From contig CAVXLD010000005.1 in NCBI GenBank assembly GCA_963762565.1, positions 320,001 to 384,000 of the forward strand: a stretch of 64,000 nucleotides of DNA, in the 5' to 3' direction. Shown one piece after another: positions 1-64,000 of this stretch. The notes beneath the pieces are model-generated. The model did not search any database. It was not told the origin of the DNA and was given only the letters and a program-made list of their open reading frames with translations. A program made the position numbers and the translations under genes. The stretch's first letter is position 1. Each line of letters starts with the position of its first letter. Source of the DNA: an uncultured Verrucomicrobiae bacterium (GTDB lineage Bacteria; Verrucomicrobiota; Verrucomicrobiia; Chthoniobacterales; JAFAMB01).

Positions 1-159
1 ATAGATCCCGCCCAGAATTTTAGTAACGTCGATCACGCGCCGTGATCGCCGATCAAAGCGTGAACCTTACCGGGTTCCGCCGTGAACGTGACCCGATCGA
101 GCGCCCGAACCCCCGGGAACCGCTTCGTGATTTCATTCAAGCTGCAGCGAATTAACCAT
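1..159 (-). pseudogene. araG: 5' end of sugar (L-arabinose) ABC transporter ATPase, damaged (frameshifts, stop in Walker A); runs off window edge
   Basis: ATG at 159 gives MVNSLQL; a shifted frame gives [39 protein letters not shown]; another shift gives ILGGIY. Lies directly downstream of araF. Could be sequencing error near the edge. Confidence 0.65.
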
Positions 160-161
160 AC

Positions 162-451
162 GAACCGCAGAACGAACGGAATATAAGATCCGCAGATTAC
201 GCAGATTAACGCAGATTACGTTTAGAGGTCGTGACGCTATTGGGCAAACGTCATGCGGAAATACACAGCTTCTATTGTCGTTCAAGAGCAGATGAAAGCA
301 AATTAAGTTCGAGCCGATTCTCGATGAAAAGAAACCAGTACTGTTAATTCCCAGCGGCAAGTTTAACTCGCTGACAGATCCAACCTATAAACGTAATCTG
401 CGTTAATCTGTGTAATCTGCGGATCTTTACATCTTCTAAGCTCTGCGGTTA
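162..451. repeat. Nested inverted-repeat element (CGCAGATTA-type arms) between araF stop and araG start
   Basis: ~185-224 (aagatccgcagattacgcagattaacgcagattacgttta) pairs with 388-427 with one G-U mismatch. Outer aaccgcaga/tctgcggtt arms; the right one overlaps the araF TAA. Confidence 0.9.
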
Positions 452-1447
452 AAGGCCGAACTCTTGGCGGATCTCTTTCAGGTTTTCCCGGTTCATCAGT
501 TTTCCGCTGGTGAGGGTTAGCTTCGGCGGTTCCTGGTTTTGGGTAATCCAGTTGTACATCAGCGTCGATGTTTCATAACCGTGACGTTTCGGGCTGATCA
601 AAACGGTCCCGAAAAATCCCGTCGGATTCGGCTTATTAAACTCGTTAATGGCCGATTGCGCTCCGCCGATTCCAACGCCGATCATTTTATCGGCTCCGAT
701 ACCGCGCCCTTCGGCGGCGCGTACTGCACCGAGAACTGCCTCATCATTTAGTCCGAATGCCACCCATTTCTGGAAACGCGGATTTTTCGTGAGAGCAATA
801 TTGGCTGCATTGAACGCGTTCTCCGTATCGGTTTTGGCTTGGGGCGCATCAATAATATTTTCCTTTGGGAATCCGGCTGCCAGCAACACTTCCGTCGCTC
901 CGGTTACCCGATCGTGGGCGGTAGGCAATTCCTCATAGGTCACCCGAATTGCACCCACATCTTGCATGTTCCAACCGCGCTTCTTAATCTGGTCGACGAT
1001 TGCTTGCCCAACTTGTTTGCCGATTTCATGAGCCGAGATGCCCATGTGCGGCACCGACGAAATCGGGGCGCCTTTGCCATCCACGAGTTGATCGTCAACC
1101 GTCATTAGTTTGAGATGATCGGCCGTTGCCTTGGCCACAACGGCAGAGCCGAGTTTTACATCCGGCACGCAGATGATGAATCCCTGGGCTTGTTGAGATG
1201 CCAGGTTATCGATCGCGCTCATCACTTTCTCGCCATTTTCCGCTCCAATCTTCACCACCGTGAAGTTCTTTTCTTTAGCGGCCTGTTCAGCAAACTTCCA
1301 TTCATCCTGGAACCAGGGTTCTTCGGGCTGTTTCACCACAAATCCGATTTTTACGGATTCAGCATGGATGACCGTTTGCCAGGACAGGAGGAGGGCGCCA
1401 ACTAGCGTGCAACAACTTAGAACGCGTATAACGTTCAATCTTTTCAT
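449..1447 (-). CDS. araF: L-arabinose ABC transporter periplasmic binding protein
   Basis: Signal peptide; KIGFVVKQPEEPWFQDEW, LMTVDD, GLNDEAVLGAVRA motifs typical of AraF. Confidence 0.9.
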   Translation of the reverse strand: MKRLNVIRVLSCCTLVGALLLSWQTVIHAESVKIGFVVKQPEEPWFQDEWKFAEQAAKEKNFTVVKIGAENGEKVMSAIDNLASQQAQGFIICVPDVKLGSAVVAKATADHLKLMTVDDQLVDGKGAPISSVPHMGISAHEIGKQVGQAIVDQIKKRGWNMQDVGAIRVTYEELPTAHDRVTGATEVLLAAGFPKENIIDAPQAKTDTENAFNAANIALTKNPRFQKWVAFGLNDEAVLGAVRAAEGRGIGADKMIGVGIGGAQSAINEFNKPNPTGFFGTVLISPKRHGYETSTLMYNWITQNQEPPKLTLTSGKLMNRENLKEIRQEFGL

Positions 1448-1482
1448 GATGTATTTTCGGGGGGTTAATGATTTTGGGGGTA

Positions 1483-4400
1483 CTAAGCAGTTAAAACGTT
1501 CAACGCCCTGAGCTGGTCGGTTGCTTCGTAGTGGGATGTATCAAGCTCCAGTACTTGCCGGAACCGATCCTGGGCCGCAGCCGGACCTTCCAACTGAAGC
1601 AACGCCAACCCCTCCAGAAATTTCCCTTCGATTCGGTTGCGCAGGGTTAGATTCTCTTCAAAAACTAACATGTTGGGGAGGGAAGTTGCGAAGTAGTCAA
1701 TGGTGCCGGGTAGTTGCTGGAGTTCCCGGCCCCGCTCACGTAGCGCTATAAACAGATCGTTTGCCTCGGGGTTGCGTCCCAACGCCAGCAATGAGAGGCC
1801 GCGGTAGTAGGTGAATGACGAAAACGATTTTACCGCCATTTGCTGGAAATCTTGAACTTCGTTGGCGCTGGCGTTGTAAGCTTCTGTAGATTCCACCTGA
1901 TGGCCGAGGCGGTTCAATGCTTCGCCTCGCCAAAAGTTAACGTCAGACCGCGATTGCAGATAGTGGAACTCTTCGCCCAGGTTTGCCGGGGGTTGGCTCG
2001 CCGCCGTGAAGTGTTCCAAGGCGAGGACGGCCTTGCCGTTGGCCAACGCTTGCCGGCCCAACGCGATCTGGGCAATACGATATTGCTCCAGCACTTTTCC
2101 TTCTCCTCCTTCCCACGGATGGAAACGCCGTTGCGCCAATATTTCCAAGGCGGCCGTGTGCCGTTCCTTGAGATTCAACAGCGAGAGGTACTCGACACAA
2201 AAGTCGTCGCGACTGAGAACCAGCGGCAACCGCTCCTCTAACCAGGCTAGCCGGTCGTCAGGGCGATCGTTTAGTTTCTTGCGCAGCTGATCGTATTCAT
2301 AGGCGAGGCGGCCGTCGTTTGGCGCCAGTTCAACCGCCCGTTCGTAGGCTTGACGCGCTTTCGCAGGTTCTCCTTGGTGATTCCAATATGCTAAGCCCAG
2401 ATTGCGATGTAACGGCGCATAATTGGGGTCATCTTGAACTCCAATCTCCCAAGTCATGATCGCCTCGGCGTGTCTGCGGCGGTCGTAGTAAAGATTCCCA
2501 AGACCATAGGCGGCGTTACGCCGCGAGCCGGACTGAGTGATCGACCATTCCAAGATCTGGGCCTCGAACGCACGGCACGGAAAGAGAAAACTCGGATCTC
2601 TCTCTGAGCTTTGCTCAACCAAACCGTCGCCGTGACCGGTTGTTCGATGCGAGCAAATAGCCAGGCGAGCGTGAATTCGGTCATGATCGTATTTGCGCCG
2701 GGGTTTGGGGTAGCGGTCGCAACGATCGGTGACGCTTTATGCAGCTCAAGCAGTTCAATGGCTGTCCGGTATAGACCGGCCTCGATATAGTTGAACGCTA
2801 GATCCAGGATGGTTTGAGCGTCATTGCGACACTGCGCCAGAAAGGCGGCGAAGCTGCGATCGGGCTGCTGTCTGGCGAGTTCGTAAGAGGCCCAATGATC
2901 CAGCGGATCACGCCGCAACACGGCCTGGAGAATCTCGGTACTGGCTGCGCGGTCGCCATTGTTTTCAATGATAATGGCCTTGAGCACCGCGGCGAGATTG
3001 TTCTGCGGGATTTCAGAATTGGCGGCACCGAGGTGGTCCAGCGCCGCCGTAAAGTCGTTCCGCCGGCAAGCAAGCAGCGCCAGTTCATACTTCGCTGGCA
3101 GCAACCAGGCGTTATCCCAGCCGGCCTTACCAAACGCTTTCTCCGCCAGCCGATCTTGCCCTAGGAACCGATTGGCTAACCCGGAATAATAGTGCGCCTC
3201 TCCGGTCACAGGATTGGGATGAAAATCGCTTAGCCGCTGAATCGCTTTTGCCAGATGCTCGATCGCCTCTTGATATTGGAATCGGCCGATACAGCGGCGC
3301 GCGAGCGCGACTCGGCTCCGATAATCGCCCGGGTCACGGTTCACTGCTTCTAGCCAATAGTCTTCCGGGTCGCGGGTCGGATGACGATATTGTTCCAAGT
3401 GTTCACCAACCAGAAACAGCTCATCGCTGTTAGCGATTTCCGACGGTGTCTTTGGCTCTCTAGCCGGGCTTGGCAGTTGAACGGACTCCTGTTTTTCAGC
3501 GGGTTCGTACCGAAGCAGTTCGCGGCCGGCGAAGTCGACTAAGCGGATCGCTCGAATGGCAGCGCCGCCCGGAAGGATTAATTCGATCTGCCAGCACTTC
3601 CCTGGTCCGAGCGAGACCGTTTTTTCTATCCGTGCGCCGGTCGCGTCTTCGATGAAGAGGCGACCATTCTCGATTCCTTTGGGCGCGACCAAGCCGATTT
3701 CGTAACCATTGCCTTGGGAGCGGAGGCAGCGGATGGCTGCATACCGGTTGGCATTTTGAACCGGCCCGATATTTTGGATAGGCCACCAAAACTGAGAAAA
3801 TACTCGGGTCTCGTAAGGATGCAGGTAACTGAAGTCGGGCTGATTATCGGTGTAGACGCCGCCCATCAATTCTAAATAGGGCGCTGCGTCGTCGCTAAGT
3901 TCGCGATCCCAAGCGCGGCCAAAAGCAGCATGACCCCAGGTCCATTGCTTCTTTCCCGGTGCAATCGATGGATCAGCCACGTGAACAAACCCGCCGTTGG
4001 CGCGGTAGTCGAAACCGCCAACGAACCCATAAGCGGAATCGACAACCATGTAACTGGTAGGAACTGGAATGTTCTCGTAAGAAGTAAGATCGTTTCGACC
4101 CGGACGATTCTGGTAGTCGACGCCATAATAGTATCCCGAAGCGTTGGGGAATGACGTGATAGCCCGTTTTGCGTGGTCGGCGACGTAGTGAACATCTGGT
4201 GGAAAGAAGCTCTTGTAGTCTGCGTGGACCTTCACCGCGGCGTTCGCCCACCACAAGAAAGTTTGTAGATAGGGTGTGCGGTTAAACAACCGCACCCGAA
4301 GCTCGACTAACGCTGAGTCCGAAGTTAGCCGGACCCCGTGCATTCCTTTCAAGCGATTTAACGGGTCGTGCTCGGACATCCAAGCCGTGACTGACCCATC

Positions 4401-4826
4401 CTCTGAGCGCTCGATGGCCCAATCCGTCGGCATAAATGTTCCTGGCCGATGATGTTGCGGCCAGTTGAATTCTACTCCGCCGGAGATCCAGGGACCAGCC
4501 AGCCCGACCAACGCCGGCTTGATCACTTTTTGGTGATAGAAGATATCGTAGTCATGATTCGTCTTATCCTGAATTGCATGGATGCGGCCTCCGAAATCAG
4601 GCAGAAGTAGGACGCGGACGAATTGATTTTCTAAACGGATGCCCTGGTACCGTTGGACCCGCGGTACGTCGAATACTTTATCAATGAAGGGCAGGGGGTA
4701 GACCTTCCCGTTCGATCCTTGATAAACCCGTTTTTCGAAGAATAAGGGATGCTTTTCCGGGTCGCTAACCGGATAAGTCGGATATTCAACGGTTACTTCT
4801 TCGGCCTGGACGAGCGCTTGTATCAT
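1483..4826 (-). CDS. DUF5107 domain + TPR protein, split by one frameshift at ~2600
   Basis: KRVYQGSNGKVYP, IKPALVGLAGPWISGGVEFNWPQHHRP, PGKKQWTWG, YLELMGGVYTDNQPDF. The TPR C-terminus continues in ORF 1483..2622; removing one AG from the AG run at 2597-2605 fuses both ORFs. Confidence 0.85.
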
Positions 4827-5002
4827 GTTCACGGATCTCGCGGTTCAATCTGAACGGTTTCAACGGATCGCCGGAGCAACGCGGCTACGGGTTTCCGGGG
4901 GGTACACCGATCAGCTCCACATCCAATTGCCTAGCTCAAGACCGTGGGTAATCCCATAGAAGATCCCTGGAATTACATGGACTTTCTTATTATCTATTTA
5001 GG

Positions 5003-5896
5003 GTGCAGCGAATTCGCATCAAGGAAGGCTTTCCCGGGCAGCGTTTGGTTGTAGTCCCGCCGGAAATCGTTAGTCACTCGCTGGAGCTGCCAGTCTGCCA
5101 ACTACTCTTTCCTACGCACATCGGAGGATTCAACCAGGCTAAGTATCACTTCGTGGAGAGGCGTCACGGGACGCCCGAATACATCCTGATCGTTTGTTTG
5201 GCGGGGATGGGCTCCTGCCGTTTAGGGACCAAGACCTGGCGCTTGGAGAAAGGGCATGGCATCATTTTGCCTCCGGATGTTTATCATCGCTACCAAGCCG
5301 ATCAGAAGGAACCATGGACGATCTTTTGGGTTCACTTCATCGGCGCAGCTGCTCCTGCCTTCCAAAACGCTCTTGATGTCAGCCTGAGTGAGCCGCGCTT
5401 CTGGATCGGCGATCTGGCGATTGCCATCGATGCATTTGAAGAAACCTATCGCTATGTTTTGAGCGGATACACGGACAGAGACCTCCTGGGCCTCACGACT
5501 TCTTTGACCCACCTACTTGGTCTCTGCCGCATTCACCAAAAATCGCCGGGCTTGCGGCGGCGCATGGCTGAAGATCGAGTGCTGAGATCGATCCGCTATA
5601 TGCGAGATAACGTCGGGCATCCCGTCACGTTGAAAGATTGCGCCCAATCTGCCGGTTGGTCAGAGGCGCATTTCAGCCTGGCATTTAGAAGACAGACCAA
5701 TCTTTCGCCGATGCGGTTTCTGACCCGGCTTAAGATGCATCGCGCCTGCGAGCTGCTAAAGACTACCGAACTCTCGATTCAGGAAGTCGCCCTGGCAATC
5801 GGGGTAGAAGACCAGTTCTACTTTTCCCGATTGTTCCATCGCCATTTGCGGATGGCTCCGACGGCCTATCGCCGAGAATTTTCCCTGGTGCGCTAG
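5003..5896 (+). CDS. AraC family transcriptional regulator
   Basis: N-terminal cupin (PWTIFWVHF) and C-terminal double HTH (DQFYFSRLF...PTAYR); divergent from the DUF5107-araF operon. Confidence 0.92.
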   Translation: MQRIRIKEGFPGQRLVVVPPEIVSHSLELPVCQLLFPTHIGGFNQAKYHFVERRHGTPEYILIVCLAGMGSCRLGTKTWRLEKGHGIILPPDVYHRYQADQKEPWTIFWVHFIGAAAPAFQNALDVSLSEPRFWIGDLAIAIDAFEETYRYVLSGYTDRDLLGLTTSLTHLLGLCRIHQKSPGLRRRMAEDRVLRSIRYMRDNVGHPVTLKDCAQSAGWSEAHFSLAFRRQTNLSPMRFLTRLKMHRACELLKTTELSIQEVALAIGVEDQFYFSRLFHRHLRMAPTAYRREFSLVR

Positions 5897-5897
5897 C

Positions 5898-5942
5898 AAC
5901 GCCGTCAACGAGATCCGTTCGTTCCCCGGCGTTGCCGGCGTT
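5898..5942. terminator. Hairpin between convergent genes
   Basis: aacgccgtcaacg / cgttgccggcgtt 13 bp stem with one mismatch; no clear U-tract. Confidence 0.35.
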
Positions 5943-5957
5943 CAAAGGGGCCTTACC

Positions 5958-6269
5958 TTAACCTTGGCCGCTATTAGACTTGTTTCCCACGTCTCGAACA
6001 GAGTCCCCTGCCTTTTGAAGCCCCTTACCGACGGTTCGTTCGGTTGCCTTGGCGCCGTTCGAAATCGTATTTCCGGTTGCTTTCGCGCCGTTCGAAATCG
6101 TGCGTCCGGTGGCTTTTGCGCCGTTCACGATCGTGTCACTGGTCTGTTGCGCGACCTTCTTTACCGTATTTGTCGTCTTTTGTACCGGTCCTTGGTCATC
6201 GGCTTTCACCGACAGGAACGGAACACCAGCCGCGATCATAGAAAACAAAATGATTTTCCTCATATCCAT
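5958..6269 (-). CDS. Small secreted protein with three 11-aa repeats
   Basis: AAGGAGGAG RBS, signal peptide ending VKA, TI(V/S)NGAKAT repeats with a 33 bp period at 6046-6134. Confidence 0.75.
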   Translation of the reverse strand: MDMRKIILFSMIAAGVPFLSVKADDQGPVQKTTNTVKKVAQQTSDTIVNGAKATGRTISNGAKATGNTISNGAKATERTVGKGLQKAGDSVRDVGNKSNSGQG

Positions 6270-6329
6270 CTCCTCCCTTAAAGATCGAAAGCGCCGCTCA
6301 CTTCGGACGTATAGAAAACGCCGTCAATT

Positions 6330-6558
6330 GGAAGGAGCTAGGAGCTAGAAGGGGCCTGTCGTTCTCGTCCTCGTCGTCGTCCTCGTCCTCGATTGAGGCG
6401 TCTTTCGGCCGCTCGCACAATTCGTCCTTTTGGCGAGGCGGCTGGCTTTCGGGGAGACGGCTCGCCACGCCAAAATTTCGAGGACGAGGACGACGACGAG
6501 GACGAGAACGAAGCGCTGGGCGAGTGGCGCCCGAACTCCTAGCTCCTAGCTCCTTTCC
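6330..6558. repeat. Nested IR element: outer GGAGCTA arms, inner perfect 34 bp GAGGAC/GAC arms
   Basis: 6359-6392 is the exact reverse complement of 6478-6511; identical to the arms around the four-helix-bundle gene at 62067/62563. Confidence 0.92.
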
Positions 6559-6562
6559 TGCC

Positions 6563-7663
6563 CTACCGGAAATCAGGGACAGGGTGAATCGCTGCCAAGG
6601 GCCGGGGACGTTCGCAGGTCGATTTAATCTCAAACGAGGTGTCGCCGGCTGCTTTTGTCACGATGGCTTGGAGGACCTCAAGAACGTGGTATGCGAGGTC
6701 GCCTGAGGCGCGATGCGGTGTTCCTGTGACCATGGCCGCCGCCATATCGGCCAGCCCAATGCCGCGATAATTTCCGTCTCCGTAACTGTGGCTATGGGCA
6801 ACATCGGTCCATTTGCCACCGGGTCGGATTAACCGGACGTTGCCGCCGAAGAAGTTCGGGTCCGGGACCTGCAATGAGCCTCCGGTCCCGTAGATCTCGA
6901 TCGGAGGATGAGTATGCCCACTAACGTCAAAACTTACCGTAAGATTAACCGCTGCCCCCGAGTGAAACTCTAAGATCGCGGTGACGTAAGTTAAGACTTC
7001 AACTGTAAACTCAGTTCCTTGTCGTGGTCCGCTGCCGATTATTCGTTTCGGTTGTGCATTTCTTCCAATCGACAAAACGTTCTTAACCGGACCCAGTAGG
7101 TTCACCAGTGCGGTGACGTAGTAAGGACCCATGTCCAAGACGGGCCCGGCTCCCCTTTGGTAGAGGAACTCAGGACTAGGATGCCAACTCTCCGGTCCTC
7201 CGTACATGAAGAACGCGGCGCCACCAATCGGTTGCCCGATAGCGCCTTCATCCACTAACTTCCGAGCCGTCTGGTGACCGCCGCCCAGAAACGTATCGGG
7301 CGCGGAGCCGACCCGTAGCCCTTTCGCGGCGGCCGCATCCAAAAGGGGTTGAGCCTCTTCTCTGGACAAGCCAACCGGTTTTTCGGCATACACGTGTTTC
7401 CCCGCGTCAACAGCGGCTCTACTGACCGGTACATGGCTTTGGGGGATGGTAAGATTTAGAATGACTTCGATTGAGGGATCCGCGAGCAGATCGTTAACGC
7501 TCATTGCCTTTATTCCGAAATCCTTCGCTCGAACATTGGCATTTTCCGGAATCGCGTCTGCGCAAGCCACGATCTTGAACTGCGGAAAGTTCGATTTCAG
7601 ATAGACGGCGCTGATATAACCTGCACCGATAATTCCAACGCGTTTGGGTTCAATGGCGGTCAT
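6563..7663 (-). CDS. Gfo/Idh/MocA family oxidoreductase
   Basis: VGIIGAGYIS Rossmann motif, GKHVYAEKP, APDTFLGG, DMGPYY; start reassigned to MTAIEPK. Confidence 0.92.
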   Translation of the reverse strand: MTAIEPKRVGIIGAGYISAVYLKSNFPQFKIVACADAIPENANVRAKDFGIKAMSVNDLLADPSIEVILNLTIPQSHVPVSRAAVDAGKHVYAEKPVGLSREEAQPLLDAAAAKGLRVGSAPDTFLGGGHQTARKLVDEGAIGQPIGGAAFFMYGGPESWHPSPEFLYQRGAGPVLDMGPYYVTALVNLLGPVKNVLSIGRNAQPKRIIGSGPRQGTEFTVEVLTYVTAILEFHSGAAVNLTVSFDVSGHTHPPIEIYGTGGSLQVPDPNFFGGNVRLIRPGGKWTDVAHSHSYGDGNYRGIGLADMAAAMVTGTPHRASGDLAYHVLEVLQAIVTKAAGDTSFEIKSTCERPRPLAAIHPVPDFR

Positions 7664-7666
7664 TTC

Positions 7667-7912
7667 GGAGTGGAGTGGAGTAATGGAGTAATGGAGTAAC
7701 GGAGTAATGGGGAGTGTGCAAGTGGTGGGAGCCAGGAGCGAAAGGGCGAATAGGCGCACCGGCGACAGGCGCTGGGTACAGCTACGAATGGGACCTATAG
7801 GACACAGGTGACTTATGCGACATGATCATATAAGACCTATCGACCCACGCCGGTTCGCCGGTGCGCCCATTCGCCCATTCGCCCATTCGCCCAGCTTTCG
7901 CTCCCGGCTCCT
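7667..7912. repeat. Composite junction element: GGAGTAAT 8-mer array plus nested IRs (GGAGCCAGGAGCG, GGCGAAT, GGGACCTAT types)
   Basis: ggagccaggagcgaaag / ctttcgctcccggctcc and ggcgcaccggcga / tcgccggtgcgcc pair; fills the gap between the HD gene stop and the oxidoreductase start. Confidence 0.85.
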
Positions 7913-7915
7913 GTC

Positions 7916-8482
7916 CTACAGCCCTAACGCCTCCGCATCCGCCTTCATCGCGTCCAGCACCAACTGAATATGTTCATCGAGCGGGATGCCGAGCGCCTCG
8001 GCGCCATGCGCAATCTCATCGCGATCAACCGGCGCGGCGAACGCTTTGTCTTTCCATTTCTTTTTTACCGACTTCAATTCGACATCCGCTATTTTCTTGG
8101 ATGGGCGGACTAGGGTGACTGCAACGATGAACCCGGTTACTTCATCCACCGCGTAGAGTGCCTTCTCCAGCTTCGTTTCCGGCATGCGGCCTGTCACCTC
8201 CGGTGCGTGCGACAAAATCCCTTGCACGATGGTTTCGTCGACCCCGCATTCACGAAGGATCCGCGCGCCGACCGATGGATGACCTTCAACCGAAATGTCC
8301 GGATACCGTTCGTAATCGAAGTCGTGGAGCAACCCCACCACACCCCATAATTCTGGATCTTCGCCGAACCGGGCTGCATAAGCCCGCATCGCACACTCCA
8401 CCGCCAGCATATGCCGGCGTAGAGAGTCGCTTTGGGTGTATTCAGTGACGAGTTGCCAGGCGTAATCGCGAGAAGGGAGCAT
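7916..8482 (-). CDS. HD-domain (HDIG-type) metal-dependent phosphohydrolase
   Basis: SLRRHMLAVE, GLLHDFDYE, ILSH, AVDEVTG, KSVKKKWKDKAFA. Confidence 0.88.
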   Translation of the reverse strand: MLPSRDYAWQLVTEYTQSDSLRRHMLAVECAMRAYAARFGEDPELWGVVGLLHDFDYERYPDISVEGHPSVGARILRECGVDETIVQGILSHAPEVTGRMPETKLEKALYAVDEVTGFIVAVTLVRPSKKIADVELKSVKKKWKDKAFAAPVDRDEIAHGAEALGIPLDEHIQLVLDAMKADAEALGL

Positions 8483-8488
8483 GGGATC

Positions 8489-8649
8489 TGAGAGGTGATT
8501 GGTGATGCGTGATGGGTGATCGGTGGCCGAGACGTGGGTCGGTACCAAGTAACACTCTAGCTCCGAGACATCGGTGACACCTTCGTTGTCTAAGGTTACC
8601 GGTTTGGGCCGGTGTTTCCACCAATCACCAATCACTATTCACCAATCAC
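8489..8649. repeat. IR element with GTGATTG/CAATCAC 7-mer arms
   Basis: 8489-8520 vs 8618-8649; the arm encodes the last ArsR codons RDW*. Confidence 0.8.
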
Positions 8650-9337
8650 GACCTTTTAGCCCCTGGACCCCCAAGCTCTCGCGAAGCCCGTCTTCCCCCG
8701 CCTCAGTTATCAACAACGCCCGACTATCTTCAATCCGTCTCACCCATTTCATCCGGAAGCAGAATTGGGCGAGAGTCGCTCCGATGGAACCAGCGATGTG
8801 GAAACGGCGTTCGCTCCAATCCATGCAAGGACGGCAAAAAACGCGGCGCCGGCGCCGCGATCCGGCGACATCGACTCCCAGGTCCGCCAGGAACACTTCA
8901 CCGGTCTCTGTCAATTCTCCGCCTTCCGGTCCTAAGATCAGGTGCCCTTTTCGAATCAGAGAATCAGCGATGGCGACACCGATCTCGCCCGCCAGGTGGT
9001 CGTAGCACATTCGCGCTCTCGCTAATGTGCGGTCGCGGAAAGCTGGCACCCGCTTTGAATTGGAAGCGGCGACGGTCATGATACTCTCCAGCATTTGGCT
9101 CACGGTTGATGAAGCCACGCGAAAATAGCGAAAACGACCTTGGGTGGTGAACGTGATAATGCCCGCCTTGACCAGCTTGCTCAGGTGTTCGCTGGTAGTC
9201 TGGGGGGTTACTTTGGCGGCGTAGGCTAACTCTTTGGCGGTCAATGCCCGGCCGCTTAGTAAGACCGACAACATTTCTGCGCGGGCCCTGTCGCCCACCA
9301 GCGCCGCCACCTCACTCATTGAAGTCGACACTGACAT
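8639..9337 (-). CDS. ArsR/SmtB family transcriptional regulator (long type)
   Basis: wHTH (ELAYAAKVTPQTTSEHLSKL, QGRFRYF) plus ARMCYDHLAG and CMDWSERR. Confidence 0.9.
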   Translation of the reverse strand: MSVSTSMSEVAALVGDRARAEMLSVLLSGRALTAKELAYAAKVTPQTTSEHLSKLVKAGIITFTTQGRFRYFRVASSTVSQMLESIMTVAASNSKRVPAFRDRTLARARMCYDHLAGEIGVAIADSLIRKGHLILGPEGGELTETGEVFLADLGVDVAGSRRRRRVFCRPCMDWSERRFHIAGSIGATLAQFCFRMKWVRRIEDSRALLITEAGEDGLRESLGVQGLKGRDW

Positions 9338-9381
9338 CCGAGCAAACTCTCACAAGACGACTCCCAGACAAGCGTCGACAG

Positions 9382-9397
9382 TTCGGCCGGCGCCGAA
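9382..9397. promoter_or_regulatory. Putative ArsR operator palindrome
   Basis: TTCGGC-CGGC-GCCGAA in the ~105 bp divergent gap between ArsR and the hydrolase. Confidence 0.45.
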
Positions 9398-9442
9398 GCG
9401 TCCGGCTTTGATCTGATCAACTCACGTCCATAACGTGTCGGC

Positions 9443-10555
9443 ATGGAGAACAAAATGCCGGCCGCTTCTGATGTGCCGAAGGAGCCAGCTCTAATCTGGG
9501 AAGAACCGCGCCTGGATCCCAAAGAAGTACATTTTCGAATCCCCGGCCCAAAGGACGACTTACGGCTTTTCCTGAGATATCTTCCGCCGGCTGACGAGGC
9601 TGGAACCGCGATCGTTCTGTATATCCACGGCGCCACCTTTCCTTCGGCGCTTTCTATCGCTCACCGATTCGATGGCCGTTCTTGGCGGGACGAATTGTGC
9701 GAAGCTGGATTTCACGTCTGGGGTTTGGATTTTCAGGGCTACGGAGGCTCCGACCGATATCCTGAAATGGCTGCTCCCGCCGATCTCAACCCCGTTCCGG
9801 GCCGGGCCGAGGATGCGGCCAAACAGGTTGAAACGGCAGCCCGGTTCATTGTGGACTTTCATAAGGTACAAAAGATTTCAGTGATCGCCCATTCTTGGGG
9901 GAGCATGGCCGCCGGTCGGTTCGCCAGCCAACGCCCAGAGTTGGTCGACCGGATAGTATTTTTTGCGCCGATCTCGATGCGTTCGATAGGGACGACCTCC
10001 TGGTCATCCCCATCTACTGGAACCTGGCGATGGATCACGCTCCAAGCTCAATGGGATCGATTCACGGAAGATGTACCGGCGGGACATCCGGCCGTGTTGG
10101 CGAAGAGACATTTCGATGAATGGGGCGAGCTCTATCTGGATACCGACCCCGAAAGCCGGTTACGTGTTCCTGCCAGCGTTAAGGTGCCGGCCGGTCCAAT
10201 TCACGATATCGCGGCCGCCTGGAGCGGCGATCTGGCTTATGATCCGGGTCAAATCAAGGCGCCGGTTGCTATTATCCGGGGTGAATGGGACGAGACAACA
10301 AGTGCTGCCGATTCCGCCTGGCTTTTCGCGGCCTTGAGTTCATCCAGGTTGAAACGTGAAACCACGATCGGAGGTGGCACTCACCTGATGCACTTGGAAC
10401 GGAACCGTTATGCTCTCTATCGAGAGACGGAGACCTTCTTGCTGGGCAAAGACGAACCTCAAGGCGCTTCGTTCTCGTCCTTCCGCCTTCGCCAACGTCC
10501 TAGTTGTGGAGCGCGCCTCGCTTGCGAGGCCGACCTCGAGCGGTGGCAACATTGA
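9443..10555 (+). CDS. Alpha/beta-fold hydrolase (C-terminal ~25 aa run into repeat-derived sequence)
   Basis: HGATF, LDFQGYGGS, AHSWG nucleophile elbow, RGEWD, GTHLMHLE. Confidence 0.88.
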   Translation: MENKMPAASDVPKEPALIWEEPRLDPKEVHFRIPGPKDDLRLFLRYLPPADEAGTAIVLYIHGATFPSALSIAHRFDGRSWRDELCEAGFHVWGLDFQGYGGSDRYPEMAAPADLNPVPGRAEDAAKQVETAARFIVDFHKVQKISVIAHSWGSMAAGRFASQRPELVDRIVFFAPISMRSIGTTSWSSPSTGTWRWITLQAQWDRFTEDVPAGHPAVLAKRHFDEWGELYLDTDPESRLRVPASVKVPAGPIHDIAAAWSGDLAYDPGQIKAPVAIIRGEWDETTSAADSAWLFAALSSSRLKRETTIGGGTHLMHLERNRYALYRETETFLLGKDEPQGASFSSFRLRQRPSCGARLACEADLERWQH

Positions 10556-10750
10556 GCCTGGGCTACGGCGGACAGGCTGTCCTCGAATCCGGTCCACACG
10601 GAGTGATGGAGTGTCGGCCCATCGCCGGGAGGGATCGCGTCCTCGCGATCCGTTGTGACCGAAACCGCGGACGTGTTTTGGTCGCGGACGAAAGTACGCC
10701 GCTGGGTGGTGGCAGGTCCTCGCGGCGCGCGGGGACACGCGCCCTCCCCG
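10506..10750. repeat. REP-like cluster: GCCTCGCTTGCGAGGC palindrome and GGGAGGGATCGCG...CGCGCCCTCCC doublet
   Basis: The same units recur at 18017-18167, 33148-33660, 38590, 40697, 41814, 44878-45157, 55975-56106. Confidence 0.85.
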
Positions 10751-10795
10751 AAGAGCATCCGCCTTGGCGGATTGGAGATGCAGAAGGAGTCACTC

Positions 10796-11461
10796 ATGTT
10801 TGCAGTCATATTTGAAGTTCAACCCAAAAAAGAACGCTACGATCAGTATCTCGAACTCGCCAAGTTCCTGAAACCTGAGCTTGAGCGGATCGACGGGTTT
10901 ATCGACAACGAGCGCTTTGCCAGCCAGAAAGTCGAAGGTCGAGTATTGTCGCTTTCGACCTGGCGCGATGAAAAATCGGTGATTCGCTGGCGTACGTTAG
11001 CAGTTCATCATGGCGTGCAGGAGAAAGGCCGGAATGAGGTATTCGCGGATTATCACCTGCGGGTCGGAGAGATTACGACTGATACCCACGTTCCAGCCGG
11101 CCAATCTGTCAGAGAACAACGTCTGGATACAACCGAGGTTGGCGAGGCAAAAACGGTCACCATAACCGAAGTTGTTCCGCACGCGGGTAATGAGCTGGTA
11201 GCGGATGAACTCAATCTTCTGTTGGGTCTTCCAACTGGCGATAGTGTATTGGAGACCCATTTTTTCCAAAGCATCTATAACCCCGGTAAATGCTTACTTT
11301 TGGCCTCGTGGAAAGGCAGCACTGTGCCCTGGGCTCCGCCAAGGTCCTCGAAAAATGTAAAAGAAATCCGGCACCGAGCCGTCCGGGTCATTCGTGATTA
11401 CGGCATGTTCGATCGCCGGGAAGCGCCGCAATACTATCCAGAAGTGAGAAGTGAGCAGTGA
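10796..11461 (+). CDS. Antibiotic biosynthesis monooxygenase (ABM) domain protein
   Basis: AAGGAG RBS; MFAVIFEVQP, IDGFIDNERF, LSLSTWRDE, RVIRDYGMFDRREAPQY. Confidence 0.85.
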   Translation: MFAVIFEVQPKKERYDQYLELAKFLKPELERIDGFIDNERFASQKVEGRVLSLSTWRDEKSVIRWRTLAVHHGVQEKGRNEVFADYHLRVGEITTDTHVPAGQSVREQRLDTTEVGEAKTVTITEVVPHAGNELVADELNLLLGLPTGDSVLETHFFQSIYNPGKCLLLASWKGSTVPWAPPRSSKNVKEIRHRAVRVIRDYGMFDRREAPQYYPEVRSEQ

Positions 11462-11516
11462 TCGGTGAACGCTCCAAACGCCAAACGCCGAACGCCGAAC
11501 GCCGAACGCCAAACGA
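11443..11516. repeat. Tandem 7-mers (GTGAGNN, then AACGCCR), unpaired arms
   Basis: gtgagaagtgagcagtga contains the ABM stop; aacgcc(a/g) about 5 units. Confidence 0.8.
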
Positions 11517-11526
11517 AGTAATTAAA

Positions 11527-11841
11527 ATGCCTACTCTTTGTATTCGCTATAAGATAAACCCAAGCAGGCTTTCTCATTTTGAGGAGTACGCCAGAAACTG
11601 GCCGAAGCCGATCGAACGTTGTGGAGGCAAACTGATCGGTTATTTCCTTCCGACCAAGTTCGCGGGACGGACCGATTCGGCGCTAGCGTTGATCGATTTC
11701 CCGAGCTTGGCTGCGTATGAAGAATATCGCCGCCGGCTGATGGAGGATCCGGACGCAAAACGAAATGTGGATCACGCCGAGCGATCCGGATGCATCCTGG
11801 TGGAGGACCGGTCCTTCCTGAAATGGGTTGGGCATGAATGA
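11527..11841 (+). CDS. NIPSNAP family protein
   Basis: CIRYKINP, FEEYARNW, GYFLP, FPSLAAYEEYRRRL, EDRSFL. Confidence 0.85.
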   Translation: MPTLCIRYKINPSRLSHFEEYARNWPKPIERCGGKLIGYFLPTKFAGRTDSALALIDFPSLAAYEEYRRRLMEDPDAKRNVDHAERSGCILVEDRSFLKWVGHE

Positions 11842-12058
11842 GAGACTCTCCGGAGCCTGCGTCCGCGAAAGACGTTCTGCGAAAAAGAAAACCTTGTCCC
11901 GCGGGATGTGGTGTTGTTTATCTTGTCGGCCATGAAGAAACATCGGTTCTGGCTTCTCGCTCTCTTCCTTGCAACTCTCTCTTTAAGTTCATGTATGAAT
12001 CAGGAAGGGGTTGCCCCGGCCGCAGGGGAATTGAAGACCCCAAGCGGAAATTAAGGCT

Positions 12059-12237
12059 GTGAGAGGTGAGAAGTGATTGGTGAGAGGTGATTGGTGGGCG
12101 CTTGCCCGCGGGTCGCGCCGTCCGACATTTCTCGGGCTTCGATAGGTCCCATGCGCTGCCCGTCCTCCGGGCGTTCCTATCACGAGCCGCGCTGTTACAT
12201 CTCACTTCTCATCAATCACGTCTCACCTCTCACCTCC
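12059..12237. repeat. IR element with GTGAGAG/GTGATTG 7-mer arms
   Basis: 12059-12096 vs 12198-12237. Confidence 0.8.
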
Positions 12238-12298
12238 CATTGCATCCCGGCGTCTCTGCGTCAGATTGACTTGGCCATTGTCTACGCGCTGAGACGCC

Positions 12299-13048
12299 AT
12301 GTGTACTGTTTCATTCATCCCTGACGCCCACGGATTTTATCTGGCGATGAATCGGGACGAGCTTTTGACTCGAGTAGCCGGGTTGCCGCCCGGCCTTTAT
12401 GAAAAGGGCGGTTGTCGGGCGATTTATCCCCGGGAGCCTTCGGGCGGAACCTGGATCGCAATCAATGATCGAGGGATCTGTCTAACGATAGTGAATTGGC
12501 ATCGAGTCGACTGTGTCCCTCCAGGGCCGCTCATCAGCCGCGGTGAAGTGGTGAAGGCTTTGGCCTTGGCGGGCTCTTTATCCGACGTCGAAGAAAGACT
12601 TAAGCGTTTACCACTGTCGCAGATGCGGCCTTTCCGCTTATTCGTGATCGCAGGTCACCAACATTCGGTGACGGAATACTGTTGGGATGTGCGGCAGCTG
12701 CAGAATCATCGGCACAGTTGGACTCGCTGCCACTGGTTCTCGTCCGGTTACGACGAACCAATGGCCGAACGTGTCAGGGCCAAGGTATGCAAAGAGGCTT
12801 GGCGACAATCGGAAGCTGGCACTCTTAGTTGGTTACGTGACTTGCACGCCACGCATTCGCCGGAACCCGGACCGTTCTCGATTTGCATGCATCAGGCCGT
12901 CGCTGAGACTGTGAGCTACACCGAGGTCGCTGTAAGCAATGAAGAGATAAGAATGTGCTATAAGCCGGGCGCGCCGTGCTCGACCGGTAGGGTGTACGAA
13001 AGGACCTTATCAGGGAGTTCGGCGCATTCAGTAAGCCGTAAGCGGTAA
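12299..13048 (+). CDS. NRDE (TANGO2-like) family protein
   Basis: N-terminal MCT, NRDE motif, GGTWI, SRG. Confidence 0.88.
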   Translation: MCTVSFIPDAHGFYLAMNRDELLTRVAGLPPGLYEKGGCRAIYPREPSGGTWIAINDRGICLTIVNWHRVDCVPPGPLISRGEVVKALALAGSLSDVEERLKRLPLSQMRPFRLFVIAGHQHSVTEYCWDVRQLQNHRHSWTRCHWFSSGYDEPMAERVRAKVCKEAWRQSEAGTLSWLRDLHATHSPEPGPFSICMHQAVAETVSYTEVAVSNEEIRMCYKPGAPCSTGRVYERTLSGSSAHSVSRKR

Positions 13049-13205
13049 GCAGTTTAGGAGCTAGGAGCTGGAATCCAGGAGCTAGTAATGCCTTTATGGC
13101 GAATTCGGTCACTTGCGATCCGGAATTTGCGATTCGTCGAGAGCCCCTCCTAGATCCTAGATTCTCGCTCCTAGCTCCTCTTCTGCTTACTGCTTACTGA
13201 TTACT
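13031..13205. repeat. Nested IR element (outer GTAAGCA, inner GGAGCTA arms) supplying the stops of both convergent neighbours
   Basis: 13031-13084 vs 13147-13205; NRDE ends VSRKR* and the small ORF ends GSNQ* inside the arms. Confidence 0.85.
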
Positions 13206-13391
13206 TCCCGCCACCTCACGAAAGTCCTCGCGCGAGAACCGACTGAGCCTGGATCGAAGAAACCCAAGCAATCCGACGCCAGCAGCAAGCGGCGCGGGAC
13301 CGAGTAATAACCAAAAAACTGGGTGATCGGCCGAGCTAGCAGCCAGCGTCGCGATCAGCAATAGCGTGAGGACAAAACTCGAAGCGGTCAT
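13194..13391 (-). CDS. Small hypothetical membrane protein (65 aa)
   Basis: GAGGGAC before ATG 13391; two hydrophobic segments. Confidence 0.5.
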   Translation of the reverse strand: MTASSFVLTLLLIATLAASSADHPVFWLLLGPAPLAAGVGLLGFLRSRLSRFSREDFREVAGSNQ

Positions 13392-13561
13392 GTCCCTCTG
13401 TTGGTGACTCGACCGTTTTATCCTGCTCGAACGGTTCCTGTCGCGCCATAGCGAAGCGGCGGCGGATCGCTGTCCCGAAAAACCGCTTTTTACTTTTGAT
13501 CGTCCGTTCACAATTTAAAGACGAACGAGCATTTCGGTTTTGGACAAAACGAAGCAGAAAA

Positions 13562-13675
13562 AGGAGTTCAGTAGTGCAGGAGTTCCGGAGTTTAGGAGGC
13601 GCGTTCCTATTCAAAGCTCCTAGGAGTCCAGGAGTCCTTATTCTGAACTCCTGTAACTCCTGAACTCCTACTGAA
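13562..13675. repeat. IR element with GGAGTTCA/TGAACTCC 8-mer arms
   Basis: Same family as 30281-30610; abuts the stop at 13676. Confidence 0.75.
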
Positions 13676-14185
13676 TTAGCTGATTTGCAGAGCCTGCAAT
13701 GTCTGGTCGTCCAATACACCGGTGACCAGTATTTTATCTACCGATTGAAACCAGCGGACTGCTTTCTCGGTCTCTGGACCAACGACGCCGTCGATCGAGC
13801 CATGGTAATAGCCGAGTTTCGCGAGTTCTTTCTGCGCGGCGACAACGGCGCCAGTGTCTGGCGCAGCGTTGTCTACGTAGGCATCAGAACCATCGTAGTA
13901 ACCGTAGCCATCGCCGTAGTAGGAGTCCCCGTAGGGATAACCCCACCCACCGTAATAAGGGTAAAAACCCCCTCCGTACCAATGTCCACCGTACCCATGT
14001 CCCCCGTGCCAGCCGTAGTGTCCCCCAAAGTGACCGGCGCCAACATGTCCCCCACCGAAGTGTCCGCCTCCGAAGCCGCCGCCACCAAAGTGGCCGCCTC
14101 CCCCTCCAAATCCGCGGGCAAATGCGCTGGAGCTGATAGCCAACATACCGGCTAAGATTAAGCCGGCGATCTTAAGTGTCCTCAT
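13676..14185 (-). CDS. Secreted Gly/His/Tyr-rich protein with C-terminal peptidoglycan-binding domain
   Basis: Signal peptide (AFA), GGGH repeats, AQKELAKLGYYHGSIDGVVGPETEKAVRWFQ...TGVLD. Confidence 0.88.
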   Translation of the reverse strand: MRTLKIAGLILAGMLAISSSAFARGFGGGGGHFGGGGFGGGHFGGGHVGAGHFGGHYGWHGGHGYGGHWYGGGFYPYYGGWGYPYGDSYYGDGYGYYDGSDAYVDNAAPDTGAVVAAQKELAKLGYYHGSIDGVVGPETEKAVRWFQSVDKILVTGVLDDQTLQALQIS

Positions 14186-14288
14186 AAAGCTCCTTTACTC
14201 ACACAGGGTCGTCCCTATCTGACCGCGCAGGTAATCGGATCTAACGATGCGGTATCAGCTTAGCTGATGGCAAAGCGCACGCTTCGCG

Positions 14289-14389
14289 AATGACAGATGA
14301 CAGATGACAAATGACAGATTTGCAGCGCTGGGTCGAACTCTGAGACGAGCCGACCGCAATTTGTCATCTGTCATTTGTCATCTGTCATT
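14289..14389. repeat. IR element with ATGACAG/A 7-mer arms
   Basis: 14289-14323 vs 14356-14389; encodes the LysR tail MTDDK*. Confidence 0.9.
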
Positions 14390-15342
14390 TTTTCGGGGCT
14401 TGCGCTCCGGAAAACGGGGATCAAGTCCTCGCGCATGGAATTCGCGAACCGATAGAACTCGCCCGCGAGTCCTCCGAGGTCACCGCTGGCAATCGCCCAG
14501 GAATAAGTTCTGTCTATGCGCAAGCCGGGAACGTGCAATCGCCGGGCAAAGCCGAGTGCAATCTCTTGCTGGATTTCCCAACTGGAAAGGAAAGCGATAC
14601 CCAGGCCGGAAACCACAAGCGTCTTGATCGCTTCGCTACTTCCAAGTTCGAAGCGGTAATCTAGCTTTCGCAAATCGACTCCTTGTTCTTCTAGATTCCG
14701 TTCTACCACTGCTCGGGACCCGGCGCCGGTTTCACGCCAGATCAAAGGCAAACCTTCGAGGTCCTTGGGGGATTTCACTGCTTCGATCGCACGACGAAGT
14801 TTTGTATCTGGTATCCGGGAGGCACACACCGGAATGATTTGGTCACGAATAAACGGTTCCAACCGCAGCCCCGGGCTTCGGGTGAGTCCTTCAACCAATC
14901 CAAGGCCAAGCCGGTGTTCTCGCAGCTGATCTAAAACTGTATCTGTATTCCCCACCACGAGCTTGAGCGCGGTCGTGGGATGATAGTGATGGAAACGCAC
15001 AAAAATTCTGGGCATGAAATATCTCGCCACCGTTGTGCTGGCGCCGATGGTTACGATCCCGGTGACGTCTCGTTTTTGATCCAACTCCAACACGATCTCT
15101 TCCAGTTCCGCAAAAACCCCTTGGAGACGGTCCCGGAGCCGAGTTCCATCCGGCGTTAATGTCACGCCGCGCGCCGTCCGAATAAATAATGTCCGCTCTA
15201 AGTTCGATTCCAATCTCCGGATCTGACCGGTCACGGCCGGCTGAGAAAGATGAAGGCGCCGCGCCGCTTCCGAAATTTGCCCCGCATCGGCGACCTCTAA
15301 GAAGGTCTGCAGCAGAATTGGATGTACCCGGTTAAGATCCAT
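14371..15342 (-). CDS. LysR family regulator (CysL/YeiE-like)
   Basis: ISEAARRLHLSQPAVTGQIRRLE, IGASTT, VGNT, WRETGAGSR, ELGSSEAIK. Confidence 0.92.
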   Translation of the reverse strand: MDLNRVHPILLQTFLEVADAGQISEAARRLHLSQPAVTGQIRRLESNLERTLFIRTARGVTLTPDGTRLRDRLQGVFAELEEIVLELDQKRDVTGIVTIGASTTVARYFMPRIFVRFHHYHPTTALKLVVGNTDTVLDQLREHRLGLGLVEGLTRSPGLRLEPFIRDQIIPVCASRIPDTKLRRAIEAVKSPKDLEGLPLIWRETGAGSRAVVERNLEEQGVDLRKLDYRFELGSSEAIKTLVVSGLGIAFLSSWEIQQEIALGFARRLHVPGLRIDRTYSWAIASGDLGGLAGEFYRFANSMREDLIPVFRSASPEKMTDDK

Positions 15343-15597
15343 CTGTGAAAAGTAAGAGGTGAGAAGTGAGATGTTTATTCTACCAGCGTTTACGAGCATC
15401 GCACCCTTGGCAAAGCGTCGGTTTACCAGAAATATGTGAGCGCTTTTATGGAGAAATTAACCCCAAACCATAGGCGTCAGTTCCTCTCTTGTCTTCCGTT
15501 GCGCCCTTTGCGTCCTCTGCGCGAGGCTATCTCTTTTCCGTTGCGTCCTCTGCGCGACGTTTCCGAGAGATCAAGAGCGAAACCGGTGGCGGGGGGC

Positions 15598-15768
15598 GTA
15601 AGCAGTAAGCAGTAAGCGGTAAGCGGTAAGCTGTAAGCGGTAAGCTGTAAGCGGTGAAACAGTAATCAGTAACAGAGCGGAGCGATAGTCGCCGATAACA
15701 AGATTCCGTGGAATTGTATTTTACTGATTACTGACCCACTGCTTACTGCTTACTGCTTACTGCTTACT
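15598..15768. repeat. IR element with long GTAAGCA/G 7-mer arms
   Basis: 15598-15675 vs 15720-15768. Confidence 0.9.
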
Positions 15769-15787
15769 TCCGTGCTACCTCTCGAAA

Positions 15788-16354
15788 GTGACTGATCGCC
15801 ACAAACCAAAACCACCCCACCGGAGCGGGCGCGTTTACCTCCGGGACCTCGCGCCTGACGACTGCAAAGAGTTTCTGCTGGTTGTTCATTCCAGCCGTGA
15901 GTTCCATCGGCCTTGGGTTTATCCCCCGGAAACCCGGGCGGCCTTCAACGCCTATTTACGGGGCACCAAATCCGGAGCCTGCGTTCGTCTTTTGATCTGC
16001 CGGCGGAGCGATGATCGCATCGCCGGTTTAGCGAGCCTGAGTCAGATATTTCGCGGCGGCTTTCAGAATGCGTACTTTGGTTTCTGGGCTTCGGCGGAGT
16101 TTGCCGGACAAGGTTATATGACGGAGGGATTGCCCCTGGTTTTGCGGCATGTTTTCAAAACCCTGAAACTGCATCGTCTCGAAGCGAACGTGCAGCCGAC
16201 CAACGAACCATCCAAAGCGTTGATCAAACGTTGCGGTTTCCGTTACGAAGGATTTTCGCCTCGCTACCTCAAGATTGGCGGCCTATGGCGCGATCATGAA
16301 CGCTGGGCCATGCATCGCGACGACTGGCTCTCTAGGGCAGGAGCTAGGAGCTAG
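15788..16354 (+). CDS. GNAT N-acetyltransferase, RimJ/RimL type
   Basis: AGQGYMTEG, LKLHRLEANVQPTN, GFRYEG, YLKIGGLWRDHERWA. Confidence 0.9.
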   Translation: MTDRHKPKPPHRSGRVYLRDLAPDDCKEFLLVVHSSREFHRPWVYPPETRAAFNAYLRGTKSGACVRLLICRRSDDRIAGLASLSQIFRGGFQNAYFGFWASAEFAGQGYMTEGLPLVLRHVFKTLKLHRLEANVQPTNEPSKALIKRCGFRYEGFSPRYLKIGGLWRDHERWAMHRDDWLSRAGARS

Positions 16355-16463
16355 GAGCTAGGAGAACGCTGTCGGCGTTACCCAATCGTCCCTGCTCACT
16401 TAATCGAGGACGATTCAAGCAGCAACGCGCCTACTAGCTCCTAGATTCTAGCTCCTAGCTCCT
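16339..16463. repeat. IR element with GGAGCTA 7-mer arms
   Basis: 16339-16364 (contains the GNAT stop, AGARS*) vs 16431-16463. Confidence 0.85.
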
Positions 16464-16556
16464 CTTCGGCATGCGCCTAACAAGAGACGTCGGTACTCCC
16501 AAGTTAGACGCAACCTGATTGGAACGAGAAGGGGAGTAGGCGGGTCCATTCGTGGT

Positions 16557-16611
16557 AAAAAAACTAGCGGCCAAGAAGACCAGCTTCTGTAAGCCCGGTC
16601 TCTTGGCCGCT
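16557..16611 (-). terminator. Rho-independent terminator
   Basis: agcggccaaga/tcttggccgct stem followed by a T-run on the minus strand, downstream of 16654..16854. Confidence 0.6.
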
Positions 16612-16653
16612 TCCCCGAACCAACAACCCTAACGACTAAAGATCTTTAGGGGA

Positions 16654-16854
16654 TCAATTGAACCACTCGTATGCCGACCCATCATCTGCGGGATTCGATT
16701 GGTGCGTCGTCTGTTCACTCGTTATCATGTTCACTCGATGATTCTGCTTTACCTGATTGGCGTGATGCGGAAACAGGAAGCCGAACAGGCTTAACGCTAC
16801 AAAGACGCTCGCAAATGATCGGTTAGTTTGCCCTAGAAAGTTTGTCAGTTTCAT
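16654..16854 (-). CDS. Small hypothetical exported/membrane peptide (66 aa) ending YEWFN
   Basis: AAGGAA before ATG, one hydrophobic segment, own terminator. Confidence 0.6.
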   Translation of the reverse strand: MKLTNFLGQTNRSFASVFVALSLFGFLFPHHANQVKQNHRVNMITSEQTTHQSNPADDGSAYEWFN

Positions 16855-16982
16855 TTCCTTCTTGCCTCTTTCTGAACGGAACCTAGGCCCACGCAACGCG
16901 CCTGTAATATCGTTTCTGATGATTTGCTATCAGCACGCCTGATACCCGACGTCGCAGTGAGCTTCAGGCGCCCCGACTAAAC

Positions 16983-17405
16983 ACTCGAACCGCAGATGAA
17001 CCCACATTTAGATTGGGACGAGAGGCCGCGCTAGAACTGTGGTCAGTCACTCGGCCGAGCCACGGTCAAACAAAGAGAAATGATCCGCAGATTACGCAGA
17101 TTACGCAGATTTCGTTCTGAGCTCTGATACGGCCGGGGAGAGAAACAAATCTTTAGCAGCCGACACGCGTTCCTTTGCCTCGCGTTGCTCAGTCGCCTCG
17201 AAACGTAATCTGCGTAATCTGCGAAATCTGCGGATCGTTCCTGTTTTTGGTGGCGTTGCTCGATCCAACGCGTGTTTCGCTCTATGGCGTTGCCCGTCCG
17301 GATTTTCTCATCTGCGTCAACCTGCGTTCATTTCACCCTGGAGGATTTCGGGGCTGCGGTATGGCTTTAAGTTCGCGTCCCTTCGTATGTATTCGCGGTT
17401 CGAGT
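16983..17405. mobile_element. Composite nested non-coding element, copy 1 (copy 2 at 52011-52465)
   Basis: Terminal actcgaaccgc/gcggttcgagt; inner CGCAGATTA arms; ~17010-17118 and ~17215-17330 closely match ~52116-52225 and ~52313-52427. Confidence 0.8.
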
Positions 17406-17407
17406 TC

Positions 17408-17424
17408 TTGGCACAGTCGATGCT
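17408..17424 (+). promoter_or_regulatory. Sigma54 -24/-12 promoter of nitEF
   Basis: TTGGCACAGTCGATGCT = GG-N10-GC with TGGCAC, 24 nt before the ATG. Confidence 0.65.
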
Positions 17425-17448
17425 GAAGATTCGGCAAACGGAGCGCGC

Positions 17449-18015
17449 ATGGTCTTCGATCCTTTTCACCAATATCTTTCTCCGGATTTCAGTTTCCGGA
17501 TAGCACGGGCCGGCCACGAGCTCGACGGCTATTGGGCGCTCCGGAGACAGATTTTTTGCGAAGAACAAGGCATCTTCCAGCGAACAGATCGGGACGAGTT
17601 TGATGAACACGCGATCCCAATCGTATGTGAGACCATAATAGCAGGCATGGAAGATGGGGTTGTCGGCGTAGTGCGAATTGACGAAAGAGAACCGGGTCTT
17701 TGGTATGGGAGCCGGTTAGGGGTTGCTCCGGAGTATCGCATTATTCGTCAGCTTAGCCCGAGTGTTTCCGTTCGAAACAGTCTGCCCGTATATCGCGGTT
17801 CGGGAGGACTGGGAGCCGGACTTATTTACAAAGCAGTTTCAACCGCTCATGCGCTTGGCTGCATCGAGTTTCTGGCCACTGTCCAACACCAGAATGCCAG
17901 GTTCTTTCAACGGTTACACTGGGAACCGCTTGGCTCGCTTGATTTATTCGGGTTGCCTCACGTTAAGATGCGAGCCGATCTGAATTATTATCGGCCGGCC
18001 AAGCATGTGTTTTGA
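17449..18015 (+). CDS. nitE: MSMEG_0567/Sll0786-family N-acetyltransferase (Nit1C)
   Basis: LRRQIFCEEQGIF..TDRD, PGLWYGSRL, AVSTAHALGC, FFQRLHW, MRADL; cluster context. Confidence 0.88.
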   Translation: MVFDPFHQYLSPDFSFRIARAGHELDGYWALRRQIFCEEQGIFQRTDRDEFDEHAIPIVCETIIAGMEDGVVGVVRIDEREPGLWYGSRLGVAPEYRIIRQLSPSVSVRNSLPVYRGSGGLGAGLIYKAVSTAHALGCIEFLATVQHQNARFFQRLHWEPLGSLDLFGLPHVKMRADLNYYRPAKHVF

Positions 18016-18016
18016 A

Positions 18017-18210
18017 GCCGGGAGGGATCGCGTTCTCGCCATCCGTCGTCCGTTGGGGTCGCCATCCTTGGGCGCTCCAGGCCGATGCCAGACGAACGGC
18101 TTGCCACGCAATTATCTTTGCTCGCCATCGGCCTCGCAAGCGAGGCAGCGCTCCACGGGTGGCGACCGAGTCGGCCTCGTCCCGCGACCCTGGGAAACCG
18201 ACGCTCCACT
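18017..18210. repeat. REP-like insert between nitE and nitF
   Basis: gccgggagggatcgcg at 18017; cggcctcgcaagcgaggcagcgctccacgggtggcgacc at 18129 equals one unit of the 33419 array. Confidence 0.8.
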
Positions 18211-18213
18211 AGT

Positions 18214-19155
18214 ATGGATTCTGACTACGCGACTCTTTCCCGTCTGACCACTTTCCTTAGGACGCAGGCGGGAGTTAGTGACAAGCTCGCCATCACCCGC
18301 GCGTATGCTCCGGCCCAAGAGCTCGCCGGCGCGATCAGAGTGGGAGATGATTGCGCTGCGATTCCCGATAACGATGGTTTTTTGCTCTTTGCCGGGGAAG
18401 GAATGTTGGAATCATTCGTAGAAGCTGATCCCTGGTTCGCAGGTTACTCAGCCGTGATGGTAAACCTGAGTGATATCGCGGCTATGGGCGGTCGGCCGTT
18501 AGCAATTGTCGATATTCTTTGGACGCCCCAGTTGGAAAAAGGAGCCACGATCTGGGAAGGAATCACCGCTGCATCGCAAGCTTATGGCGTGCCGGTCGTT
18601 GGCGGACACACTACGGTTACGCAATCAGGAAAAATCTTTCTGGCGGCTGCAATCCTCGGCAGAGCCCAGCATCTTATTACCAGCTTCGATGCGAGGCCGG
18701 GAGACGAACTCATAATAGCCATCGACCTGCGGGGCAAGTATCGGGGGGATAAACCTTTTTGGAACGCCAGCGTCGGTGCACCGGTCGAACGGCTCCGAGG
18801 CGATCTAGCGCTCTTAGCAACTCTGGCAGAGAAGCGTTGGGCCCGAGCCGGCAAGGATATCAGCAACGGTGGTATCATCGGCACACTCGCGATGTTGTTA
18901 CAATGCTCGAAGGTAGGTGCTGAGCTTTGGTTGGATCGGATCCCGCGTCCTGACGGAATCGACTTAGCTCGTTGGCTGATTTCGTTCCCCAGCTTCGGGT
19001 TCCTATTCAGTGTCGACCCAGGTCAGATTGCGAACCTAACGGCTGCGTTTGCTGATCGGCAGATTGCTTGCGGCCGAGTCGGGACAATTACCGGCTCAGG
19101 AACTTTTGTCCTCGTTTACGGAGCGGCGCGGGAGACATTTCCGGTGACGGCGTGA
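18214..19155 (+). CDS. nitF: Sll0787-family AIR-synthase-related protein (Nit1C)
   Basis: VGDDCAAI, DPWFAGY..VMVNLSDIAAMGGRP, VVGGHT, KDISNGG, SFPSFGFL. Confidence 0.88.
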   Translation: MDSDYATLSRLTTFLRTQAGVSDKLAITRAYAPAQELAGAIRVGDDCAAIPDNDGFLLFAGEGMLESFVEADPWFAGYSAVMVNLSDIAAMGGRPLAIVDILWTPQLEKGATIWEGITAASQAYGVPVVGGHTTVTQSGKIFLAAAILGRAQHLITSFDARPGDELIIAIDLRGKYRGDKPFWNASVGAPVERLRGDLALLATLAEKRWARAGKDISNGGIIGTLAMLLQCSKVGAELWLDRIPRPDGIDLARWLISFPSFGFLFSVDPGQIANLTAAFADRQIACGRVGTITGSGTFVLVYGAARETFPVTA

Positions 19156-20194
19156 TTCGGGGCGGAAGCGTGGCGCCGCCGTGCCAGGTTCCTTTGATGA
19201 GCACTTCTTTAGGATGGTGACTGGATCCGGTGAGATTAGCGTTCAGCTTTTCTACTACCAGATCTAGGGCGGCTGCCCCAACCGCGGACAGATTGCCGTC
19301 GATCCCCGCCGCTCGGCCCATTTCATCCGAAGTGCGATAAAGATATGCCAGACCGATGTCGTCCGGAACCGTCAGTCGATGCCGTGCCAAAAACCGGCGT
19401 ACTGGCGCTTTGTAGACCAGCAGCGAGTCGGGTTTGTTGGCGGCGAGCCAAAAATCAAATGCGGTCTGATCATTAGCATCTACCGGTATGAATGGTTCGC
19501 AGCGGTCGGGCTTCGGCAACCTGCGTTGCCAATCAAGAAAGGCGCCGGACCAAAGATTGTTCGAGATCTGGTTGTTCAAATCGGGAACGACCAATCCGGG
19601 GCGGCGATAACCTAATTGCCAGATGTGATCGAGAGCGAGTTGAACGTTGTAAAAGCCGTGAAAATTGGCGCGGTCCACCAGGACAGAACCAAAATAAGCG
19701 CTCAAGCCGGCAACGGCGAAGCCGTCAGTCCGAAACGTGACTTGTTCACTATCGTCTCGAGAGAAACCTAAAAGCACACCTCGGATTCCCCGAGCTCGGA
19801 GCGTGGTCTGAAGCCGTTCTTGGCTGCCGCGATACTCGCTTAAAGGAAAAACCTCTACTTTGAAACCTAGAGCGGCGGCGCGTGCTTGAACGCCTTCGAA
19901 CTCCCAACGGCAAACATCTTTGGAACGCCAACTTTCGCGGCCGCCGTAATTAGTGACTAGTGCGATTACATCGACTTCTCCGGCGCCACCACGTCGCCGG
20001 CGACTGGCCATCAGCGCACTAACTAACGGGTTCGGGCGGTACCCAAGCTTTTCCGCTGCTTCTTCCACCCGTTGGCGAGTAGCGGCGCTGATCCGAGGAT
20101 CACTGCGTAAGGCTCGGGAAACGGTAGAAGGCGCAACTCCCAGCGAGTGCGCGATTTCAGCCATACGTGTTGCCTGTATTTGTCTCCCCAGCAT
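19088..20194 (-). CDS. LacI-family regulator (Verrucomicrobia-style)
   Basis: MAEIAHSLGVAPSTVSRALR...LGYRPNPLVSALM; LRARGIRG; GYRRPGL; terminal GTW..GATL. Confidence 0.88.
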   Translation of the reverse strand: MLGRQIQATRMAEIAHSLGVAPSTVSRALRSDPRISAATRQRVEEAAEKLGYRPNPLVSALMASRRRRGGAGEVDVIALVTNYGGRESWRSKDVCRWEFEGVQARAAALGFKVEVFPLSEYRGSQERLQTTLRARGIRGVLLGFSRDDSEQVTFRTDGFAVAGLSAYFGSVLVDRANFHGFYNVQLALDHIWQLGYRRPGLVVPDLNNQISNNLWSGAFLDWQRRLPKPDRCEPFIPVDANDQTAFDFWLAANKPDSLLVYKAPVRRFLARHRLTVPDDIGLAYLYRTSDEMGRAAGIDGNLSAVGAAALDLVVEKLNANLTGSSHHPKEVLIKGTWHGGATLPPRITPSPEMSPAPLRKRGQKFLSR

Positions 20195-20231
20195 AATTTA
20201 TGGCAGAGCTCTACCGGTTAGCGTTCAAGTT

Positions 20232-20281
20232 GTGCAACGATTTGCGCGCGATCTGCTCCCCAATCGCGCAACAATATGCGC
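20232..20281. promoter_or_regulatory. Two GYGCA-N6-TGCGC palindromes, 34 bp apart
   Basis: gtgcaacgatttgcgc (20232-20247) and gcgcaacaatatgcgc (20266-20281) in the LacI/nitB divergent gap. Confidence 0.55.
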
Positions 20282-20307
20282 AACAAATCCGCTCCGGCAA
20301 ACCCAGT

Positions 20308-20324
20308 CCGGTTCGTCAGTTGCT
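20308..20324 (+). promoter_or_regulatory. Possible sigma54 promoter of nitBCDGH
   Basis: CCGGTTCGTCAGTTGCT = GG-N10-GC with a perfect TTGCT. Confidence 0.45.
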
Positions 20325-20397
20325 CTCCTCTAGCATCAATCCGCGCAGCGCCCTCCCGCTCGCTACCATCCAGTCAACAGCAGATAAACCAATTTAT

Positions 20398-20880
20398 ATG
20401 CCAGCCGTCGCTAAAGACATGAATAAGAAGGGAGACTTCCTGGTTGATTATGAGGAGAAAGTCTTCCCTGATGTTAAGGCCGATCCGGGCGAAAAAGCGC
20501 TCGTTACTTTCCATACCATTGCCTTTGAAGGTTCGATCTCCATTGTTAACACGTTGGTTGCGACTCGCCTTCTCCGTAAGGGCTACGAGACCTCGATCCT
20601 GTTATATGGTCCGGGAGTCACCATGGGTTTCCAGCGAGGGTTCCCTACTCTCGGAGACGAAGCATTTCCTGGCCATCTCTTCGTAAATCAACGCATGGAA
20701 AAATTCATGGCGGAGGGAGGCAAAGTGTACGGCTGCCGGTTTTCCACCCAAGCATTGTACGGGCAAACGGAGAAAGCGTTCATCCCGGGTATTCGCCCGA
20801 TCAACCCATTGGATGTGCTCGATATCATCCTGATACACAAGAAAGCCGGAGCGGTGATCATTGATTCCTGGACGGTTTGA
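20398..20880 (+). CDS. nitB: MSMEG_0572/Sll0783-family protein (Nit1C)
   Basis: [50 protein letters not shown]. Confidence 0.92.
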
Positions 20881-20883
20881 CCG

Positions 20884-21930
20884 ATGAAACGAATTAAAGC
20901 GGCCGCGGTCCAAATTGCACCCGATCTGTCCGGTAGCGCCGGTACTCTCGAGCGCGTTTGCGACGCGATCGGCCGCGCTGCCGGCGCAGGTGTCGAGCTC
21001 GTCGTGTTTCCCGAGACATTCATCCCTTACTACCCCTACTTTTCGTTTGTCTCTCCACCAGTGGCCACGGGAAAGGAACATCTGCGTCTATACGAAAACG
21101 CAGTGGAAGTACCAGGGCCGATTACTCAAAGACTAGCCGAGGCAGCGGCTCACCACCAAATGGTGTTAGTCGTGGGGGTTAATGAGCGTGACGGCGGCAG
21201 TCTTTATAACACCCAGCTGATTTTTGATGCAGATGGTTCGCTGTTACTGAAGCGCCGCAAAATTACTCCTACCTATCATGAAAGAATGATCTGGGGACAG
21301 GGTGACGGGAGCGGATTTCGCGTCGCCCACACCGCGGTTGGCCGGGTCGGCGCGTTAGCTTGTTGGGAGCATTATAACCCATTGGCGCGTTTCGCCCTAA
21401 TGGAGGAGCGGGAAGAATTACACTGTGCGCAGTTCCCCGGTTCAATGGTCGGGCAGATCTTTGCCGATCAAATTGAGGTCACCATGCGGCATCACGCTTT
21501 AGAAGCTGGCTGTTTCGTAGTCAACGCGACCGGTTGGTTAACCGAAGAGCAGATTGCGGCGATTACTCCCGATGAGAAAATGCGCCGGGTGCTGCGGGGA
21601 GGTTGTTACACTGCGATTATATCACCGGAAGGTGTGCCGCTTTGTGAACCGATCAGGGAGGGTGAAGGCATGGCCATTGCCGAGCTTGATCCTTATCTGA
21701 TCACCAAGCGGAAACGGATGTTGGACTCAGTCGGTCACTATTCCCGGCCTGATATTTTCGCACTGACGATAGACAGGGAAGCAAAGGTTCAAGTCCAGCC
21801 GAAGTTAGCGCGGGGTCCTCTGGCTCCCGAGGTTGGAGATGAGCCAAGAAAGGAATCGGGAACAGTATATGAGGGCAACTATGGATTTTCAGAGCGCGCT
21901 CCTCACCAGGAAACAGCGGCTGCTGTCTGA
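20884..21930 (+). CDS. nitC: Nit6803-type nitrilase
   Basis: Catalytic triad in [36 protein letters not shown]. Confidence 0.95.
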
Positions 21931-23011
21931 TCTGCAAACTCGCGGGCTGCGGTTGGTCGATCCGAAAGCGGGTGCTGCTAGCCGGATTGGTGGCGCCGGA
22001 CCAACCGATCACAAGGCGGTTACCATTCTAGGAACCACCATCATGGTTCCCGTGCATACGCACGGAGCAAATCGGTCACCCTACATGGCAATGTCCCCTG
22101 ATCATTGGGGCGTCTCTTTGTTATGCGAGAATGATGAGACGATCTGCGAGATTTCATTTCCGCCGCAGCCGAAATTTTACGGACTGAATACACAGGACGG
22201 GATTCCCTATTGGAAAATCGCGCAGCTTCATTCCCGGGATACGTTAGCGACGACCGTCCTGCAGACGTGTGTCCGCTACGGGAACAGCCAAAGCAAATGT
22301 CAATTCTGTGCGATCGGCGAGTCCTTGAAGGCAGGCCGGACCATAGCCAGGAAAACGCCGGAACAGTTAGCTGAAGTTGCTGGCGCGGCCCAGCGTTTGG
22401 ATGGAGTGGGCAATGTGGTGTTGACGACGGGGACGCCGCCGACCGACGACCACGGCGCAGCGGTGCTGGCTGATTCGGCCGCGGCCATCAGGGCTGAGAC
22501 CGGACTGCCTATTCAAGGTCAGTGCGAACCACCGGCGGATTTTAGCTGGTTCAACCGAATGCATGAGGCGGGGGTTGATGCTTTGGGAATGCATTTGGAA
22601 GCTTGGGACGAAGAAGTCCGCCGCCGGATAATGCCGGGCAAAGCGGAGGTCCCGGTTTCATTTTATCTGGAGGCGTTTAGAGCTGCGGTAGCTGAATTTG
22701 GTCGTGGTCAGGTTAGTACGTATTTGTTAGCTGGGCTCGGCGATACGGTGCCCGGCTTGTTAGAAGCAGCCAGAGTACTTATCGAAATTGGGGTTTATCC
22801 TTTCGTAGTTCCATTTGTGCCGGTTAGTGGTACGCCGTTAGCCGATCATCATCCCCCTCCGGCTGATTTTATGCGAGCGGTTCTTCAGCCAATTGGTGGT
22901 TGGCTAACGGAAGCCGGTATGACGTCGGACACTGTCAAAGCTGGTTGCACGAAGTGCGCGGCTTGTTCGACGCTCTCAAGCTTCGAGAAACAACCAATCG
23001 GGGTGAACTAA
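21881..23011 (+). CDS. nitD: MSMEG_0568-family radical SAM protein
   Basis: [10 protein letters not shown], Cx9Cx2C ([14 protein letters not shown]), C-terminal CTKCAAC; start could be 21869. Confidence 0.92.
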
Positions 23012-23096
23012 ATTACTCTTATACCTCTTGCCACGAATCTACCGCTCCCGATCATCCAACGCGAACGCCGAACGCCAAACGCCAAACTCCAATACT

Positions 23097-23372
23097 ATGC
23101 CCGAGGTATTCTTTACTATCGAACTGCCGGATGGCGCCACTAAAGAGTGTTATTCGCCGTCGAGTGTCGTACGGCAATATTTCGTTAAGGGCGAAGAAAT
23201 GCCGGTGCTGGAGTTCGTCCGGCGGAGCCGCCAAGCGCTGGCGGAGGCGTCAGAACGTGTGCGGGCCAAGTTTGGATTTGGCTGTTCGAGCGCGGCCGCC
23301 CAGCTCAGCGAGATCGAGCAATGGACTCGGAGTTATGCGCATAACGCTGTTGTTCGGATTGTTAGTATTTGA
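23097..23372 (+). CDS. nitG: MSMEG_0570-family protein
   Basis: MPE..F...PDG....CYSPS, ASERVRAKFGFGCS; preceded by an AACGCCR 7-mer array (23058-23087). Confidence 0.88.
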   Translation: MPEVFFTIELPDGATKECYSPSSVVRQYFVKGEEMPVLEFVRRSRQALAEASERVRAKFGFGCSSAAAQLSEIEQWTRSYAHNAVVRIVSI

Positions 23373-23412
23373 ACTGTAAATTGGCTGGTCCGCTTTCACA
23401 GGATGAAAACAA

Positions 23413-24732
23413 ATGAGTACGAATCAGAATAATGGTAGCGAAGAGAGAGGGTTCGCCGGCCATTACCCGGTGATCATCATCGGGGGCGGCCATGCCGGGC
23501 TCTCCATGAGTTTTTGTCTAAAGCAGCGACGGATCGAGCATCTAATCTTTGAAAAAGATCGGATGGCGCAATCGTGGCGGTCCAGGCGTTGGGATTCGTT
23601 TTGTCTGGTGACACCCAATTGGCAGTGCCAGTTACCAGGGTTCCCTTATTCCGGGACTGATCCAGACGGCTTCATGAAGAAGGATGAGATCGTTGCCTAT
23701 ATCGAGGCTTACGCCAAATCGTTCCAGCCGCCGATTCTGGAAGGAGTAAGTGTGGGACGCTTAAGCCGGGACGAGGCAGGTCGGTTTCTCGTCGCCACGA
23801 GTATGGGCGATTATTCGGCCGATCAGGTGGTCGTAGCGACCGGAGGATATCAGGTTCCGTCCGTACCACGTATCGCGGAACGTTTTCCTAGCTCCGTTGG
23901 GCAGATTCTTTCCAGCAACTACAAAAATCCGGAATCAATTGCTCCCGGCGACGTGTTAGTTGTCGGTTCGGGCCAGTCCGGTTGCCAGATCGCCGAGGAT
24001 CTACATATCGCTGGACGCCGAGTTCATTTATGCGTCGGCGGCGCACCCCGCACGGCTCGCCGGTACCGAGGCAAAGACGTCGTGGCTTGGTTGCATGAGA
24101 TGGGGTACTACGATAAACCAATCCATGAACACCCACTGAAAGAACGCGTCAGGGCTAAAGCAAATCATTATGTAACCGGACGCGACGGGGGACGTGATAT
24201 CGATCTGCGGAAATTGGCGACCGAAGGTATGCAACTTTATGGCCGGCTGCAGGATGTAACCGGGACCCGGCTAGAGTTCGCGGATGATCTGAAATTGAAC
24301 TTGGATCAAGCTGATGCCGTGGCTGAGAGCATCAAGAATACGATCGATAAATTCATCGAATCAGCCGGGATCAACACCCCGGTGGAAGAACGATATCGCC
24401 CCGTTTGGGAACCTACCAACCTAGCTTTGGAGTTGGACTATATCGCCGCCAATATCACAACTGTCATTTGGTCGATCGGTTATCGAACTGATTACAGTTG
24501 GATTGAAGTTCCGGTTTTCGATGGGAAAGGGTATCCCGCACATCAACGAGGCGTGACTACGGTCCCGGGCCTTTATTTTCTAGGGTTACCATGGCAATAC
24601 ACTTGGGGGTCAGGCCGTTTTTCTGGCGTGGCTCGCGATGCCACCTTTCTGGCTGACTATATCGAGGCACGCCGGGGTGCTCCGACGCCGGAGTCCCCGC
24701 GGTTGTTGAATGAGTTAGCGCTGGGATCGTGA
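23413..24732 (+). CDS. nitH: MSMEG_0569-family flavin-dependent oxidoreductase
   Basis: IIGGGHAG, RWDSFCLVTPNWQCQLPG, VGSGQSGCQIAEDL, NHYVTGRDGGRDIDLR. Confidence 0.92.
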   Translation: MSTNQNNGSEERGFAGHYPVIIIGGGHAGLSMSFCLKQRRIEHLIFEKDRMAQSWRSRRWDSFCLVTPNWQCQLPGFPYSGTDPDGFMKKDEIVAYIEAYAKSFQPPILEGVSVGRLSRDEAGRFLVATSMGDYSADQVVVATGGYQVPSVPRIAERFPSSVGQILSSNYKNPESIAPGDVLVVGSGQSGCQIAEDLHIAGRRVHLCVGGAPRTARRYRGKDVVAWLHEMGYYDKPIHEHPLKERVRAKANHYVTGRDGGRDIDLRKLATEGMQLYGRLQDVTGTRLEFADDLKLNLDQADAVAESIKNTIDKFIESAGINTPVEERYRPVWEPTNLALELDYIAANITTVIWSIGYRTDYSWIEVPVFDGKGYPAHQRGVTTVPGLYFLGLPWQYTWGSGRFSGVARDATFLADYIEARRGAPTPESPRLLNELALGS

Positions 24733-24869
24733 GCTTGGCCCGAGCCTGAGCTATATCTGTAACCGCTTCGTCTTACTGCGGTGAATTCCGGCCAGTTGCC
24801 GGGAAACTTAGCCGCACGTTTTCGCCTCGACAAGCAAGCACCAGATCAATGTAGACTCAGCAGGCGGCA

Positions 24870-27800
24870 ATGATTCGTTACCGGATATTCTTATCCTCGC
24901 CTGGAGATGTCGGCCGGGAGCGAGAGGTGGCTATCCAGGTAGTGAAAAGACTCAGGAAGCGTTACCTGGGCGAGATCGAGACAGAGCTCTATCTCTGGGA
25001 ACATGAACCGATGCTGGCTAGCCGGGGTGATTTCCAAGAGAATATTCCGGAACCCACCGAGTTCGATTTAGTAATTTGTGTGCTCTGGTCGCGATTAGGT
25101 ACCCGGCTACATCCGGGCAGACACCGGCGCCCGGATGGTACCGCGTATAGCTCGGGCACTGAGTACGAATTCGAAGTGGCTCTAGAAGGATTTCGAACGA
25201 ATCGCCGGCCTGATCTCTTGGTGTATCGACGGGATGAAATTCCGTTGTTTCCGGCTAGCCCAAAGGAGCGGCGTGCCGCCTTGGAACAACAATGGGAGGG
25301 ATTAGAACAGTTTTGCCGGAAATGGTTTACTGATGAGGACCAGGGCAGCATTAAGCTGGCGTTCAACAGTTACCGAAACCTAGCTCAATTCGAAGAGAAC
25401 TTGGAGCGGCATCTTCACGAGCTGCTGCAGGCATATCGAGCCAAGAATGGCATGATCAGCCAGCCCCAGGAAGGGCAGGTTCAGGAGCGATGGATCGGGG
25501 AATCACCCTACCGTGGTTTGCAAGTCTTTGAATTTGAACACGAGGCGATTTTTTTCGGGCGAACCAAACAACGAGACGAGATTCTAGGGACGTTGCAAGC
25601 ACGTTTGGTCGAGGAGGGTACGCCTTTTGTTCTCATCTTCGGCGCCAGCGGCAGCGGAAAGAGCTCGCTCCTGAGAGCGGGAGTAATGCCCTGGCTTTGC
25701 CGGCCCGGGGTCATTGATGGAGTTGGCCTTTGGCGATCGATGGTGGTTCGTCCATCGGATTCCACGGGCGATCTGCTCCAAGGATTAGCAGGAGCGCTGC
25801 TAAGTCCTGGGGCACTTCCTGAGATCGGAGCGGATGGCACCGATGCGCTCAAATTGGCGGCCTTGCTGGAAAAGAATCCTGAGGGGCTTGGTCTACTAGT
25901 GAAGGAAGCGTTGTCGCGAGCGGCCGGAGAGGAGCAACGCCGGCGGGACCTGTTGCAGCAACCGGTCGCACGTCTGGCCATCGGGCTCGACCAATTGGAG
26001 GAAATTTTTACTTTGGCTGAACGGTTCAGCATCGAGCAACTAATCAGATTCTTCAAAGCAGTCCGAGCCGTGGCGGAGAGCGGTTTTGGTTGGGTAGTCG
26101 CTACGTTGCGCAGCGATTTCTTTAGCCGATGTGAGGAGATCGACGATCTGGTAGAGCTCAAACAGGGTAAAGGGCAATATCATCTTTTGGCCCCGAATGC
26201 TGCGCAATTAAGCCAGATCATTCGGTATCCGGCCGAGGCGGCCGGTGCGGTGTTCGAAGAAGATCCAGAAAGAGGCCGGTTAGATGAACGGATCCGGGAT
26301 GACGCATTGAGAGAACCGGGCGGACTGCCGCTGCTTGAATATGCCCTGGATGAATTATTCCGGACCGGTGGTGCAGACGGGCTATTAAGCCACGCCGAGT
26401 ACGATACGTTAGGCGGAGTGGAAGGCGCGCTGCGAAAAAGGGCAGAAGACACGTTTGCCGGGCTGCCGCTATTGGAACGAGAAGGTTTGGGGCCAGTGTT
26501 ACGCCAGATAGTGAGGCTAGGGTCTGGTGATGATGAAACCTTGACCCGGAGAGTATCAGGTTATGAAGCAGCCGCCGCGCAGCCCGGAGCGCGGGGATTG
26601 GTGGAGGCGTTCATCAGCGCCCGCTTGCTGGTCGCCGATCGGGATAGCACGGGCGCTCGGACCTTGATGGTTGCGCATGAGGCATTGTTCCGGGTCTGGC
26701 CGGAAGTAGGTCGCTGGGAAAAAGAGAACCGCGACTTCTTACGGGTGCGGGCGCGGTTAGGCGAAGCGATGGCCAGATGGATCGAATGTAACCGGGAAAG
26801 TGACTATCTATTGGCTCCCGGGCGGCCACTGGCAGAAGCCGAGGAGTTGTTGCAGGACTATGAGGCGAGCCTAGACCCAGAAGAAGAAAATTACATCCAG
26901 GCTTCCCGAGCAAAGGTAGCACGAGCGGCCGGACGCAGGCGGTTAGTCATCACCGGGGTGATCACGGTGCTAGCGGCGGTTGCAGGGGCAGCCATCTGGC
27001 AATGGCGTGAAGCGGTCGTCCAGAAGGGATTAGCCGTGCAAAGCGAGAACCGAGCCGTTTCGGCAAGGAACAGCGCGGAAAGCATCCTTAACTATCTACT
27101 TAATCAGCTCAGCGATAAGCTTCAGCCGATCGGGCATCTCGATATCATTGAAGATGTGCAAAAACAGGTAGAAACCTATTATAAGAATCTAGGTTTCAGC
27201 GAGCAAGACCCCAAAGGGCTAAGCAACTGGGCTATACTGCTGAAACTAGAGGGTGAACGACTCCAGGCACAGGGCGATCTGGTTGGAGCCAAGGCGAAAT
27301 TCGAAGAGCGACTCCACATTATTCAAAAGCTCGTTAAAAGTGAGCCGAGCAACCCAGTGTGGGGGAGCGATTTGTCGATCAGCTATTACCGGCTGGGCGA
27401 CGTGTTGCAAGCCCAAGGCGATTTGAACGCCGCCAAAGCGCAATACCAGAGTGCGCTGGAGCTTCTGCACACCCTGGTCAAACAAGACCCCGGCAACAAC
27501 GCCTGGCAGCGCGATCTGTCTGTCAGTTGTAATAAGCTCGGGGACGTGCTGCAGGCCGAAGGCGATTTGAACGGCGCCAAGGCGCAATACCAGAGTGCGC
27601 TCAAGATCTCGCAGACCCTGGTTAGGCAGGACTCGAGCAACACCGTTTGGCAACGCGATCTGTCGTTCACACACAATCGGCTCGGCGACGTGTTAGACCT
27701 GCAGGGGGACTTGGACGGCGCAAAAGCCCAATTCCAAAACGGGCTCGTGATCGTCCAGAAACTGGCTGATCGCGACCAAGGCAACAGCGACTGGCGACTC

Positions 27801-28268
27801 GATTTGTCGGTCAGCTATGAGCGACTCGGCGACGTACTAAGAGAGCAAGTCGATTGGAACGGTGCTCAGACCGAATATCAGAGTGCACTCGACATCAGAC
27901 TGAAACTAGCTAGCCAGGACCCGGGCAATAGCGTTTGGCAACACGCTTTGTCCATTAGTTATAATTTACTCGGCGACGTAATGAGAGCGCAGGGGGATTT
28001 GAACGGCGCCAAGGTCCAATACCAAAAATACCTCGAGATAGCAGAGAAGTTAACCAAACAGGATCCGGGCAACAGCGTTTGGCAACACAATTTATCAGAG
28101 GCTTACAAAGCCTTTGGCATTTTGCTAAAAGAGCAAGGGGATTTCAGTGGTGCCCGAAAGAACTTCCAAGCGAGCCTGGCCATTTTAACCGATTTAATCC
28201 GGCTCCACGGCGAGAATCCGACCTGGGAAGCAGATCTCGATTCGGTTAAGAAGGAGTTGGATGAGTAG
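24870..28268 (+). CDS. DUF4062/TIR-like effector + nSTAND1 NTPase + TM helix + 48-aa TPR-like repeats
   Basis: IFLSSPGDV..ERE, WSRLGT, SGTEYEFE; SPYRGL..FFGR, GASGSGKSS, DQLEEIFT, LRSDF, LPLLEYAL, HEAL; TM LVITGVITVLAAVAGAAIW; repeats with a 144 bp period from 27360 to ~28225. Confidence 0.85.
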   Translation: MIRYRIFLSSPGDVGREREVAIQVVKRLRKRYLGEIETELYLWEHEPMLASRGDFQENIPEPTEFDLVICVLWSRLGTRLHPGRHRRPDGTAYSSGTEYEFEVALEGFRTNRRPDLLVYRRDEIPLFPASPKERRAALEQQWEGLEQFCRKWFTDEDQGSIKLAFNSYRNLAQFEENLERHLHELLQAYRAKNGMISQPQEGQVQERWIGESPYRGLQVFEFEHEAIFFGRTKQRDEILGTLQARLVEEGTPFVLIFGASGSGKSSLLRAGVMPWLCRPGVIDGVGLWRSMVVRPSDSTGDLLQGLAGALLSPGALPEIGADGTDALKLAALLEKNPEGLGLLVKEALSRAAGEEQRRRDLLQQPVARLAIGLDQLEEIFTLAERFSIEQLIRFFKAVRAVAESGFGWVVATLRSDFFSRCEEIDDLVELKQGKGQYHLLAPNAAQLSQIIRYPAEAAGAVFEEDPERGRLDERIRDDALREPGGLPLLEYALDELFRTGGADGLLSHAEYDTLGGVEGALRKRAEDTFAGLPLLEREGLGPVLRQIVRLGSGDDETLTRRVSGYEAAAAQPGARGLVEAFISARLLVADRDSTGARTLMVAHEALFRVWPEVGRWEKENRDFLRVRARLGEAMARWIECNRESDYLLAPGRPLAEAEELLQDYEASLDPEEENYIQASRAKVARAAGRRRLVITGVITVLAAVAGAAIWQWREAVVQKGLAVQSENRAVSARNSAESILNYLLNQLSDKLQPIGHLDIIEDVQKQVETYYKNLGFSEQDPKGLSNWAILLKLEGERLQAQGDLVGAKAKFEERLHIIQKLVKSEPSNPVWGSDLSISYYRLGDVLQAQGDLNAAKAQYQSALELLHTLVKQDPGNNAWQRDLSVSCNKLGDVLQAEGDLNGAKAQYQSALKISQTLVRQDSSNTVWQRDLSFTHNRLGDVLDLQGDLDGAKAQFQNGLVIVQKLADRDQGNSDWRLDLSVSYERLGDVLREQVDWNGAQTEYQSALDIRLKLASQDPGNSVWQHALSISYNLLGDVMRAQGDLNGAKVQYQKYLEIAEKLTKQDPGNSVWQHNLSEAYKAFGILLKEQGDFSGARKNFQASLAILTDLIRLHGENPTWEADLDSVKKELDE

Positions 28269-28465
28269 TCTGTCGACCAGCCGAGGATCACGCCTACCGC
28301 ATGGCTGGGAGATCGAAGCCTCTTCCTAGGTAGGCTAACATAGCTGGCCCGACCGCGCATGACTACGTCGCGGCAAGACTTTTGCTGAGACTTTTTTTTT
28401 ACAAAACAGATCGACTTTAGGCTCGATCCTGAGTCACCTTGATTTTCTTAAGCGCCCAATAATAT

Positions 28466-29281
28466 ATGGGAATCCATTCGGTAACCAACAATCCGGCTCA
28501 ACAGTCTGGCGACCAATACGCGTTGCGAATGATCAACATCGAAAAGTATTTCGGTCAGGTCCGCGCGCTCACCGACATTAACCTGGACGTCGGCCGCAAC
28601 GAGATCGTGGGGTTGATCGGGGATAATGGCGCCGGTAAATCGACCATCGTTAAAATCCTGACTGGCGTGTTTCCCCCTACCAGTGGCGAGTTATACATTG
28701 CCGGCCGCCAAGTCGATTTTCGTCGTTATAACGTCCAGAGTGCGCACGTTCACGGAATCGAAACCGTTTACCAGGATAAATCGCTCGGTGAAAAACAGGT
28801 TCTGTGGCGCAATTTCTTTATCGGACGCCAAATCGTGAATCGGTTTGGCTTCATCGACGTGAAAAAGGAAAAGGCGGTGGCCAGCGAGATTATGCTCAAC
28901 ACCATTGGTTTCCGAGGCAAAGGGATCACCGTCGAATCGACCGTGAGCCGGCTCTCCGGCGGCGAGCGCCAAGGGATCGCGATCGGGCGCGCCATGTATT
29001 TCGAGGCTGACCTCATCATCCTGGATGAACCAACCGTTGCGTTGTCGCTCAAGGAAGTCGCGAAGGTGATTAACTTCGTTCACAAGATCAAAGAGGCCGG
29101 CAAGGCCAGCATTTACATTTCTCATAGCCTCCCGGATGTGTACGAGGTTTGCGATCGGTTCGTGGTGCTGGATCGCGGCGAGATCGGGGCAAGCATCTCG
29201 AAAAAGGACATTACTTTGAAAGAGCTGGACGAGTTTCTACTCGAGTACGCTCACGGCCGGAAAGACAAGCAGCAACCATGA
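28466..29281 (+). CDS. Sugar ABC transporter ATP-binding protein (single domain)
   Basis: GDNGAGKS, LSGGERQ, ILDEPT, ISH. Confidence 0.92.
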   Translation: MGIHSVTNNPAQQSGDQYALRMINIEKYFGQVRALTDINLDVGRNEIVGLIGDNGAGKSTIVKILTGVFPPTSGELYIAGRQVDFRRYNVQSAHVHGIETVYQDKSLGEKQVLWRNFFIGRQIVNRFGFIDVKKEKAVASEIMLNTIGFRGKGITVESTVSRLSGGERQGIAIGRAMYFEADLIILDEPTVALSLKEVAKVINFVHKIKEAGKASIYISHSLPDVYEVCDRFVVLDRGEIGASISKKDITLKELDEFLLEYAHGRKDKQQP

Positions 29282-30336
29282 ATTTCGTAAAAGCAGCTTA
29301 TCGGTTTCTCGGCCGCCTCGAAGGCTTCGCCATTGCGATGGTGTTGCTGGTCCTCTACGTCGTGTTGATCTTGGCCGCTCCGGCAGTGTTCAGCAAGCCG
29401 ATGATCTACATGTCGTTTTTGGAGACCGTGCCGCCCACCCTGATCGCGGCGCTAGGGTTGACGCTCGTGATCACCGCGGGTGAGATCGATTTAAGTTTTC
29501 CAGCCGTGGTGTCGTTGTCGGGCTTCGCGCTCGCTTGGGGGTGGAGGACGTTCGACCCGGCCTACGGTGCGTTGATTGGCATCGTGCTCGCCTTGGCGGC
29601 CGGCGCTCTCGTCGGGTATATCAATGGCCTGATGGTCGCGCGGATTGGCGTCCCATCGATAATGGCAACCTTAGCCGCCAATTTCTTTTGGTACGGTATC
29701 TCGATCCTGCTCGCCGGAGGTCTCCAGCAGACATTGAAGGGGAGCGAAGACAATCTCGTTCACCAGATTCTGGTGGGCCGGCCGTTTTTTGGTATTCCAC
29801 TTCAGGCGTTGTGGTCGTTGGCGCTCGCGGTTTTTCTCTGGTTTATCCTTAACCGCCATAAGTTCGGAGAAAGCGTCATGTTCATCGGCGACAACGCCAA
29901 CGTCGCCCGGGTGATGGGGGTTAACGTCGAAGCGACACGCGTCCGGCTATTCACGTTCCAGGGCATGATCGCCGCTTTTTCTGGGATTATCGTAACCTTG
30001 GATATTGGGGTGTTCTACCCGGATCAAGGCAACTTTCTTTTGCCGGCGATGGCCTCTGTATTTGTCGGTGGAACCTCGATCGCTGGAGGCGCCGGCTCTA
30101 TCTTCGGAACCTTTTTCGGATCGTATGTCATCGGCTCCCTGGCAGCCGGCGTGGTTGCAACCACGATCAGCGGTTACTGGGTCCAGGTTGTCGAAGGCGG
30201 CGTTATGGCAGCCGTTGTGGTCCTGAACGCCGCGACGGGCAAAGGAGATTTCGCTTCGTTGTTCAGCCGATTCCGGGTCAAAGGAGTTCAGGAGTTCGGG
30301 AGTTCAGGAGTTCAGAAAGACGAACGGCCGGGGTGA
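29278..30336 (+). CDS. Sugar ABC transporter permease (RbsC-like)
   Basis: GEIDLS, VPSIMATL, IGDN..AR..GV, VGGTSIAGG; ATGA overlap with the ATPase. Confidence 0.9.
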   Translation: MNFVKAAYRFLGRLEGFAIAMVLLVLYVVLILAAPAVFSKPMIYMSFLETVPPTLIAALGLTLVITAGEIDLSFPAVVSLSGFALAWGWRTFDPAYGALIGIVLALAAGALVGYINGLMVARIGVPSIMATLAANFFWYGISILLAGGLQQTLKGSEDNLVHQILVGRPFFGIPLQALWSLALAVFLWFILNRHKFGESVMFIGDNANVARVMGVNVEATRVRLFTFQGMIAAFSGIIVTLDIGVFYPDQGNFLLPAMASVFVGGTSIAGGAGSIFGTFFGSYVIGSLAAGVVATTISGYWVQVVEGGVMAAVVVLNAATGKGDFASLFSRFRVKGVQEFGSSGVQKDERPG

Positions 30337-30610
30337 GCGTGTCGGCGTATGGCCGTATCGGCGGGGGGCACGCGTTGGGCGCTGCGAACGGATGGGACCT
30401 ATAGGACTTATGGGACTGATAGGATCCGTCCCATTAGTCCCATCGGTCCCATAAGTCCTATCTATCCGCAGCGCCCAACGCGCGCCCCCCCGCCGACACG
30501 CCCAAACGCCTTCCGAACTTCGCCCCCGCGTTTTCCGTTAACGTTCACGGCCGGACACGTTTTTTAGCGCGATTCTGAACTCCTTGAACTCCCGAACTCC
30601 TGAACTCCTT
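30281..30610. repeat. Three-level nested IR element between permease and binding protein
   Basis: Outer 30281-30317/30573-30610 (GGAGTTCA); middle cggcggggggcacgcgttgggcgctgcg / cgcagcgcccaacgcgcgcccccccgccg; inner GGGACCTAT-type 9-mers. Confidence 0.92.
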
Positions 30611-30704
30611 CCTCTTTGAGCTTTACCAAAAGCGAGAACCTTCATTTAATCAGAGCTAACCCCCTCAGCGAGTCTCGCTGAAACCACGAGTTCATTCATT
30701 TATT

Positions 30705-31712
30705 ATGAGCCCAAAAATAAAGTGTTTCTGTTCTGCTACAGCGTTCGGACTTGCGTCCGCTTTCGCTTTAGTTATGGCGCCGTTGAAGTCGTTAGGCGCC
30801 GATGGCAAGATCGTTGTTTACATGCAAATGGGCGGCGATCCGGGCATCGCCTCGGTTTTAGCCCGCACCACTGGCGCAGAGGCTGCAGCCAAAGCTCTCG
30901 GCATCGAACTGCATGAGCAGTACGCCAGCTGGGATTCAAAGAAGATGATCGACGAATTCAAGGAGGCAATTGCTGCAAAACCCGATGGCATCGAGATTAT
31001 GGGCCACCCGGGCGAAGATGCGATGGGACCATTGGTCGACCAAGCCGAGGCTCAAGGTATTATCGTGACCAGCGGCAATAACCCGCTACCCAACCTGGAA
31101 AAGAAGTACAAAGATAAAGGCTTCGGCTATGCTGGAGCGGATCTGTATGCGGGTGGCTATCTAACCGGTCAAGCCATGGTCGAAAGCGGGAAACTCAAGC
31201 CGGGCGATAAGGCGCTGGTTTGGGACATCTTCCACCAGGAAGGCCGCAGCCGAAGCTCACAGGGCGTTTTTGACGCGCTCGAGAAAACTCTCGGCAAAGG
31301 TAACGTTGAAAAGCTTGATGTAACCCAGGATATCGACAGTGATGCCACCAAGGGTATCCCGGTAATGACCGCTTATCTGGCGGCTCATCCTAACCTCAAA
31401 GCCATCGGCACCCAGCATGGCCAGCTCACTGCTATTCTGCCGAAGATTCTAAAAGATGCGGGCAAGAAACCCGGTGATGTTGTGGTAGGCGGTATTGACC
31501 TCGGTCCGGACGTCATCAAAGGCATCAAAGACGGTTACATCGTAGCCAGCTTCGATCAGGTTCTTTACCTGCAGGGTTGGGATCCGGTGATGCAAATCTG
31601 GTTAACCAAGAAGTATCTTATCCCAGGTCTACATCAGGACACCGGCGTTGGCTTGGTCACTCCAGCAAATGTCGATAAGATCGCACCTCTTATCCAGCAA
31701 GGGTATCGCTGA
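30705..31712 (+). CDS. Sugar ABC transporter substrate-binding protein
   Basis: Signal peptide, AIAAKPDGIEIMGHPG, GGIDL, DQVLYLQG. Confidence 0.88.
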   Translation: MSPKIKCFCSATAFGLASAFALVMAPLKSLGADGKIVVYMQMGGDPGIASVLARTTGAEAAAKALGIELHEQYASWDSKKMIDEFKEAIAAKPDGIEIMGHPGEDAMGPLVDQAEAQGIIVTSGNNPLPNLEKKYKDKGFGYAGADLYAGGYLTGQAMVESGKLKPGDKALVWDIFHQEGRSRSSQGVFDALEKTLGKGNVEKLDVTQDIDSDATKGIPVMTAYLAAHPNLKAIGTQHGQLTAILPKILKDAGKKPGDVVVGGIDLGPDVIKGIKDGYIVASFDQVLYLQGWDPVMQIWLTKKYLIPGLHQDTGVGLVTPANVDKIAPLIQQGYR

Positions 31713-31716
31713 TTAT

Positions 31717-32016
31717 GGTAGGGCGAGGCGCCGCCTGGAGGGGAGCCGCTTTGGCACGCTCTTGATGATCTTGCCAGGTTCGTGTCAGAACGTGCCAGGC
31801 TAAAAGGCGTGATAGCAGGCGGCTCCTGGGAGTTACCCAGCGTGGCGTTTTGCCCGGGACCTCGCATCGTCTTTCCCGGTTCGGCGATCATTGTGGAGTT
31901 GCAGACCACTGGGCGGCTCCCGCGAGCCGCCTGTTTAACCCATTTTGTATGCTACACGACGCCCAGGAACGAACTTCGCGCGCTTCGTAAGCTACGGCGT
32001 AAGCGGCTCCCCTCCA
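31717..32016. repeat. REP-like IR element between convergent genes
   Basis: GGTAGGGCGAGGC start; 16 bp perfect IR 31736-31751/32001-32016. Confidence 0.7.
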
Positions 32017-32029
32017 AATTTGGTGGCGT

Positions 32030-33070
32030 CTATTTCCCCTCAACCCGAATTTGTGCTTTCACACAATCCGGCGGCATGTGTAACGCGAAATTGAACGCGT
32101 CCACACTCTCGCGGAATTCAAACGTCCGGCTGATCAACGGCTTTACATCGATCTTACCGGAGCCCATGAGGGCTAATGCCCGCGGATAAACGTGTGCGTA
32201 CCGGAACACGGTTTCGACGGACGCTTCTTTTGCACTGAAGGCCACTATATCGATAGGCACCGGCTGGATCGGTAAACCGATAAAAACGATACGGCCGCCA
32301 GGACAGAGTGGCTCATGCACGGTCTTGATTGCGGGTGGTGCGCCGCTGGCTTCAAAAACGATGTCTGCACCCCAGCCGTCCGTCAGATCATCAATCACTT
32401 CGCGTAGATTCTCATTTGTCAGGTTTATCGGGCGGATGGGTCCCAGTTTCGCGGCCAGATCCAGTTTGGGCTGCAGGACATCCGTCATGACGACCTGGCT
32501 ACAGCCGCCCGCGAGAGCTGCCAGCGCTGTCACATTGCCGATCGGTCCTGCTCCCATGACCACGGCCACATCTCCCGGCTTAATCTTAGCCTTTACCGAC
32601 GCGTGCATGCCGACCGCTAACGGTTCTACCATTGCACCTTCAGCAAAGCTGACGTTGTCCGGTAGACGAAAGGTGTACGCTGCCGGATGGACCACGAATG
32701 GCGTGAGGCACCCATGCACGGGTGGAGTGGCCCAGAATCGAACCGCCGGATCTAGATTGTAGATGCCTAACCGGCTAGCACGGCTGTTTGGGTCCGGTAT
32801 ACCCGGTTCCATACAAACCCGGTCGCCGGCCCGTAAGTTTTTCACCTCGTTTCCGATCTCGACCACGGTGCCGGCCGCTTCGTGCCCCAGCACCATCGGT
32901 GATTTAACCACAAACGGCCCGATCTGGCCGTATTCGTAATAGTGCACATCACTGCCGCAAATACCGACCGTGTGAATCGCGATCTTTACATCATGCGGTC
33001 CAACGGTAACCGGCAAATCGATTTCTCGCAGAGATAGTTCGCCTTTTCGTTCCAGGACTAAAGCTTCCAT
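32030..33070 (-). CDS. Zn-dependent polyol dehydrogenase (xylitol dehydrogenase/D-xylulose reductase-like)
   Basis: CGSDVH, GHE, MEPGIPD...YNLDP (no structural-Zn cysteines), FWATPP, GAGPIG, VFRYA. Confidence 0.85.
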
Positions 33071-33147
33071 AGGGGAGGAGTTTCTTTCGGTAAATTTCTA
33101 AACTCTAGACGATGTCTCGGTGAGGTTCTACCGCTTGATTTGGCGGA

Positions 33148-33660
33148 GGCCGTGGAGCGCTGCCTCGCTTGCGAGGCCGAAAGGGGTCGCCATCCGTGGA
33201 GCGCGCCTCGCTTGCGAGGCCGTGGTGAACAAGGCGATATCGGGAATGGACACGGTTCCTTACCTGCGCTCTGTAACGGCCCGATTTGAGCTGAGGACTG
33301 GATCGCTATCTGGTCTTGCAATCACGATATCTTCCGATCCCGGGTCCGGTGGCTAATTGCCGTACGATAGAGCACTGTACGAGCAGGCGTTTATTTAACT
33401 GTGTCGCCCTGTTTACCACGGCCTCGCAAGCGAGGCACGCTCCACGGGGTGGCGACCCCTTCGGCCTCGCAAGCGAGGCACGCTCCACGGGGTGGCGACC
33501 CCTTCGGCCTCGCAAGCGAGGCACGCTCCACCGGGGTGGCGACCCCTTCGGCCTCGCAAGCGAGGCACGCTCCACCGGGGTGGCGACCCCTTCGGCCTCG
33601 CAAGCGAGGCAGCGCTCCACGGGTGGCGACCCTACGGCCTCGTCAGCGAGTCAGCGCCCC
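33148..33660. repeat. REP-like array: 2 units facing 5 (+1 degenerate) inverted units of 42-44 bp
   Basis: Units start at 33419, 33462, 33505, 33549, 33593, 33635; core palindrome GCCTCGCAAGCGAGGC. Confidence 0.92.
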
Positions 33661-33715
33661 GGCGGAATCCGCATTGCGAAGCAATACCCAGTCGGGTATT
33701 CTCCTCGCATTCCGC

Positions 33716-35629
33716 ATGAAGTTTGTTCGTGTTAACGTTCGGCTCCCGGGCGTTAGTACGCGAATCGGAGCCGGCAGCCTGATACCAGTGTTTCAGGCTT
33801 ATCATGGTATCACCGAGGCCGAACACCAGGCCTACATCGATAAATGGTCCGCGCAAGGTTACCGGATCATCTCGCTCAGTGTATATGGCGATCCGGATCG
33901 CCCTCTTTACGCTGCGGTTTGGCTACATCGCGCCGGACCGGCATGGCAAGAGGTGCATGGGGTCGATGCGAACGGTTATCAAGCATTTCTCGATACTTGG
34001 ACAGCGAGAGGGTATGCCCCAGTTTTAGTGTCGGCGACTGGGACACTTGGTAATGCCATATTCGCGGCGGTACTCGAACGGGACATAAACGGACCTTGGC
34101 TAGCGCGCCACGGCATGCCGAGCGGATCAGCACAGGTGAGCGGCACCTTTGAGAATGAGAACGCGAAAGCAACCGCAGAGAGAATGATTCTTCAGTCCGT
34201 GGCAGTCTACGGAACTAGAGAGGACCCGCGCTATGCGGCCGTTTGGCGCTCGAACCTGCTCTATGTGAAGTGGCATGTCCATTCGTCGGATTCCGGGGCG
34301 AACTATCAGGTGGTATTCAATGCTGAGACCAGGCTACCGGGGTACGATCTCGCGGCCTATCGTCCGGCTTATATCGCTCTATCTCGTGAGTTGTCCTATT
34401 GCTCAGTCTTCAAGGACGATGTGGTAGGCCCGTGGGTGATGCGCCATGGGATGACCGGGGCAGAGTACCAAGCCGAATTCGATCACCAGGTTGCTAATGG
34501 GTTTTACCCCATTTGTGTGCAAGGCGGCGGATCGACCGCGAACCCTTTCTATGCCGCGATCTTCGCCACCCGAGACACCTCTTTGAGCCGGGAGTGGACG
34601 ATTACCGGGGAAGGAGTTCCGGATCTAGCTGAGCTAGACCAAATAATGCAGCGATTTATGCAAGCGAATGGAGTTCGCGCAGCCCAACTAGCAGTTGGCA
34701 CACGTGGCATAACTCTATTTTCACACGCTTACACCTGGGCCGAGCCTGGATACCGAATTACACAACCTTCCACCAGATTCTTGCTGGCGGGTTGCAGCCG
34801 AATATTCGTCGAGGCCGCGATTCAATCTTTATACAACGACGACAAATTAAAACCTGCTACTCCGGTTTACCCGTTGCTCGGATTCTCTAACCCATTAGAC
34901 CCGCGGAGCGACACGATTACGATACAGCAGCTCTTAGATCAGAACTCGGGGTACGACGATAGCCTGGCCGGTTTCGATCCGACGTATAATATGCGCGCAA
35001 TTGCGTTAGAGCTGGGTCTGAATCATCCGGTAACCAAGCTGGATGTCGCCCGCTACATGTACGGAAGGATGCTGGATTTCACGCCGGGCACGGCACAGAA
35101 AGAATCAAACTATGGTTATCTTTTGGCCGGAGCGGTTGTCGAACGTCTCACTGGTACAGCCTACATAGAATATATAGAAGAACGGTTATTAACACCGGCC
35201 GGAATCAGTGAAGCGAAGATCGTGTCAACGCTACCCTCAGAACGCACGACTGATGATGTAATTATGGAAGATCAAGGGTTGGGCCTGAGCCCGGTTGACT
35301 TCCGCTCGCCGCCTCAAGCGCCCTGTGTATATGGCGGTAACGGACAGATCAATGAGGTAGGAGACGCCAATTATGGGATGGGAGCTTCGGCCCAGGCATT
35401 GACCCAGTTTATTCATCGGTACGCAGTCTGGGGTAACGGCCCTCGATCCCCTGGTTATAGCCGGAGCGGCAGCGGGCCAGGCGCATCGTGTGTGGCATCG
35501 TCCCGAACGGATGAAGTCGATTGGGCCGTTACTATCAACACGCGAGATTGGCCGCCCTCCGCCTCAGTAACGCTGACCGATCTCGGCAATGTGATTGATG
35601 AATCGCTCAATCGAATCACGATTACCTAG
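33716..35629 (+). CDS. Tandem-repeat (polyglycine-hydrolase-like) N-terminus + beta-lactamase-fold domain, catalytic motifs degenerate
   Basis: Repeats HG....YQA.....GY.....S..G......YAA.W; FLLAGCSR, TIQQLL, PGTAQKESNYGY; start uncertain (33716 or GTG 33788). Confidence 0.75.
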   Translation: MKFVRVNVRLPGVSTRIGAGSLIPVFQAYHGITEAEHQAYIDKWSAQGYRIISLSVYGDPDRPLYAAVWLHRAGPAWQEVHGVDANGYQAFLDTWTARGYAPVLVSATGTLGNAIFAAVLERDINGPWLARHGMPSGSAQVSGTFENENAKATAERMILQSVAVYGTREDPRYAAVWRSNLLYVKWHVHSSDSGANYQVVFNAETRLPGYDLAAYRPAYIALSRELSYCSVFKDDVVGPWVMRHGMTGAEYQAEFDHQVANGFYPICVQGGGSTANPFYAAIFATRDTSLSREWTITGEGVPDLAELDQIMQRFMQANGVRAAQLAVGTRGITLFSHAYTWAEPGYRITQPSTRFLLAGCSRIFVEAAIQSLYNDDKLKPATPVYPLLGFSNPLDPRSDTITIQQLLDQNSGYDDSLAGFDPTYNMRAIALELGLNHPVTKLDVARYMYGRMLDFTPGTAQKESNYGYLLAGAVVERLTGTAYIEYIEERLLTPAGISEAKIVSTLPSERTTDDVIMEDQGLGLSPVDFRSPPQAPCVYGGNGQINEVGDANYGMGASAQALTQFIHRYAVWGNGPRSPGYSRSGSGPGASCVASSRTDEVDWAVTINTRDWPPSASVTLTDLGNVIDESLNRITIT

Positions 35630-35819
35630 CGGCGCCCTCGAGCCCTTCGCCAGGGGGCGCTGTCTGTCCGCCGGTTCGGGAATTTGAAACGCAGCGCAGG
35701 CTTGCTTGGACAGACCGGATTATGTTAAGCGAAACACCCTGCGTGTCTCATCAAGGTACAGGCACTTCGCAGCATTAGGATCACTGATTCAGGATGATCT
35801 GGAAAAGAAAGAAAAAATT

Positions 35820-37892
35820 ATGCAGCCCTTCTTCACTTTCGCGAGTCGCGCATTACCGACTCAGCTTGCTGCCGGCGCCGCTAAGCTGCGCCGAGTTTGG
35901 ATAGTAATACTAGGCGGATTAGTTTCGCCTGGGATTGCATACGGTGGAACTTTTGCCCAGTTAGCGACAGACGTTTCGCCGTTAGTTGCCCAATCAAAGC
36001 TCATCTCACCAACCGGTCCCAACCAGGAGATCAGTGTCGTTCTTGTTGTGCCGCTGAAGGATGCAAACGGCGCAACCGAATTCGCAGAGCGCGTTTCAAA
36101 GCCAGGCGACGAACTTTTTGGTCAGTTTATTACGCCCGCGGAGTTCGCCGCTCGCTATGGAGCAGGTGAAAGTGATTACAGCTTGGTAAAAAATTGGGCC
36201 AAAGATAATCAATTGAAAATCACCGACGATTCGGTGAGTCGAACTACCCTTACGGTGACAGGCAAAGTGTCGCAGTTTGAAGCGCTGTTTAATGTCCAGC
36301 TCAATAACTACCGATCACCAAACGGTGATGAGTTTTACTCGGCTAGCACTGCACCGATTATTCCGTCCCGGATTGCCGGGCAAATAATGGCAGTGGTCGG
36401 ACTAAGCAGCTCGATTCACTACGCGCCGCTGAGCAAAATCTATCGAAGGCTGGGCGAAAATCCTTTACCCGCAATGAAGGCCGATACTGCCGGAGGAAGC
36501 GGCCCCGGAGGCGCTTTCAATACCGACGACTTGCGCGACGCGTACAACACGCCGGATTTGCACGGCACTGTGCGGCAAAAAGTAGCCGTGTTCGAACAAG
36601 GTGGTTACGCTCAGACCGACATTGACAGGTACATCGCGAATAACCGTTTACCGAACGTTTTAGTTAAGCCTCGTTTGGTTAACGGATACAAAGGCGGAGT
36701 CAACGATCCGAACATTGAACTCGAGGCAGTGCTTGATGTCGACATGATCATGGCCATGAATCGGGCCGTTAACGAAGTGTTAGTTTACGAGGACGGCAAA
36801 GATTCGTTTGACGTAGCCCTGCTGGATGCTCTGGCGGATGTCGCCAGCGACAACGCAGTTCAGACTTTTAGTATCTCGTATGGCCAGGATGAACGCCAGG
36901 CCGGGGCAAAGCGGATGGACGCCGAAAACCAAATATTCGTCCAACTCGCGGCTCAAGGAGTAACTGTGTTTGTCAGTTCCGGAGACAACGGCGCTTACGG
37001 CGATACCGGGATCGGCTATAACGCCAGTGATCCTGGCGCGCAACCACTGATTACCTCCGTCGGAGGCACAACGCTCTTTACCGGGAAAGATGCGTCTTAC
37101 GGTGACGAAGAAGCCTGGAACTTGCTGGTCAGTGGTTTAGGCGCTACCGGAGGTGGAGTCAGTGCTCATTGGACAATCCCTAATTGGCAGCCTCCATCGG
37201 AGGTTACCCCGAACGGAGGATCTGCTACCTACCGCAATTTCCCAGACGTTGCCGCCGTAGGTAACCCGGAGACGGGCGTGGCGGTGTACTCAGCGATCAA
37301 CGGAGGCTGGGTGCAGGTAGGAGGAACCAGCGTAGCTGCTCCGCTTTGGGCGGGTTATATCAGCTTGCTGAACTCAGCTCTACAGACCGTCGGTTTTCCC
37401 CGGCTCGGTTTTTTAAACCCTGCTTTTTATCCATTCGCGAACCAATATTACGGGGAGTATGGAGTCTTGCACGACGTCTTTGACGGCACTAACGGGAATT
37501 CGACCGAGTACCCTGATCTTCCCGGTTATTCTGCAGGACTCGGCTATGATAATTGCACCGGTTGGGGATCGATGAACGGGCAGGGCTTTGCCGCTGCGTG
37601 GCTGCTAACGCCGATCAAGGAAGGACAGAAACCGGGTGAGGCTGGGGGATTGAAAGGAACCGCGCAAACCAACACGGCTAAGCTGTCTTGGGACCCGGCA
37701 AATGGTGCAACCGGATATCTGGTAGAAGCGGATCCACCGAACGACGCGCTGCCGCTTAATTTTGTCTCTAAAGGCACGAGCACCGAAATCACGGGTCTGA
37801 CACCAAGGACAACCTACCGGATCGTCGTGTTCGCGCTGAACGAGAGTGGTAATACGGTGATTAAGAATCAGATTGTGCTGACTACGAAATAA
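35820..37892 (+). CDS. Sedolisin (S53) peptidase with prodomain and C-terminal FN3 domain
   Basis: EAVLD, SISYG, SSGDNG, GGTSVAAP, GYDNCTGWG; LSW...GLTPRTTYRIVVFALN. Confidence 0.92.
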   Translation: MQPFFTFASRALPTQLAAGAAKLRRVWIVILGGLVSPGIAYGGTFAQLATDVSPLVAQSKLISPTGPNQEISVVLVVPLKDANGATEFAERVSKPGDELFGQFITPAEFAARYGAGESDYSLVKNWAKDNQLKITDDSVSRTTLTVTGKVSQFEALFNVQLNNYRSPNGDEFYSASTAPIIPSRIAGQIMAVVGLSSSIHYAPLSKIYRRLGENPLPAMKADTAGGSGPGGAFNTDDLRDAYNTPDLHGTVRQKVAVFEQGGYAQTDIDRYIANNRLPNVLVKPRLVNGYKGGVNDPNIELEAVLDVDMIMAMNRAVNEVLVYEDGKDSFDVALLDALADVASDNAVQTFSISYGQDERQAGAKRMDAENQIFVQLAAQGVTVFVSSGDNGAYGDTGIGYNASDPGAQPLITSVGGTTLFTGKDASYGDEEAWNLLVSGLGATGGGVSAHWTIPNWQPPSEVTPNGGSATYRNFPDVAAVGNPETGVAVYSAINGGWVQVGGTSVAAPLWAGYISLLNSALQTVGFPRLGFLNPAFYPFANQYYGEYGVLHDVFDGTNGNSTEYPDLPGYSAGLGYDNCTGWGSMNGQGFAAAWLLTPIKEGQKPGEAGGLKGTAQTNTAKLSWDPANGATGYLVEADPPNDALPLNFVSKGTSTEITGLTPRTTYRIVVFALNESGNTVIKNQIVLTTK

Positions 37893-38001
37893 CAATCACT
37901 GCGCTGAATGGCGGGAATACCGAGGTATACACAGGAACAGTTAGCGCCGTCGCCCGCGACGCTTCACCCGGACCAGAGCCTGAAACCCACGCACTGACTG
38001 G

Positions 38002-38568
38002 TCACACATGCAACCGATAAAAAAGCAGCCCGACATAGAAAAGGAAAAGCAATGCGCTGACGGGTGCTAGTATTTTATGAAACCATTCCCACCGTAGGAT
38101 GATCGCGGCGATAGCGATGAGTCCAAAAGCGGATTGAAAATCTAGGTCGAGCGGGCGGGGGAGACGATTATAGAGAGCCAGCTCCTTCGCCAAGCTAAAG
38201 ACGACACTGCTGAGCAGCGCGCTGAAGAACCAGTGCCGATGAGCGAAATAATGTTCCCGCAGATCGACAATCGCGTCTCCTTTCGGGTCGGGCAGGACTA
38301 AGGCTGCGATCATATAAACGCTGACCGCCTGCAAAACGATAACTAGGAGCCCCAAGAAATTCCAGGTCGCCTGCTGATGCATGCTGAAAGCCGCCCACCA
38401 ACCCTGGATCGCCACCAGAAGAGCCATCCCGGTCCAAATCACGGTCGGCGTGTAAAGCTTCACCTTCTTCCTAGTCAAGATCAGACCGCGCACCCCCTGT
38501 AAGACCTGCGCGATAGCTAATCCCAGGATGATCGAGATCAGGACCGACAGATAGTTGAAGGACTCCAT
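38002..38568 (-). CDS. Hypothetical multi-pass membrane protein
   Basis: FNYLSVLISIILGLAI, QGWW, LVLPD, DLREHYF; about 6 hydrophobic segments. Confidence 0.8.
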   Translation of the reverse strand: MESFNYLSVLISIILGLAIAQVLQGVRGLILTRKKVKLYTPTVIWTGMALLVAIQGWWAAFSMHQQATWNFLGLLVIVLQAVSVYMIAALVLPDPKGDAIVDLREHYFAHRHWFFSALLSSVVFSLAKELALYNRLPRPLDLDFQSAFGLIAIAAIILRWEWFHKILAPVSALLFLFYVGLLFYRLHV

Positions 38569-38659
38569 AGTAGGAAGTTAACACTGCATGTGGAGCGTGC
38601 CTCGCTTGCGAGGCCGACCCTTAGCGTGCCGCTACACTTGCAGCCTTAATTATCTCAGC

Positions 38660-39050
38660 CAAGCCTAAAAGCAATCGAAGCGAGGGTCAGCTTTTTGCTC
38701 GATTATGGGACTTTCCGCGCTGCTGGGCCTAGGCGCTTAATCGTCCTTCAATCCCGCGGCGCGTTTGGCTTCCTCAATAGCGGTCTCTTTTTTACCGAGA
38801 AGTGCATCGACTATTAACAGGAATCGTCGAACCGGCAAATTGTCCGTCGTCCTCGCCACCATTCATCTGTTCGATCAGTGCCGAGGCTTGCTGCCAGTCC
38901 CGCTCCCACAACGCAATGTTAAGACGGCAAGTTAGAACTCCCCGATCCTCTGCCATTGAGGCCGGAAGGGCGGCAAGCGTCGAACGCAGCGCTGTATCGT
39001 CTGCACTGTTCATGCCGAGATCTACTCAGATGAACACTTCCGACAAGTGA
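38660..39050 (-). pseudogene. Internally deleted remnant of a TPR-rich C-terminus
   Basis: Disjoint pieces ALWERDWQQA, KKETAIEEAKRAAGL and ADPRFD resemble the C-termini of TolB-like/TPR kinase or cyclase proteins. Confidence 0.5.
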
Positions 39051-39135
39051 GAATTTTTAGGAGTCCGAACTTGCTGCCTCTGCTGTCCGAGATTCGGTTG
39101 GAAAGGCCCGGAATAAACGTGGCATAATCGGCCGC

Positions 39136-39522
39136 ATGGAACCTGATACGGCCGGCGCCAGTAACGGTCTTCGTCTTTTCAGCAAACTTCTGGGAGTCGG
39201 CTATCTGCTTAACGCAGCCTTAATCCTGTATATCGGCATTGCTCGATCAATTTTGATCTTCAATGCTATGGCCGCGCACGCGTCGGAGCTAAACCCATTG
39301 GTGATGGTGCCGTCCATTTCCTTCGTGATAATTTGCCTTTTATTTGTGGCCGGCTTAACCGCATTGAGCCTCCGTTTATTCGCCGGCAAACAGGGTTGGC
39401 CGACATGGACTCTAGCCGTCCTTTTCTTGATGAGTATCCCGATTGGGACAGTCCTCGGGATTTTGACCATCGTCTGGCTGATCCTTTCACGGCGAGCTGA
39501 GCGACAACCAGCCAGCGGCTAG
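39136..39522 (+). CDS. Hypothetical membrane protein
   Basis: 3-4 TM segments, IPIGTVLGILTIVWL. Confidence 0.7.
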   Translation: MEPDTAGASNGLRLFSKLLGVGYLLNAALILYIGIARSILIFNAMAAHASELNPLVMVPSISFVIICLLFVAGLTALSLRLFAGKQGWPTWTLAVLFLMSIPIGTVLGILTIVWLILSRRAERQPASG

Positions 39523-39578
39523 AAGACAGAAAGAATAGCCGCAAAAGAACGCAAAAAAAGACGCCCTAAAACCCAGTC

Positions 39579-39722
39579 TCTCACAAAGCCACAAAGACAC
39601 AAAGAAAGGCGAAGATTGACGCTGCGTCTTGCCGAGGCCTGCTAACGCTCGTTCCCCTCGACCCCGCTCGCTAAACTTTTGGGCCGGGCTGGTCCTTCGT
39701 GTATTTGTGCCTTTGTGTGAGA
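39579..39722. repeat. IR element with CACAAAGN 8-mer arms
   Basis: 39579-39606 vs 39695-39722. Confidence 0.8.
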
Positions 39723-39777
39723 TGATATCCGGCGGCTGACGGGGAGGTACGCTCCACGATGTGTCCAATCACCATAC

Positions 39778-40617
39778 TCACCTCTCCCGTTTCACGCGTG
39801 TCACCAACTGGGTTGGGTCGACTACGCGCAGAGCGATCACCAGCGGGATCAGGGCAGTCACCATATAGATAACGGCCATGGCGTCGATCGATTGGCCGGC
39901 TCGAACGCCGGCTGCGAACACTGTGTAATATAAGGCCACAACGAGTGTCTGACTATCCGGACCCGCGGTCAAAAAGGTTAGTTCGAACATACCGATCGTG
40001 CGCACTAGAACCAGGAGACCGGCGGCAAGGATACCGGGTGCAAGTAGCGGCACAAGAACGTGCCTAAAAAGGCGTAGTGTGCCCGCGCCAAAAACCCGAG
40101 CGGCAGCTTCCAGCTTCGGATCGATCTGTTCAATAAACGGTGTCATCACCAAGATAACAAATGGCACCGCAGGGACGAGGTTGCCTAGAATGACACCGGT
40201 GATAGTGCCACCCAGATGCAAGCTGTAGAGCAAGGTCGCCAGCGGGATCCCGTAGGTCATGGGCGGAACCAGTAATGGTAAAACAAAAATCAAAAGGGTG
40301 ATTCGTTTAAATCGAAAATTTCGGCGCGCCAAAGCGTAAGCAGCAGGGACACCGAGCAGAAGTGAAATTGCTACCACCGCAAACACGACCTCGACAGTAA
40401 CCGTCAATACACTATCTAGCTGGAACTCGCTCCACGCTGTCGAATACCACCGCAAAGTGAACCCGCTCGGCAACCACGTGCCCAGCCAGGTAGTAGCAAA
40501 AGAATTAACCACCACCACGGCGATTACGGCGAGAACGTTGAGAACAAAAAACCCGATCGCAACCCAGACTAGGAGGCGGGGGAGGTGATTGGTGAGTGGT
40601 GATTGGTGATTGGTCAT
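39778..40617 (-). CDS. PotC-like ABC permease
   Basis: FTLRWY, PAAYALAR, LEAAARVFGA; N-terminus TNHQSPLTNH is encoded by a repeat arm. Confidence 0.88.
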   Translation of the reverse strand: MTNHQSPLTNHLPRLLVWVAIGFFVLNVLAVIAVVVVNSFATTWLGTWLPSGFTLRWYSTAWSEFQLDSVLTVTVEVVFAVVAISLLLGVPAAYALARRNFRFKRITLLIFVLPLLVPPMTYGIPLATLLYSLHLGGTITGVILGNLVPAVPFVILVMTPFIEQIDPKLEAAARVFGAGTLRLFRHVLVPLLAPGILAAGLLVLVRTIGMFELTFLTAGPDSQTLVVALYYTVFAAGVRAGQSIDAMAVIYMVTALIPLVIALRVVDPTQLVTRVKRER

Positions 40618-40896
40618 AACGCCTGGGGTTTCGCCCTACGCAATTTGCTAGGCTCCTCGCGAGGCTTCTTTGGCGGATTGTGTGCGGGCGAAATAGCCGG
40701 GGAGGGATCGCGTCCTCGTCCGGCAGCCGCCGGATTGTTACCGAAGTCGAGGATGTCTGGGGATCGGCGAGGAGTTCACCTGTTGTTTGTCGTTCGCTGT
40801 TCACGTGCGCCCTCACCAATCACCGCGGAAACGCGGCATTGAGCTTTCTACCTGGCCCTTTGCATGTCCAATCACTAATCACTTATCACCTCTCAC
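40581..40896. repeat. IR element (GTGATTG arms) enclosing a degenerate REP doublet
   Basis: 40581-40617 vs 40869-40896. Confidence 0.8.
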
Positions 40897-40898
40897 GG

Positions 40899-41780
40899 TT
40901 AACCTTTGGCGCCTCCCGTCGGTCCTCGATAAAACAGACCGCGGAGACCGAGAACTAACACCACCACTACGAGCTGTACACCCGCCATGATGATCGCAAT
41001 CGCCGAAGCCATGGAATAATCGTAGTCCTCAAATGCAGCCTGATAAGCTGCGATCGAAATCACTCGAGTAGGGCCGGCGGGTGCACCCAGCAAGACCGCA
41101 GACGGGAACACCGAAAAGGCTTGCACAAAGGAAAGGCAAAACGCGATGGCTAATCCGGGAATGAGCAGCGGCAGGTAAACATGGATAAATTGTTTGCCCG
41201 GACTCGCTCCGAGTGTGGCGGCGGCCTGTGGCAGCGCAGGATCGATTCCAGTCAGGTAGCTCAGGATCAGGAGGTAAGCGAAGGGAAATCCACTGAGAAC
41301 GAGTGATAGAAACACGCCCCAATAATTGTGAGTCAGGTGGACCGGAGAGGTCGACAAATGTAGCAATATCAGGATTCGGCTTAGCCAACCTTGCGGACCC
41401 AGGTAGAGCAGAAGACCCTCAGCGATCAGTACAGTTCCCAACGTAATGGGGACTACCAGGACGGTTGTCAGTGTCCGCTGGAACGGATGCCGTCGGGTAA
41501 CAAACGCAATTGGCAACGCTAACCCGACGTTGATGAACGTTGTCGGCAATGATAGCCATAGCGTCGTCCAGATTGTCTCTCGCTGAAACGCCGTTGAGAA
41601 GAATTTTTGGTAGTTCTCGAAGCCGGCTCCCTGGTGGGTCGACAACGAGAGCACAAGGCCGAATAAGAATGGACATAGAAAGAGCGCCACGACCAGGAGC
41701 AGAGCGGGTGCTACCAACAACGCGACCCGATCTTGACGGTTCACCGTTCCAGCGACCTGCCTGTCGCGTTGATTGTTCAC
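40899..41780 (-). CDS. PotB-like ABC permease
   Basis: LLVAPAL, FENY, AAATLGASP, FSVFPSAVLLG. Confidence 0.88.
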   Translation of the reverse strand: MNNQRDRQVAGTVNRQDRVALLVAPALLLVVALFLCPFLFGLVLSLSTHQGAGFENYQKFFSTAFQRETIWTTLWLSLPTTFINVGLALPIAFVTRRHPFQRTLTTVLVVPITLGTVLIAEGLLLYLGPQGWLSRILILLHLSTSPVHLTHNYWGVFLSLVLSGFPFAYLLILSYLTGIDPALPQAAATLGASPGKQFIHVYLPLLIPGLAIAFCLSFVQAFSVFPSAVLLGAPAGPTRVISIAAYQAAFEDYDYSMASAIAIIMAGVQLVVVVLVLGLRGLFYRGPTGGAKG

Positions 41781-41936
41781 GCTTGCGCCGCCTCGCTGTC
41801 AGATTGAATGCGGGCCCATCGCCGGGAGGGATCGCAGCCTGTCCGACATAGTGTCTCTCTGGATTTTTTTCTCACGTCGGATCCTCGCGATCCGTCTTTA
41901 TTGCGATAGTCTGCGGAGGCGGATTCGAAGCGTTTG

Positions 41937-43091
41937 TCATTCGGGAGGAAAAACGAGCACGCGCTCCGCCGGTATCGCCAAACGCAGCCTCTCGCCTGCG
42001 ACCACGCGTTTCTGAGTTCGTACGTGCAGTAGAAGCCCGGCAGACGTCACAACATCGACCAGATAATCGCGTCCACAGTACTCGACGATCTCCGCTTGAC
42101 CCGACAACACGTTTCCTACGTCGACTGACCCCTGGCTCATCTCGGGTGCGTCCACCTGAACGTCATCGGGTCGGATGGCAGCAACGGCCCGGCCGGTCGT
42201 GAGCGGCTCCTGGGCAACGCCTTCGAGCCGCATACCGGGCCCGGTCAGTGAAACTCGATTCTCTAGAATCCGGTCGACTTCAAGATCGAGGATGTTCCGA
42301 TAGCCCATAAACCGCGCGACTTTCAGATTCGCGGGTCTGGTATAGAGCTCTTCCGGTGCATCGATCTGCAGTGTCCGGCCCTCGTTCATCACGACTATTC
42401 GGTCGGCCAGTGACAACGCTTCATCCTGATCGTGCGTGACATAGATAGTGGTCCGCTGCAAATCGCGATGGATACGCTTAATCTCGGCGCGCATCTCCAG
42501 GCGTAATTTGGCGTCGAGATTAGATAGAGGTTCGTCCATGAGAATAAGTGGCGGCTCGATCACGATGGCGCGGGCGATGGCAACCCGTTGTTGTTGGCCG
42601 CCCGAAAGCCGGCCCGGTAACTTATCTGCGTGCGCTTGCAGTTGAACCAGCTCCAGTGCAGCATCGACTCGGCCACGGATTTCCTTTTTTGGAAATCCCC
42701 GCATCATGAGTCCAAAAGCAACATTCCGGCGCACAGTCAGATGCGGAAAGAGGGCGTAATTCTGGAAAACCATTCCGAAACCGCGCCGTTCAGGAGGCAA
42801 TTCATCAATCCGCTGCTGGTCCAGCCAAATGCTTCCGCCTGTCAACGGCAACAACCCCGCCACGCAATTCAGCGCGGTCGATTTGCCGCAGCCCGAGGGG
42901 CCGAGTAAGGCGATAAACTCGCCTGCTTGAATCGTCAGATCCATCCCGGCTAGAGCAACCGCGCTCCCGAAATGCCGGCTCACCCGCTGAAGACAGAGCT
43001 GTTTAAAGGTTTGCGGCCGACCTTCGCCAAGCCATTCTTTCCGGTTAGCGTTCGGCGTTTGGCGTTCGGCGTTCGGCGATGCAGAGGACAT
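41937..43091 (-). CDS. PotA-like ABC ATPase with TOBE domain
   Basis: [35 protein letters not shown]; start probably ATG 43091. Confidence 0.92.
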
Positions 43092-43257
43092 TAGGTTCCA
43101 AATTTCTATACGGCAGATCGCCTGCAAGGAGTGTTTTGCTCGAGCCTAGATAAATCCGCAGTCGACAGTGGCTGCCCCCGACCGCGCCAAACGCCGAACG
43201 CCGAACGCCAAACGCCAAACGCCGAACGCCAAACGCCAAACGCCAAACGCCAAACGC
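43044..43257. repeat. IR element with GGCGTTY/RAACGCC 7-mer arms (about 4 vs 10 units)
   Basis: 43044-43078 vs 43183-43257; encodes [10 protein letters not shown] in the ATPase N-terminus. Confidence 0.9.
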
Positions 43258-43263
43258 ATACAC

Positions 43264-44511
43264 TCACCGCGATTTGGCTGCTCCGATTTCTTCGTCCCAA
43301 CGGTGGAAAGCGGTTACCATTGCTTTCGCATCAAGCGGAGTCTCTTTTGGATTGTCAGCAATCAAACTGTCGTACTCTGGCCGGCCGAATTCCTTTATTA
43401 CTTGCTGGCTGTGCTCAGGCGCCATTGAAATCGGCACATCTTTGACCGCTGGACCCGGATAAAAGTATCCGTCGTCATAGGTCGTAGCTTGCTGTTCCGG
43501 TCTCAATAAGAAAGCCATCAAATCCAGCAGCACCGCGATTTTCTCCGGCGCCATTCCTTTTGGAATCACCATATAATGTCCGTCGGTAACCCAATGGAAC
43601 CCTTTCAGCGCGGCTACTTGCGCCGATTTCGGAACGATGCCAAGAACGCGGGGATTGATGTCCCAGCCTGTCGTACTAGCGATAATATCGCGCGACCCCT
43701 CGCCAAATTCCTTCATCGTCGCTGTAGTCCCGGAAGGATAATAGTCGACGTACTTGTTCAATTCCTTCAAGTAGGACCAGGTCTTCTCCCAACCATTGAC
43801 TGGGTCTTTCGGGCTAGAATCCCCGAGAAGATAGGGTAACCCCATCAAAAGAGTTCGTCCCGGACCGGAATTCGCCGGCCGGGCATACATGAACCGTCCG
43901 GGATGCGCCTTGCACCATGCGAGTAGTTCATCTGTACTTTTCGGAACATCTTTCACCCGTTCAGGCGCGTACTCTAGAAGTGGACCCGAAGGATAATACG
44001 TGACTGTGATGCCGTAGCCTTTTCCCAGCTGGTACAAGTCCCGAGCCGGAGGTAAATAATTTGACTCCAGGTTTGGAAATTTATCCTGATAATCCGGCAT
44101 CAGCCTTAACCAAAGGTCTTGGTCGATACCGGCCGCAAGTCCGTCTAAGCCGGTGAGAACGAGATCAATGTCAAGACGCCCTGCATTCTGTTGCGCCTTA
44201 ATCTTGCTGGGGAGCTCTGGGGCAGGAGCCTGATTGTAGTGAATTTGGCTAACCAGCTTAGGATTCACCTTGCGATAGTTCTCAATGCTTTGTTTGGTCA
44301 GCTGCAGGTTGCCGGCCACATCAATGATGTTGAGCATCACCGGGTTATTCGGCAGTGCCGGCGCGTCTGCCCAGGCAGAAAGCAGATTGCCAGGCAAAAA
44401 CGTTGCCGCTGCGGTGGAAGCAGAAACTCCGGCGATAAAACGTCGCCGGGTGATCTCCTGTTCGCGTTTTAGCGAACTCGAGCCATTGGTCTTAGAAGGG
44501 GAGTCAGCCAT
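43264..44511 (-). CDS. PotD/Fe/thiamine-class ABC substrate-binding protein, Tat-exported
   Basis: TRRRFI twin-arginine signal; YARPANSGPGRT; GYFYPGP. Confidence 0.85.
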   Translation of the reverse strand: MADSPSKTNGSSSLKREQEITRRRFIAGVSASTAAATFLPGNLLSAWADAPALPNNPVMLNIIDVAGNLQLTKQSIENYRKVNPKLVSQIHYNQAPAPELPSKIKAQQNAGRLDIDLVLTGLDGLAAGIDQDLWLRLMPDYQDKFPNLESNYLPPARDLYQLGKGYGITVTYYPSGPLLEYAPERVKDVPKSTDELLAWCKAHPGRFMYARPANSGPGRTLLMGLPYLLGDSSPKDPVNGWEKTWSYLKELNKYVDYYPSGTTATMKEFGEGSRDIIASTTGWDINPRVLGIVPKSAQVAALKGFHWVTDGHYMVIPKGMAPEKIAVLLDLMAFLLRPEQQATTYDDGYFYPGPAVKDVPISMAPEHSQQVIKEFGRPEYDSLIADNPKETPLDAKAMVTAFHRWDEEIGAAKSR

Positions 44512-44575
44512 TTTTCGGGGGATTGCAGTTTATTCTTAGCAGATTTCATCAGCTTCTCTAGAGAAATTTCGTCCC

Positions 44576-45157
44576 TCGTCCTCGAAACTCTGGTAGGGCG
44601 AGGCTCCAAAACGTAATAGGCTGCTGGCATACTTAGCGCCCGCGGCTACTCCGTCTAGTAGGTTACGTAAGCATGGCCGAGCCGGGGATGGAGCGTGGCA
44701 AAGATTGAGCGTGCTCTCTTGTTGCGAATCCGGTCTTGGGTCATCGCCCTGGTGTGGCACGCTTATCGGACCAAATCATACTGTCCCTTTCGGGACGGGC
44801 CGCCTTCTTACACCATTCCAGGCACTAAACTGCCTGGCTACCATCGTAAAGTCCCTCCAGGACAGAAACCTTACACGAGCCCATCGCCAGGAGGGATCGC
44901 GTCCTCGCGATCAGCTGTTACCGAAGCCGAGCACGTGTTCTAATCATCGGCGAAAATACACGCTTCGGTTATGGCACGTCCTCGCGGCGCGCGGGGACGC
45001 GCGCCCTCCCGAATACGTGACCACGCGCCCATCGCTGGGAGGGATCGCGTCTCGTGATCGTTGTTAACGAAGCCAAGCACGTGTTCTAATCACCGGCGAA
45101 AATAGACCCTTCGGTTATGGCACATCCTCGCGGCGCGCGGGGACGCGCGCCCTCCCC
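44576..45157. mobile_element. Non-coding composite REP-type element, copy 1 (last ~140 bp module tandemly duplicated)
   Basis: Colinear and highly similar to 55647-56106; modules at 44878-45010 and 45027-45157. Confidence 0.8.
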
Positions 45158-45230
45158 GATCTGCACCCTGCGAACGCTGTTGGAGAGGGACATCCTCCAA
45201 CCCGAAAACCTAAAACCTAAAACCTCCAAC

Positions 45231-47010
45231 TCATGACCCTTTTAAGTAACGATCAAAGAATTGGAGCTCCCGCCGGATCGCATCGATCTGGTTCTCGCGC
45301 TTACTGAATCTGTGCCCCTCATTCGGATAATAATGAGCCTCCACAGTCTTCCCCGCATCACGGAGGATCTTTACCACTTGTTCGGCTTCTTCTTTGGGAA
45401 CGCGGATATCGTTATCGCCTTGTAGCACTAACAGGGGCGCCTTTGCGTTCCTGATGTACGCCAAGGGAGAATCAGCCTCGTAAATGGAACGATCCTTATC
45501 CGGATCACCGAGGAGCGATTTTTCGTATTGCTGAAGAAGCGGGTCTTCGTGCTGCAGCATGGTCAACCAATTGATAATGCCGAACATTTCGACCACGGCT
45601 GCCCTACATCCGGTGTCTTACCAATCGCCATCATCGTCATATAGCCGCCATAGGAGCCTCCGGTGATCCCGATTTTCTTCGGATTGACGTAGCCGGTGGC
45701 TTCAAGGAATTTCGCCGCATAAACTTCGTCTTGTAAGTCGCCGCCACCTAGGTCTTTGACATTCGCTTTTTGAAACTCGATGCCGTACCCGGTCGATCCT
45801 CGCACATTTGGAGCGATGCAAACGTAGCCGCGCGTAACCAAGGTAATGATCCCGCGGCTGAAGTTATCAACGGTTTGTCCGGTAGGTCCTCCGTGCGGAA
45901 GCACAATTCCAGGGTTCGACCCGTCTCGCTTGAGGTTGAACGGTGCCCAAACAAAGGCGCTAATGATCTTACCATCGAAAGTTTTGTAGTGGACCAATTG
46001 AGAGGCGGGGATTTTGGCCGCGCTGAGGCTCGCAATCGCAGAAAACGTTAACTGCCGCGCCTGATGCCGGGCAATATCGTAATCCACGGATGATTCGCTC
46101 TCGAGCTCTCGTGTGCGACTAGGAGAGGTCCTTTTTGCGGCGAGAACGGGTTGTGTTCGGTGGTCCTATTTAATCCGTCTGGGAAACTGATTTTCTCGCC
46201 GTGCCGGGTGGCGGTTTCTGCGAGATAGGCGTCGACCCGTCCGTCTTCGTTCACATAATAAGTAAATTGTTTGCAATCCTGGGGAAGAATACCGAACGCT
46301 TCCACTTCAGGTCAGTTACCCAGGTTGGTTTTTTGGTAAGGAGATCGATCTCCGCGACATTAAAGTAACCGCCTGGCCGGTCTGCTGATACCAGAAGAGT
46401 AGCGCCGTCCGGCGAAATGGAAGAAAGGGTAGTCCGCACTTCTCCCTGGTGCGGTGTTAGGTTTTCCAATTTGCCGGTGGCGACTTCGATTCGATAGATA
46501 TCGCTGTCAGTGAACCCAGCGTTGGAACGGGTTGAATAAATGAATTGCCATCTGGACTCCAGACTATGTCGACCGACGAATGGTCCGGGCTCTTTTCCTG
46601 GGTGAGGTTACGGACGGTGTGCCGGTTCCAATCGAGCACCGCGACGTCGGTGGATGGCGATGTTTTGGGCTTATAAAGCAGAGCCAATGATTGTCCGTCA
46701 GGTGACCATGTCGGGTCCGTTTCGGAGATGTCTGGTGTGTTAGTGAGGTTAACGACCGCACCGCCGTCACTGGGAATCGCGTAAATATCATACATCTCAT
46801 CTCCGCCTCGATCCGATGTGAAGGCGATCCATTTTCCATCGGGTGACCAAGCGGCGCCCACCTGGCGTTCATCGGATTGGCTGAGTTGAATCGGCCATCC
46901 GCCGTCCGCTTTACCTTCCACAGATTGTATCGACCGGTGAAGGCTGAAAACGATATTTCATCCGCGACCAGGCCCGCCGGCAAGCGAGCGAGTGTAGAAA
47001 AGGTCATCAA
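45231..47010 (-). pseudogene. S9 peptidase (PD40 propeller + catalytic domain), about 5 frameshifts, 5'-truncated
   Basis: Successive fragments: WSPDGKWIAF, PHGGP, PNVRGSTGYG, GGSYGG, QGDND.RVP, NEGH. Confidence 0.88.
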
Positions 47011-47031
47011 TTGGAATCGGGACGGCGTTCA

Positions 47032-47208
47032 CTACAGATTACACAGATTACTGCGGATTTCGTATTTCAGGTTCCGCGATCACTACCAAGCTGAACGCCA
47101 AATAGACAGACCAAAGGGATGTATTTCATAACGGGGTATCCGCACTGGTCTCCCGCCTCGATAGCCGCCGACTTCTGGCGTCAATCCGAAATCTGCAAAA
47201 TCTGCGGA
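47032..47208. repeat. Degenerate CGCAGATTA-type IR element
   Basis: acagattacacagatt / aatctgcaaaatctgcgg. Confidence 0.65.
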
Positions 47209-47271
47209 TATTTACTCTTTCTTTCTGCGGTCGTTCTTGAACGTCCAGTCGCTCGGCTTAAAGAACCAGGT

Positions 47272-47619
47272 ATGCCCTATCTATCGATCCAGACCAACAA
47301 AGAGTTAGAGGAGAAGGAACAGAGCCGGCTGCTGGCGGAGGCATCCAAGATTGTTGCCGCTAAGCTAAACAAACCAGAGAAGTACGTCATGGTTGCCTGG
47401 ACAGCGGCGCCAAAAATGATTTTTGATAATGATCCGAACGGCGCTGCGTTTCTCGAACTGCAAAGCATTGGTATCCCGGAAGCAAGTCGCCAGGAACTTG
47501 CTGCCGCATTAGCCAAATGTGTCGCTCAATTCCTCGGAATAGACGCCGATCGCGTCTATTTGGTGATGAAGGACGTACCCGCTAAATACTGGGCACAAGG
47601 CGAACAGACGTTTGGCTAA
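47272..47619 (+). CDS. MIF / phenylpyruvate tautomerase family protein
   Basis: N-terminal Pro (MPYLSIQTN), KPEKYVMV, SIG, RVY, W....TF. Confidence 0.9.
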   Translation: MPYLSIQTNKELEEKEQSRLLAEASKIVAAKLNKPEKYVMVAWTAAPKMIFDNDPNGAAFLELQSIGIPEASRQELAAALAKCVAQFLGIDADRVYLVMKDVPAKYWAQGEQTFG

Positions 47620-47670
47620 CCCAGCGCTCTTTTTGCCACAAGCCCGAGCAAACGCCGGCAAAACGGGAAA

Positions 47671-48032
47671 GATCCGCAGATTACGCAGCGAAAGTTCCGG
47701 GGTAAAATTACGCAGATTTCGTTGCGAGGTGAGTTAGCATCACGGGTTAAGGAGAACGTATTGGTACGAAAGATTTATCTTTCTCGCCGGCGGCATCAAA
47801 GCTCACAACGAAATCTGCGCAATCTGCGAAATCTGCGGATCATTTCTCTTTGTGACCGTGGCTCCACCGAGTGACCGACGAGAGTTCTAGAACCATCTGC
47901 GCCCCAGCTAAATCAGTGTCTATCTGGTTCATCCGCCTCCGCAAGGCCTGCGGCGCGACAGGTTCTGCGGTTAGGGTCTTTGTTCCTGTTCGTTCCCAGG
48001 TTTCCCGCTCGTGATTGGTGCCCATCTGCGGT
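47671..48032. repeat. CGCAGATTA IR element (47671-47841) followed by unpaired ATCTGCGGTT arms with mini-insertions
   Basis: gatccgcagatt...aatctgcggatc; inserts at 47689-47706 and ~47933-47963. Confidence 0.8.
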
Positions 48033-48275
48033 TCGGCCGTGCATGCCGCAGATAACTAGTTGGAGCTGCAAGGAACACAGCGACCGAAGTCCATTCAGGT
48101 CACAGCGCTCCAAGCAGCTCCGTTCTACGAGTTCCCGAAAACCCAAGCCCTCCTGGCTTTAGTGCCCGTGCTCGTCTTGTCTGATATCTTTTTTGTCTGC
48201 CCTGATATCCTTCTCCACCGCTTTGATCTTTTCCTTCTCCTTATCGATCACGCTTTTGCTTTTATGCTCTAGCCG

Positions 48276-48402
48276 GTGAGCAGTAAGCCGTAAGCAGTAA
48301 GCCGTAAGTGAGCAGTCACCCCAGCAGCGACTTTCGATCGAGTAGCGAAGCTGACGACTGATTTACTGCTCACTGCTCACTGCTTACTGCTCACTGCTTA
48401 CT
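48276..48402. repeat. IR element with GTAAGCA/GTGAGCA 7-mer arms
   Basis: 48276-48318 vs 48358-48402. Confidence 0.85.
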
Positions 48403-48425
48403 TAGCGCGACCGAGTCTCTCAATC

Positions 48426-49250
48426 TCACACGGTCTGGGCGAGCCGCGGAGTCCGGGCTGCATGCTCGGCGCCTCCGCCCATCTCTCGTTCGTAAAGAGG
48501 GACGACTTCAGTAGTAGGTCCAAACATCTCGACTTGCCCCTGGCGCAGCCAGAGGCAGAGTTGGCTTGTCCGGCGGACGTGGGCCGTCTCGTGATTGACC
48601 ATGATCGTGGTATGCCCTTGCTTGATGATCGCATCCATCCGTTCAAAACACTTCTTTTTGAACGCAGCGTCTCCGACCGCGATGACTTCATCTAAAATGA
48701 CGATCTCCGGGTTGAGATTCGCGGCCACGGAAAAAGCTAAACGGATGTACATCCCGCTTGAATAGTTCTTAACGGGTACATCTATGAACCGTTCTAGCCC
48801 GGAGAAATCAACGATCTCGTCGAACTTTCCCCGGATCTCCTTCTTGGAAAAACCGAGCATCGTCCCATTTAGATAGATGTTGTCTCGTCCGGAAAACTCA
48901 GGATGAAACCCGGCTCCTACCTCGAGCAGGCTCGCTAACCGGCCGAAGACCCTGGCCTTTCCTGCGGTGGGTTGAGTAATGCGAGATAAGATCTTGAGTA
49001 AAGTGGACTTGCCCGCTCCGTTCTCCCCGATAATGGCTAACGTTTGGCCTTGATACAATTGAAAGGAGACATCACGCAGCGCCCAGAAACCGTTGCGGGA
49101 ACTTTCTATCTCGCCGAGTGCTCGAGTCTGGAGCAGCCGGTGCACACCGGTGACGGTGCTGGACCAGATATCCTCAAAAAATGTCCGCTGGTTGCGTTCA
49201 CCGAGGAAAAACTCTTTCGAGATATGATGAGCTTCGATGGCAATTGGCAT
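48426..49250 (-). CDS. wzt: Polysaccharide ABC exporter ATPase (no C-terminal sugar-binding domain)
   Basis: FWALRDVSF, GENGAGKS, LEVGAGFHPE, YSSGM..RLAFS, DEVIAVGDAAF. Confidence 0.88.
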   Translation of the reverse strand: MPIAIEAHHISKEFFLGERNQRTFFEDIWSSTVTGVHRLLQTRALGEIESSRNGFWALRDVSFQLYQGQTLAIIGENGAGKSTLLKILSRITQPTAGKARVFGRLASLLEVGAGFHPEFSGRDNIYLNGTMLGFSKKEIRGKFDEIVDFSGLERFIDVPVKNYSSGMYIRLAFSVAANLNPEIVILDEVIAVGDAAFKKKCFERMDAIIKQGHTTIMVNHETAHVRRTSQLCLWLRQGQVEMFGPTTEVVPLYEREMGGGAEHAARTPRLAQTV

Positions 49251-50158
49251 TAGATCGTATCTGTGAAAGTTCTCTCGGCCCTTTTGAAGCAGGTAACGCC
49301 AACTATGGCCACCACGAGCGTAATCGCGGTCGCGATGATAAGAGGCTGAGTGTTAGCGTGTTCTGTGCCAAATAAGCTTGAGCGATAACATTCCACAAAG
49401 CTCGCCATGGGGTTCAGCGTAATCAGCCAGTGCAGATTCGCTGGCACAGCGCTCCGTGGACAAATTACCAAGCTGCCATACATCCAGAGGTTGAGCATGT
49501 AGCCAACCACAATCGTCAGGTCCCGATATTTCACCGTGGCTGCTGCGATCAGACAACCGAGGCCTAGAGCCAATAAGGCCATTAATCCAAGGATCAATGG
49601 CAATTCAAACAGTCGCAGACTCAGCTCGATTCTTTTCCCACTGAGCGCGTAGAAGCCGATCACGACGAACAAGACCAGCAACTGGGGAAGAAAGTTAAGC
49701 ACATTCGTGCCGATCTGGCTGAGCGGCATGATAAGGCGCGGGAAGTAGATCTTTCGGAAGACCGTGGCGTTCAGCAGAAAGGTATACGCCACCTGGCTCA
49801 CACAATTCGAAAAGAAATTCCAAACGATGATGCCAGACATATAGAAAACCAACGGCGGTAAATCCGTGGTGGAAAGGCGAGCAATGCGGCTAAAGATGAC
49901 CAAAAAAGTGAGCGAGGCAATGAATGGCTGAACGAAAAACCAGAGCGGTCCAAGAGCAGTCTGTTTATAGGCAGCAACGAAATCTCTTTTGACAAGCAAT
50001 GAAAAAAGCTCGCGGTAGGCCCAAAGATCTCTCGGATGGCCATCGAGCGCTTTACCCGGCTCAACCACATAGCTCGGTCTGGCAACGTTTATTTCAGAGG
50101 CTGACATCGCATCGGAATTAGGTTGATGGACCTGATCTGCGCCGTGAGCGGGCGACAC
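49250..50158 (-). CDS. wzm: Polysaccharide ABC exporter permease
   Basis: LWAYREL, YKQTALG..W, KIYFPR, YRD, LNPM; start may be ATG 50107. Confidence 0.88.
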   Translation of the reverse strand: MSPAHGADQVHQPNSDAMSASEINVARPSYVVEPGKALDGHPRDLWAYRELFSLLVKRDFVAAYKQTALGPLWFFVQPFIASLTFLVIFSRIARLSTTDLPPLVFYMSGIIVWNFFSNCVSQVAYTFLLNATVFRKIYFPRLIMPLSQIGTNVLNFLPQLLVLFVVIGFYALSGKRIELSLRLFELPLILGLMALLALGLGCLIAAATVKYRDLTIVVGYMLNLWMYGSLVICPRSAVPANLHWLITLNPMASFVECYRSSLFGTEHANTQPLIIATAITLVVAIVGVTCFKRAERTFTDTI

Positions 50159-50389
50159 CGCCGGCTGAACGGTTGAGCACTTTCGGTCGCCAGGTTACCG
50201 TTCTTTGCCCGCGTAATAAAGAGTTGCGCCTATCCATCTAAAAATCCTCGCGTCCTTAGACACCAATAGCAATCGGGTGTTTAAGTGCAATCTTAATCTA
50301 TACTAGATTGATATGGTTTAAGGGTTAAACAGCTCATCTCCAAGTCGATATGGTGCACGTTTTCATTGCTCGTACCAGCCAATAAAAAA

Positions 50390-50462
50390 CGACCCTAACG
50401 GGATTCGAACCCGTGTTACCGCCGTGAAAGGGCGGTGTCCTAGGCCACTGGACGATAGGGTC
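50390..50462 (-). tRNA. tRNA-Glu(TTC), CCA not encoded
   Basis: GACCCTA acceptor stem, D loop AGTGGCCTAGG, anticodon loop CTTTCAC, GGTTCGAATCC T arm. Confidence 0.97.
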
Positions 50463-50708
50463 TCAAAAAAAAGAGAGCGGTTACGGTTGCATTAACCCAC
50501 GAGTCTGCAAGCAAAATAAACGAGCGAGAACGCCGGGACCGAGCGTGAACGGTAGGACTGAATAGCCAGATACCAGATCACAAATAGCAAGAGAACACCC
50601 GACAAACGCGCCCAGAATTCGCAGGCGTATTGGCCTTTGCGCCCGTCTTACTGATCACTGATTACTGTTTACTGTTTACTAGTCCCCTGGCGAGAACGGA
50701 GCTGGCGG

Positions 50709-52001
50709 CTATCCCTGCCACGTCATGTTCCGAAGAATAAACGCGGCGGCACGCTCTGTGGCGCCGCGGTGCTGGGCTAAGACGCGGTCAGAATTGGCCA
50801 CCATTTCGGACGCGGCTTTTGAATTAGTAAGGAGACGCTCGACGGCGGTCGCGAGACCTGATTCATCAGCCAACTGCAGGATTCCTTTCTCGCGTACAAG
50901 CTCTTCAATTAAGAACTTAAAATTCTCCATGTGCGGTCCGCAGATAACCGGTTTACGCGCGAGCAGCGGTTCCACTGGATTCTGGCCGCCCACACTTCTG
51001 AAGCTTTTTCCGATGACCACCACGGACGCGGTTTGGTACCAATCTGTCAGTTCCCCAGTCGAATCGACGATCAGCACCGATGGGTTTTCGCGGAAAGCCG
51101 GTGCTGAGCGCAGGGTGTGCGGAATGGATCGTTCGCGTAGGATTTTTTCAACGTCGGGCGCCCGTTCAAAATGACGAGGAACCAGGATCAGGAACAGGTC
51201 AGGGAATTTCGGGAGCAGGCTTTGAAAAATCTGGATCAAAAGTTCTTCTTCGCCTGAATGAAGGCTGCCGCCGAGTAGGCACGGACGGTTGGGATGAATC
51301 CCCTGTTGTTTCAGCCAATCAACGAACCGGAGGTTCGCTGGAGTATCGACAGTGTCGTATTTGATACTGCCGGTCAGAATGACCTGATCTGAGCGCAGAC
51401 CGAGCCGGATCCAACGCTCAGCATCGTGCGGGTCCTGGCTCAGAATCGAGCTCAGCCGGTCCCAGAAAAGTGGCTTAGCAAACCGTTGAAACCGAAGGTA
51501 TCGGGCTTCTGACCTGGGCGATAGGCGCGCATTGGCCAGGAATACCGGCGTCCGTTCTTGTTGAGCAATGGCTAAGAAACTGGGCCAAAGATCGGAATCG
51601 ATCAGGATAAGAGTTTGCGGCCGGATCAGGCGCCAAATTGGGCGTAACAGCGGATAAAAATCGATTGGGCTGTAAATGACCCGGCTCCAATCTGGCGCTC
51701 GATCCAAGGCCAATTGGTATCCGGTGGAAGTGGTAGTTGAGATTACAGCCTGAAAAGTAGGGTCTTGCCGGCGTATCTCTTCTATCAGTCGAAAGGCCAC
51801 TAAGACTTCGCCGACGCTGACGGCGCGTACCCAGCTCCACTTCCCCTGGCTAAGGTCCGAACGTAACCGGTGCGAAAAAAAACCGAACCGCTGAAAGAAG
51901 TTCCGGGCGTACCCGCCGCGCCGGATCATTCGCCGAAGGTAAACCGGAAGCGACACCAGCAAGAACAGAGGTAGCAGCAGATTATAAAGAAATAAAAGCA
52001 T
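50709..52001 (-). CDS. waaA: Kdo transferase
   Basis: AVSVGE, STTTSTG, PID, NARLS, GSIKYD, VPRH.ER, DSTGEL, GGQNPVEP, GPHMENF. Confidence 0.93.
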   Translation of the reverse strand: MLLFLYNLLLPLFLLVSLPVYLRRMIRRGGYARNFFQRFGFFSHRLRSDLSQGKWSWVRAVSVGEVLVAFRLIEEIRRQDPTFQAVISTTTSTGYQLALDRAPDWSRVIYSPIDFYPLLRPIWRLIRPQTLILIDSDLWPSFLAIAQQERTPVFLANARLSPRSEARYLRFQRFAKPLFWDRLSSILSQDPHDAERWIRLGLRSDQVILTGSIKYDTVDTPANLRFVDWLKQQGIHPNRPCLLGGSLHSGEEELLIQIFQSLLPKFPDLFLILVPRHFERAPDVEKILRERSIPHTLRSAPAFRENPSVLIVDSTGELTDWYQTASVVVIGKSFRSVGGQNPVEPLLARKPVICGPHMENFKFLIEELVREKGILQLADESGLATAVERLLTNSKAASEMVANSDRVLAQHRGATERAAAFILRNMTWQG

Positions 52002-52010
52002 CCAAAGGCC

Positions 52011-52465
52011 GAACCGCAGAGGTAACCGCGAATAGACACGAATACTACCGCGAATGCACGCGAATGGAGAACCAACCGCAGCCCCGAAATCCTCCGGGGT
52101 GAAATGAACGCAGATTTAGATTGGAACGAGAGGCCGCGTTAGAACCGTGGTGAGTCACTCGGCCGGGCCACGATCAAACAAAGAGAAATTATCCGCAGAT
52201 TACGCAGATTACGCAGATTTCGTTCGGGGGTTAGCTAGCCCGCGAGGTAAAGAAGAACGTGTCACTACGATAGATGCGTTTCAATCGCCGGTCGTATCAA
52301 GGCTCCAAAGGTAATCTGCGAAATCTGCGGATCGTTCCTGTCTTGCCGGCTTTGCTCGATCCAACGCGCGTCTCGCTCTATTGCGTTGCCCGTCCGGACG
52401 TTATCATCTGCGTCAATCTGCGTTCATCTGCGGTTGAGGTGTTTGTTCGTGTCTATTTGCGGTTA
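52011..52465. mobile_element. Composite nested non-coding element, copy 2, between rsmD and waaA
   Basis: Outer 52023-52042/52446-52465 arms; encodes the RsmD tail ANRHEQTPQPQMNAD*. Confidence 0.8.
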
Positions 52466-52997
52466 AAAAGAGGACTTGGGTTGAGCCGTAGGTTTTATCT
52501 CGGACTGCGGTCCAGCCGTGGGCTTCCAGGGCTAGGTCGCCTGACGTTTTTTCGAGCACTAGCAGGCCGTCATCTGCAAGCCGGTCCTTAAGCGCACTCG
52601 ATCCGATGAGCTTGGCGGCGAGGTCAGGGTCGTTCGGGCGTTTCGAGTAAGGTGGATCCGCGAAGATGAGATCGAATTTTTGATCGGTTCGTTCCAGGAA
52701 ACGAAACACATCCGAGCGAAAGACAGCGGCTTCGAGCCGGGTTTTCTCAAGGTTCGCTGTGATCGCGGCGATCGCCTTAGGATGATCATCCACAAAAGTT
52801 GCTGACGCTGCGCCACGGCTTAAAGCCTCGATGCCAAAAGCGCCGCTCCCCGAAAAAAGGTCGAGCACTCGGGCGTCGATCACCCGTTCACCCAGAGCCG
52901 AAAAGATCGCTCCGCGCACCATCTCCATCGTCGGACGCAGGTCATTACTCGGAATCCTGAGAGGGATGCCGCGAGCGGAACCGGAGATTATTCGCAA
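52413..52997 (-). CDS. rsmD: 16S rRNA m2G966 methyltransferase
   Basis: RIISG..RG, LRPT, LDLFSGSG, EALSRGA, FADPPY, YG. Confidence 0.93.
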   Translation of the reverse strand: MRIISGSARGIPLRIPSNDLRPTMEMVRGAIFSALGERVIDARVLDLFSGSGAFGIEALSRGAASATFVDDHPKAIAAITANLEKTRLEAAVFRSDVFRFLERTDQKFDLIFADPPYSKRPNDPDLAAKLIGSSALKDRLADDGLLVLEKTSGDLALEAHGWTAVRDKTYGSTQVLFLTANRHEQTPQPQMNAD

Positions 52998-53000
52998 AGC

Positions 53001-53280
53001 CGTGAGAGGTGAGAGGTGAGAAGTGAGAGGTGGTGCGGCGTAAGCAGTAAACAGTAAGCAGTAAGCAGGGATTGGTGATTGGCGGTGCCTGGGGTGCCGG
53101 TGTTCGATAGGCTGTTTTGCCGGCCTGCTCTCAGGCTCGTTTGTTGCTCGATTGAATGACGTGTTCCGCTCTATCGCATAGCCGGACTACCAGATCATCT
53201 GCGTACATCTGCGTTCATTTCACCCCGGAGGATTTCGGGGCTGCGGTTGGACTGTCTTAATTTCGCGTCCATTCGTGGTT
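53001..53280. repeat. Stack of unpaired arms (GTGAGAG x4, GTAAGCA x4, GTGATTG, ATCTGCG type)
   Basis: 53001-53082 and 53195-53280. Confidence 0.75.
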
Positions 53281-53293
53281 TGGCTCCCGCTCG

Positions 53294-54730
53294 TTACTCG
53301 GAAGCAGGCGCTTCGGTAGGCGTCGCGCGGCTGCCGTGCAGTAGGCGTTGCCAAAGCTTGCGACGGTCCCCGATGATCTTTTCAAACAGGTTACTCTCCG
53401 GGCGCATCAACGACCCGGAGACATGAAAGTCAAGGTAACGGCTGTGTCCATCGGTGGCAGGCTGGAAATTGTCTTCGAGCTCGTTCGGTATCTTCTGGGT
53501 TAGGAACTGACTCACCGTGAGCCGGCCATCCAAGGCCAACCGGTGAGCATCCTCGACTTGGCCGTTCAAGGTGATCTGACAATTTTTGGATACTAAGCGG
53601 ATCGAGTCGACCTGAATATTAGGCCCGACAACCCGGAAATTTGAGACTGCGCGTTCCAGATTCAACCGTTGCAATTCGTCAATCTGAGTCCAACGACCCA
53701 GTTCCTGCATTAACGGGTATTGGTCTAAATAAGCAGACTTGACTTCCAAGCTCCCAGTTCCGGAAAGCTTCGAAGAGTCGCGCACGGAGCCGGTGAGCTC
53801 GAATGATCCTTCCAGGGAACCATGTGCTCGATCCAAGAAATTGCTGGTCCGGCTTGCGACTTCGTTGAGATCGACCCCGGCAGCATGGAGCTGCAAATGG
53901 TAATCTACACCCGGCTTATTGAAATCGACGGTGAGCTCTCCGGTCAATTCGCCACCGGCGACGCTCGCGCTGATTTCGTTCAGGGTGAGCACGCCGGCCT
54001 GAAATTTCACCGGCGCACCGATGTCATCGATCGGAATCGCGTCCATTACTACGGCGTTTTCGGCATGGGCGCGGCCAAGATAATCCCCATGCCGGAAGTT
54101 CAGAATGCAATCCAGCCCGCGGACTAGCGCAACGTTCGAGCCGTCCGGATGCACAACCGTGATGGCAGCGTCTCTGAGCTTAAACTTTTGAATCTCCACC
54201 CAAAACCTGCGACTCAGCGTGTCACCCAAAGTTGCCGTTTGCGGTTGTGATTGCGGCTGTTGAACAGTCGCGGTTTCAGCTCGGGTGCCGCTAGTCACCG
54301 GCTGAGAAGCGGGCGACGGCGAGCTGGAGGTTTTCTTTACCTGTGCCGACACAGGCGGGTCCTCGTTCGACCCCATTGGGACGGTGATTTCTACGTGCTG
54401 CAGCAGGATCTCTCGAATGATGATCTTGTGGCGGAAAAACGCGTCGTAGTCGCACCGAACCTTGAGAGTTTTGGCCTGTAGCACCGGAGACGAAGTACCA
54501 GGTTTGCCCACGGTAACGGAGTCGAGATTTAGTCCGCCCCATGGCGTAAATGTGATGCGGAAAACGTCGATCGGCAGATCCAAGCTTTCGCTGACCGATG
54601 CACGTATCTCTCGCTGGATGCCGGGAGATTGGATGTAAAGGTTGATCGCGAGCAATGCGACGCCACAGAAGGCAATTACTCCCAGGATAAGGAATAACGC
54701 TATCCGAAAAACACGTTTCAAACGACTCAC
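53294..54730 (-). CDS. AsmA-like protein
   Basis: N-terminal TM anchor and beta-rich body (VAGGELTG, GSLEGSFELTG, FHVSGSLMRP); start uncertain. Confidence 0.7.
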   Translation of the reverse strand: MSRLKRVFRIALFLILGVIAFCGVALLAINLYIQSPGIQREIRASVSESLDLPIDVFRITFTPWGGLNLDSVTVGKPGTSSPVLQAKTLKVRCDYDAFFRHKIIIREILLQHVEITVPMGSNEDPPVSAQVKKTSSSPSPASQPVTSGTRAETATVQQPQSQPQTATLGDTLSRRFWVEIQKFKLRDAAITVVHPDGSNVALVRGLDCILNFRHGDYLGRAHAENAVVMDAIPIDDIGAPVKFQAGVLTLNEISASVAGGELTGELTVDFNKPGVDYHLQLHAAGVDLNEVASRTSNFLDRAHGSLEGSFELTGSVRDSSKLSGTGSLEVKSAYLDQYPLMQELGRWTQIDELQRLNLERAVSNFRVVGPNIQVDSIRLVSKNCQITLNGQVEDAHRLALDGRLTVSQFLTQKIPNELEDNFQPATDGHSRYLDFHVSGSLMRPESNLFEKIIGDRRKLWQRLLHGSRATPTEAPASE

Positions 54731-54767
54731 AGCCGCCAAGCCGCTATAATTAAGTCCAACGGTACCG

Positions 54768-55634
54768 ATGGACAAGCAGAAGGTGTGTATAATTTTCAAC
54801 CCGGCGGCGAGAGGAGGAAAAGCGGTTTCTCTCTACGCGGAGCTCAAAGAACTAGCCGGGAAGATCCCAATTTTCGGTGTGGCAGAGCCGGAATCAATCC
54901 TAGAGCTCGCTGCTATGGTGGCCAACCAAGGGTATGATCACATCATCGCTGCTGGCGGTGACGGCACCGTCAACGGCGTCATCAACGGTGTCGGCACGGC
55001 CGAGGTTATGTTGAGCGTTTTGCCGACGGGCACAATGAATGTTTTTGCCTACGAGCTCGGGATGCGTTCGTCGCAACTCAAGAAATGCTGGGAAATGATC
55101 GAGCTTGGTCGCCCCAGAGCCGTAGACTTGGTGTCGGCCAACCAGAATTATTTCGTGCAATTGGCCGGAGTCGGTTTAGACGCAATGACCGTTCAAGGGA
55201 CCGACTTGCAGATGCGGAAAACGATCGGTCCGGTAAGCTATCTTCTATCGGCTGCGAAAGTGATTGGTCGCCCAGCGCCAAACCTTCAGCTCCAGTTCGA
55301 GGACAATTCCGAAAGCGCTGGCTGTTTCGTCTTAATCGGCAACGGCCGCTTTTATGGAGGACCTTTTTCGTTGTTCCAAGACGCAAGAAACGACGACGGC
55401 TTGCTTGATGTGTTGATTTTTAAGCACCAGAGCTATCTCGACATTTTCCGATATTTGCAGGGAGTACTCATCGGAAATCACACGGACCTCCCCGATATCG
55501 AGTACCGGCAAGTCCCCTCGGTACGGGTGTTGAGCAGTCAGCCAGTCCCTTTAGAGCTGGACGGCGATGTATCCGGCTCGACCCCCGTACAATTTCGAAT
55601 CGCCCCCAAGAAACTGCAGGTTCTGGCGGGGTAA
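54768..55634 (+). CDS. Diacylglycerol/lipid kinase family (YegS/DagK)
   Basis: IFNPAARG, AGGDGT, PTGTMN, GVGLDA, NGRFYGG, DDGLLDV, ELDGD. Confidence 0.93.
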   Translation: MDKQKVCIIFNPAARGGKAVSLYAELKELAGKIPIFGVAEPESILELAAMVANQGYDHIIAAGGDGTVNGVINGVGTAEVMLSVLPTGTMNVFAYELGMRSSQLKKCWEMIELGRPRAVDLVSANQNYFVQLAGVGLDAMTVQGTDLQMRKTIGPVSYLLSAAKVIGRPAPNLQLQFEDNSESAGCFVLIGNGRFYGGPFSLFQDARNDDGLLDVLIFKHQSYLDIFRYLQGVLIGNHTDLPDIEYRQVPSVRVLSSQPVPLELDGDVSGSTPVQFRIAPKKLQVLAG

Positions 55635-55646
55635 GGGTGGGGGCGC

Positions 55647-56106
55647 TTCGTTCTCGTTCTCGTCCTCGTCGTCGTCCTCGAAACTCTGGTAGGGCGAGGC
55701 TCCAAAACGAAATAGGCCGCTGGCATACTTAGCGCCCGCGGCTGCTTCGTCTAATAGGTTACGCAAGCATGGCCGAGCCGGGGATGGCGCATGCCAAAGA
55801 TTGAGCGTGGTCTGTTGTCGCGAATCCCGTCTTGGTTCATCGCCCTGGTCGTGCCCCGCGTATTGGACCCAATCATACCGTCCCTGCGGGACGGATCGTG
55901 CGGGGTGCCCTTTCCAGGCATTTCATGCCAGGCTACCATCGTAAAGTCCCTCCGGGACAGAAACCTCACACGAGCCCGTCGCCGGGAGGGATCGCGTCCT
56001 CGCGATCCGTTGTTAACGAAGCCGAGGGCGTGTTCTAATCACCGGCGAAAATACGCCCTTGGGTTATGGTTTATCCTCGCGGCGCGCGGGGACGCGCGCC
56101 CTCCCC
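55647..56106. mobile_element. Non-coding composite REP-type element, copy 2
   Basis: Single GAGGAC-type arm + GGTAGGGCGAGGCTCC + GTCCC..GGGAC palindromes + GGGAGGGATCGCG doublet; matches 44576-45010. Confidence 0.8.
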
Positions 56107-56176
56107 GAATTGCGCCGCGTGTCCGACTTGCGGCAAAGCACGACAAAAAGCCCGGGGTACGCTAGAATATTGCCGG

Positions 56177-58927
56177 ATGAGCGGACCCCGTCGCGCCGAA
56201 GCTAGCGAAGGCGGAACCAGTCGCGCCGAAGCTGGCGAAGGCGGAAGTTTGCCCTGGACCCAGAGACTCTCCGCCCAGTGTTGGGACCAGCAGTTGGCCG
56301 AGGAAATATTGGCCAGGCTGGCTGAGTTTTCTCCTGATATCGAAACCCTTTACCGCCGATCGCCGAGTGAAGCGGTCGATCTTCTCAATTTTCTGTGTTT
56401 TTCGCCGGTTTCGCTGGAAAAGATCCGCCGGTCTCCAGATTTGCTGCTTTGGTTGGTCGCGCCCGATGTGCTCGACTTTCAGAAGGCAGAGCGACAAGGG
56501 AGGGACCGTGAGGGACCGGACCCCGATTTCAGGTCGCTGCGCGCTTGGAAATCGCAGGAGTTGTTGCGAGTGGCGTTTCGAGAAATCAGCGGGCTAGCTG
56601 GATTTGTCGAGACCACGCGCGACATAACGGAAATCGCTGAGCGATGTGTGCGCCAGGTTTATCGCGCGAGTCTTACGACGTTGAGCAGTCGATGGGGCGC
56701 GCCACAGACTGGCTTCGGCGTGCTAGGGATGGGGAAGCTTGGCGGCCGCGAACTGAACTATAGCTCGGATATAGATGTTATTTTTTTGTACGGAGAGGAA
56801 GGGTTCGTTAATCCGCGATTCAGTTACCACGAGTTTTTTACACGGTTGGCCGAAAAGATTGTGACCGAGTTCGCCGAGAGAGGCAACGCGCTCTTCCGAA
56901 TTGACTTGCGGTTGAGGCCGGAAGGCAGCTCTGGGCCATTAGTTCGGGGGCTTGCGAGCACAGAAAATTATTACGCCGGTTACGGCGAAACCTGGGAACG
57001 GATGGCGTTAATCAAAGCCAGAGGGATCGCAGGCGACCAAGAGCTCTTATACGAATTCGAACATCATCTTCAGCCGTTTATTTTTCCAAAAGCCGTTTCG
57101 GACGAATTACTGACCGAGATCGCGGCTGTGAAAGAACGGATCGAACGCGATTTGTTAGGAGTCGACGATCTGTATCGGAATGTGAAGCTCGGCTTTGGCG
57201 GGATCCGTGAAGTCGAGTTTATCGTGCAGACCCTGCAAGTGCTACATGGGGCTCGCAATGCCTTTCTGCAGGAACGTAATACCCTGGAAGCACTCAGCGC
57301 ATTGGCCGAGCTCGAGATTATGCCGCCCAAAGAGGTCAATGCGCTTCGGTCAGCCTATGTTTTCTTGCGTGCGGTCGAGCACCGTTTGCAGATTGTGCGA
57401 GAACAACAAACGCACACCTTGCCGGCGAAAACCGAGGATCGGTTTCTTTTGGCCAAGAGCCTGGGCCTGGATTCCGTAGAAGCGTTTGATCAACAGTACG
57501 GCGAGCAAACCTTCACCGTGCGAGTGATCTTTGATCGGTTGCTACAAAGCCGCTCAGGTGAAGTTGCCGAAAAGCGGGGGCGGGAATTTTTCTCTCAACC
57601 AATCGAGGCGAACCGAACCCTGGAACGACTCCAGGCGGGTCCGAGCGATATGCATGTATCGGCACGGACCCGTCGCCTGTACGCAAAGTTAGAACCGGAA
57701 CTACTCGGTTGGCTGGCCCAGATGGCGGATCCGGATGCAGCGTTGGGTCGGTTCGTTCGGTTTGTCGACAATTATGGGATCCGTGGCCTCCTATTCGAGA
57801 CGATGCTGGCCAATCCGAGATTGCTGGAGCTGTTGGTGCGTTTGTTTGATGCCAGCGCGGCATTTAGCGACTTGGCCATCCGGCGTCCGGAGTTGATCGA
57901 AGAAATTGCTCGTGGAAGATCATTGAATGCGACGGCTAGCGCCACCGAATACCTCGCCGCTCTTCAGGCTAATCCAGAGAACCTTGCGCCTTTGGAATGG
58001 GTAAGAGCCTTCCGCGAATCGGAGGTATTACGAATCTTACTCCGCGATATTTTGGGTACCGCCCCATTAGGTGAGTTGCAGGCCGAGATGACAAACTTGG
58101 CGGATGCTTGTGTCCGGTTCTGCCAAGGAAACATTCCTGGAGCGGACCGGCTGACTATCGTGACACTCGGAAAATTCGGTGGTCAAGAACTGCTTTATGG
58201 CGCCGACTTGGATGTCGTGTTTATCGGAGAAGAACCGGGACCGGCCGAACGGCTAATTGCGGCGCTCAGTGCCACCACTAACGCCGGCAGGGTATTCCCC
58301 ATCGATACCCGGTTACGGCCAGAGGGGGATAATGGGATGTTAGTAGTTACTATCAGTGGTTATGAGTCCTATTTCAACGGACGAGCGCAAACCTGGGAGC
58401 AACAAGCTTTGACCAAAGCCCGCGTTATCTCCGGCCCCGAAAGGGAGGAAGCAGAGAACCGGATCGCCAAGATTTGGGACCGCCTCCGGACCCGGCCTGA
58501 TACCAAGAGAGAAATTGCTGGTATGTATGAGCGGATTGTCAAGGCACGGGCCAAGAGCGGTGATTGGTACGAGTTTAAAACCGGCCGCGGTGGATTGATT
58601 GGTATAGAATTCCTGGTGCAATCGCTTGAGATTGAGCTCGGGGTTCGCGAACCAAATACATTGAAGGCCCTTGACCGGGTTGGGCGCCGGCTAGAGAAAG
58701 ACGAATCAGAGACCTTGGCGAACGATTACCTTTTCTATCGCCGAATTGAATCGATCCTGCGCCGGGTAAACAATCAATCCGTTTCTAGCATCCCGTTGCC
58801 GGAGCCCGAGCAGAAAAAACTCGCTTTACGGATGGGGTTTCGAGATCGCGAAACATTCCTGGATGACTACCGCCTGCGCCGCAGCCGCGACGATAAAATG
58901 GTGCGGAGATATTTTTATGGAGCGTAA
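56177..58927 (+). CDS. glnE: Glutamine synthetase adenylyltransferase/adenylyl-removing enzyme
   Basis: MGKLGGRELNYSSDID, IDLRLRPEG, WERMALIKAR, KLGFGGIREVEF; second domain GKFGGQEL.Y..DLD, IDTRLRP. Confidence 0.93.
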   Translation: MSGPRRAEASEGGTSRAEAGEGGSLPWTQRLSAQCWDQQLAEEILARLAEFSPDIETLYRRSPSEAVDLLNFLCFSPVSLEKIRRSPDLLLWLVAPDVLDFQKAERQGRDREGPDPDFRSLRAWKSQELLRVAFREISGLAGFVETTRDITEIAERCVRQVYRASLTTLSSRWGAPQTGFGVLGMGKLGGRELNYSSDIDVIFLYGEEGFVNPRFSYHEFFTRLAEKIVTEFAERGNALFRIDLRLRPEGSSGPLVRGLASTENYYAGYGETWERMALIKARGIAGDQELLYEFEHHLQPFIFPKAVSDELLTEIAAVKERIERDLLGVDDLYRNVKLGFGGIREVEFIVQTLQVLHGARNAFLQERNTLEALSALAELEIMPPKEVNALRSAYVFLRAVEHRLQIVREQQTHTLPAKTEDRFLLAKSLGLDSVEAFDQQYGEQTFTVRVIFDRLLQSRSGEVAEKRGREFFSQPIEANRTLERLQAGPSDMHVSARTRRLYAKLEPELLGWLAQMADPDAALGRFVRFVDNYGIRGLLFETMLANPRLLELLVRLFDASAAFSDLAIRRPELIEEIARGRSLNATASATEYLAALQANPENLAPLEWVRAFRESEVLRILLRDILGTAPLGELQAEMTNLADACVRFCQGNIPGADRLTIVTLGKFGGQELLYGADLDVVFIGEEPGPAERLIAALSATTNAGRVFPIDTRLRPEGDNGMLVVTISGYESYFNGRAQTWEQQALTKARVISGPEREEAENRIAKIWDRLRTRPDTKREIAGMYERIVKARAKSGDWYEFKTGRGGLIGIEFLVQSLEIELGVREPNTLKALDRVGRRLEKDESETLANDYLFYRRIESILRRVNNQSVSSIPLPEPEQKKLALRMGFRDRETFLDDYRLRRSRDDKMVRRYFYGA

Positions 58928-58936
58928 CACCTTTTC

Positions 58937-59214
58937 GGTGGGGCGAGGCTCCGGAACAACCCACCCTTTTGAACGAAGCCGCTTACCATGCTCGACTACT
59001 GGTTTGCGGTACCTAAGGACTGCCGAGCCGCTGTGTGTTCTGCCCACGCTGGAAACGGCTCGGCAGCGCAACTTGGTCTCGCCATCAGGATCCGGTCTAG
59101 ATCGATCGCTCTGCGAACGCCTGGCGGCCATTCCGGAGCCTCGCCCCACCAAAGAAGCAATTCGGATATGGCGCAACACTCCAGCACTCCAACGCTCCGG
59201 TACTCCATCACTCC
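58937..59214. repeat. REP doublet (20 bp perfect IR) plus CACTCCAN 8-mer arm between glnE and addB
   Basis: ggtggggcgaggctccggaa 58937-58956 / 59131-59150; 8-mers at 59175-59214. Confidence 0.85.
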
Positions 59215-59232
59215 GCGCGCCTCTAACCCCCC

Positions 59233-62034
59233 GTGCCTACTGACGTTTCCGTCCAACTTTTCAACCATGTCGACGACGCCTGGTCTGACGGACTGCGTGA
59301 CTGGTTAGACACAGGGTCCGAAGCAGCGTTGTCCGGTGAGAAAGTCTGGATGGTTTGCCGTTCGTTCGTCCAGGCAAATTGGTTACGCCGGCGCTTCCTG
59401 GAAGCGAACCAGACGTTGATGGGGGTCCGCTTTCTCGATCTACGGCGGCTCCGGCGCGAGCTCTGTTTGCGCGCGAGCCTCCCAACACCTTCTTTCGGCC
59501 GGGAAACATTGAGTCTGATCCTGCGAGCGAACATGACGGAGGCGGAAGCTGCATCGGCCTATGCCGGACAACTGCTCGATGCATTGGACAATCTTGCGGC
59601 CTGTGGCTGGCTCGACCGGTTTGGCGCCGATGCAGCCATGAATGTTCTCCACGTGACGCAGAGCCTACGGCCGGCGGTGCGTGGGATCATCGACTCAATG
59701 CTTTGGCGTCCACGGGTGGATCAAGCCTTGCTCGAAAAACAAGTCCAGATCCGAGACCTGCGTCTTGGTTTCTTTGGATTGGATGCTCAGTCTCTTGATC
59801 AACAGGCCTTGATCGCGGCGGCGGTATCCGCATCTGAGCAAACCCATTTTTGGATCGCTCAACCACTGGTAGCTCAGGATATTTTCATGCGTTGGATTGA
59901 GCGGCTGGAGACTCTTTTGCCCGCGACGGTCACGGTGGCTGCTAGCGAGGGTAAACCTCGGCCCTATGAGGATGTAGTTAGTCAGTTTGTTTATCCCACC
60001 CAGCCACCGGAGACGCTTCCTCGAGTCGTTCGCGGCGCTCGTTGGTCAGACCAGATCCGCGCGGTGGTCGCTGTCGTCCAAGAGGCATTTAGGCGTGGCT
60101 GCCGGGACGTGGCTATCGCCATTCCCCAAAGCTCACCATCCGGCGCCGCCATAGTCGAGGCTTTGATCGCCGCCGGGATTCCGGTCAGCGACGAGTTTCG
60201 CTCAAATGCGATCCTGGCTTTCTCGGAAAGAGTTCATCGTTGGTTAGCCGATTGGGTGGCCGGTCCGCGAACCCCAGAAAAGCTACTGCATTTGTTTGGC
60301 TTGCTCGCGCACGGACCGGAGAGTTACGGACGCTTTCGTAAGTATCTGTTAAAACAGTTTGATGACCGGCAGACACGCTTAGTTGCGGAGCTCGTGCCGG
60401 CCGACGGCGGCTATCTTTGGATCCGGGAACTAGTGGAATTCGGGCCGGACTGGCCGCCAAACGGGTCCTGGAAACAGCTGGATGCTAAATGGTCTGAAAC
60501 ACTTACCCGGTTTCAAGAATTCCTAAATCAGCATCGATCTTTTTTACGAGCGGCGCGCATCTCTCTCGAACCCTTACAACCAAATTGGGATGAAATTCAA
60601 AACGCGCTCGGAGACTTGGTCATTTCATCGAGCCTTTTTCTCCGGTTCGTGTCGGATTCTCTTTCGGGGCCAAGCCGGGTCGGGCATCCGGAAGCATCGC
60701 ACCGTTATGCTCCCGTCGTAGTCAGTACACCGGAACAACTTCACGCGACCAGCTGGGACGCCGTGGTTTTGGTTGATGGGATCGGCGATCTCTGGACGCG
60801 TCCGGTTGAACAGGATTCATTGCTTAATCAGGAATTCAGAGCCCAAACCCGCGATGAAGGATTCCTGCTGCCAACGATTCAGGATCAGGCATCGCTCCGG
60901 GAAGACGCCATTCTCCAACTAATTCAGCATGGACGCTCTTCCGTAACGGTTTGCGGGTACGCGAAAGAGGAGAGCGGTGAAGAAGTCGACGCGAATCGGT
61001 TTGTAACGTTTCTCGAACACAGCCTGCGCGCTGTCCCAGTCATATTCGAACCCGCTGCCATCGAGCCGAGGATTCTGTATCCATTGCTGGGGAAGATTCG
61101 CCAGGACCGCTGCGATCCGGAACATGGTTTTGACGAGTATCTCTTCGACTTCAGCAGCCTGGATCTGAAGCCGGATGCATGGCCGGCGTCGGAACTACAG
61201 AGAGCAATTGCGGCGCCCGGCACCTTTGCCTTTAGACAATTATTCGGTCTCAGACGGACTTGGGATCGCCGATTTGAACGCGATGGCCGGAGGACATTGG
61301 GAACCACGCTTCACGAGCTCATGAAGGTGATCCTGCGCAATCCGTTCGGAGACTTGTTCAAACAAGGTCTCGCAGATTTGAGCCAGAGTTCCGACTTAAA
61401 AGAGAGCCGCGGACCGAATGCCTTCCGGCACATTACTAAAATCGCGCTGAGATGGAATCTGCCGTCCGAGGATGCTTGGTGGCAATCGATCATCGCGAAA
61501 GCGGCGCACCTGGTTGAAGGGATGTCGCAGAAGCTAATGGAGTGGTTGGCAGACTTTCCTTACGGAATCTCGGAATATTCTTCGGGGGATAAAGTCGTGC
61601 CGGAACTGCAACTGTTTTTGAAAGGCCGCTTTGATCTTTTACTAGCCAATGTTGACCACATTGAGGGGGCCGACATTGTTATAATCGACTTCAAAACCAC
61701 GAACTCGATTCGGCGCTTCAACCCGGATACTGGCGAAGGTTTCCAGATCGTCGCCTACACATTGTTAGCCAAAGTAATGGGCGCGGCGCATTGCGCTCAG
61801 TGCGTGTTCACGCCGGCCAACGCGAAAGAATTAGATCTTAATAAAGGAGCTGACGAGATTGTGGCGAAACTCGACGAATTGTCTTGGATCCAAGAGACGA
61901 ACTGCTTCGGTCACGCTCCGTTGTTAAAGCAGGAATTTGCTATCAACGAAGCGCTGCCTTTAGCGACACTAACTATCCCTGTTTGGGTTTTGAGGAAGAA
62001 ACGGGCGTTGATGCTAGAGGGGATTGTGGATTGA
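59233..62034 (+). CDS. addB: AddB-like protein with C-terminal PD-(D/E)xK nuclease
   Basis: LGTTLHELM, KGRFDLL, IIDFKT, Q...Y; sits upstream of a UvrD-type helicase. Confidence 0.7.
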   Translation: MPTDVSVQLFNHVDDAWSDGLRDWLDTGSEAALSGEKVWMVCRSFVQANWLRRRFLEANQTLMGVRFLDLRRLRRELCLRASLPTPSFGRETLSLILRANMTEAEAASAYAGQLLDALDNLAACGWLDRFGADAAMNVLHVTQSLRPAVRGIIDSMLWRPRVDQALLEKQVQIRDLRLGFFGLDAQSLDQQALIAAAVSASEQTHFWIAQPLVAQDIFMRWIERLETLLPATVTVAASEGKPRPYEDVVSQFVYPTQPPETLPRVVRGARWSDQIRAVVAVVQEAFRRGCRDVAIAIPQSSPSGAAIVEALIAAGIPVSDEFRSNAILAFSERVHRWLADWVAGPRTPEKLLHLFGLLAHGPESYGRFRKYLLKQFDDRQTRLVAELVPADGGYLWIRELVEFGPDWPPNGSWKQLDAKWSETLTRFQEFLNQHRSFLRAARISLEPLQPNWDEIQNALGDLVISSSLFLRFVSDSLSGPSRVGHPEASHRYAPVVVSTPEQLHATSWDAVVLVDGIGDLWTRPVEQDSLLNQEFRAQTRDEGFLLPTIQDQASLREDAILQLIQHGRSSVTVCGYAKEESGEEVDANRFVTFLEHSLRAVPVIFEPAAIEPRILYPLLGKIRQDRCDPEHGFDEYLFDFSSLDLKPDAWPASELQRAIAAPGTFAFRQLFGLRRTWDRRFERDGRRTLGTTLHELMKVILRNPFGDLFKQGLADLSQSSDLKESRGPNAFRHITKIALRWNLPSEDAWWQSIIAKAAHLVEGMSQKLMEWLADFPYGISEYSSGDKVVPELQLFLKGRFDLLLANVDHIEGADIVIIDFKTTNSIRRFNPDTGEGFQIVAYTLLAKVMGAAHCAQCVFTPANAKELDLNKGADEIVAKLDELSWIQETNCFGHAPLLKQEFAINEALPLATLTIPVWVLRKKRALMLEGIVD

Positions 62035-62066
62035 ACCCAAGATATAGAATAACCCGTGACCTCTTA

Positions 62067-62598
62067 ATCGTTCTCGTCCTCGTCGTCGTCCTCGTCCTCG
62101 ATTTTGACCCTGCGTTTTCCACCTCCCATTAACTCACCATTCCACATCATGTTCGACCACGAAAAACTCGACGTCTACCAAATCGAACTGAAATTCCTCG
62201 GTTGGGCAACAGAGTTTTTGGTCGAATTGGCCGAGGTACCGTCTCCTGTAAATAAACGAGAGCTATCCGATCAACTCGATCGTGCGAGTCTTTCCGCGCT
62301 CTTAGACACCGCCGAAGGCAACGGAAGACGTCAGGGCAAACAACGTGCTAAATTCTTCGATGACGCTCGTAGATCAGCATTTGAATGCGCGGCGTGTTTG
62401 GACGCATCGGTGGCGAAGGAATTGTCGACGGTGGAGCGGATTCAGCCCGGCAAAGACCTGTTGCAGCGTATCGTGGCGATGCTGTCGAAACTGGTCGAGA
62501 GGTTCGATCCTGATTCGTACCGCGTGAGGGAAGGTGAAAACGAGCTGGGTGAGGCGGAACCTATCGAGGACGAGGACGACGACGAGGACGAGAACGAT
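62067..62598. mobile_element. Intervening element: perfect 36 bp inverted repeats enclosing a four-helix-bundle gene
   Basis: 62067-62102 is the exact reverse complement of 62563-62598. Confidence 0.8.
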
Positions 62599-62625
62599 AC
62601 GCGAGGGGGCGGGGCACATTCATGA
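62149..62625 (+). CDS. Four-helix-bundle protein (23S rRNA intervening-sequence protein family)
   Basis: MFDHEKLDVYQ, DQLDRASLS...AEG, FF..AR.S..ECAACLD, RIVAMLSKL. Confidence 0.9.
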   Translation: MFDHEKLDVYQIELKFLGWATEFLVELAEVPSPVNKRELSDQLDRASLSALLDTAEGNGRRQGKQRAKFFDDARRSAFECAACLDASVAKELSTVERIQPGKDLLQRIVAMLSKLVERFDPDSYRVREGENELGEAEPIEDEDDDEDENDTRGGGAHS

Positions 62626-64000
62626 GCCTAAAATCCGACCAAGACGCCCGCGATCGTTTTCGCACCGAACTCGACCGAAACTTCTGCGTCGTAGCAGGAG
62701 CAGGATCCGGCAAGACCACAGCCATCGTGGAACGGATCTGCCAATTGGCTTTGCGAGACCGTAGCGCACTCCGGCGCCTAGTGGTGGTCACGTACACGAA
62801 AAGTGCCGCTATCGAATTCAAGTCCCGCTCCCGGCAAAAATTGTTGCGTACGGCTTCGGAACCCGATGCGCTGGATTATCTGCGTGCGCTGGAACAGGCC
62901 TATTTCGGCACGATCCATGGATTCTGCTTCAACTTGATTCGTGAGTTTCGCAGCCGGCTTCTGATTCCGGAACAACCCCGGGTACCGACCGAGGACGAAC
63001 AGAACGTGCTCTGGGAAACCTTTGTGACCGATTCCCGTGAATTGAATGAATTGCTGGAGCACCCAGTCACTCGCTCTTTGCTTAGAGTCTGCACGTTGGC
63101 TGAGCTGTTATATATCGCCAAGAGATTCCGCCCGAGCCTGCCTCGTACCGAGCCGGCCAAACGGATGCCGATTCCAGATGGCGCCCGGACCAGAACGGCT
63201 GTCGTTGCCAAAGGACGATCGGAGAACGTTAAAAAGAGAACCATCGCGTCGTTAGATGCGTTTGCCGCTACCATGTCGGCTGATGCCGGGTTCAGCCTGT
63301 TGCCGGTTTGTGACAGTACCGGGGGAAAACTGATCGAGGCGTTCAAACACGACATGGCGCCGCTGATAAAATGGCTGCAGGAAGGCGCTGAGTGGTTCGC
63401 TGATCGGTTAGCCCGGAGCTTTCGTAACCGCTGCCTGCAAGAAGGCATCTTGAGTTTCAACAACCAGATCGATGTTTGCCTCGAGCTGTTACAACAGTCG
63501 GACATTCTTGATCAACTACGGCGTCGCGAATTCATCGTGATCGTCGATGAAGCCCAGGATACCGACTCGCGCATGTTCCAGATTTTTGTGGAACTAACCA
63601 GATCGCCAAACGAACGCTTTGAGAGCTGGCCCGATGCCGGAAAACCTCCATTACCGGGCAGATTCTGTTTAGTGGGCGATCCGAGGCAAACCATTTTCGA
63701 GAGGGGTATGACCAGCCGGTTCGCTAAACTCTGTAAATATTTCGGAAAGGGCGATGGAGGTGAATTGCTTCGTTTTAATGTCACTTATCGATGCGCGGAA
63801 ACGGTAGCCCGCCGGATCAACGAGTTATTCGCTTCCCATGAAGTCGAAGACGTGCCTTTGGACGATCTGGCTGCTCAGGCCGAAGCACCGCAAGGATCTG
63901 TTGGCCGGTTGCTATTCAATCCAGGGCAACCAATAGACAGTGAAGACGAGATCGAGCCGTTGTTAGTTGAATGCGATGCCGTCGCCCAGTGGTTAGCTCG
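62622..64000 (+). CDS. addA: AddA-like UvrD helicase (partial; runs off the window, absent from the ORF track)
   Basis: MSLKSDQDARDRF..., AGAGSGKT, VTYT..AA.E, GTIHGFC, IVDEAQD, VGDPRQ.I, YRC. Confidence 0.85.
   Translation, partial: MSLKSDQDARDRFRTELDRNFCVVAGAGSGKTTAIVERICQLALRDRSALRRLVVVTYTKSAAIEFKSRSRQKLLRTASEPDALDYLRALEQAYFGTIHGFCFNLIREFRSRLLIPEQPRVPTEDEQNVLWETFVTDSRELNELLEHPVTRSLLRVCTLAELLYIAKRFRPSLPRTEPAKRMPIPDGARTRTAVVAKGRSENVKKRTIASLDAFAATMSADAGFSLLPVCDSTGGKLIEAFKHDMAPLIKWLQEGAEWFADRLARSFRNRCLQEGILSFNNQIDVCLELLQQSDILDQLRRREFIVIVDEAQDTDSRMFQIFVELTRSPNERFESWPDAGKPPLPGRFCLVGDPRQTIFERGMTSRFAKLCKYFGKGDGGELLRFNVTYRCAETVARRINELFASHEVEDVPLDDLAAQAEAPQGSVGRLLFNPGQPIDSEDEIEPLLVECDAVAQWLA

Follow-up and report, generated by a model that had tools for sequence, protein, structure and literature searches.

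What are the paired repeat arrays that separate so many genes in this DNA, and do they act in the transcripts that run across them or merely persist as tolerated palindromes? The window analyzed here is a 64,000-nucleotide stretch from an uncultured Verrucomicrobiae bacterium, and the first-pass annotation had described in it about 20 intergenic gaps in which an array of a short repeat unit is followed by a nonrepetitive middle and then by the reverse-complement array. Our census covered this 64-kb window and 81 kb of relatives, namely, six Chthoniobacterales-type loci (L001 to L006). Arrays were located with TRF and by a separate scan, both of which agreed with the positions and units reported earlier; periods ranged from 6 to 10 nt, with 2 to 10.6 copies per array, and at least nine different repeat units were found among the arms in the window. 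The presence at gene junctions of hairpin elements with mirrored arms of short tandem repeats was confirmed. Within a spacing of 700 nt, the window holds 89 inverted-repeat pairs; 53 stems have 20 or more matched bases, compared with 0 or 1 in five Markov shuffles, and 35 have 24 or more, compared with none. Under a strict 6-mer criterion with a reach of 700 nt and 2,000 permutations of array identity and orientation, an inverted partner was found for 34 of the 58 short-period arrays (permutation mean, 4.4; maximum, 17), well beyond the expectation for randomly placed microsatellites, whereas direct partners (four, against a null mean of 4.5) were at the level of chance. Folding z scores, each from 30 dinucleotide shuffles, lay between -4.7 and -19.0 for 20 of 22 candidates. 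Two candidates failed as hairpins: 39582-39720, with a z of -1.4, and the solo arrays of 53002-53218, with a z of +0.7. Composite or nested arms are frequent, the predicted duplexes are 25 to 60 bp long, and the middles measure 4 to 460 nt, a range wider than the 40 to 450 nt first given. At gathering thresholds, Rfam recovered only a tRNA-Glu from the window, with no rRNA and no known RNA family covering the elements.

The arrays lie overwhelmingly outside coding regions: 41 of the 58 are intergenic, 7 are within 60 nt of a stop codon, and 8 have a maximal-ORF start no more than 150 nt away. The remaining 2, both weak, are gene internal. Half of the gaps of 100 nt or more (16/32) contain an element, as do 11 of 33 codirectional, 4 of 7 convergent, and 2 of 8 divergent junctions. 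Of the 11 occupied codirectional junctions, 8 have the upstream stop inside the element or no more than 9 nt from its 5' arm and 5 have the downstream start in the 3' arm or within 25 nt of it, the start being 62 to 103 nt beyond the arm in the other 6; the suggestion that the stem brings a stop next to a start therefore applies to about half of the junctions and not to the rest. The two arms are not equivalent. Stops in all three frames occur in 8 of 20 5' arms, in 3 of 20 3' arms, and in 2.2% of random 36-mers, and the 5' arm of 15 of 20 elements has a purine content above 55%. Solo C/A-rich arrays end 1 to 18 nt before six start codons. A role as ribosome binding sites for units containing AGGAG or GAGGTGA was considered and dropped, since the palindromic build of the elements places such units in the 5' arm on either strand and the start codons that we checked had no such motif.

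An array-internal stop codon ends six genes in the window. In the GGTGATK-armed hairpin at 8495..8649 (z, -7.4), the 5' arm, read on the minus strand as the sense strand, provides the stop of an ArsR-type gene, and the ATG of an HD gene follows about 9 nt past the 3' arm. Two solo arrays on the plus strand occupy 11440..11515, one of AGAAGTG units, which provides the TGA stop of an ABM gene, and one of CCAAACG/CCGAACG units, separated by 12 nt from the NIPSNAP gene ATG that follows. The nested hairpin at 13028..13205 (outer arms of GTAAGCN and inner arms of GGAGCTA; 46 of 56 positions paired; z, -9.4) provides the TAA stop of a TANGO2-like gene, the ATGACAG-armed hairpin at 14289..14389 (29/32 paired; 37-nt middle; z, -8.7) provides that of a LysR gene, and the AGGAGCT-armed hairpin at 16339..16463 (z, -8.8) provides the TAG stop of a GNAT gene. 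Between rsmD and waaA, a three-layer nested hairpin at 52023..52465 (z, -8.0) combines outer 10-nt units of the CGCGAATRGA type, a CAGAT-type layer, and a CGCAGATTA core (52185-52335), and one of its arrays provides the rsmD stop.

Other elements begin a short distance behind a stop codon. The CGCAGATTA-armed hairpin at 185..427 (arms 185-229 and 383-427; 43/45 paired; 153-nt middle; z, -11.8) lies 21 nt past a stop codon, that of the minus-strand gene at 449-1447 for a sugar-binding protein. For the araF/araG junction of the first-pass annotation, the left partner is outside the window and cannot be named. At 6332..6555 (z, -12.7), 7 nt past the stop of a GFO/IDH/MocA gene, outer arms of AGGAGCT arrays enclose inner arms of TCGTCC and GAGGAC (6359-6392 and 6478-6511; 34/34 paired) around an 85-nt inner middle without an ORF. 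A hairpin of 8-nt units at 7728..7911 (CGCCCATT side at 7848-7893; z, -6.7) starts 4 nt past the stop of the HD-domain gene. Two convergent gaps contain one element for each gene end: the gap of 13028..13205 also holds a AGGAGTTC-armed hairpin at 13562..13669 (z, -5.4), 6 nt past a PG_binding gene stop, and a second gap holds the core at 47673-47841 (z, -6.4), 53 nt past the stop of a MIF/tautomerase-like gene, together with the GTAAGCM-armed hairpin at 48276..48402 (z, -5.3), 23 nt past an ABC ATPase gene stop. The former core belongs to an inverted CGCAGATTA family copy (47645..47890), and a further copy, a composite dispersed repeat of about 390 nt at 16996..17386, is centered on a CGCAGATTA hairpin at 17056-17262 (z, -8.2). 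Between two ABC permease genes, the GGTGATT-armed hairpin at 40582..40892 (z, -5.6) lies 6 nt past the upstream stop; its 3' arm begins with the ATG of the downstream gene (40617) and is therefore translated. The GGCGTTY-armed hairpin at 43042..43257 (4.4 versus 10.4 units; z, -4.7), between genes for a binding protein and an ATPase, is likewise 6 nt past the upstream stop. A near-perfect hairpin of 330 nt at 30281..30610 (z, -15.7), which overlaps the end of a permease gene upstream of a binding-protein gene, has outer AGGAGTTC arrays, then a layer of unique sequence, and innermost a palindrome of 9-nt units (30363-30490) with a 4-nt spacer. The GTGAGAG/GTGATTG-armed hairpin at 12059..12233 has 29 of 32 positions paired, a 111-nt middle, and a z of -8.1, and the GTAAGCA-armed hairpin at 15598..15768 (10.6 versus 6.7 units; z, -9.7) occupies a divergent junction.

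Unpaired arrays occur as well. On the minus strand, a solo array at 7667..7710 (sense TTACTCCA) finishes about 4 nt short of the GFO/IDH/MocA gene ATG, another at 15345..15371 (sense TTCTCAC type) finishes 1 to 2 nt short of that of the LysR gene, and those at 53002..53068 (sense TGCTTAC and CTCTCAC; no hairpin) end 5 nt before the rsmD start. On the plus strand, a solo TCGTCC arm at 55643..55698, 13 nt past a yegS-like stop, has 86% identity to the arm at 6461-6516 in reverse complement, and a solo CACTCCAG array at 59174..59215 ends 18 nt before the addB start, with a hairpin at 58937-59150 (z, -5.6) upstream. The latter hairpin, with arms of unique sequence, is one of two of a different build; the other, at 33150..33657 (z, -19.0), lies at a divergent junction and is built from a 44-nt unit with a small hairpin of its own, present in 5.4 tandem and about 2 inverted copies.

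How such elements spread and change was approached through copies in the window and through orthologous junctions in the relatives, at a divergence corresponding to 80% nucleotide identity. The CGCAGATTA family, of about 340 to 390 nt, is present in three to four copies in the window with 76 to 79% identity; in the other families, the middles of copies within the 64 kb are mostly unrelated. The proposal that the class is mobile or self-propagating is supported insofar as some families are dispersed copies (identical arms at two loci, and the copies of CGCAGATTA). In L001 to L006, the same junctions hold hairpins, often with other units, with other insides, or flipped: 18 of 23 orthologous junction sequences had a z of -4 or lower, with differing units and insides, and the remaining 5 were unstructured, so the hairpin is not obligatory. 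Between L004 and L005, one element is flipped, its middle being 95% identical in reverse complement and 58% identical in the forward direction. Between the window and L002, 2 of 3 arm substitutions are present on both arms despite the coding function of the right arm. A search at waaA/rsmD yielded no clean empty site; L001 lacks the inner layers there and has an indel that ends inside an array. Across the relatives, elements at orthologous junctions are different, missing, or flipped. At the level of DNA, these comparisons show elements that have been copied from locus to locus, nested, turned around, and swapped for others at one and the same junction among related genomes; arrays that grow or shrink independently on one arm; and arms that nevertheless remain mirror images of one another, variant units included. 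In 20 elements, the best flanking direct repeat was 0 to 4 nt, the same as for random spans, in agreement with the earlier failure to see target duplications, although the fuzzy boundaries of the elements mean that short duplications could be missed by this test. No transposase domain was detected among 54 ORFs scanned in the window, which also has no RAYT gene.

The element between addB and addA, at 62067..62598 (z, -9.6), is constructed exactly like an rRNA intervening sequence (IVS), with terminal arms and a four-helix-bundle gene in the loop. Pairing of its arms (62067-62102 and 62563-62598) extends over 36 of 36 positions across a 460-nt middle, and the gene (62149..62625, plus strand) encodes a product that matches PF05635, the 23S rRNA intervening-sequence protein family (50.9 bits; cutoff, 33.8), and TIGR02436 (51.3 bits; cutoff, 24). 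The gene is intact, and a dN/dS of 0.05 against L002 indicates that it is under purifying selection. The right arm of the element encodes the acidic tail of the product, and the TGA of the gene overlaps the addA ATG. Fifty-six kilobases away, a 153-nt element without an ORF (6359-6511) has 34- to 36-nt arms identical to those of 62067-62598 and an unrelated middle. The ORF-less copy shows that this family, at least, yields miniature derivatives. The sole full-length version of the identical-armed family holds the four-helix-bundle gene.

One of the approximately 20 elements in the window contains a four-helix-bundle gene, and a second such gene (TIGR04258; 68.5 bits) lies inside arms of 9-nt units in L004; tblastn of the window and the six loci for further four-helix-bundle genes returned orthologues in L002 and L003 only. 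The window protein has 4,438 relatives at an E value of 0.001 or lower and, in a tblastn search of 72,556 plasmids, gave zero matches. The L004 protein matched one plasmid record, from Prevotella, and the Prevotella protein used as a query matched itself only; its gene is not enclosed by arrays and has a 9-nt-periodic palindrome directly 3', a single and weak case. The family is related to Avd, a protein of diversity-generating retroelements, and the four-helix-bundle gene is not known to encode a transposase.

We propose, with a probability of roughly one-half, that the elements are palindromic, recombining junction modules whose transcripts would form duplexes of 25 to 60 bp and that these duplexes are probably sites of RNase III action or of transcript stabilization. 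A module comprises two mirrored tandem arrays of 6- to 10-nt units flanking a variable middle, located at or just behind a stop codon. On either strand, the arm met first is usually purine rich, and in the heptamer families its unit contains a stop codon, such that every frame is closed once three units are present; insertions may be tolerated at the 3' ends of genes, and may even provide the stop, because the stop-rich arm comes first. The complementary C/A-rich array has no stops and acts as the leader or the first codons of the next gene. At the RNA level, a read-through transcript would fold into a near-perfect duplex. Long near-perfect duplexes are the substrate class of RNase III, by which Correia transcripts are cut, and are also a barrier to 3' exonucleases; the stems in the window reach the length that RNase III requires. 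Cutting or capping of the junction would then uncouple the stabilities of the neighboring cistrons, on the model of stem processing in 23S rRNA intervening sequences and of the action of REP hairpins in operons. Of the mismatches between the arms, 14 are of the G-U type when the sense strand is read, 12 are so for the antisense strand, and 27 are of other kinds, a distribution without strand bias that does not point to RNA-level over DNA-level selection, or to anything more than the youth of the copies; this comparison of G-U and A-C mismatches neither supports nor excludes selection on RNA. Also counting against the proposal are the two elements at divergent junctions, the presence of the four-helix-bundle gene in only 1 of about 20 window elements, the unrelated middles of the two identical-armed copies, and the five unstructured orthologous junction sequences.

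The same lack of bias would be expected if the elements were purely selfish or neutral palindromic DNA, produced by slippage, fold-back copying, and recombination, persisting at junctions solely because insertion there is harmless, and devoid of any role in RNA. Rapid turnover at orthologous junctions, with 5 of 23 unstructured, the flipping of an entire element between relatives, the unequal lengths of the arrays on two arms, and the nesting of elements within others all fit such an origin, which is harder to reconcile with the consistent polarity that places the stop-rich arm first, with the orientation of solo arrays to stops and starts, with the retention of a hairpin at most junctions while its sequence is replaced, and with strong purifying selection on an enclosed gene that overlaps the start of addA; we regard it as possible but unlikely. 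Alternatively, the stem could hide the leader or start of the downstream gene until it is melted by a ribosome that reaches its foot on completing the upstream gene, so that translation of the second gene would depend on that of the first. Translational coupling of this kind, proposed for cyanobacterial short tandemly repeated repetitive (STRR) hairpins in one report (PMC2670836), would suit the eight codirectional junctions with an adjoining or internal stop and the five with a nearby start, among them 40582-40892, where the ATG opens the arm. However, the start is distant from the arm at six of these junctions, and elements are also found at convergent and divergent junctions, where coupling is impossible, which leaves this explanation improbable.

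Strong stems directly behind stop codons, including the convergent gaps with one element per gene end, could also be read as transcription terminators or attenuators, but a run of at least four T residues follows the 3' arm in only 1 of 19 elements (background, 3.4%), and the intrinsic-terminator reading was rejected on this absence of a U tract, in line with the first-pass annotation, which had held that the elements are not simple terminators. Many of them, moreover, lie inside operons of obligatorily coexpressed genes (those for ABC transporter subunits and addB/addA), and their stems of 25 to 60 bp, with middles reaching 460 nt, do not resemble those of intrinsic terminators, making a terminating or attenuating function highly improbable. 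Equally improbable are binding or structural sites at the DNA level that would serve gyrase, nucleoid proteins, or the four-helix-bundle protein, in the manner of BIME clusters, which bind IHF, polymerase I, and gyrase according to one source (PMC3184786). The arms are symmetric and read the same on both strands, and their mismatches have no RNA strand bias, as such sites would allow; at least nine unrelated units speak against a single sequence-specific binder, and placement tracks stop and start codons instead of spacing along the DNA.

Should the junction modules that we favor be processed like rRNA intervening sequences, they would give a dominant soil lineage a widespread and fast-evolving means of adjusting how strongly adjacent operon genes are expressed relative to each other, and a large four-helix-bundle family without a function would gain a testable context. 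For annotation, the arrays have direct consequences, as they provide stop codons, form translated parts of some N and C termini, and inflate maximal ORFs. The analysis also ties together observations on heptamer repeats from four phyla that are separate in the papers cited below. A broader and speculative extension, which we consider doubtful, is that intervening sequences are not peculiar to rRNA but form one part of a broader group of hairpin cassettes with repeat arms, able to colonize any transcribed junction, some with an S23p/Avd-like gene; the Xanthomonas arrays, the cyanobacterial STRR sequences, the Beggiatoa leader repeats, and the Verrucomicrobia elements would be ORF-less miniature offspring, and the four-helix-bundle protein would recognize the repeat duplex and join in copying or processing.

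Among known systems, REP/BIME sequences and hairpin MITEs (Correia, ERIC, and QMITE2) resemble the window elements in being palindromes dispersed among intergenic regions. BIMEs are able to influence the stability of mRNA (PMC3184786), and according to another paper (PMC5896051) a QMITE2 insertion at the 3' end of a gene extends the protein, with its stem suggested as an RNase III substrate. The window elements differ from all of these in having tandem-array arms in place of one conserved palindrome, with neither target duplications beyond chance nor a transposase or RAYT gene in the window. Classical REP/BIME identity was rejected, as the first-pass annotation had also concluded for REPs, given at least nine array units instead of one conserved, imperfect GC-rich palindrome of 20 to 40 nt in clusters of alternating orientation; the sole BIME-like feature is the 44-nt-unit cluster at 33150-33657. 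MITE-like traits seen in the window are terminal inverted repeats and, in the CGCAGATTA family (three to four copies in 64 kb), shared internal sequence. TAACTGA repeats of Beggiatoaceae and cyanobacteria, as described by MacGregor 2015 (PMC4679880), are sense heptamer arrays that end a few nucleotides before start codons, sometimes overlap the end of the upstream ORF, and occur in 169 direct sets and one inverted set, predicted to be unstructured. On that description, the solo arrays of the window resemble them, whereas most window arrays pair into hairpins.

The kind of element is not new, and the thought that it might be undescribed has to be given up in view of the Xanthomonas and cyanobacterial precedents. 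The cyanobacterial STRR sequences are 7-bp tandem repeats that form hairpins within operons, such as at hupS/hupL, with proposed roles in transcript stability or translational coupling (PMC2670836); by this short description only, they share with the window elements the position of repeat hairpins inside operons and differ in phylum. Rehm et al. (2015; PMC4692102) report GGGAATC heptamers in Xanthomonas as convergent opposite-strand pairs, 70 to 75 per genome, that are 89 to 93% intergenic, have a mean distance of 28 nt to the upstream ORF end and of 160 nt to the ORF that follows, occur mostly in codirectional and rarely in divergent gaps, and vary in length between related species. Common to these pairs and the window elements are tandem-array arms, inverted pairing, an intergenic position nearer the end of the upstream ORF, mostly codirectional neighbors, and variation in length or content between related genomes. 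The Xanthomonas repeat is a single G-rich unit studied as a quadruplex former, whereas no fewer than nine units occur in the window, the majority incapable of forming quadruplexes, and the window elements go beyond the published pairs in their composite and nested arms, middles of up to 460 nt, enclosed gene, and stop-providing arrays. In our literature search, repeat-armed hairpins were not described for Verrucomicrobia in any paper, nor were PF05635 genes enclosed by hairpins at mRNA junctions.

Closest to the addB/addA element is the 23S rRNA IVS of Coxiella burnetii, which has (PMC4990558) a stem of terminal inverted repeats, a sense ORF of the PF05635 (S23p) family in the loop, and GACAGAT tandem heptamers of strain-variable copy number at the RNase III cut in the region of the 5' arm. 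Both the long terminal inverted-repeat stem and the PF05635 ORF in the loop are present in 62067-62598, and GACAGAT in tandem is the ATGACAG array of the element at 14289-14389, so that the analogy with rRNA intervening sequences drawn at the outset has been strengthened. The host of the Coxiella IVS is an rRNA helix, whereas all elements of the window lie between protein genes, and the Coxiella ORF is described as decaying and probably untranslated, in contrast to the selective constraint indicated for the ORF at 62149..62625. What is new here is that one repeat-armed junction hairpin encloses a gene otherwise known from rRNA intervening sequences.

The window contains a family of repeat-armed palindromes that is bound to gene ends. 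In its sequence, of about 55% GC, TRF and our own scan located 58 short-period tandem arrays (period, 5 to 11 nt). An inverted partner lay within 700 nt of 34 of these, compared with 4.4 on average and never more than 17 in 2,000 permutations of array identity and orientation; direct partners occurred at chance frequency (4 versus 4.5 expected). The refuting condition named in the first-pass annotation, that arms be paired no more often than randomly placed microsatellites, is thus not borne out. Inverted-repeat pairs no more than 700 nt apart numbered 89; 53 stems had at least 20 matched bases and 35 had at least 24, compared with 0 to 1 and 0, respectively, in five Markov shuffles, and clustering of stems by center yielded about 20 loci. 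Folding scores against dinucleotide shuffles ranged from -4.7 to -19.0 for 20 of 22 candidate elements; those at 39582-39720 (z, -1.4) and 53002-53218 (z, +0.7) were dropped. The arms at 58937-59150 are composed of unique sequence, not arrays. A separate 146-nt dispersed repeat is present in four copies, two in tandem (10617-10752, 44879-45159, and 55974-56109), and lies within a larger duplicated segment of 440 nt (44576-45014 and 55672-56110; 87% identity). Upstream of glnE, this segment holds an ORF of some 120 amino acids that is assigned to no family; neither repeat nor segment gave an Rfam match.

The mirror symmetry of the arms extends to the order of variant units, and pairing is complete or almost so (34/34 at 6359/6478, 36/36 at 62067/62563, and 43/45 at 185/383), although unit number may differ between arms (4.4 versus 10.4 at 43042; 10.6 versus 6.7 at 15598). 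Many elements are layered: outer GTAAGCN arms enclose GGAGCTA at 13028-13205, AGGAGCT encloses TCGTCC/GAGGAC at 6332-6555, three layers are present at 52023-52465, and at 30281-30610 outer AGGAGTTC arrays are followed by unique sequence and then by a palindrome of 9-nt units with a 4-nt spacer. Polarity is constant within each element family, and the same arm comes first in either direction of transcription because an inverted repeat is identical on both strands. Purines make up more than 55% of the first arm in 15 of 20 elements. Of the 20 first arms, 8 have stops in every frame, as against 3 of the 20 second arms and 2.2% of random 36-mers, since a heptamer bearing TAA, TAG, or TGA moves the frame by one per unit. 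The element in the divergent junction at 33150-33657 is of another sort and looks more like a BIME-type cluster than like the repeat-armed hairpins. It consists of 5.4 tandem and about 2 inverted copies of a 44-nt unit, which itself forms a small GC-rich hairpin and has a further copy at 18118-18181.

On a gene map built from ORFs and Pfam, 41 of the 58 arrays were intergenic, 7 were within 60 nt of a stop, 8 were within 150 nt of the start of a maximal ORF, most of these ORFs being overextended, and the 2 that were gene internal were weak arrays. Of the 32 gaps measuring 100 nt or more, 16 held an element; by junction type, elements occupied 11 of 33 codirectional, 4 of 7 convergent, and 2 of 8 divergent junctions; two of the occupied convergent junctions had one element at each gene end. 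At 8 of the 11 occupied codirectional junctions, the upstream stop was either part of the element or no more than 9 nt from its first arm, and at 5 the next start was no more than 25 nt from the second arm; arrays supply the stop codons of six genes, and in the permease pair the downstream ATG begins at the first base of the arm. Solo arrays obey the same rule: in the C/A-rich reading they end 1 to 18 nt 5' of six starts (GFO, NIPSNAP, LysR, a 114-amino-acid ORF, RsmD, and AddB), and in the stop-rich reading they follow four stops (ABM, an S9 fragment, WaaA, and a YegS-like gene). The exception, at 47034, is a CGCAGATTA-type left arm (47034-47051) upstream of a MIF/tautomerase-like gene; it could pair with the downstream right arm at 47802-47841, for which the left arm at 47673-47728, lying closer, would be a competitor; the result would be a possible alternative structure enclosing the whole gene. 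T-runs followed the second arm in only 1 of 19 elements, and target duplications around elements were not found above chance. At 45231-46921 (minus strand), a gene for a PD40-repeat prolyl oligopeptidase (S9) is broken into at least three ORF pieces, which makes it a probable pseudogene; its stop is followed by a solo AGGTTTT array. A conserved nitrogen-starvation-type cluster at 17449-24732 (MSMEG_0567/Sll0786 GNAT [TIGR04045, 202 bits], AIR-synthase-like, CN hydrolase, radical SAM, and FAD oxidoreductase genes) is nearly devoid of elements compared with the preceding 11 kb.

The repeat-armed palindromes have multiplied inside the genome, and from one genome to another they are exchanged, nested, and turned around. 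A genome search with AddB as the query gave six syntenic loci, L001 to L006, with AddB identities to the window of 83 to 86% in five and 56% in L006; all but one are labeled as Verrucomicrobiota or Chthoniobacterales MAGs. The exception is the 22.8-kb L001 locus, labeled uncultured alphaproteobacterium, yet it shares the gene order of the Verrucomicrobiota loci, and its AddB matches that of the window at 86% identity. Folding scores were -4 or lower in 18 of 23 orthologous junction sequences, with differing content. Between rsmD and asmA, the window has solo GTGAGAG and GTAAGCA arrays, L001 has a 290-nt hairpin of CGGGAACGAG units (z, -24), L003 and L004 have GCCGGGARC units, and L006 has no structure. 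At waaA/rsmD, outer arms of 10-nt units are retained in four genomes, inner layers vary and are mostly absent from L001, and L006 has ATGACAG arms; glnE/addB is in five distinct states in six genomes. A tRNA-Glu gene (anticodon ttc; 50390-50462, minus strand) lies between an ABC-2 permease gene and waaA in a region 88 to 95% conserved in L003 and L004. At addB/addA, a gene-bearing element is present in the window, L002, and L003, where it runs into the contig end; in L001 the arms persist, but the ORF breaks off after 13 nt and gives way to an unrelated 225-nt palindrome, which in L004 and L005 is flanked by arm remnants. This palindrome of unique sequence, standing in place of the four-helix-bundle gene, is one of several of about 225 nt at the relatives' junctions (L001, 12982-13204 and 21343-21567; L004, 12905-13129; L005, 2132-2356). 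L004 and L005 have it in opposite orientations as a whole: their middles share 95% identity when one is reverse complemented and 58% when both are read forward.

The enclosed ORF of the window (62149-62625, in the element at 62067-62598) matches PF05635 (50.9 bits; cutoff, 33.8) and TIGR02436 (51.3 bits; cutoff, 24). The left arm lies about 47 nt 5' of its ATG, the right arm encodes an acidic protein tail, and its TGA overlaps the addA ATG. Against L002, dN/dS was 0.05 over 158 codons, with dS near saturation, compared with 0.09 for AddB. The family comprises 4,438 proteins at an E value of ≤0.001 among 4,570 candidates, and the tail is present in 91 of the best 120 relatives (64 to 91% identity), the other 29 being mostly short or variant, with several tails broken by extra inserts. 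The 10 to 30 extra residues breaking the tails of homologs P0025, P0028, P0030 to P0032, and P0063 would fit the entry of small palindromes into the array that encodes the arm, a situation seen at the DNA level in L001, L004, and L005. Identical arms surround an unrelated 85-nt middle without an ORF in a 153-nt element at 6359-6511, and a solo arm of this type lies at 55643-55698. Because the right arm belongs to the coding sequence throughout the gene family, these ORF-less copies would most simply stem from a gene-bearing element; the arms of L002 have already diverged, and the copying therefore postdates the split from L002. L004 has a second superfamily gene (TIGR04258, 68.5 bits [cutoff, 40]; TIGR02436, 25.0 bits [cutoff, 24]; PF05635, under the cutoff), within arms of 9-nt units and on the strand opposite to its neighbors; an unrelated palindrome occupies the matching junction of L001. 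In a Prevotella nigrescens plasmid (L007), a 9-nt-periodic palindrome of NNCCTAGNN-type units (2228-2299) lies directly 3' of an annotated four-helix-bundle suffix-domain gene, which has no array upstream.

We suggest that read-through transcripts form duplexes that would be cut by RNase III or would block exonucleases, that the stop-rich first arm would render insertion at gene ends harmless, and that the second arm may serve as the leader of the next gene. The addB/addA palindrome retains 88 predicted pairs in three genomes, 6 of them through two-sided changes, and of the three positions at which the arms of the window and L002 elements differ, two are altered on both arms despite amino acid changes on the right arm. 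The arms could equally be kept in step by recombination or fold-back copying between them, and the mismatch spectrum (14 sense G-U type versus 12 antisense, with 27 others) gives no sign that pairing is kept at the RNA rather than the DNA level.

Our literature search found no report of repeat-armed junction elements in Verrucomicrobia or of PF05635 genes within mRNA-junction hairpins. One element combines the architecture of an rRNA intervening sequence with its gene. The Coxiella 23S intervening sequence is described as 428 nt long, and RNase III cleaves its terminal stem of 28 bp; it contains an S23p ORF, just 5' of which are three or four tandem GACAGAT heptamers, depending on the strain, with the 5' RNase III cut at the first repeat (PMC4990558). 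In tandem, this heptamer is the ATGACAG array of 14289-14389 and of the L006 waaA/rsmD hairpin. PF05635 is described as related to the Avd protein of diversity-generating retroelements (PMC10053308). Xanthomonas genomes are reported to contain 70 to 75 convergent GGGAATC array pairs each, with a positional bias like that of the window elements (PMC4692102); in several cyanobacteria, hupS and hupL are separated by hairpins of 7-bp STRR repeats, with possible roles in transcript stabilization or translational coupling (PMC2670836); and TAACTGA arrays are described as sense oriented and ending just 5' of start codons (PMC4679880). Repeat-armed junction hairpins are of an already known kind; new here are the diversity of their units, their nesting, the way they turn over while the junctions stay in place, and their connection to an intervening-sequence gene.

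Follow-up and report, generated by a model that had tools for sequence, protein, structure and literature searches.

The window, which is the whole 64-kb stretch of DNA that was analysed (64,000 nucleotides of the genome called G000 here; other G numbers denote the relatives with which it was compared), carries near its right end a small gene enclosed by two inverted arms, in the following termed the cassette. It lies between two larger genes, for which we infer the names addB and addA from a PD-(D/E)XK C-terminus and a UvrD N-terminus, respectively; the best NCBIfam matches of the AddA-like protein, which is truncated by the window end, scored below the cut-off. The features, in window coordinates, are:

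59233..62034, strand +: upstream host gene, AddB-like, with a C-terminal PD-(D/E)XK domain
62067..62102, strand ".": left arm, an array of five TCGTCC-type hexamers that is perfectly complementary to the right arm
62103..62148, strand +: leader, from the left arm to the start codon, in which CCACCTCCCA is conserved in G000, G003 and G004
62149..62625, strand +: four-helix-bundle gene (PF05635/TIGR02436), 158 aa, consisting of a 125-aa core and an acidic tail through the right arm
62563..62598, strand ".": right arm, five hexamer units (GAGGAC type), commonest arm variant of G000
62599..62625, strand +: tail that follows the right arm and leads up to the ATGA shared with the addA-like gene
62622..64000, strand +: downstream host gene for an AddA-like helicase of the UvrD type, incomplete at the window end
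6359..6511, strand ".": gene-less inverted pair with the same two arms as the cassette and an unrelated 87-nt interior
55648..55680, strand -: solo arm of the cassette's hexamer family, directly after a lipid kinase gene and upstream of glnE

The cassette arms are 36 nt long each and 100% complementary, with 460 nt between them, and the exact reverse complementarity of 62067-62102 and 62563-62598 reported in an earlier note on this DNA was thus confirmed. The ORF extends from the ATG at 62149 to the TGA at 62625, the right arm being translated as IEDEDDDEDEND, and its TGA overlaps the ATG at 62622 of the UvrD-type helicase gene (ATGA). Both the reading through the right arm and this overlap had been noted before and stand, while the translational coupling said to be kept does not extend to the addB side, where 114 nt separate the end of the addB-like gene from the ATG of the cassette gene; the overlap with addA is the only one. 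In G004 a frameshift in the right arm abolishes it, and in both G003 and G004 addB stops at the TAA with which the left arm begins (62067). In G002 and G005, too, a solo arm is followed by a tail of comparable length. The 36-bp stem was present in both the MFE and the centroid structure of the predicted transcript fold (z -10.4), and the leader sequence CCACCTCCCA was predicted to extend it inward, with bulges. No promoter or terminator consensus was found in 61700-62800, and the cassette gene therefore probably travels on the operon transcript. Neither rRNA nor any other credible Rfam family was found in 54000-64000 (one chance match), and a profile search of the 64-kb window with RVT_1 and Y1_Tnp gave no match, in agreement, for these two families, with the earlier statement that the window contains no reverse transcriptase (RT) or transposase. 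Between glnE and addB (58934-59153), a 23-nt inverted repeat (96%) of a different repeat family was observed, with 174 nt between its arms.

The cassette protein matched PF05635 with 51 bits (cut-off 33.8) and TIGR02436 with 51.4 bits (cut-off 24), and its predicted model (pLDDT 93.8) consists of four long helices (residues 4-29, 37-58, 63-89 and 95-119). The top Foldseek matches of the model were Xcc0516 (PDB 2GSC) and BT_0352 (PDB 2RLD), at TM 0.70-0.81 and 15-25% identity; both of these best structural matches are without assigned function. Superposition on Avd (PDB 4DWL, 8UB7) gave TM 0.71-0.75 at 7-9% identity, so that both the four-helix-bundle family and the Avd-like fold, first proposed from the sequence, held up. 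Structures have been solved for the large PF05635 family, which to our knowledge has no known function. The 125-aa core contains 19 K+R and 22 D+E and is not net basic. The gene is under purifying selection (dN/dS 0.02-0.07). At two near-invariant positions at which the alignment has at least 90% N and G, the window allele carries D53 and R75, a combination found in this allele alone, all 16 other cluster members listed having N53 and G75; the window copy may be impaired or mis-sequenced. In 16/16 of the cluster members listed, the arm is in the same frame, running to a similar stop, a count biased by the sampling since frameshifted forms would drop from a 90% cluster. A functional role for the acidic tail was considered and rejected: in homologues the arm is translated in other frames (RTRTRT) or the reading frame closes ahead of it, and the tail is thus taken as read-through. 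Among the 120 best longer homologues of 1129 (P0001-P0120), no fusion to an enzyme or RT was found, all of them being tandem double bundles; they make up a large group of proteins of 243-299 aa with two successive four-helix-bundle domains.

Hexamer arrays of the cassette type numbered from 221 (strict) to 271 (loose) in G000, and 9 of 270 arms were located inside long ORFs. Neighbouring arrays less than 1.5 kb apart formed 63 pairs, 53 of which share the inverted polarity of the cassette, most of these with a spacing of 78-130 nt. No arm variant is commoner than that of the cassette (28 of 271 arrays), its 34-nt core occurring 27 times in the genome, and the perfect match between the two arms is therefore not evidence of recent insertion; two randomly drawn arms were identical in 3% of draws, and identical cores were present in 3 of the 53 pairs. 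Solo arms were divided 53 versus 42 between the strands, with no clear preference. Many other words are also present in the genome as short tandem arrays, approximately 2,480 in all, and close pairs were essentially of one polarity for each word family tested (for example, 41/41 and 21/21). The upper mode of array length was found at five hexamers, four heptamers (two families), four octamers or three nonamers, that is, 27-32 nt, with longer tails beyond this mode in some word families. As the unit-count peaks differ with word length, it is the length of the arm, not the number of units, that looks constrained. The idea that a pentamer binds five units was discarded, since hexamer arms peak at five but heptamer arms at 3-4 and 9-mer arms at 3.

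The earlier note saw in the cassette the best candidate for a full-length version of the hairpin elements. The cassette does share its arms with them and carries the dominant variant of the genome, but the interiors are unrelated: none of 52 other pair interiors matched the interior of this cassette or those of 15 homologous cassettes, the comparison leaving only chance matches of 12-15 nt and one out-of-frame tblastx match. The origin of gene-less hairpins as internal deletions (MITE-like derivatives) of the cassette was rejected in the absence of any shared interior (0/52). Eight pair interiors of about 290-360 nt (for example, C3:726219 and C1:931608) contain GGAGGGGAGCCGCTTT-type REP doublets nested inside hexamer pairs, and the same type of REP flanks a weak Y1 match at C1:579877 of G000.

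Inverted arms flank all seven PF05635 genes of G000 that score above the cut-off, with six different words, two of the genes sharing GTAAGCA. Out of 55 homologous loci found, 44 were scored (11 partial ones were dropped, and several of the 44 are close kin), of which 37 were flanked by inverted arms at the score threshold; distant-flank controls over the 44 homologous and six own loci gave 1/49 and 2/49. Arms also flanked 27 of 29 family members in an independent sample, which was drawn across the order according to Pfam score (control 1 of 25), and as a background, 181 of 4385 crudely called genes (4%) scored as arm-flanked. The proposal that homologues, too, carry inverted arms was thus upheld by the flanks of the family members in each of the three sets (7/7, 37/44 and 27/29).

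In a FastTree phylogeny, hexamer-armed proteins formed one branch (support 100) spanning about ten phyla, with hexamer labels assigned by eye and the hexamer clade collected by similarity to the query, and the other protein clades mostly had 7-8-base words. As shown by this distribution, gene clade and word length are inherited together across phyla. One gene copy of the hexamer clade was present per genome here. As to the abundance of arms relative to the gene, 26 arms were counted in G012, where no cognate gene was found, the gene occurs without arms of this pattern in G030, and 77 arms remain in G002, which has lost the gene; that arm number follows gene presence was not retained, the relationship being weak within the genus and absent outside it. 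Ten related Verrucomicrobiota genomes (L037-L041, L043-L047) keep the cassette at one other common junction, with the arms in the RTRTRT frame, and the genes beside it are, judging from motifs, presumably those of a dihydrolipoamide acyltransferase and a dehydrogenase.

Several loci depart from the simple layout. The GTAAGCA-armed paralogue at C3:44245-44836 of G000 is interrupted by about 250 bp of inserted sequence, the translation of which resembles one inside a hairpin at C7:221180-221625. A weaker family member at C5:395495-395713 is longer and has a GTGGAC-type hairpin in front of it, and another, at C3:960262-960345, is truncated and follows a GGAGTTCA array. At L049/L088 (G016:C1:1305484-1307495) and at L030 the gene is flanked by whole gene-less doublets, and at the G016 locus the arms recur around the gene at steps of about 260 bp, like a tandem array of hairpins.

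Genes of the GxxExxY family (PF13366) were found inside inverted arms of roughly 9-base words at 10 of 12 loci in G000, the last two of those given below looking broken:

GxxExxY loci with inverted arms, G000: C1:116913, C11:163341, C11:64902, C1:643983, C11:151267, C7:520854, C1:1445043, C10:374389, C1:653061, C15:24328

Three 21-nt arm variants (A/B/C) were counted 0/69/5 times in G000, 60/4/25 in G003, 11/16/16 in G004, 43/23/18 in G005 and 7/0/1 in G002. The cassette arms are both B in G000 and both A in G003, in each case the local commonest variant, and in G004 the left arm, which is intact, is C. The covariation of the two arms seen locally in G003 was dismissed, as it is explained by the genome-wide variant. 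For 21 of 40 G003 stretches with variant A, a two-sided orthologous junction was identified in G000; 12 of these junctions hold an intact hexamer array and 9 do not, several of the latter holding a pair of a different word. This turnover at orthologous junctions shows that arms are rewritten or replaced genome-wide, the cassette either following or leading.

Among 40 relatives searched, an addA match was obtained in 24. The cassette was present at the addB-addA junction in 2 of these (G003 and G004) and absent in 21, G001 being without a call; the gene is accordingly not stably syntenic with addAB, an arrangement that would have counted against the reading in the earlier note. In many outgroups addB runs directly up to addA or overlaps it, and in a few the gap is filled by other repeat families. 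In G002 and G005 the gene and the left arm are gone and a solo right arm is kept, split by two other repeats. Nested in this solo arm (junctions L002 and L005 of G002 and G005, respectively) are a palindromic element of about 250 bp (CCCAGGGTTAAAACCC type), the inner part of which is inverted between L002 and L005, and a second short repeat. The addA DNA tree placed G002 and G005 inside the cassette carriers (97/95, compared with only 80/80 in the protein tree), which implies that these two and the carriers, five genomes together, go back to a single gain, with a single imprecise loss thereafter.

Fourfold-site divergence of the G000 cassette gene was 0.52 and 0.60, relative to 0.33-0.43 in the flanks, and 0.37 between the G003 and G004 genes, with no excess over the flanks. 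Faster synonymous change as a general trait was rejected, a second clade showing only a weak trend (0.50 versus 0.41 and 0.42; 30 of 45 pairs, which are non-independent). In soil metagenome runs X8 and X9, the addA start is joined to alleles that share 83% identity with the window gene (65-69 differences over about 405 nt), this linkage consisting of short overlaps between contigs; the addA and addB pieces next to them in X8 match the window at 98% and 96% identity, at similar depth. This pattern points to probable allele replacement by recombination at this site. No joint or clean empty site was found in the contigs of six metagenome runs (repeats skipped), and no target duplication was evident by eye at the junction.

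Three RT loci were found in G000, one of them intact (group II intron maturase type) and two fragmentary or broken, and all three are at least 6.7 kb from any arm; the intact reverse transcriptase/maturase (L095:3501-4862, on C11) is 453 aa long. Twelve Y1_Tnp matches were obtained, all of them at least 2.6 kb away from the nearest hexamer arm; different palindromes of their own flank several of the Y1 genes. The RT partner envisaged in the earlier note was thus not borne out, the intact RT being of the group II intron type, and neither was an RT or HUH transposase acting in trans, as no RT locus or Y1 match in the genome was linked to arms; an RT or RAYT partner was rejected for G000. An RNase III gene is present. 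In a test for an RNA-level stem, 61 arm mismatches were G·U on the sense strand, 54 were G·U on the antisense strand and 195 were neither, with no sense excess, the alignments including some sequence beyond the arms.

We read the cassette, with confidence that is about evenly balanced, as a non-autonomous fold-back unit (arm-gene-arm) that would have settled at gene junctions and been swapped, eroded and homogenised by recombination at the arms, being held in place by a protein under selection that probably binds its own arms. Since the word is dispersed in pairs that contain no gene, and cassette and word change together, a hitch-hiking element without an enzyme of its own is likely. The unit would have entered the addB-addA junction whole, and recombination between or at the fold-back arms would account for its copying, swapping and loss, any enzyme coming from elsewhere in the genome; the best candidates for cutting in trans would be the GxxExxY nuclease-like proteins, judged only by their layout, which has the same packaging. 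The cassette protein may form a ring like Xcc0516, the 2GSC structure of which is described as a homopentamer (PMC4990558), BT_0352 and Avd, and may bind the folded arms, which would explain the lasting pairing of gene and word. A stem of about 30 bp could make the insert tolerable to the host, perhaps by serving as a site for RNase III, and the ATGA overlap could restore addA translation. The fold-back explanation is weakened by the fact that no movement was seen and that the loss in G002/G005 was imprecise, as well as by arm abundance tracking the gene loosely and by a core that is not net basic, unlike the Avd barrel; a long-lived cassette at fixed sites (ten genomes at one junction) also fits a host function. 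A wider version of the fold-back reading, which we offer only tentatively, is that of a transposase-free class in which each small-gene clade (four-helix bundle or GxxExxY) would own a short word and a gene-bearing master copy would write its arm variant into hundreds of gene-less hairpins, rRNA intervening sequences (IVSs) being members that landed in 23S rRNA.

Alternatively, the cassette could be a domesticated mRNA-processing device, in which RNase III would cut the 36-bp stem and so separate the addB and addA messages, the protein regulating word-bearing transcripts. The purifying selection on the gene and its long retention would suit this. The genome has the RNase III gene, the approximately 30-nt arms of several families resemble the RNase III-cut 28-bp stem of the Coxiella IVS (PMC4990558), the lack of a promoter or terminator consensus in 61700-62800 probably puts the gene on the operon transcript, and the arm frame is kept to a similar stop in 16/16 listed cluster members (biased by the 90% cluster). 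We nevertheless regard such a device as unlikely, given arm mismatches that are 61 G·U in the sense, 54 in the antisense and 195 in neither, solo arms without clear strand preference (53 versus 42), a junction lacking the cassette in 21 relatives, two close ones having lost it, and word families that replace one another at orthologous junctions. It is improbable that the cassette is a retroelement satellite, its Avd-like protein bringing arm-bearing RNA to an RT encoded elsewhere: the fold similarity to Avd (TM 0.71-0.75), the binding of an RNA stem-loop by the five protomers of Avd (bioRxiv 10.1101/2023.10.23.563531) and the three RT loci agree with it, but identity to Avd is 7-9%, the intact RT has a group II intron maturase domain and the others are broken, all at least 6.7 kb from an arm, no RT fusion occurs among the 120 best longer homologues of 1129, and the pair interiors are not derived from the cassette.

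The arms might alternatively be REP-like and moved by RAYT-type HUH transposases, with the gene as chance cargo of a REPIN; inverted doublets and singlets make up the overall layout in REPINs as well (PMC3116915), 12 Y1_Tnp matches are present, and the homologues at L030 and L049 are flanked by whole gene-less doublets. With no Y1 gene within 2.6 kb of a hexamer arm, several Y1 genes having different palindromes of their own, arms built of tandem words and not palindromes, and a gene-word pairing that holds across phyla, we consider this highly improbable. That an ordinary small gene was caught between arrays piled up by chance in a repeat-rich genome could be argued from the roughly 2,480 short tandem arrays and the 181 of 4385 crude genes that are also arm-flanked. 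This last view is largely refuted, and we give it hardly any weight, as 7/7, 37/44 and 27/29 family members are flanked compared with a 4% background and one or two matches per distant-flank control, and word length follows the protein clade.

The fixed pairing of protein clade and word suggests a direct assay, in which each protein should prefer its own word. The locus offers filled and emptied sites in close relatives, seemingly swapped alleles at one site, and a genome-wide turnover of arm variants tracked by the cassette, and the question on which it bears is the origin of rRNA intervening sequences and of dispersed 6-9-base bacterial repeat arrays.

No description of a gene-plus-arm cassette outside rRNA was found in a search of openly accessible article texts. 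TAACTGA repeats are the subject of PMC4679880, where the PF05635 gene family does not figure, and in PMC5524665 the protein appears only in annotation tables. In the heptamer arrays of Xanthomonas (GGGAATC; Rehm et al. 2015, PMC4692102), the intergenic location, the many convergent inverted pairs (70 in Xcc) and the described lack of linkage to insertion sequences are as in the arms studied here; in that description the arrays are possible G-quadruplex sites and no cargo gene is named, whereas the hexamer here is without a G-tract. Avd shares the four-helix-bundle fold (TM approximately 0.73) and offers a precedent for the binding of an RNA stem-loop, in which each of its five protomers takes part (bioRxiv 10.1101/2023.10.23.563531). 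It differs in sequence (7-9% identity), in having a positively charged barrel according to the same preprint, where the cassette core is not net basic, and in its RT, no DGR-type RT being linked to the cassette.

The ORF-bearing 23S IVSs of Coxiella burnetii (helix 45) and Leptospira have an S23p ORF in the loop of a terminal stem, which in Coxiella is 28 bp long and cut by RNase III (PMC4990558), and the IVS-like layout ascribed to the cassette in the earlier note, with a long terminal stem around an S23p-family ORF, does match them. The same protein family is found in the loop, the terminal stem measures 28 bp there and 36 bp here, the sizes are similar (428-444 nt there, 532 nt here), and tandem heptamers are present at the 5' end of the Coxiella element. 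In contrast to an IVS, the cassette is located between protein-coding genes and not in rRNA, so that excision without re-ligation would split an mRNA; its gene is under purifying selection, while S23p is judged in PMC4990558 to be decaying and probably not expressed; and its arms are part of a genome-wide repeat family. With the REPIN/RAYT system (Bertels and Rainey 2011, PMC3116915) it has in common a gene flanked by its own repeat, which also occurs as intergenic inverted doublets and singlets. The cassette gene, however, encodes a four-helix bundle without known catalytic site, not an HUH transposase, and the arms are tandem hexamer words, not palindromes, the Y1 genes having other repeats. 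The cassette is thus neither an rRNA IVS nor a REPIN, departing from each in a defining property, yet it is built like both.
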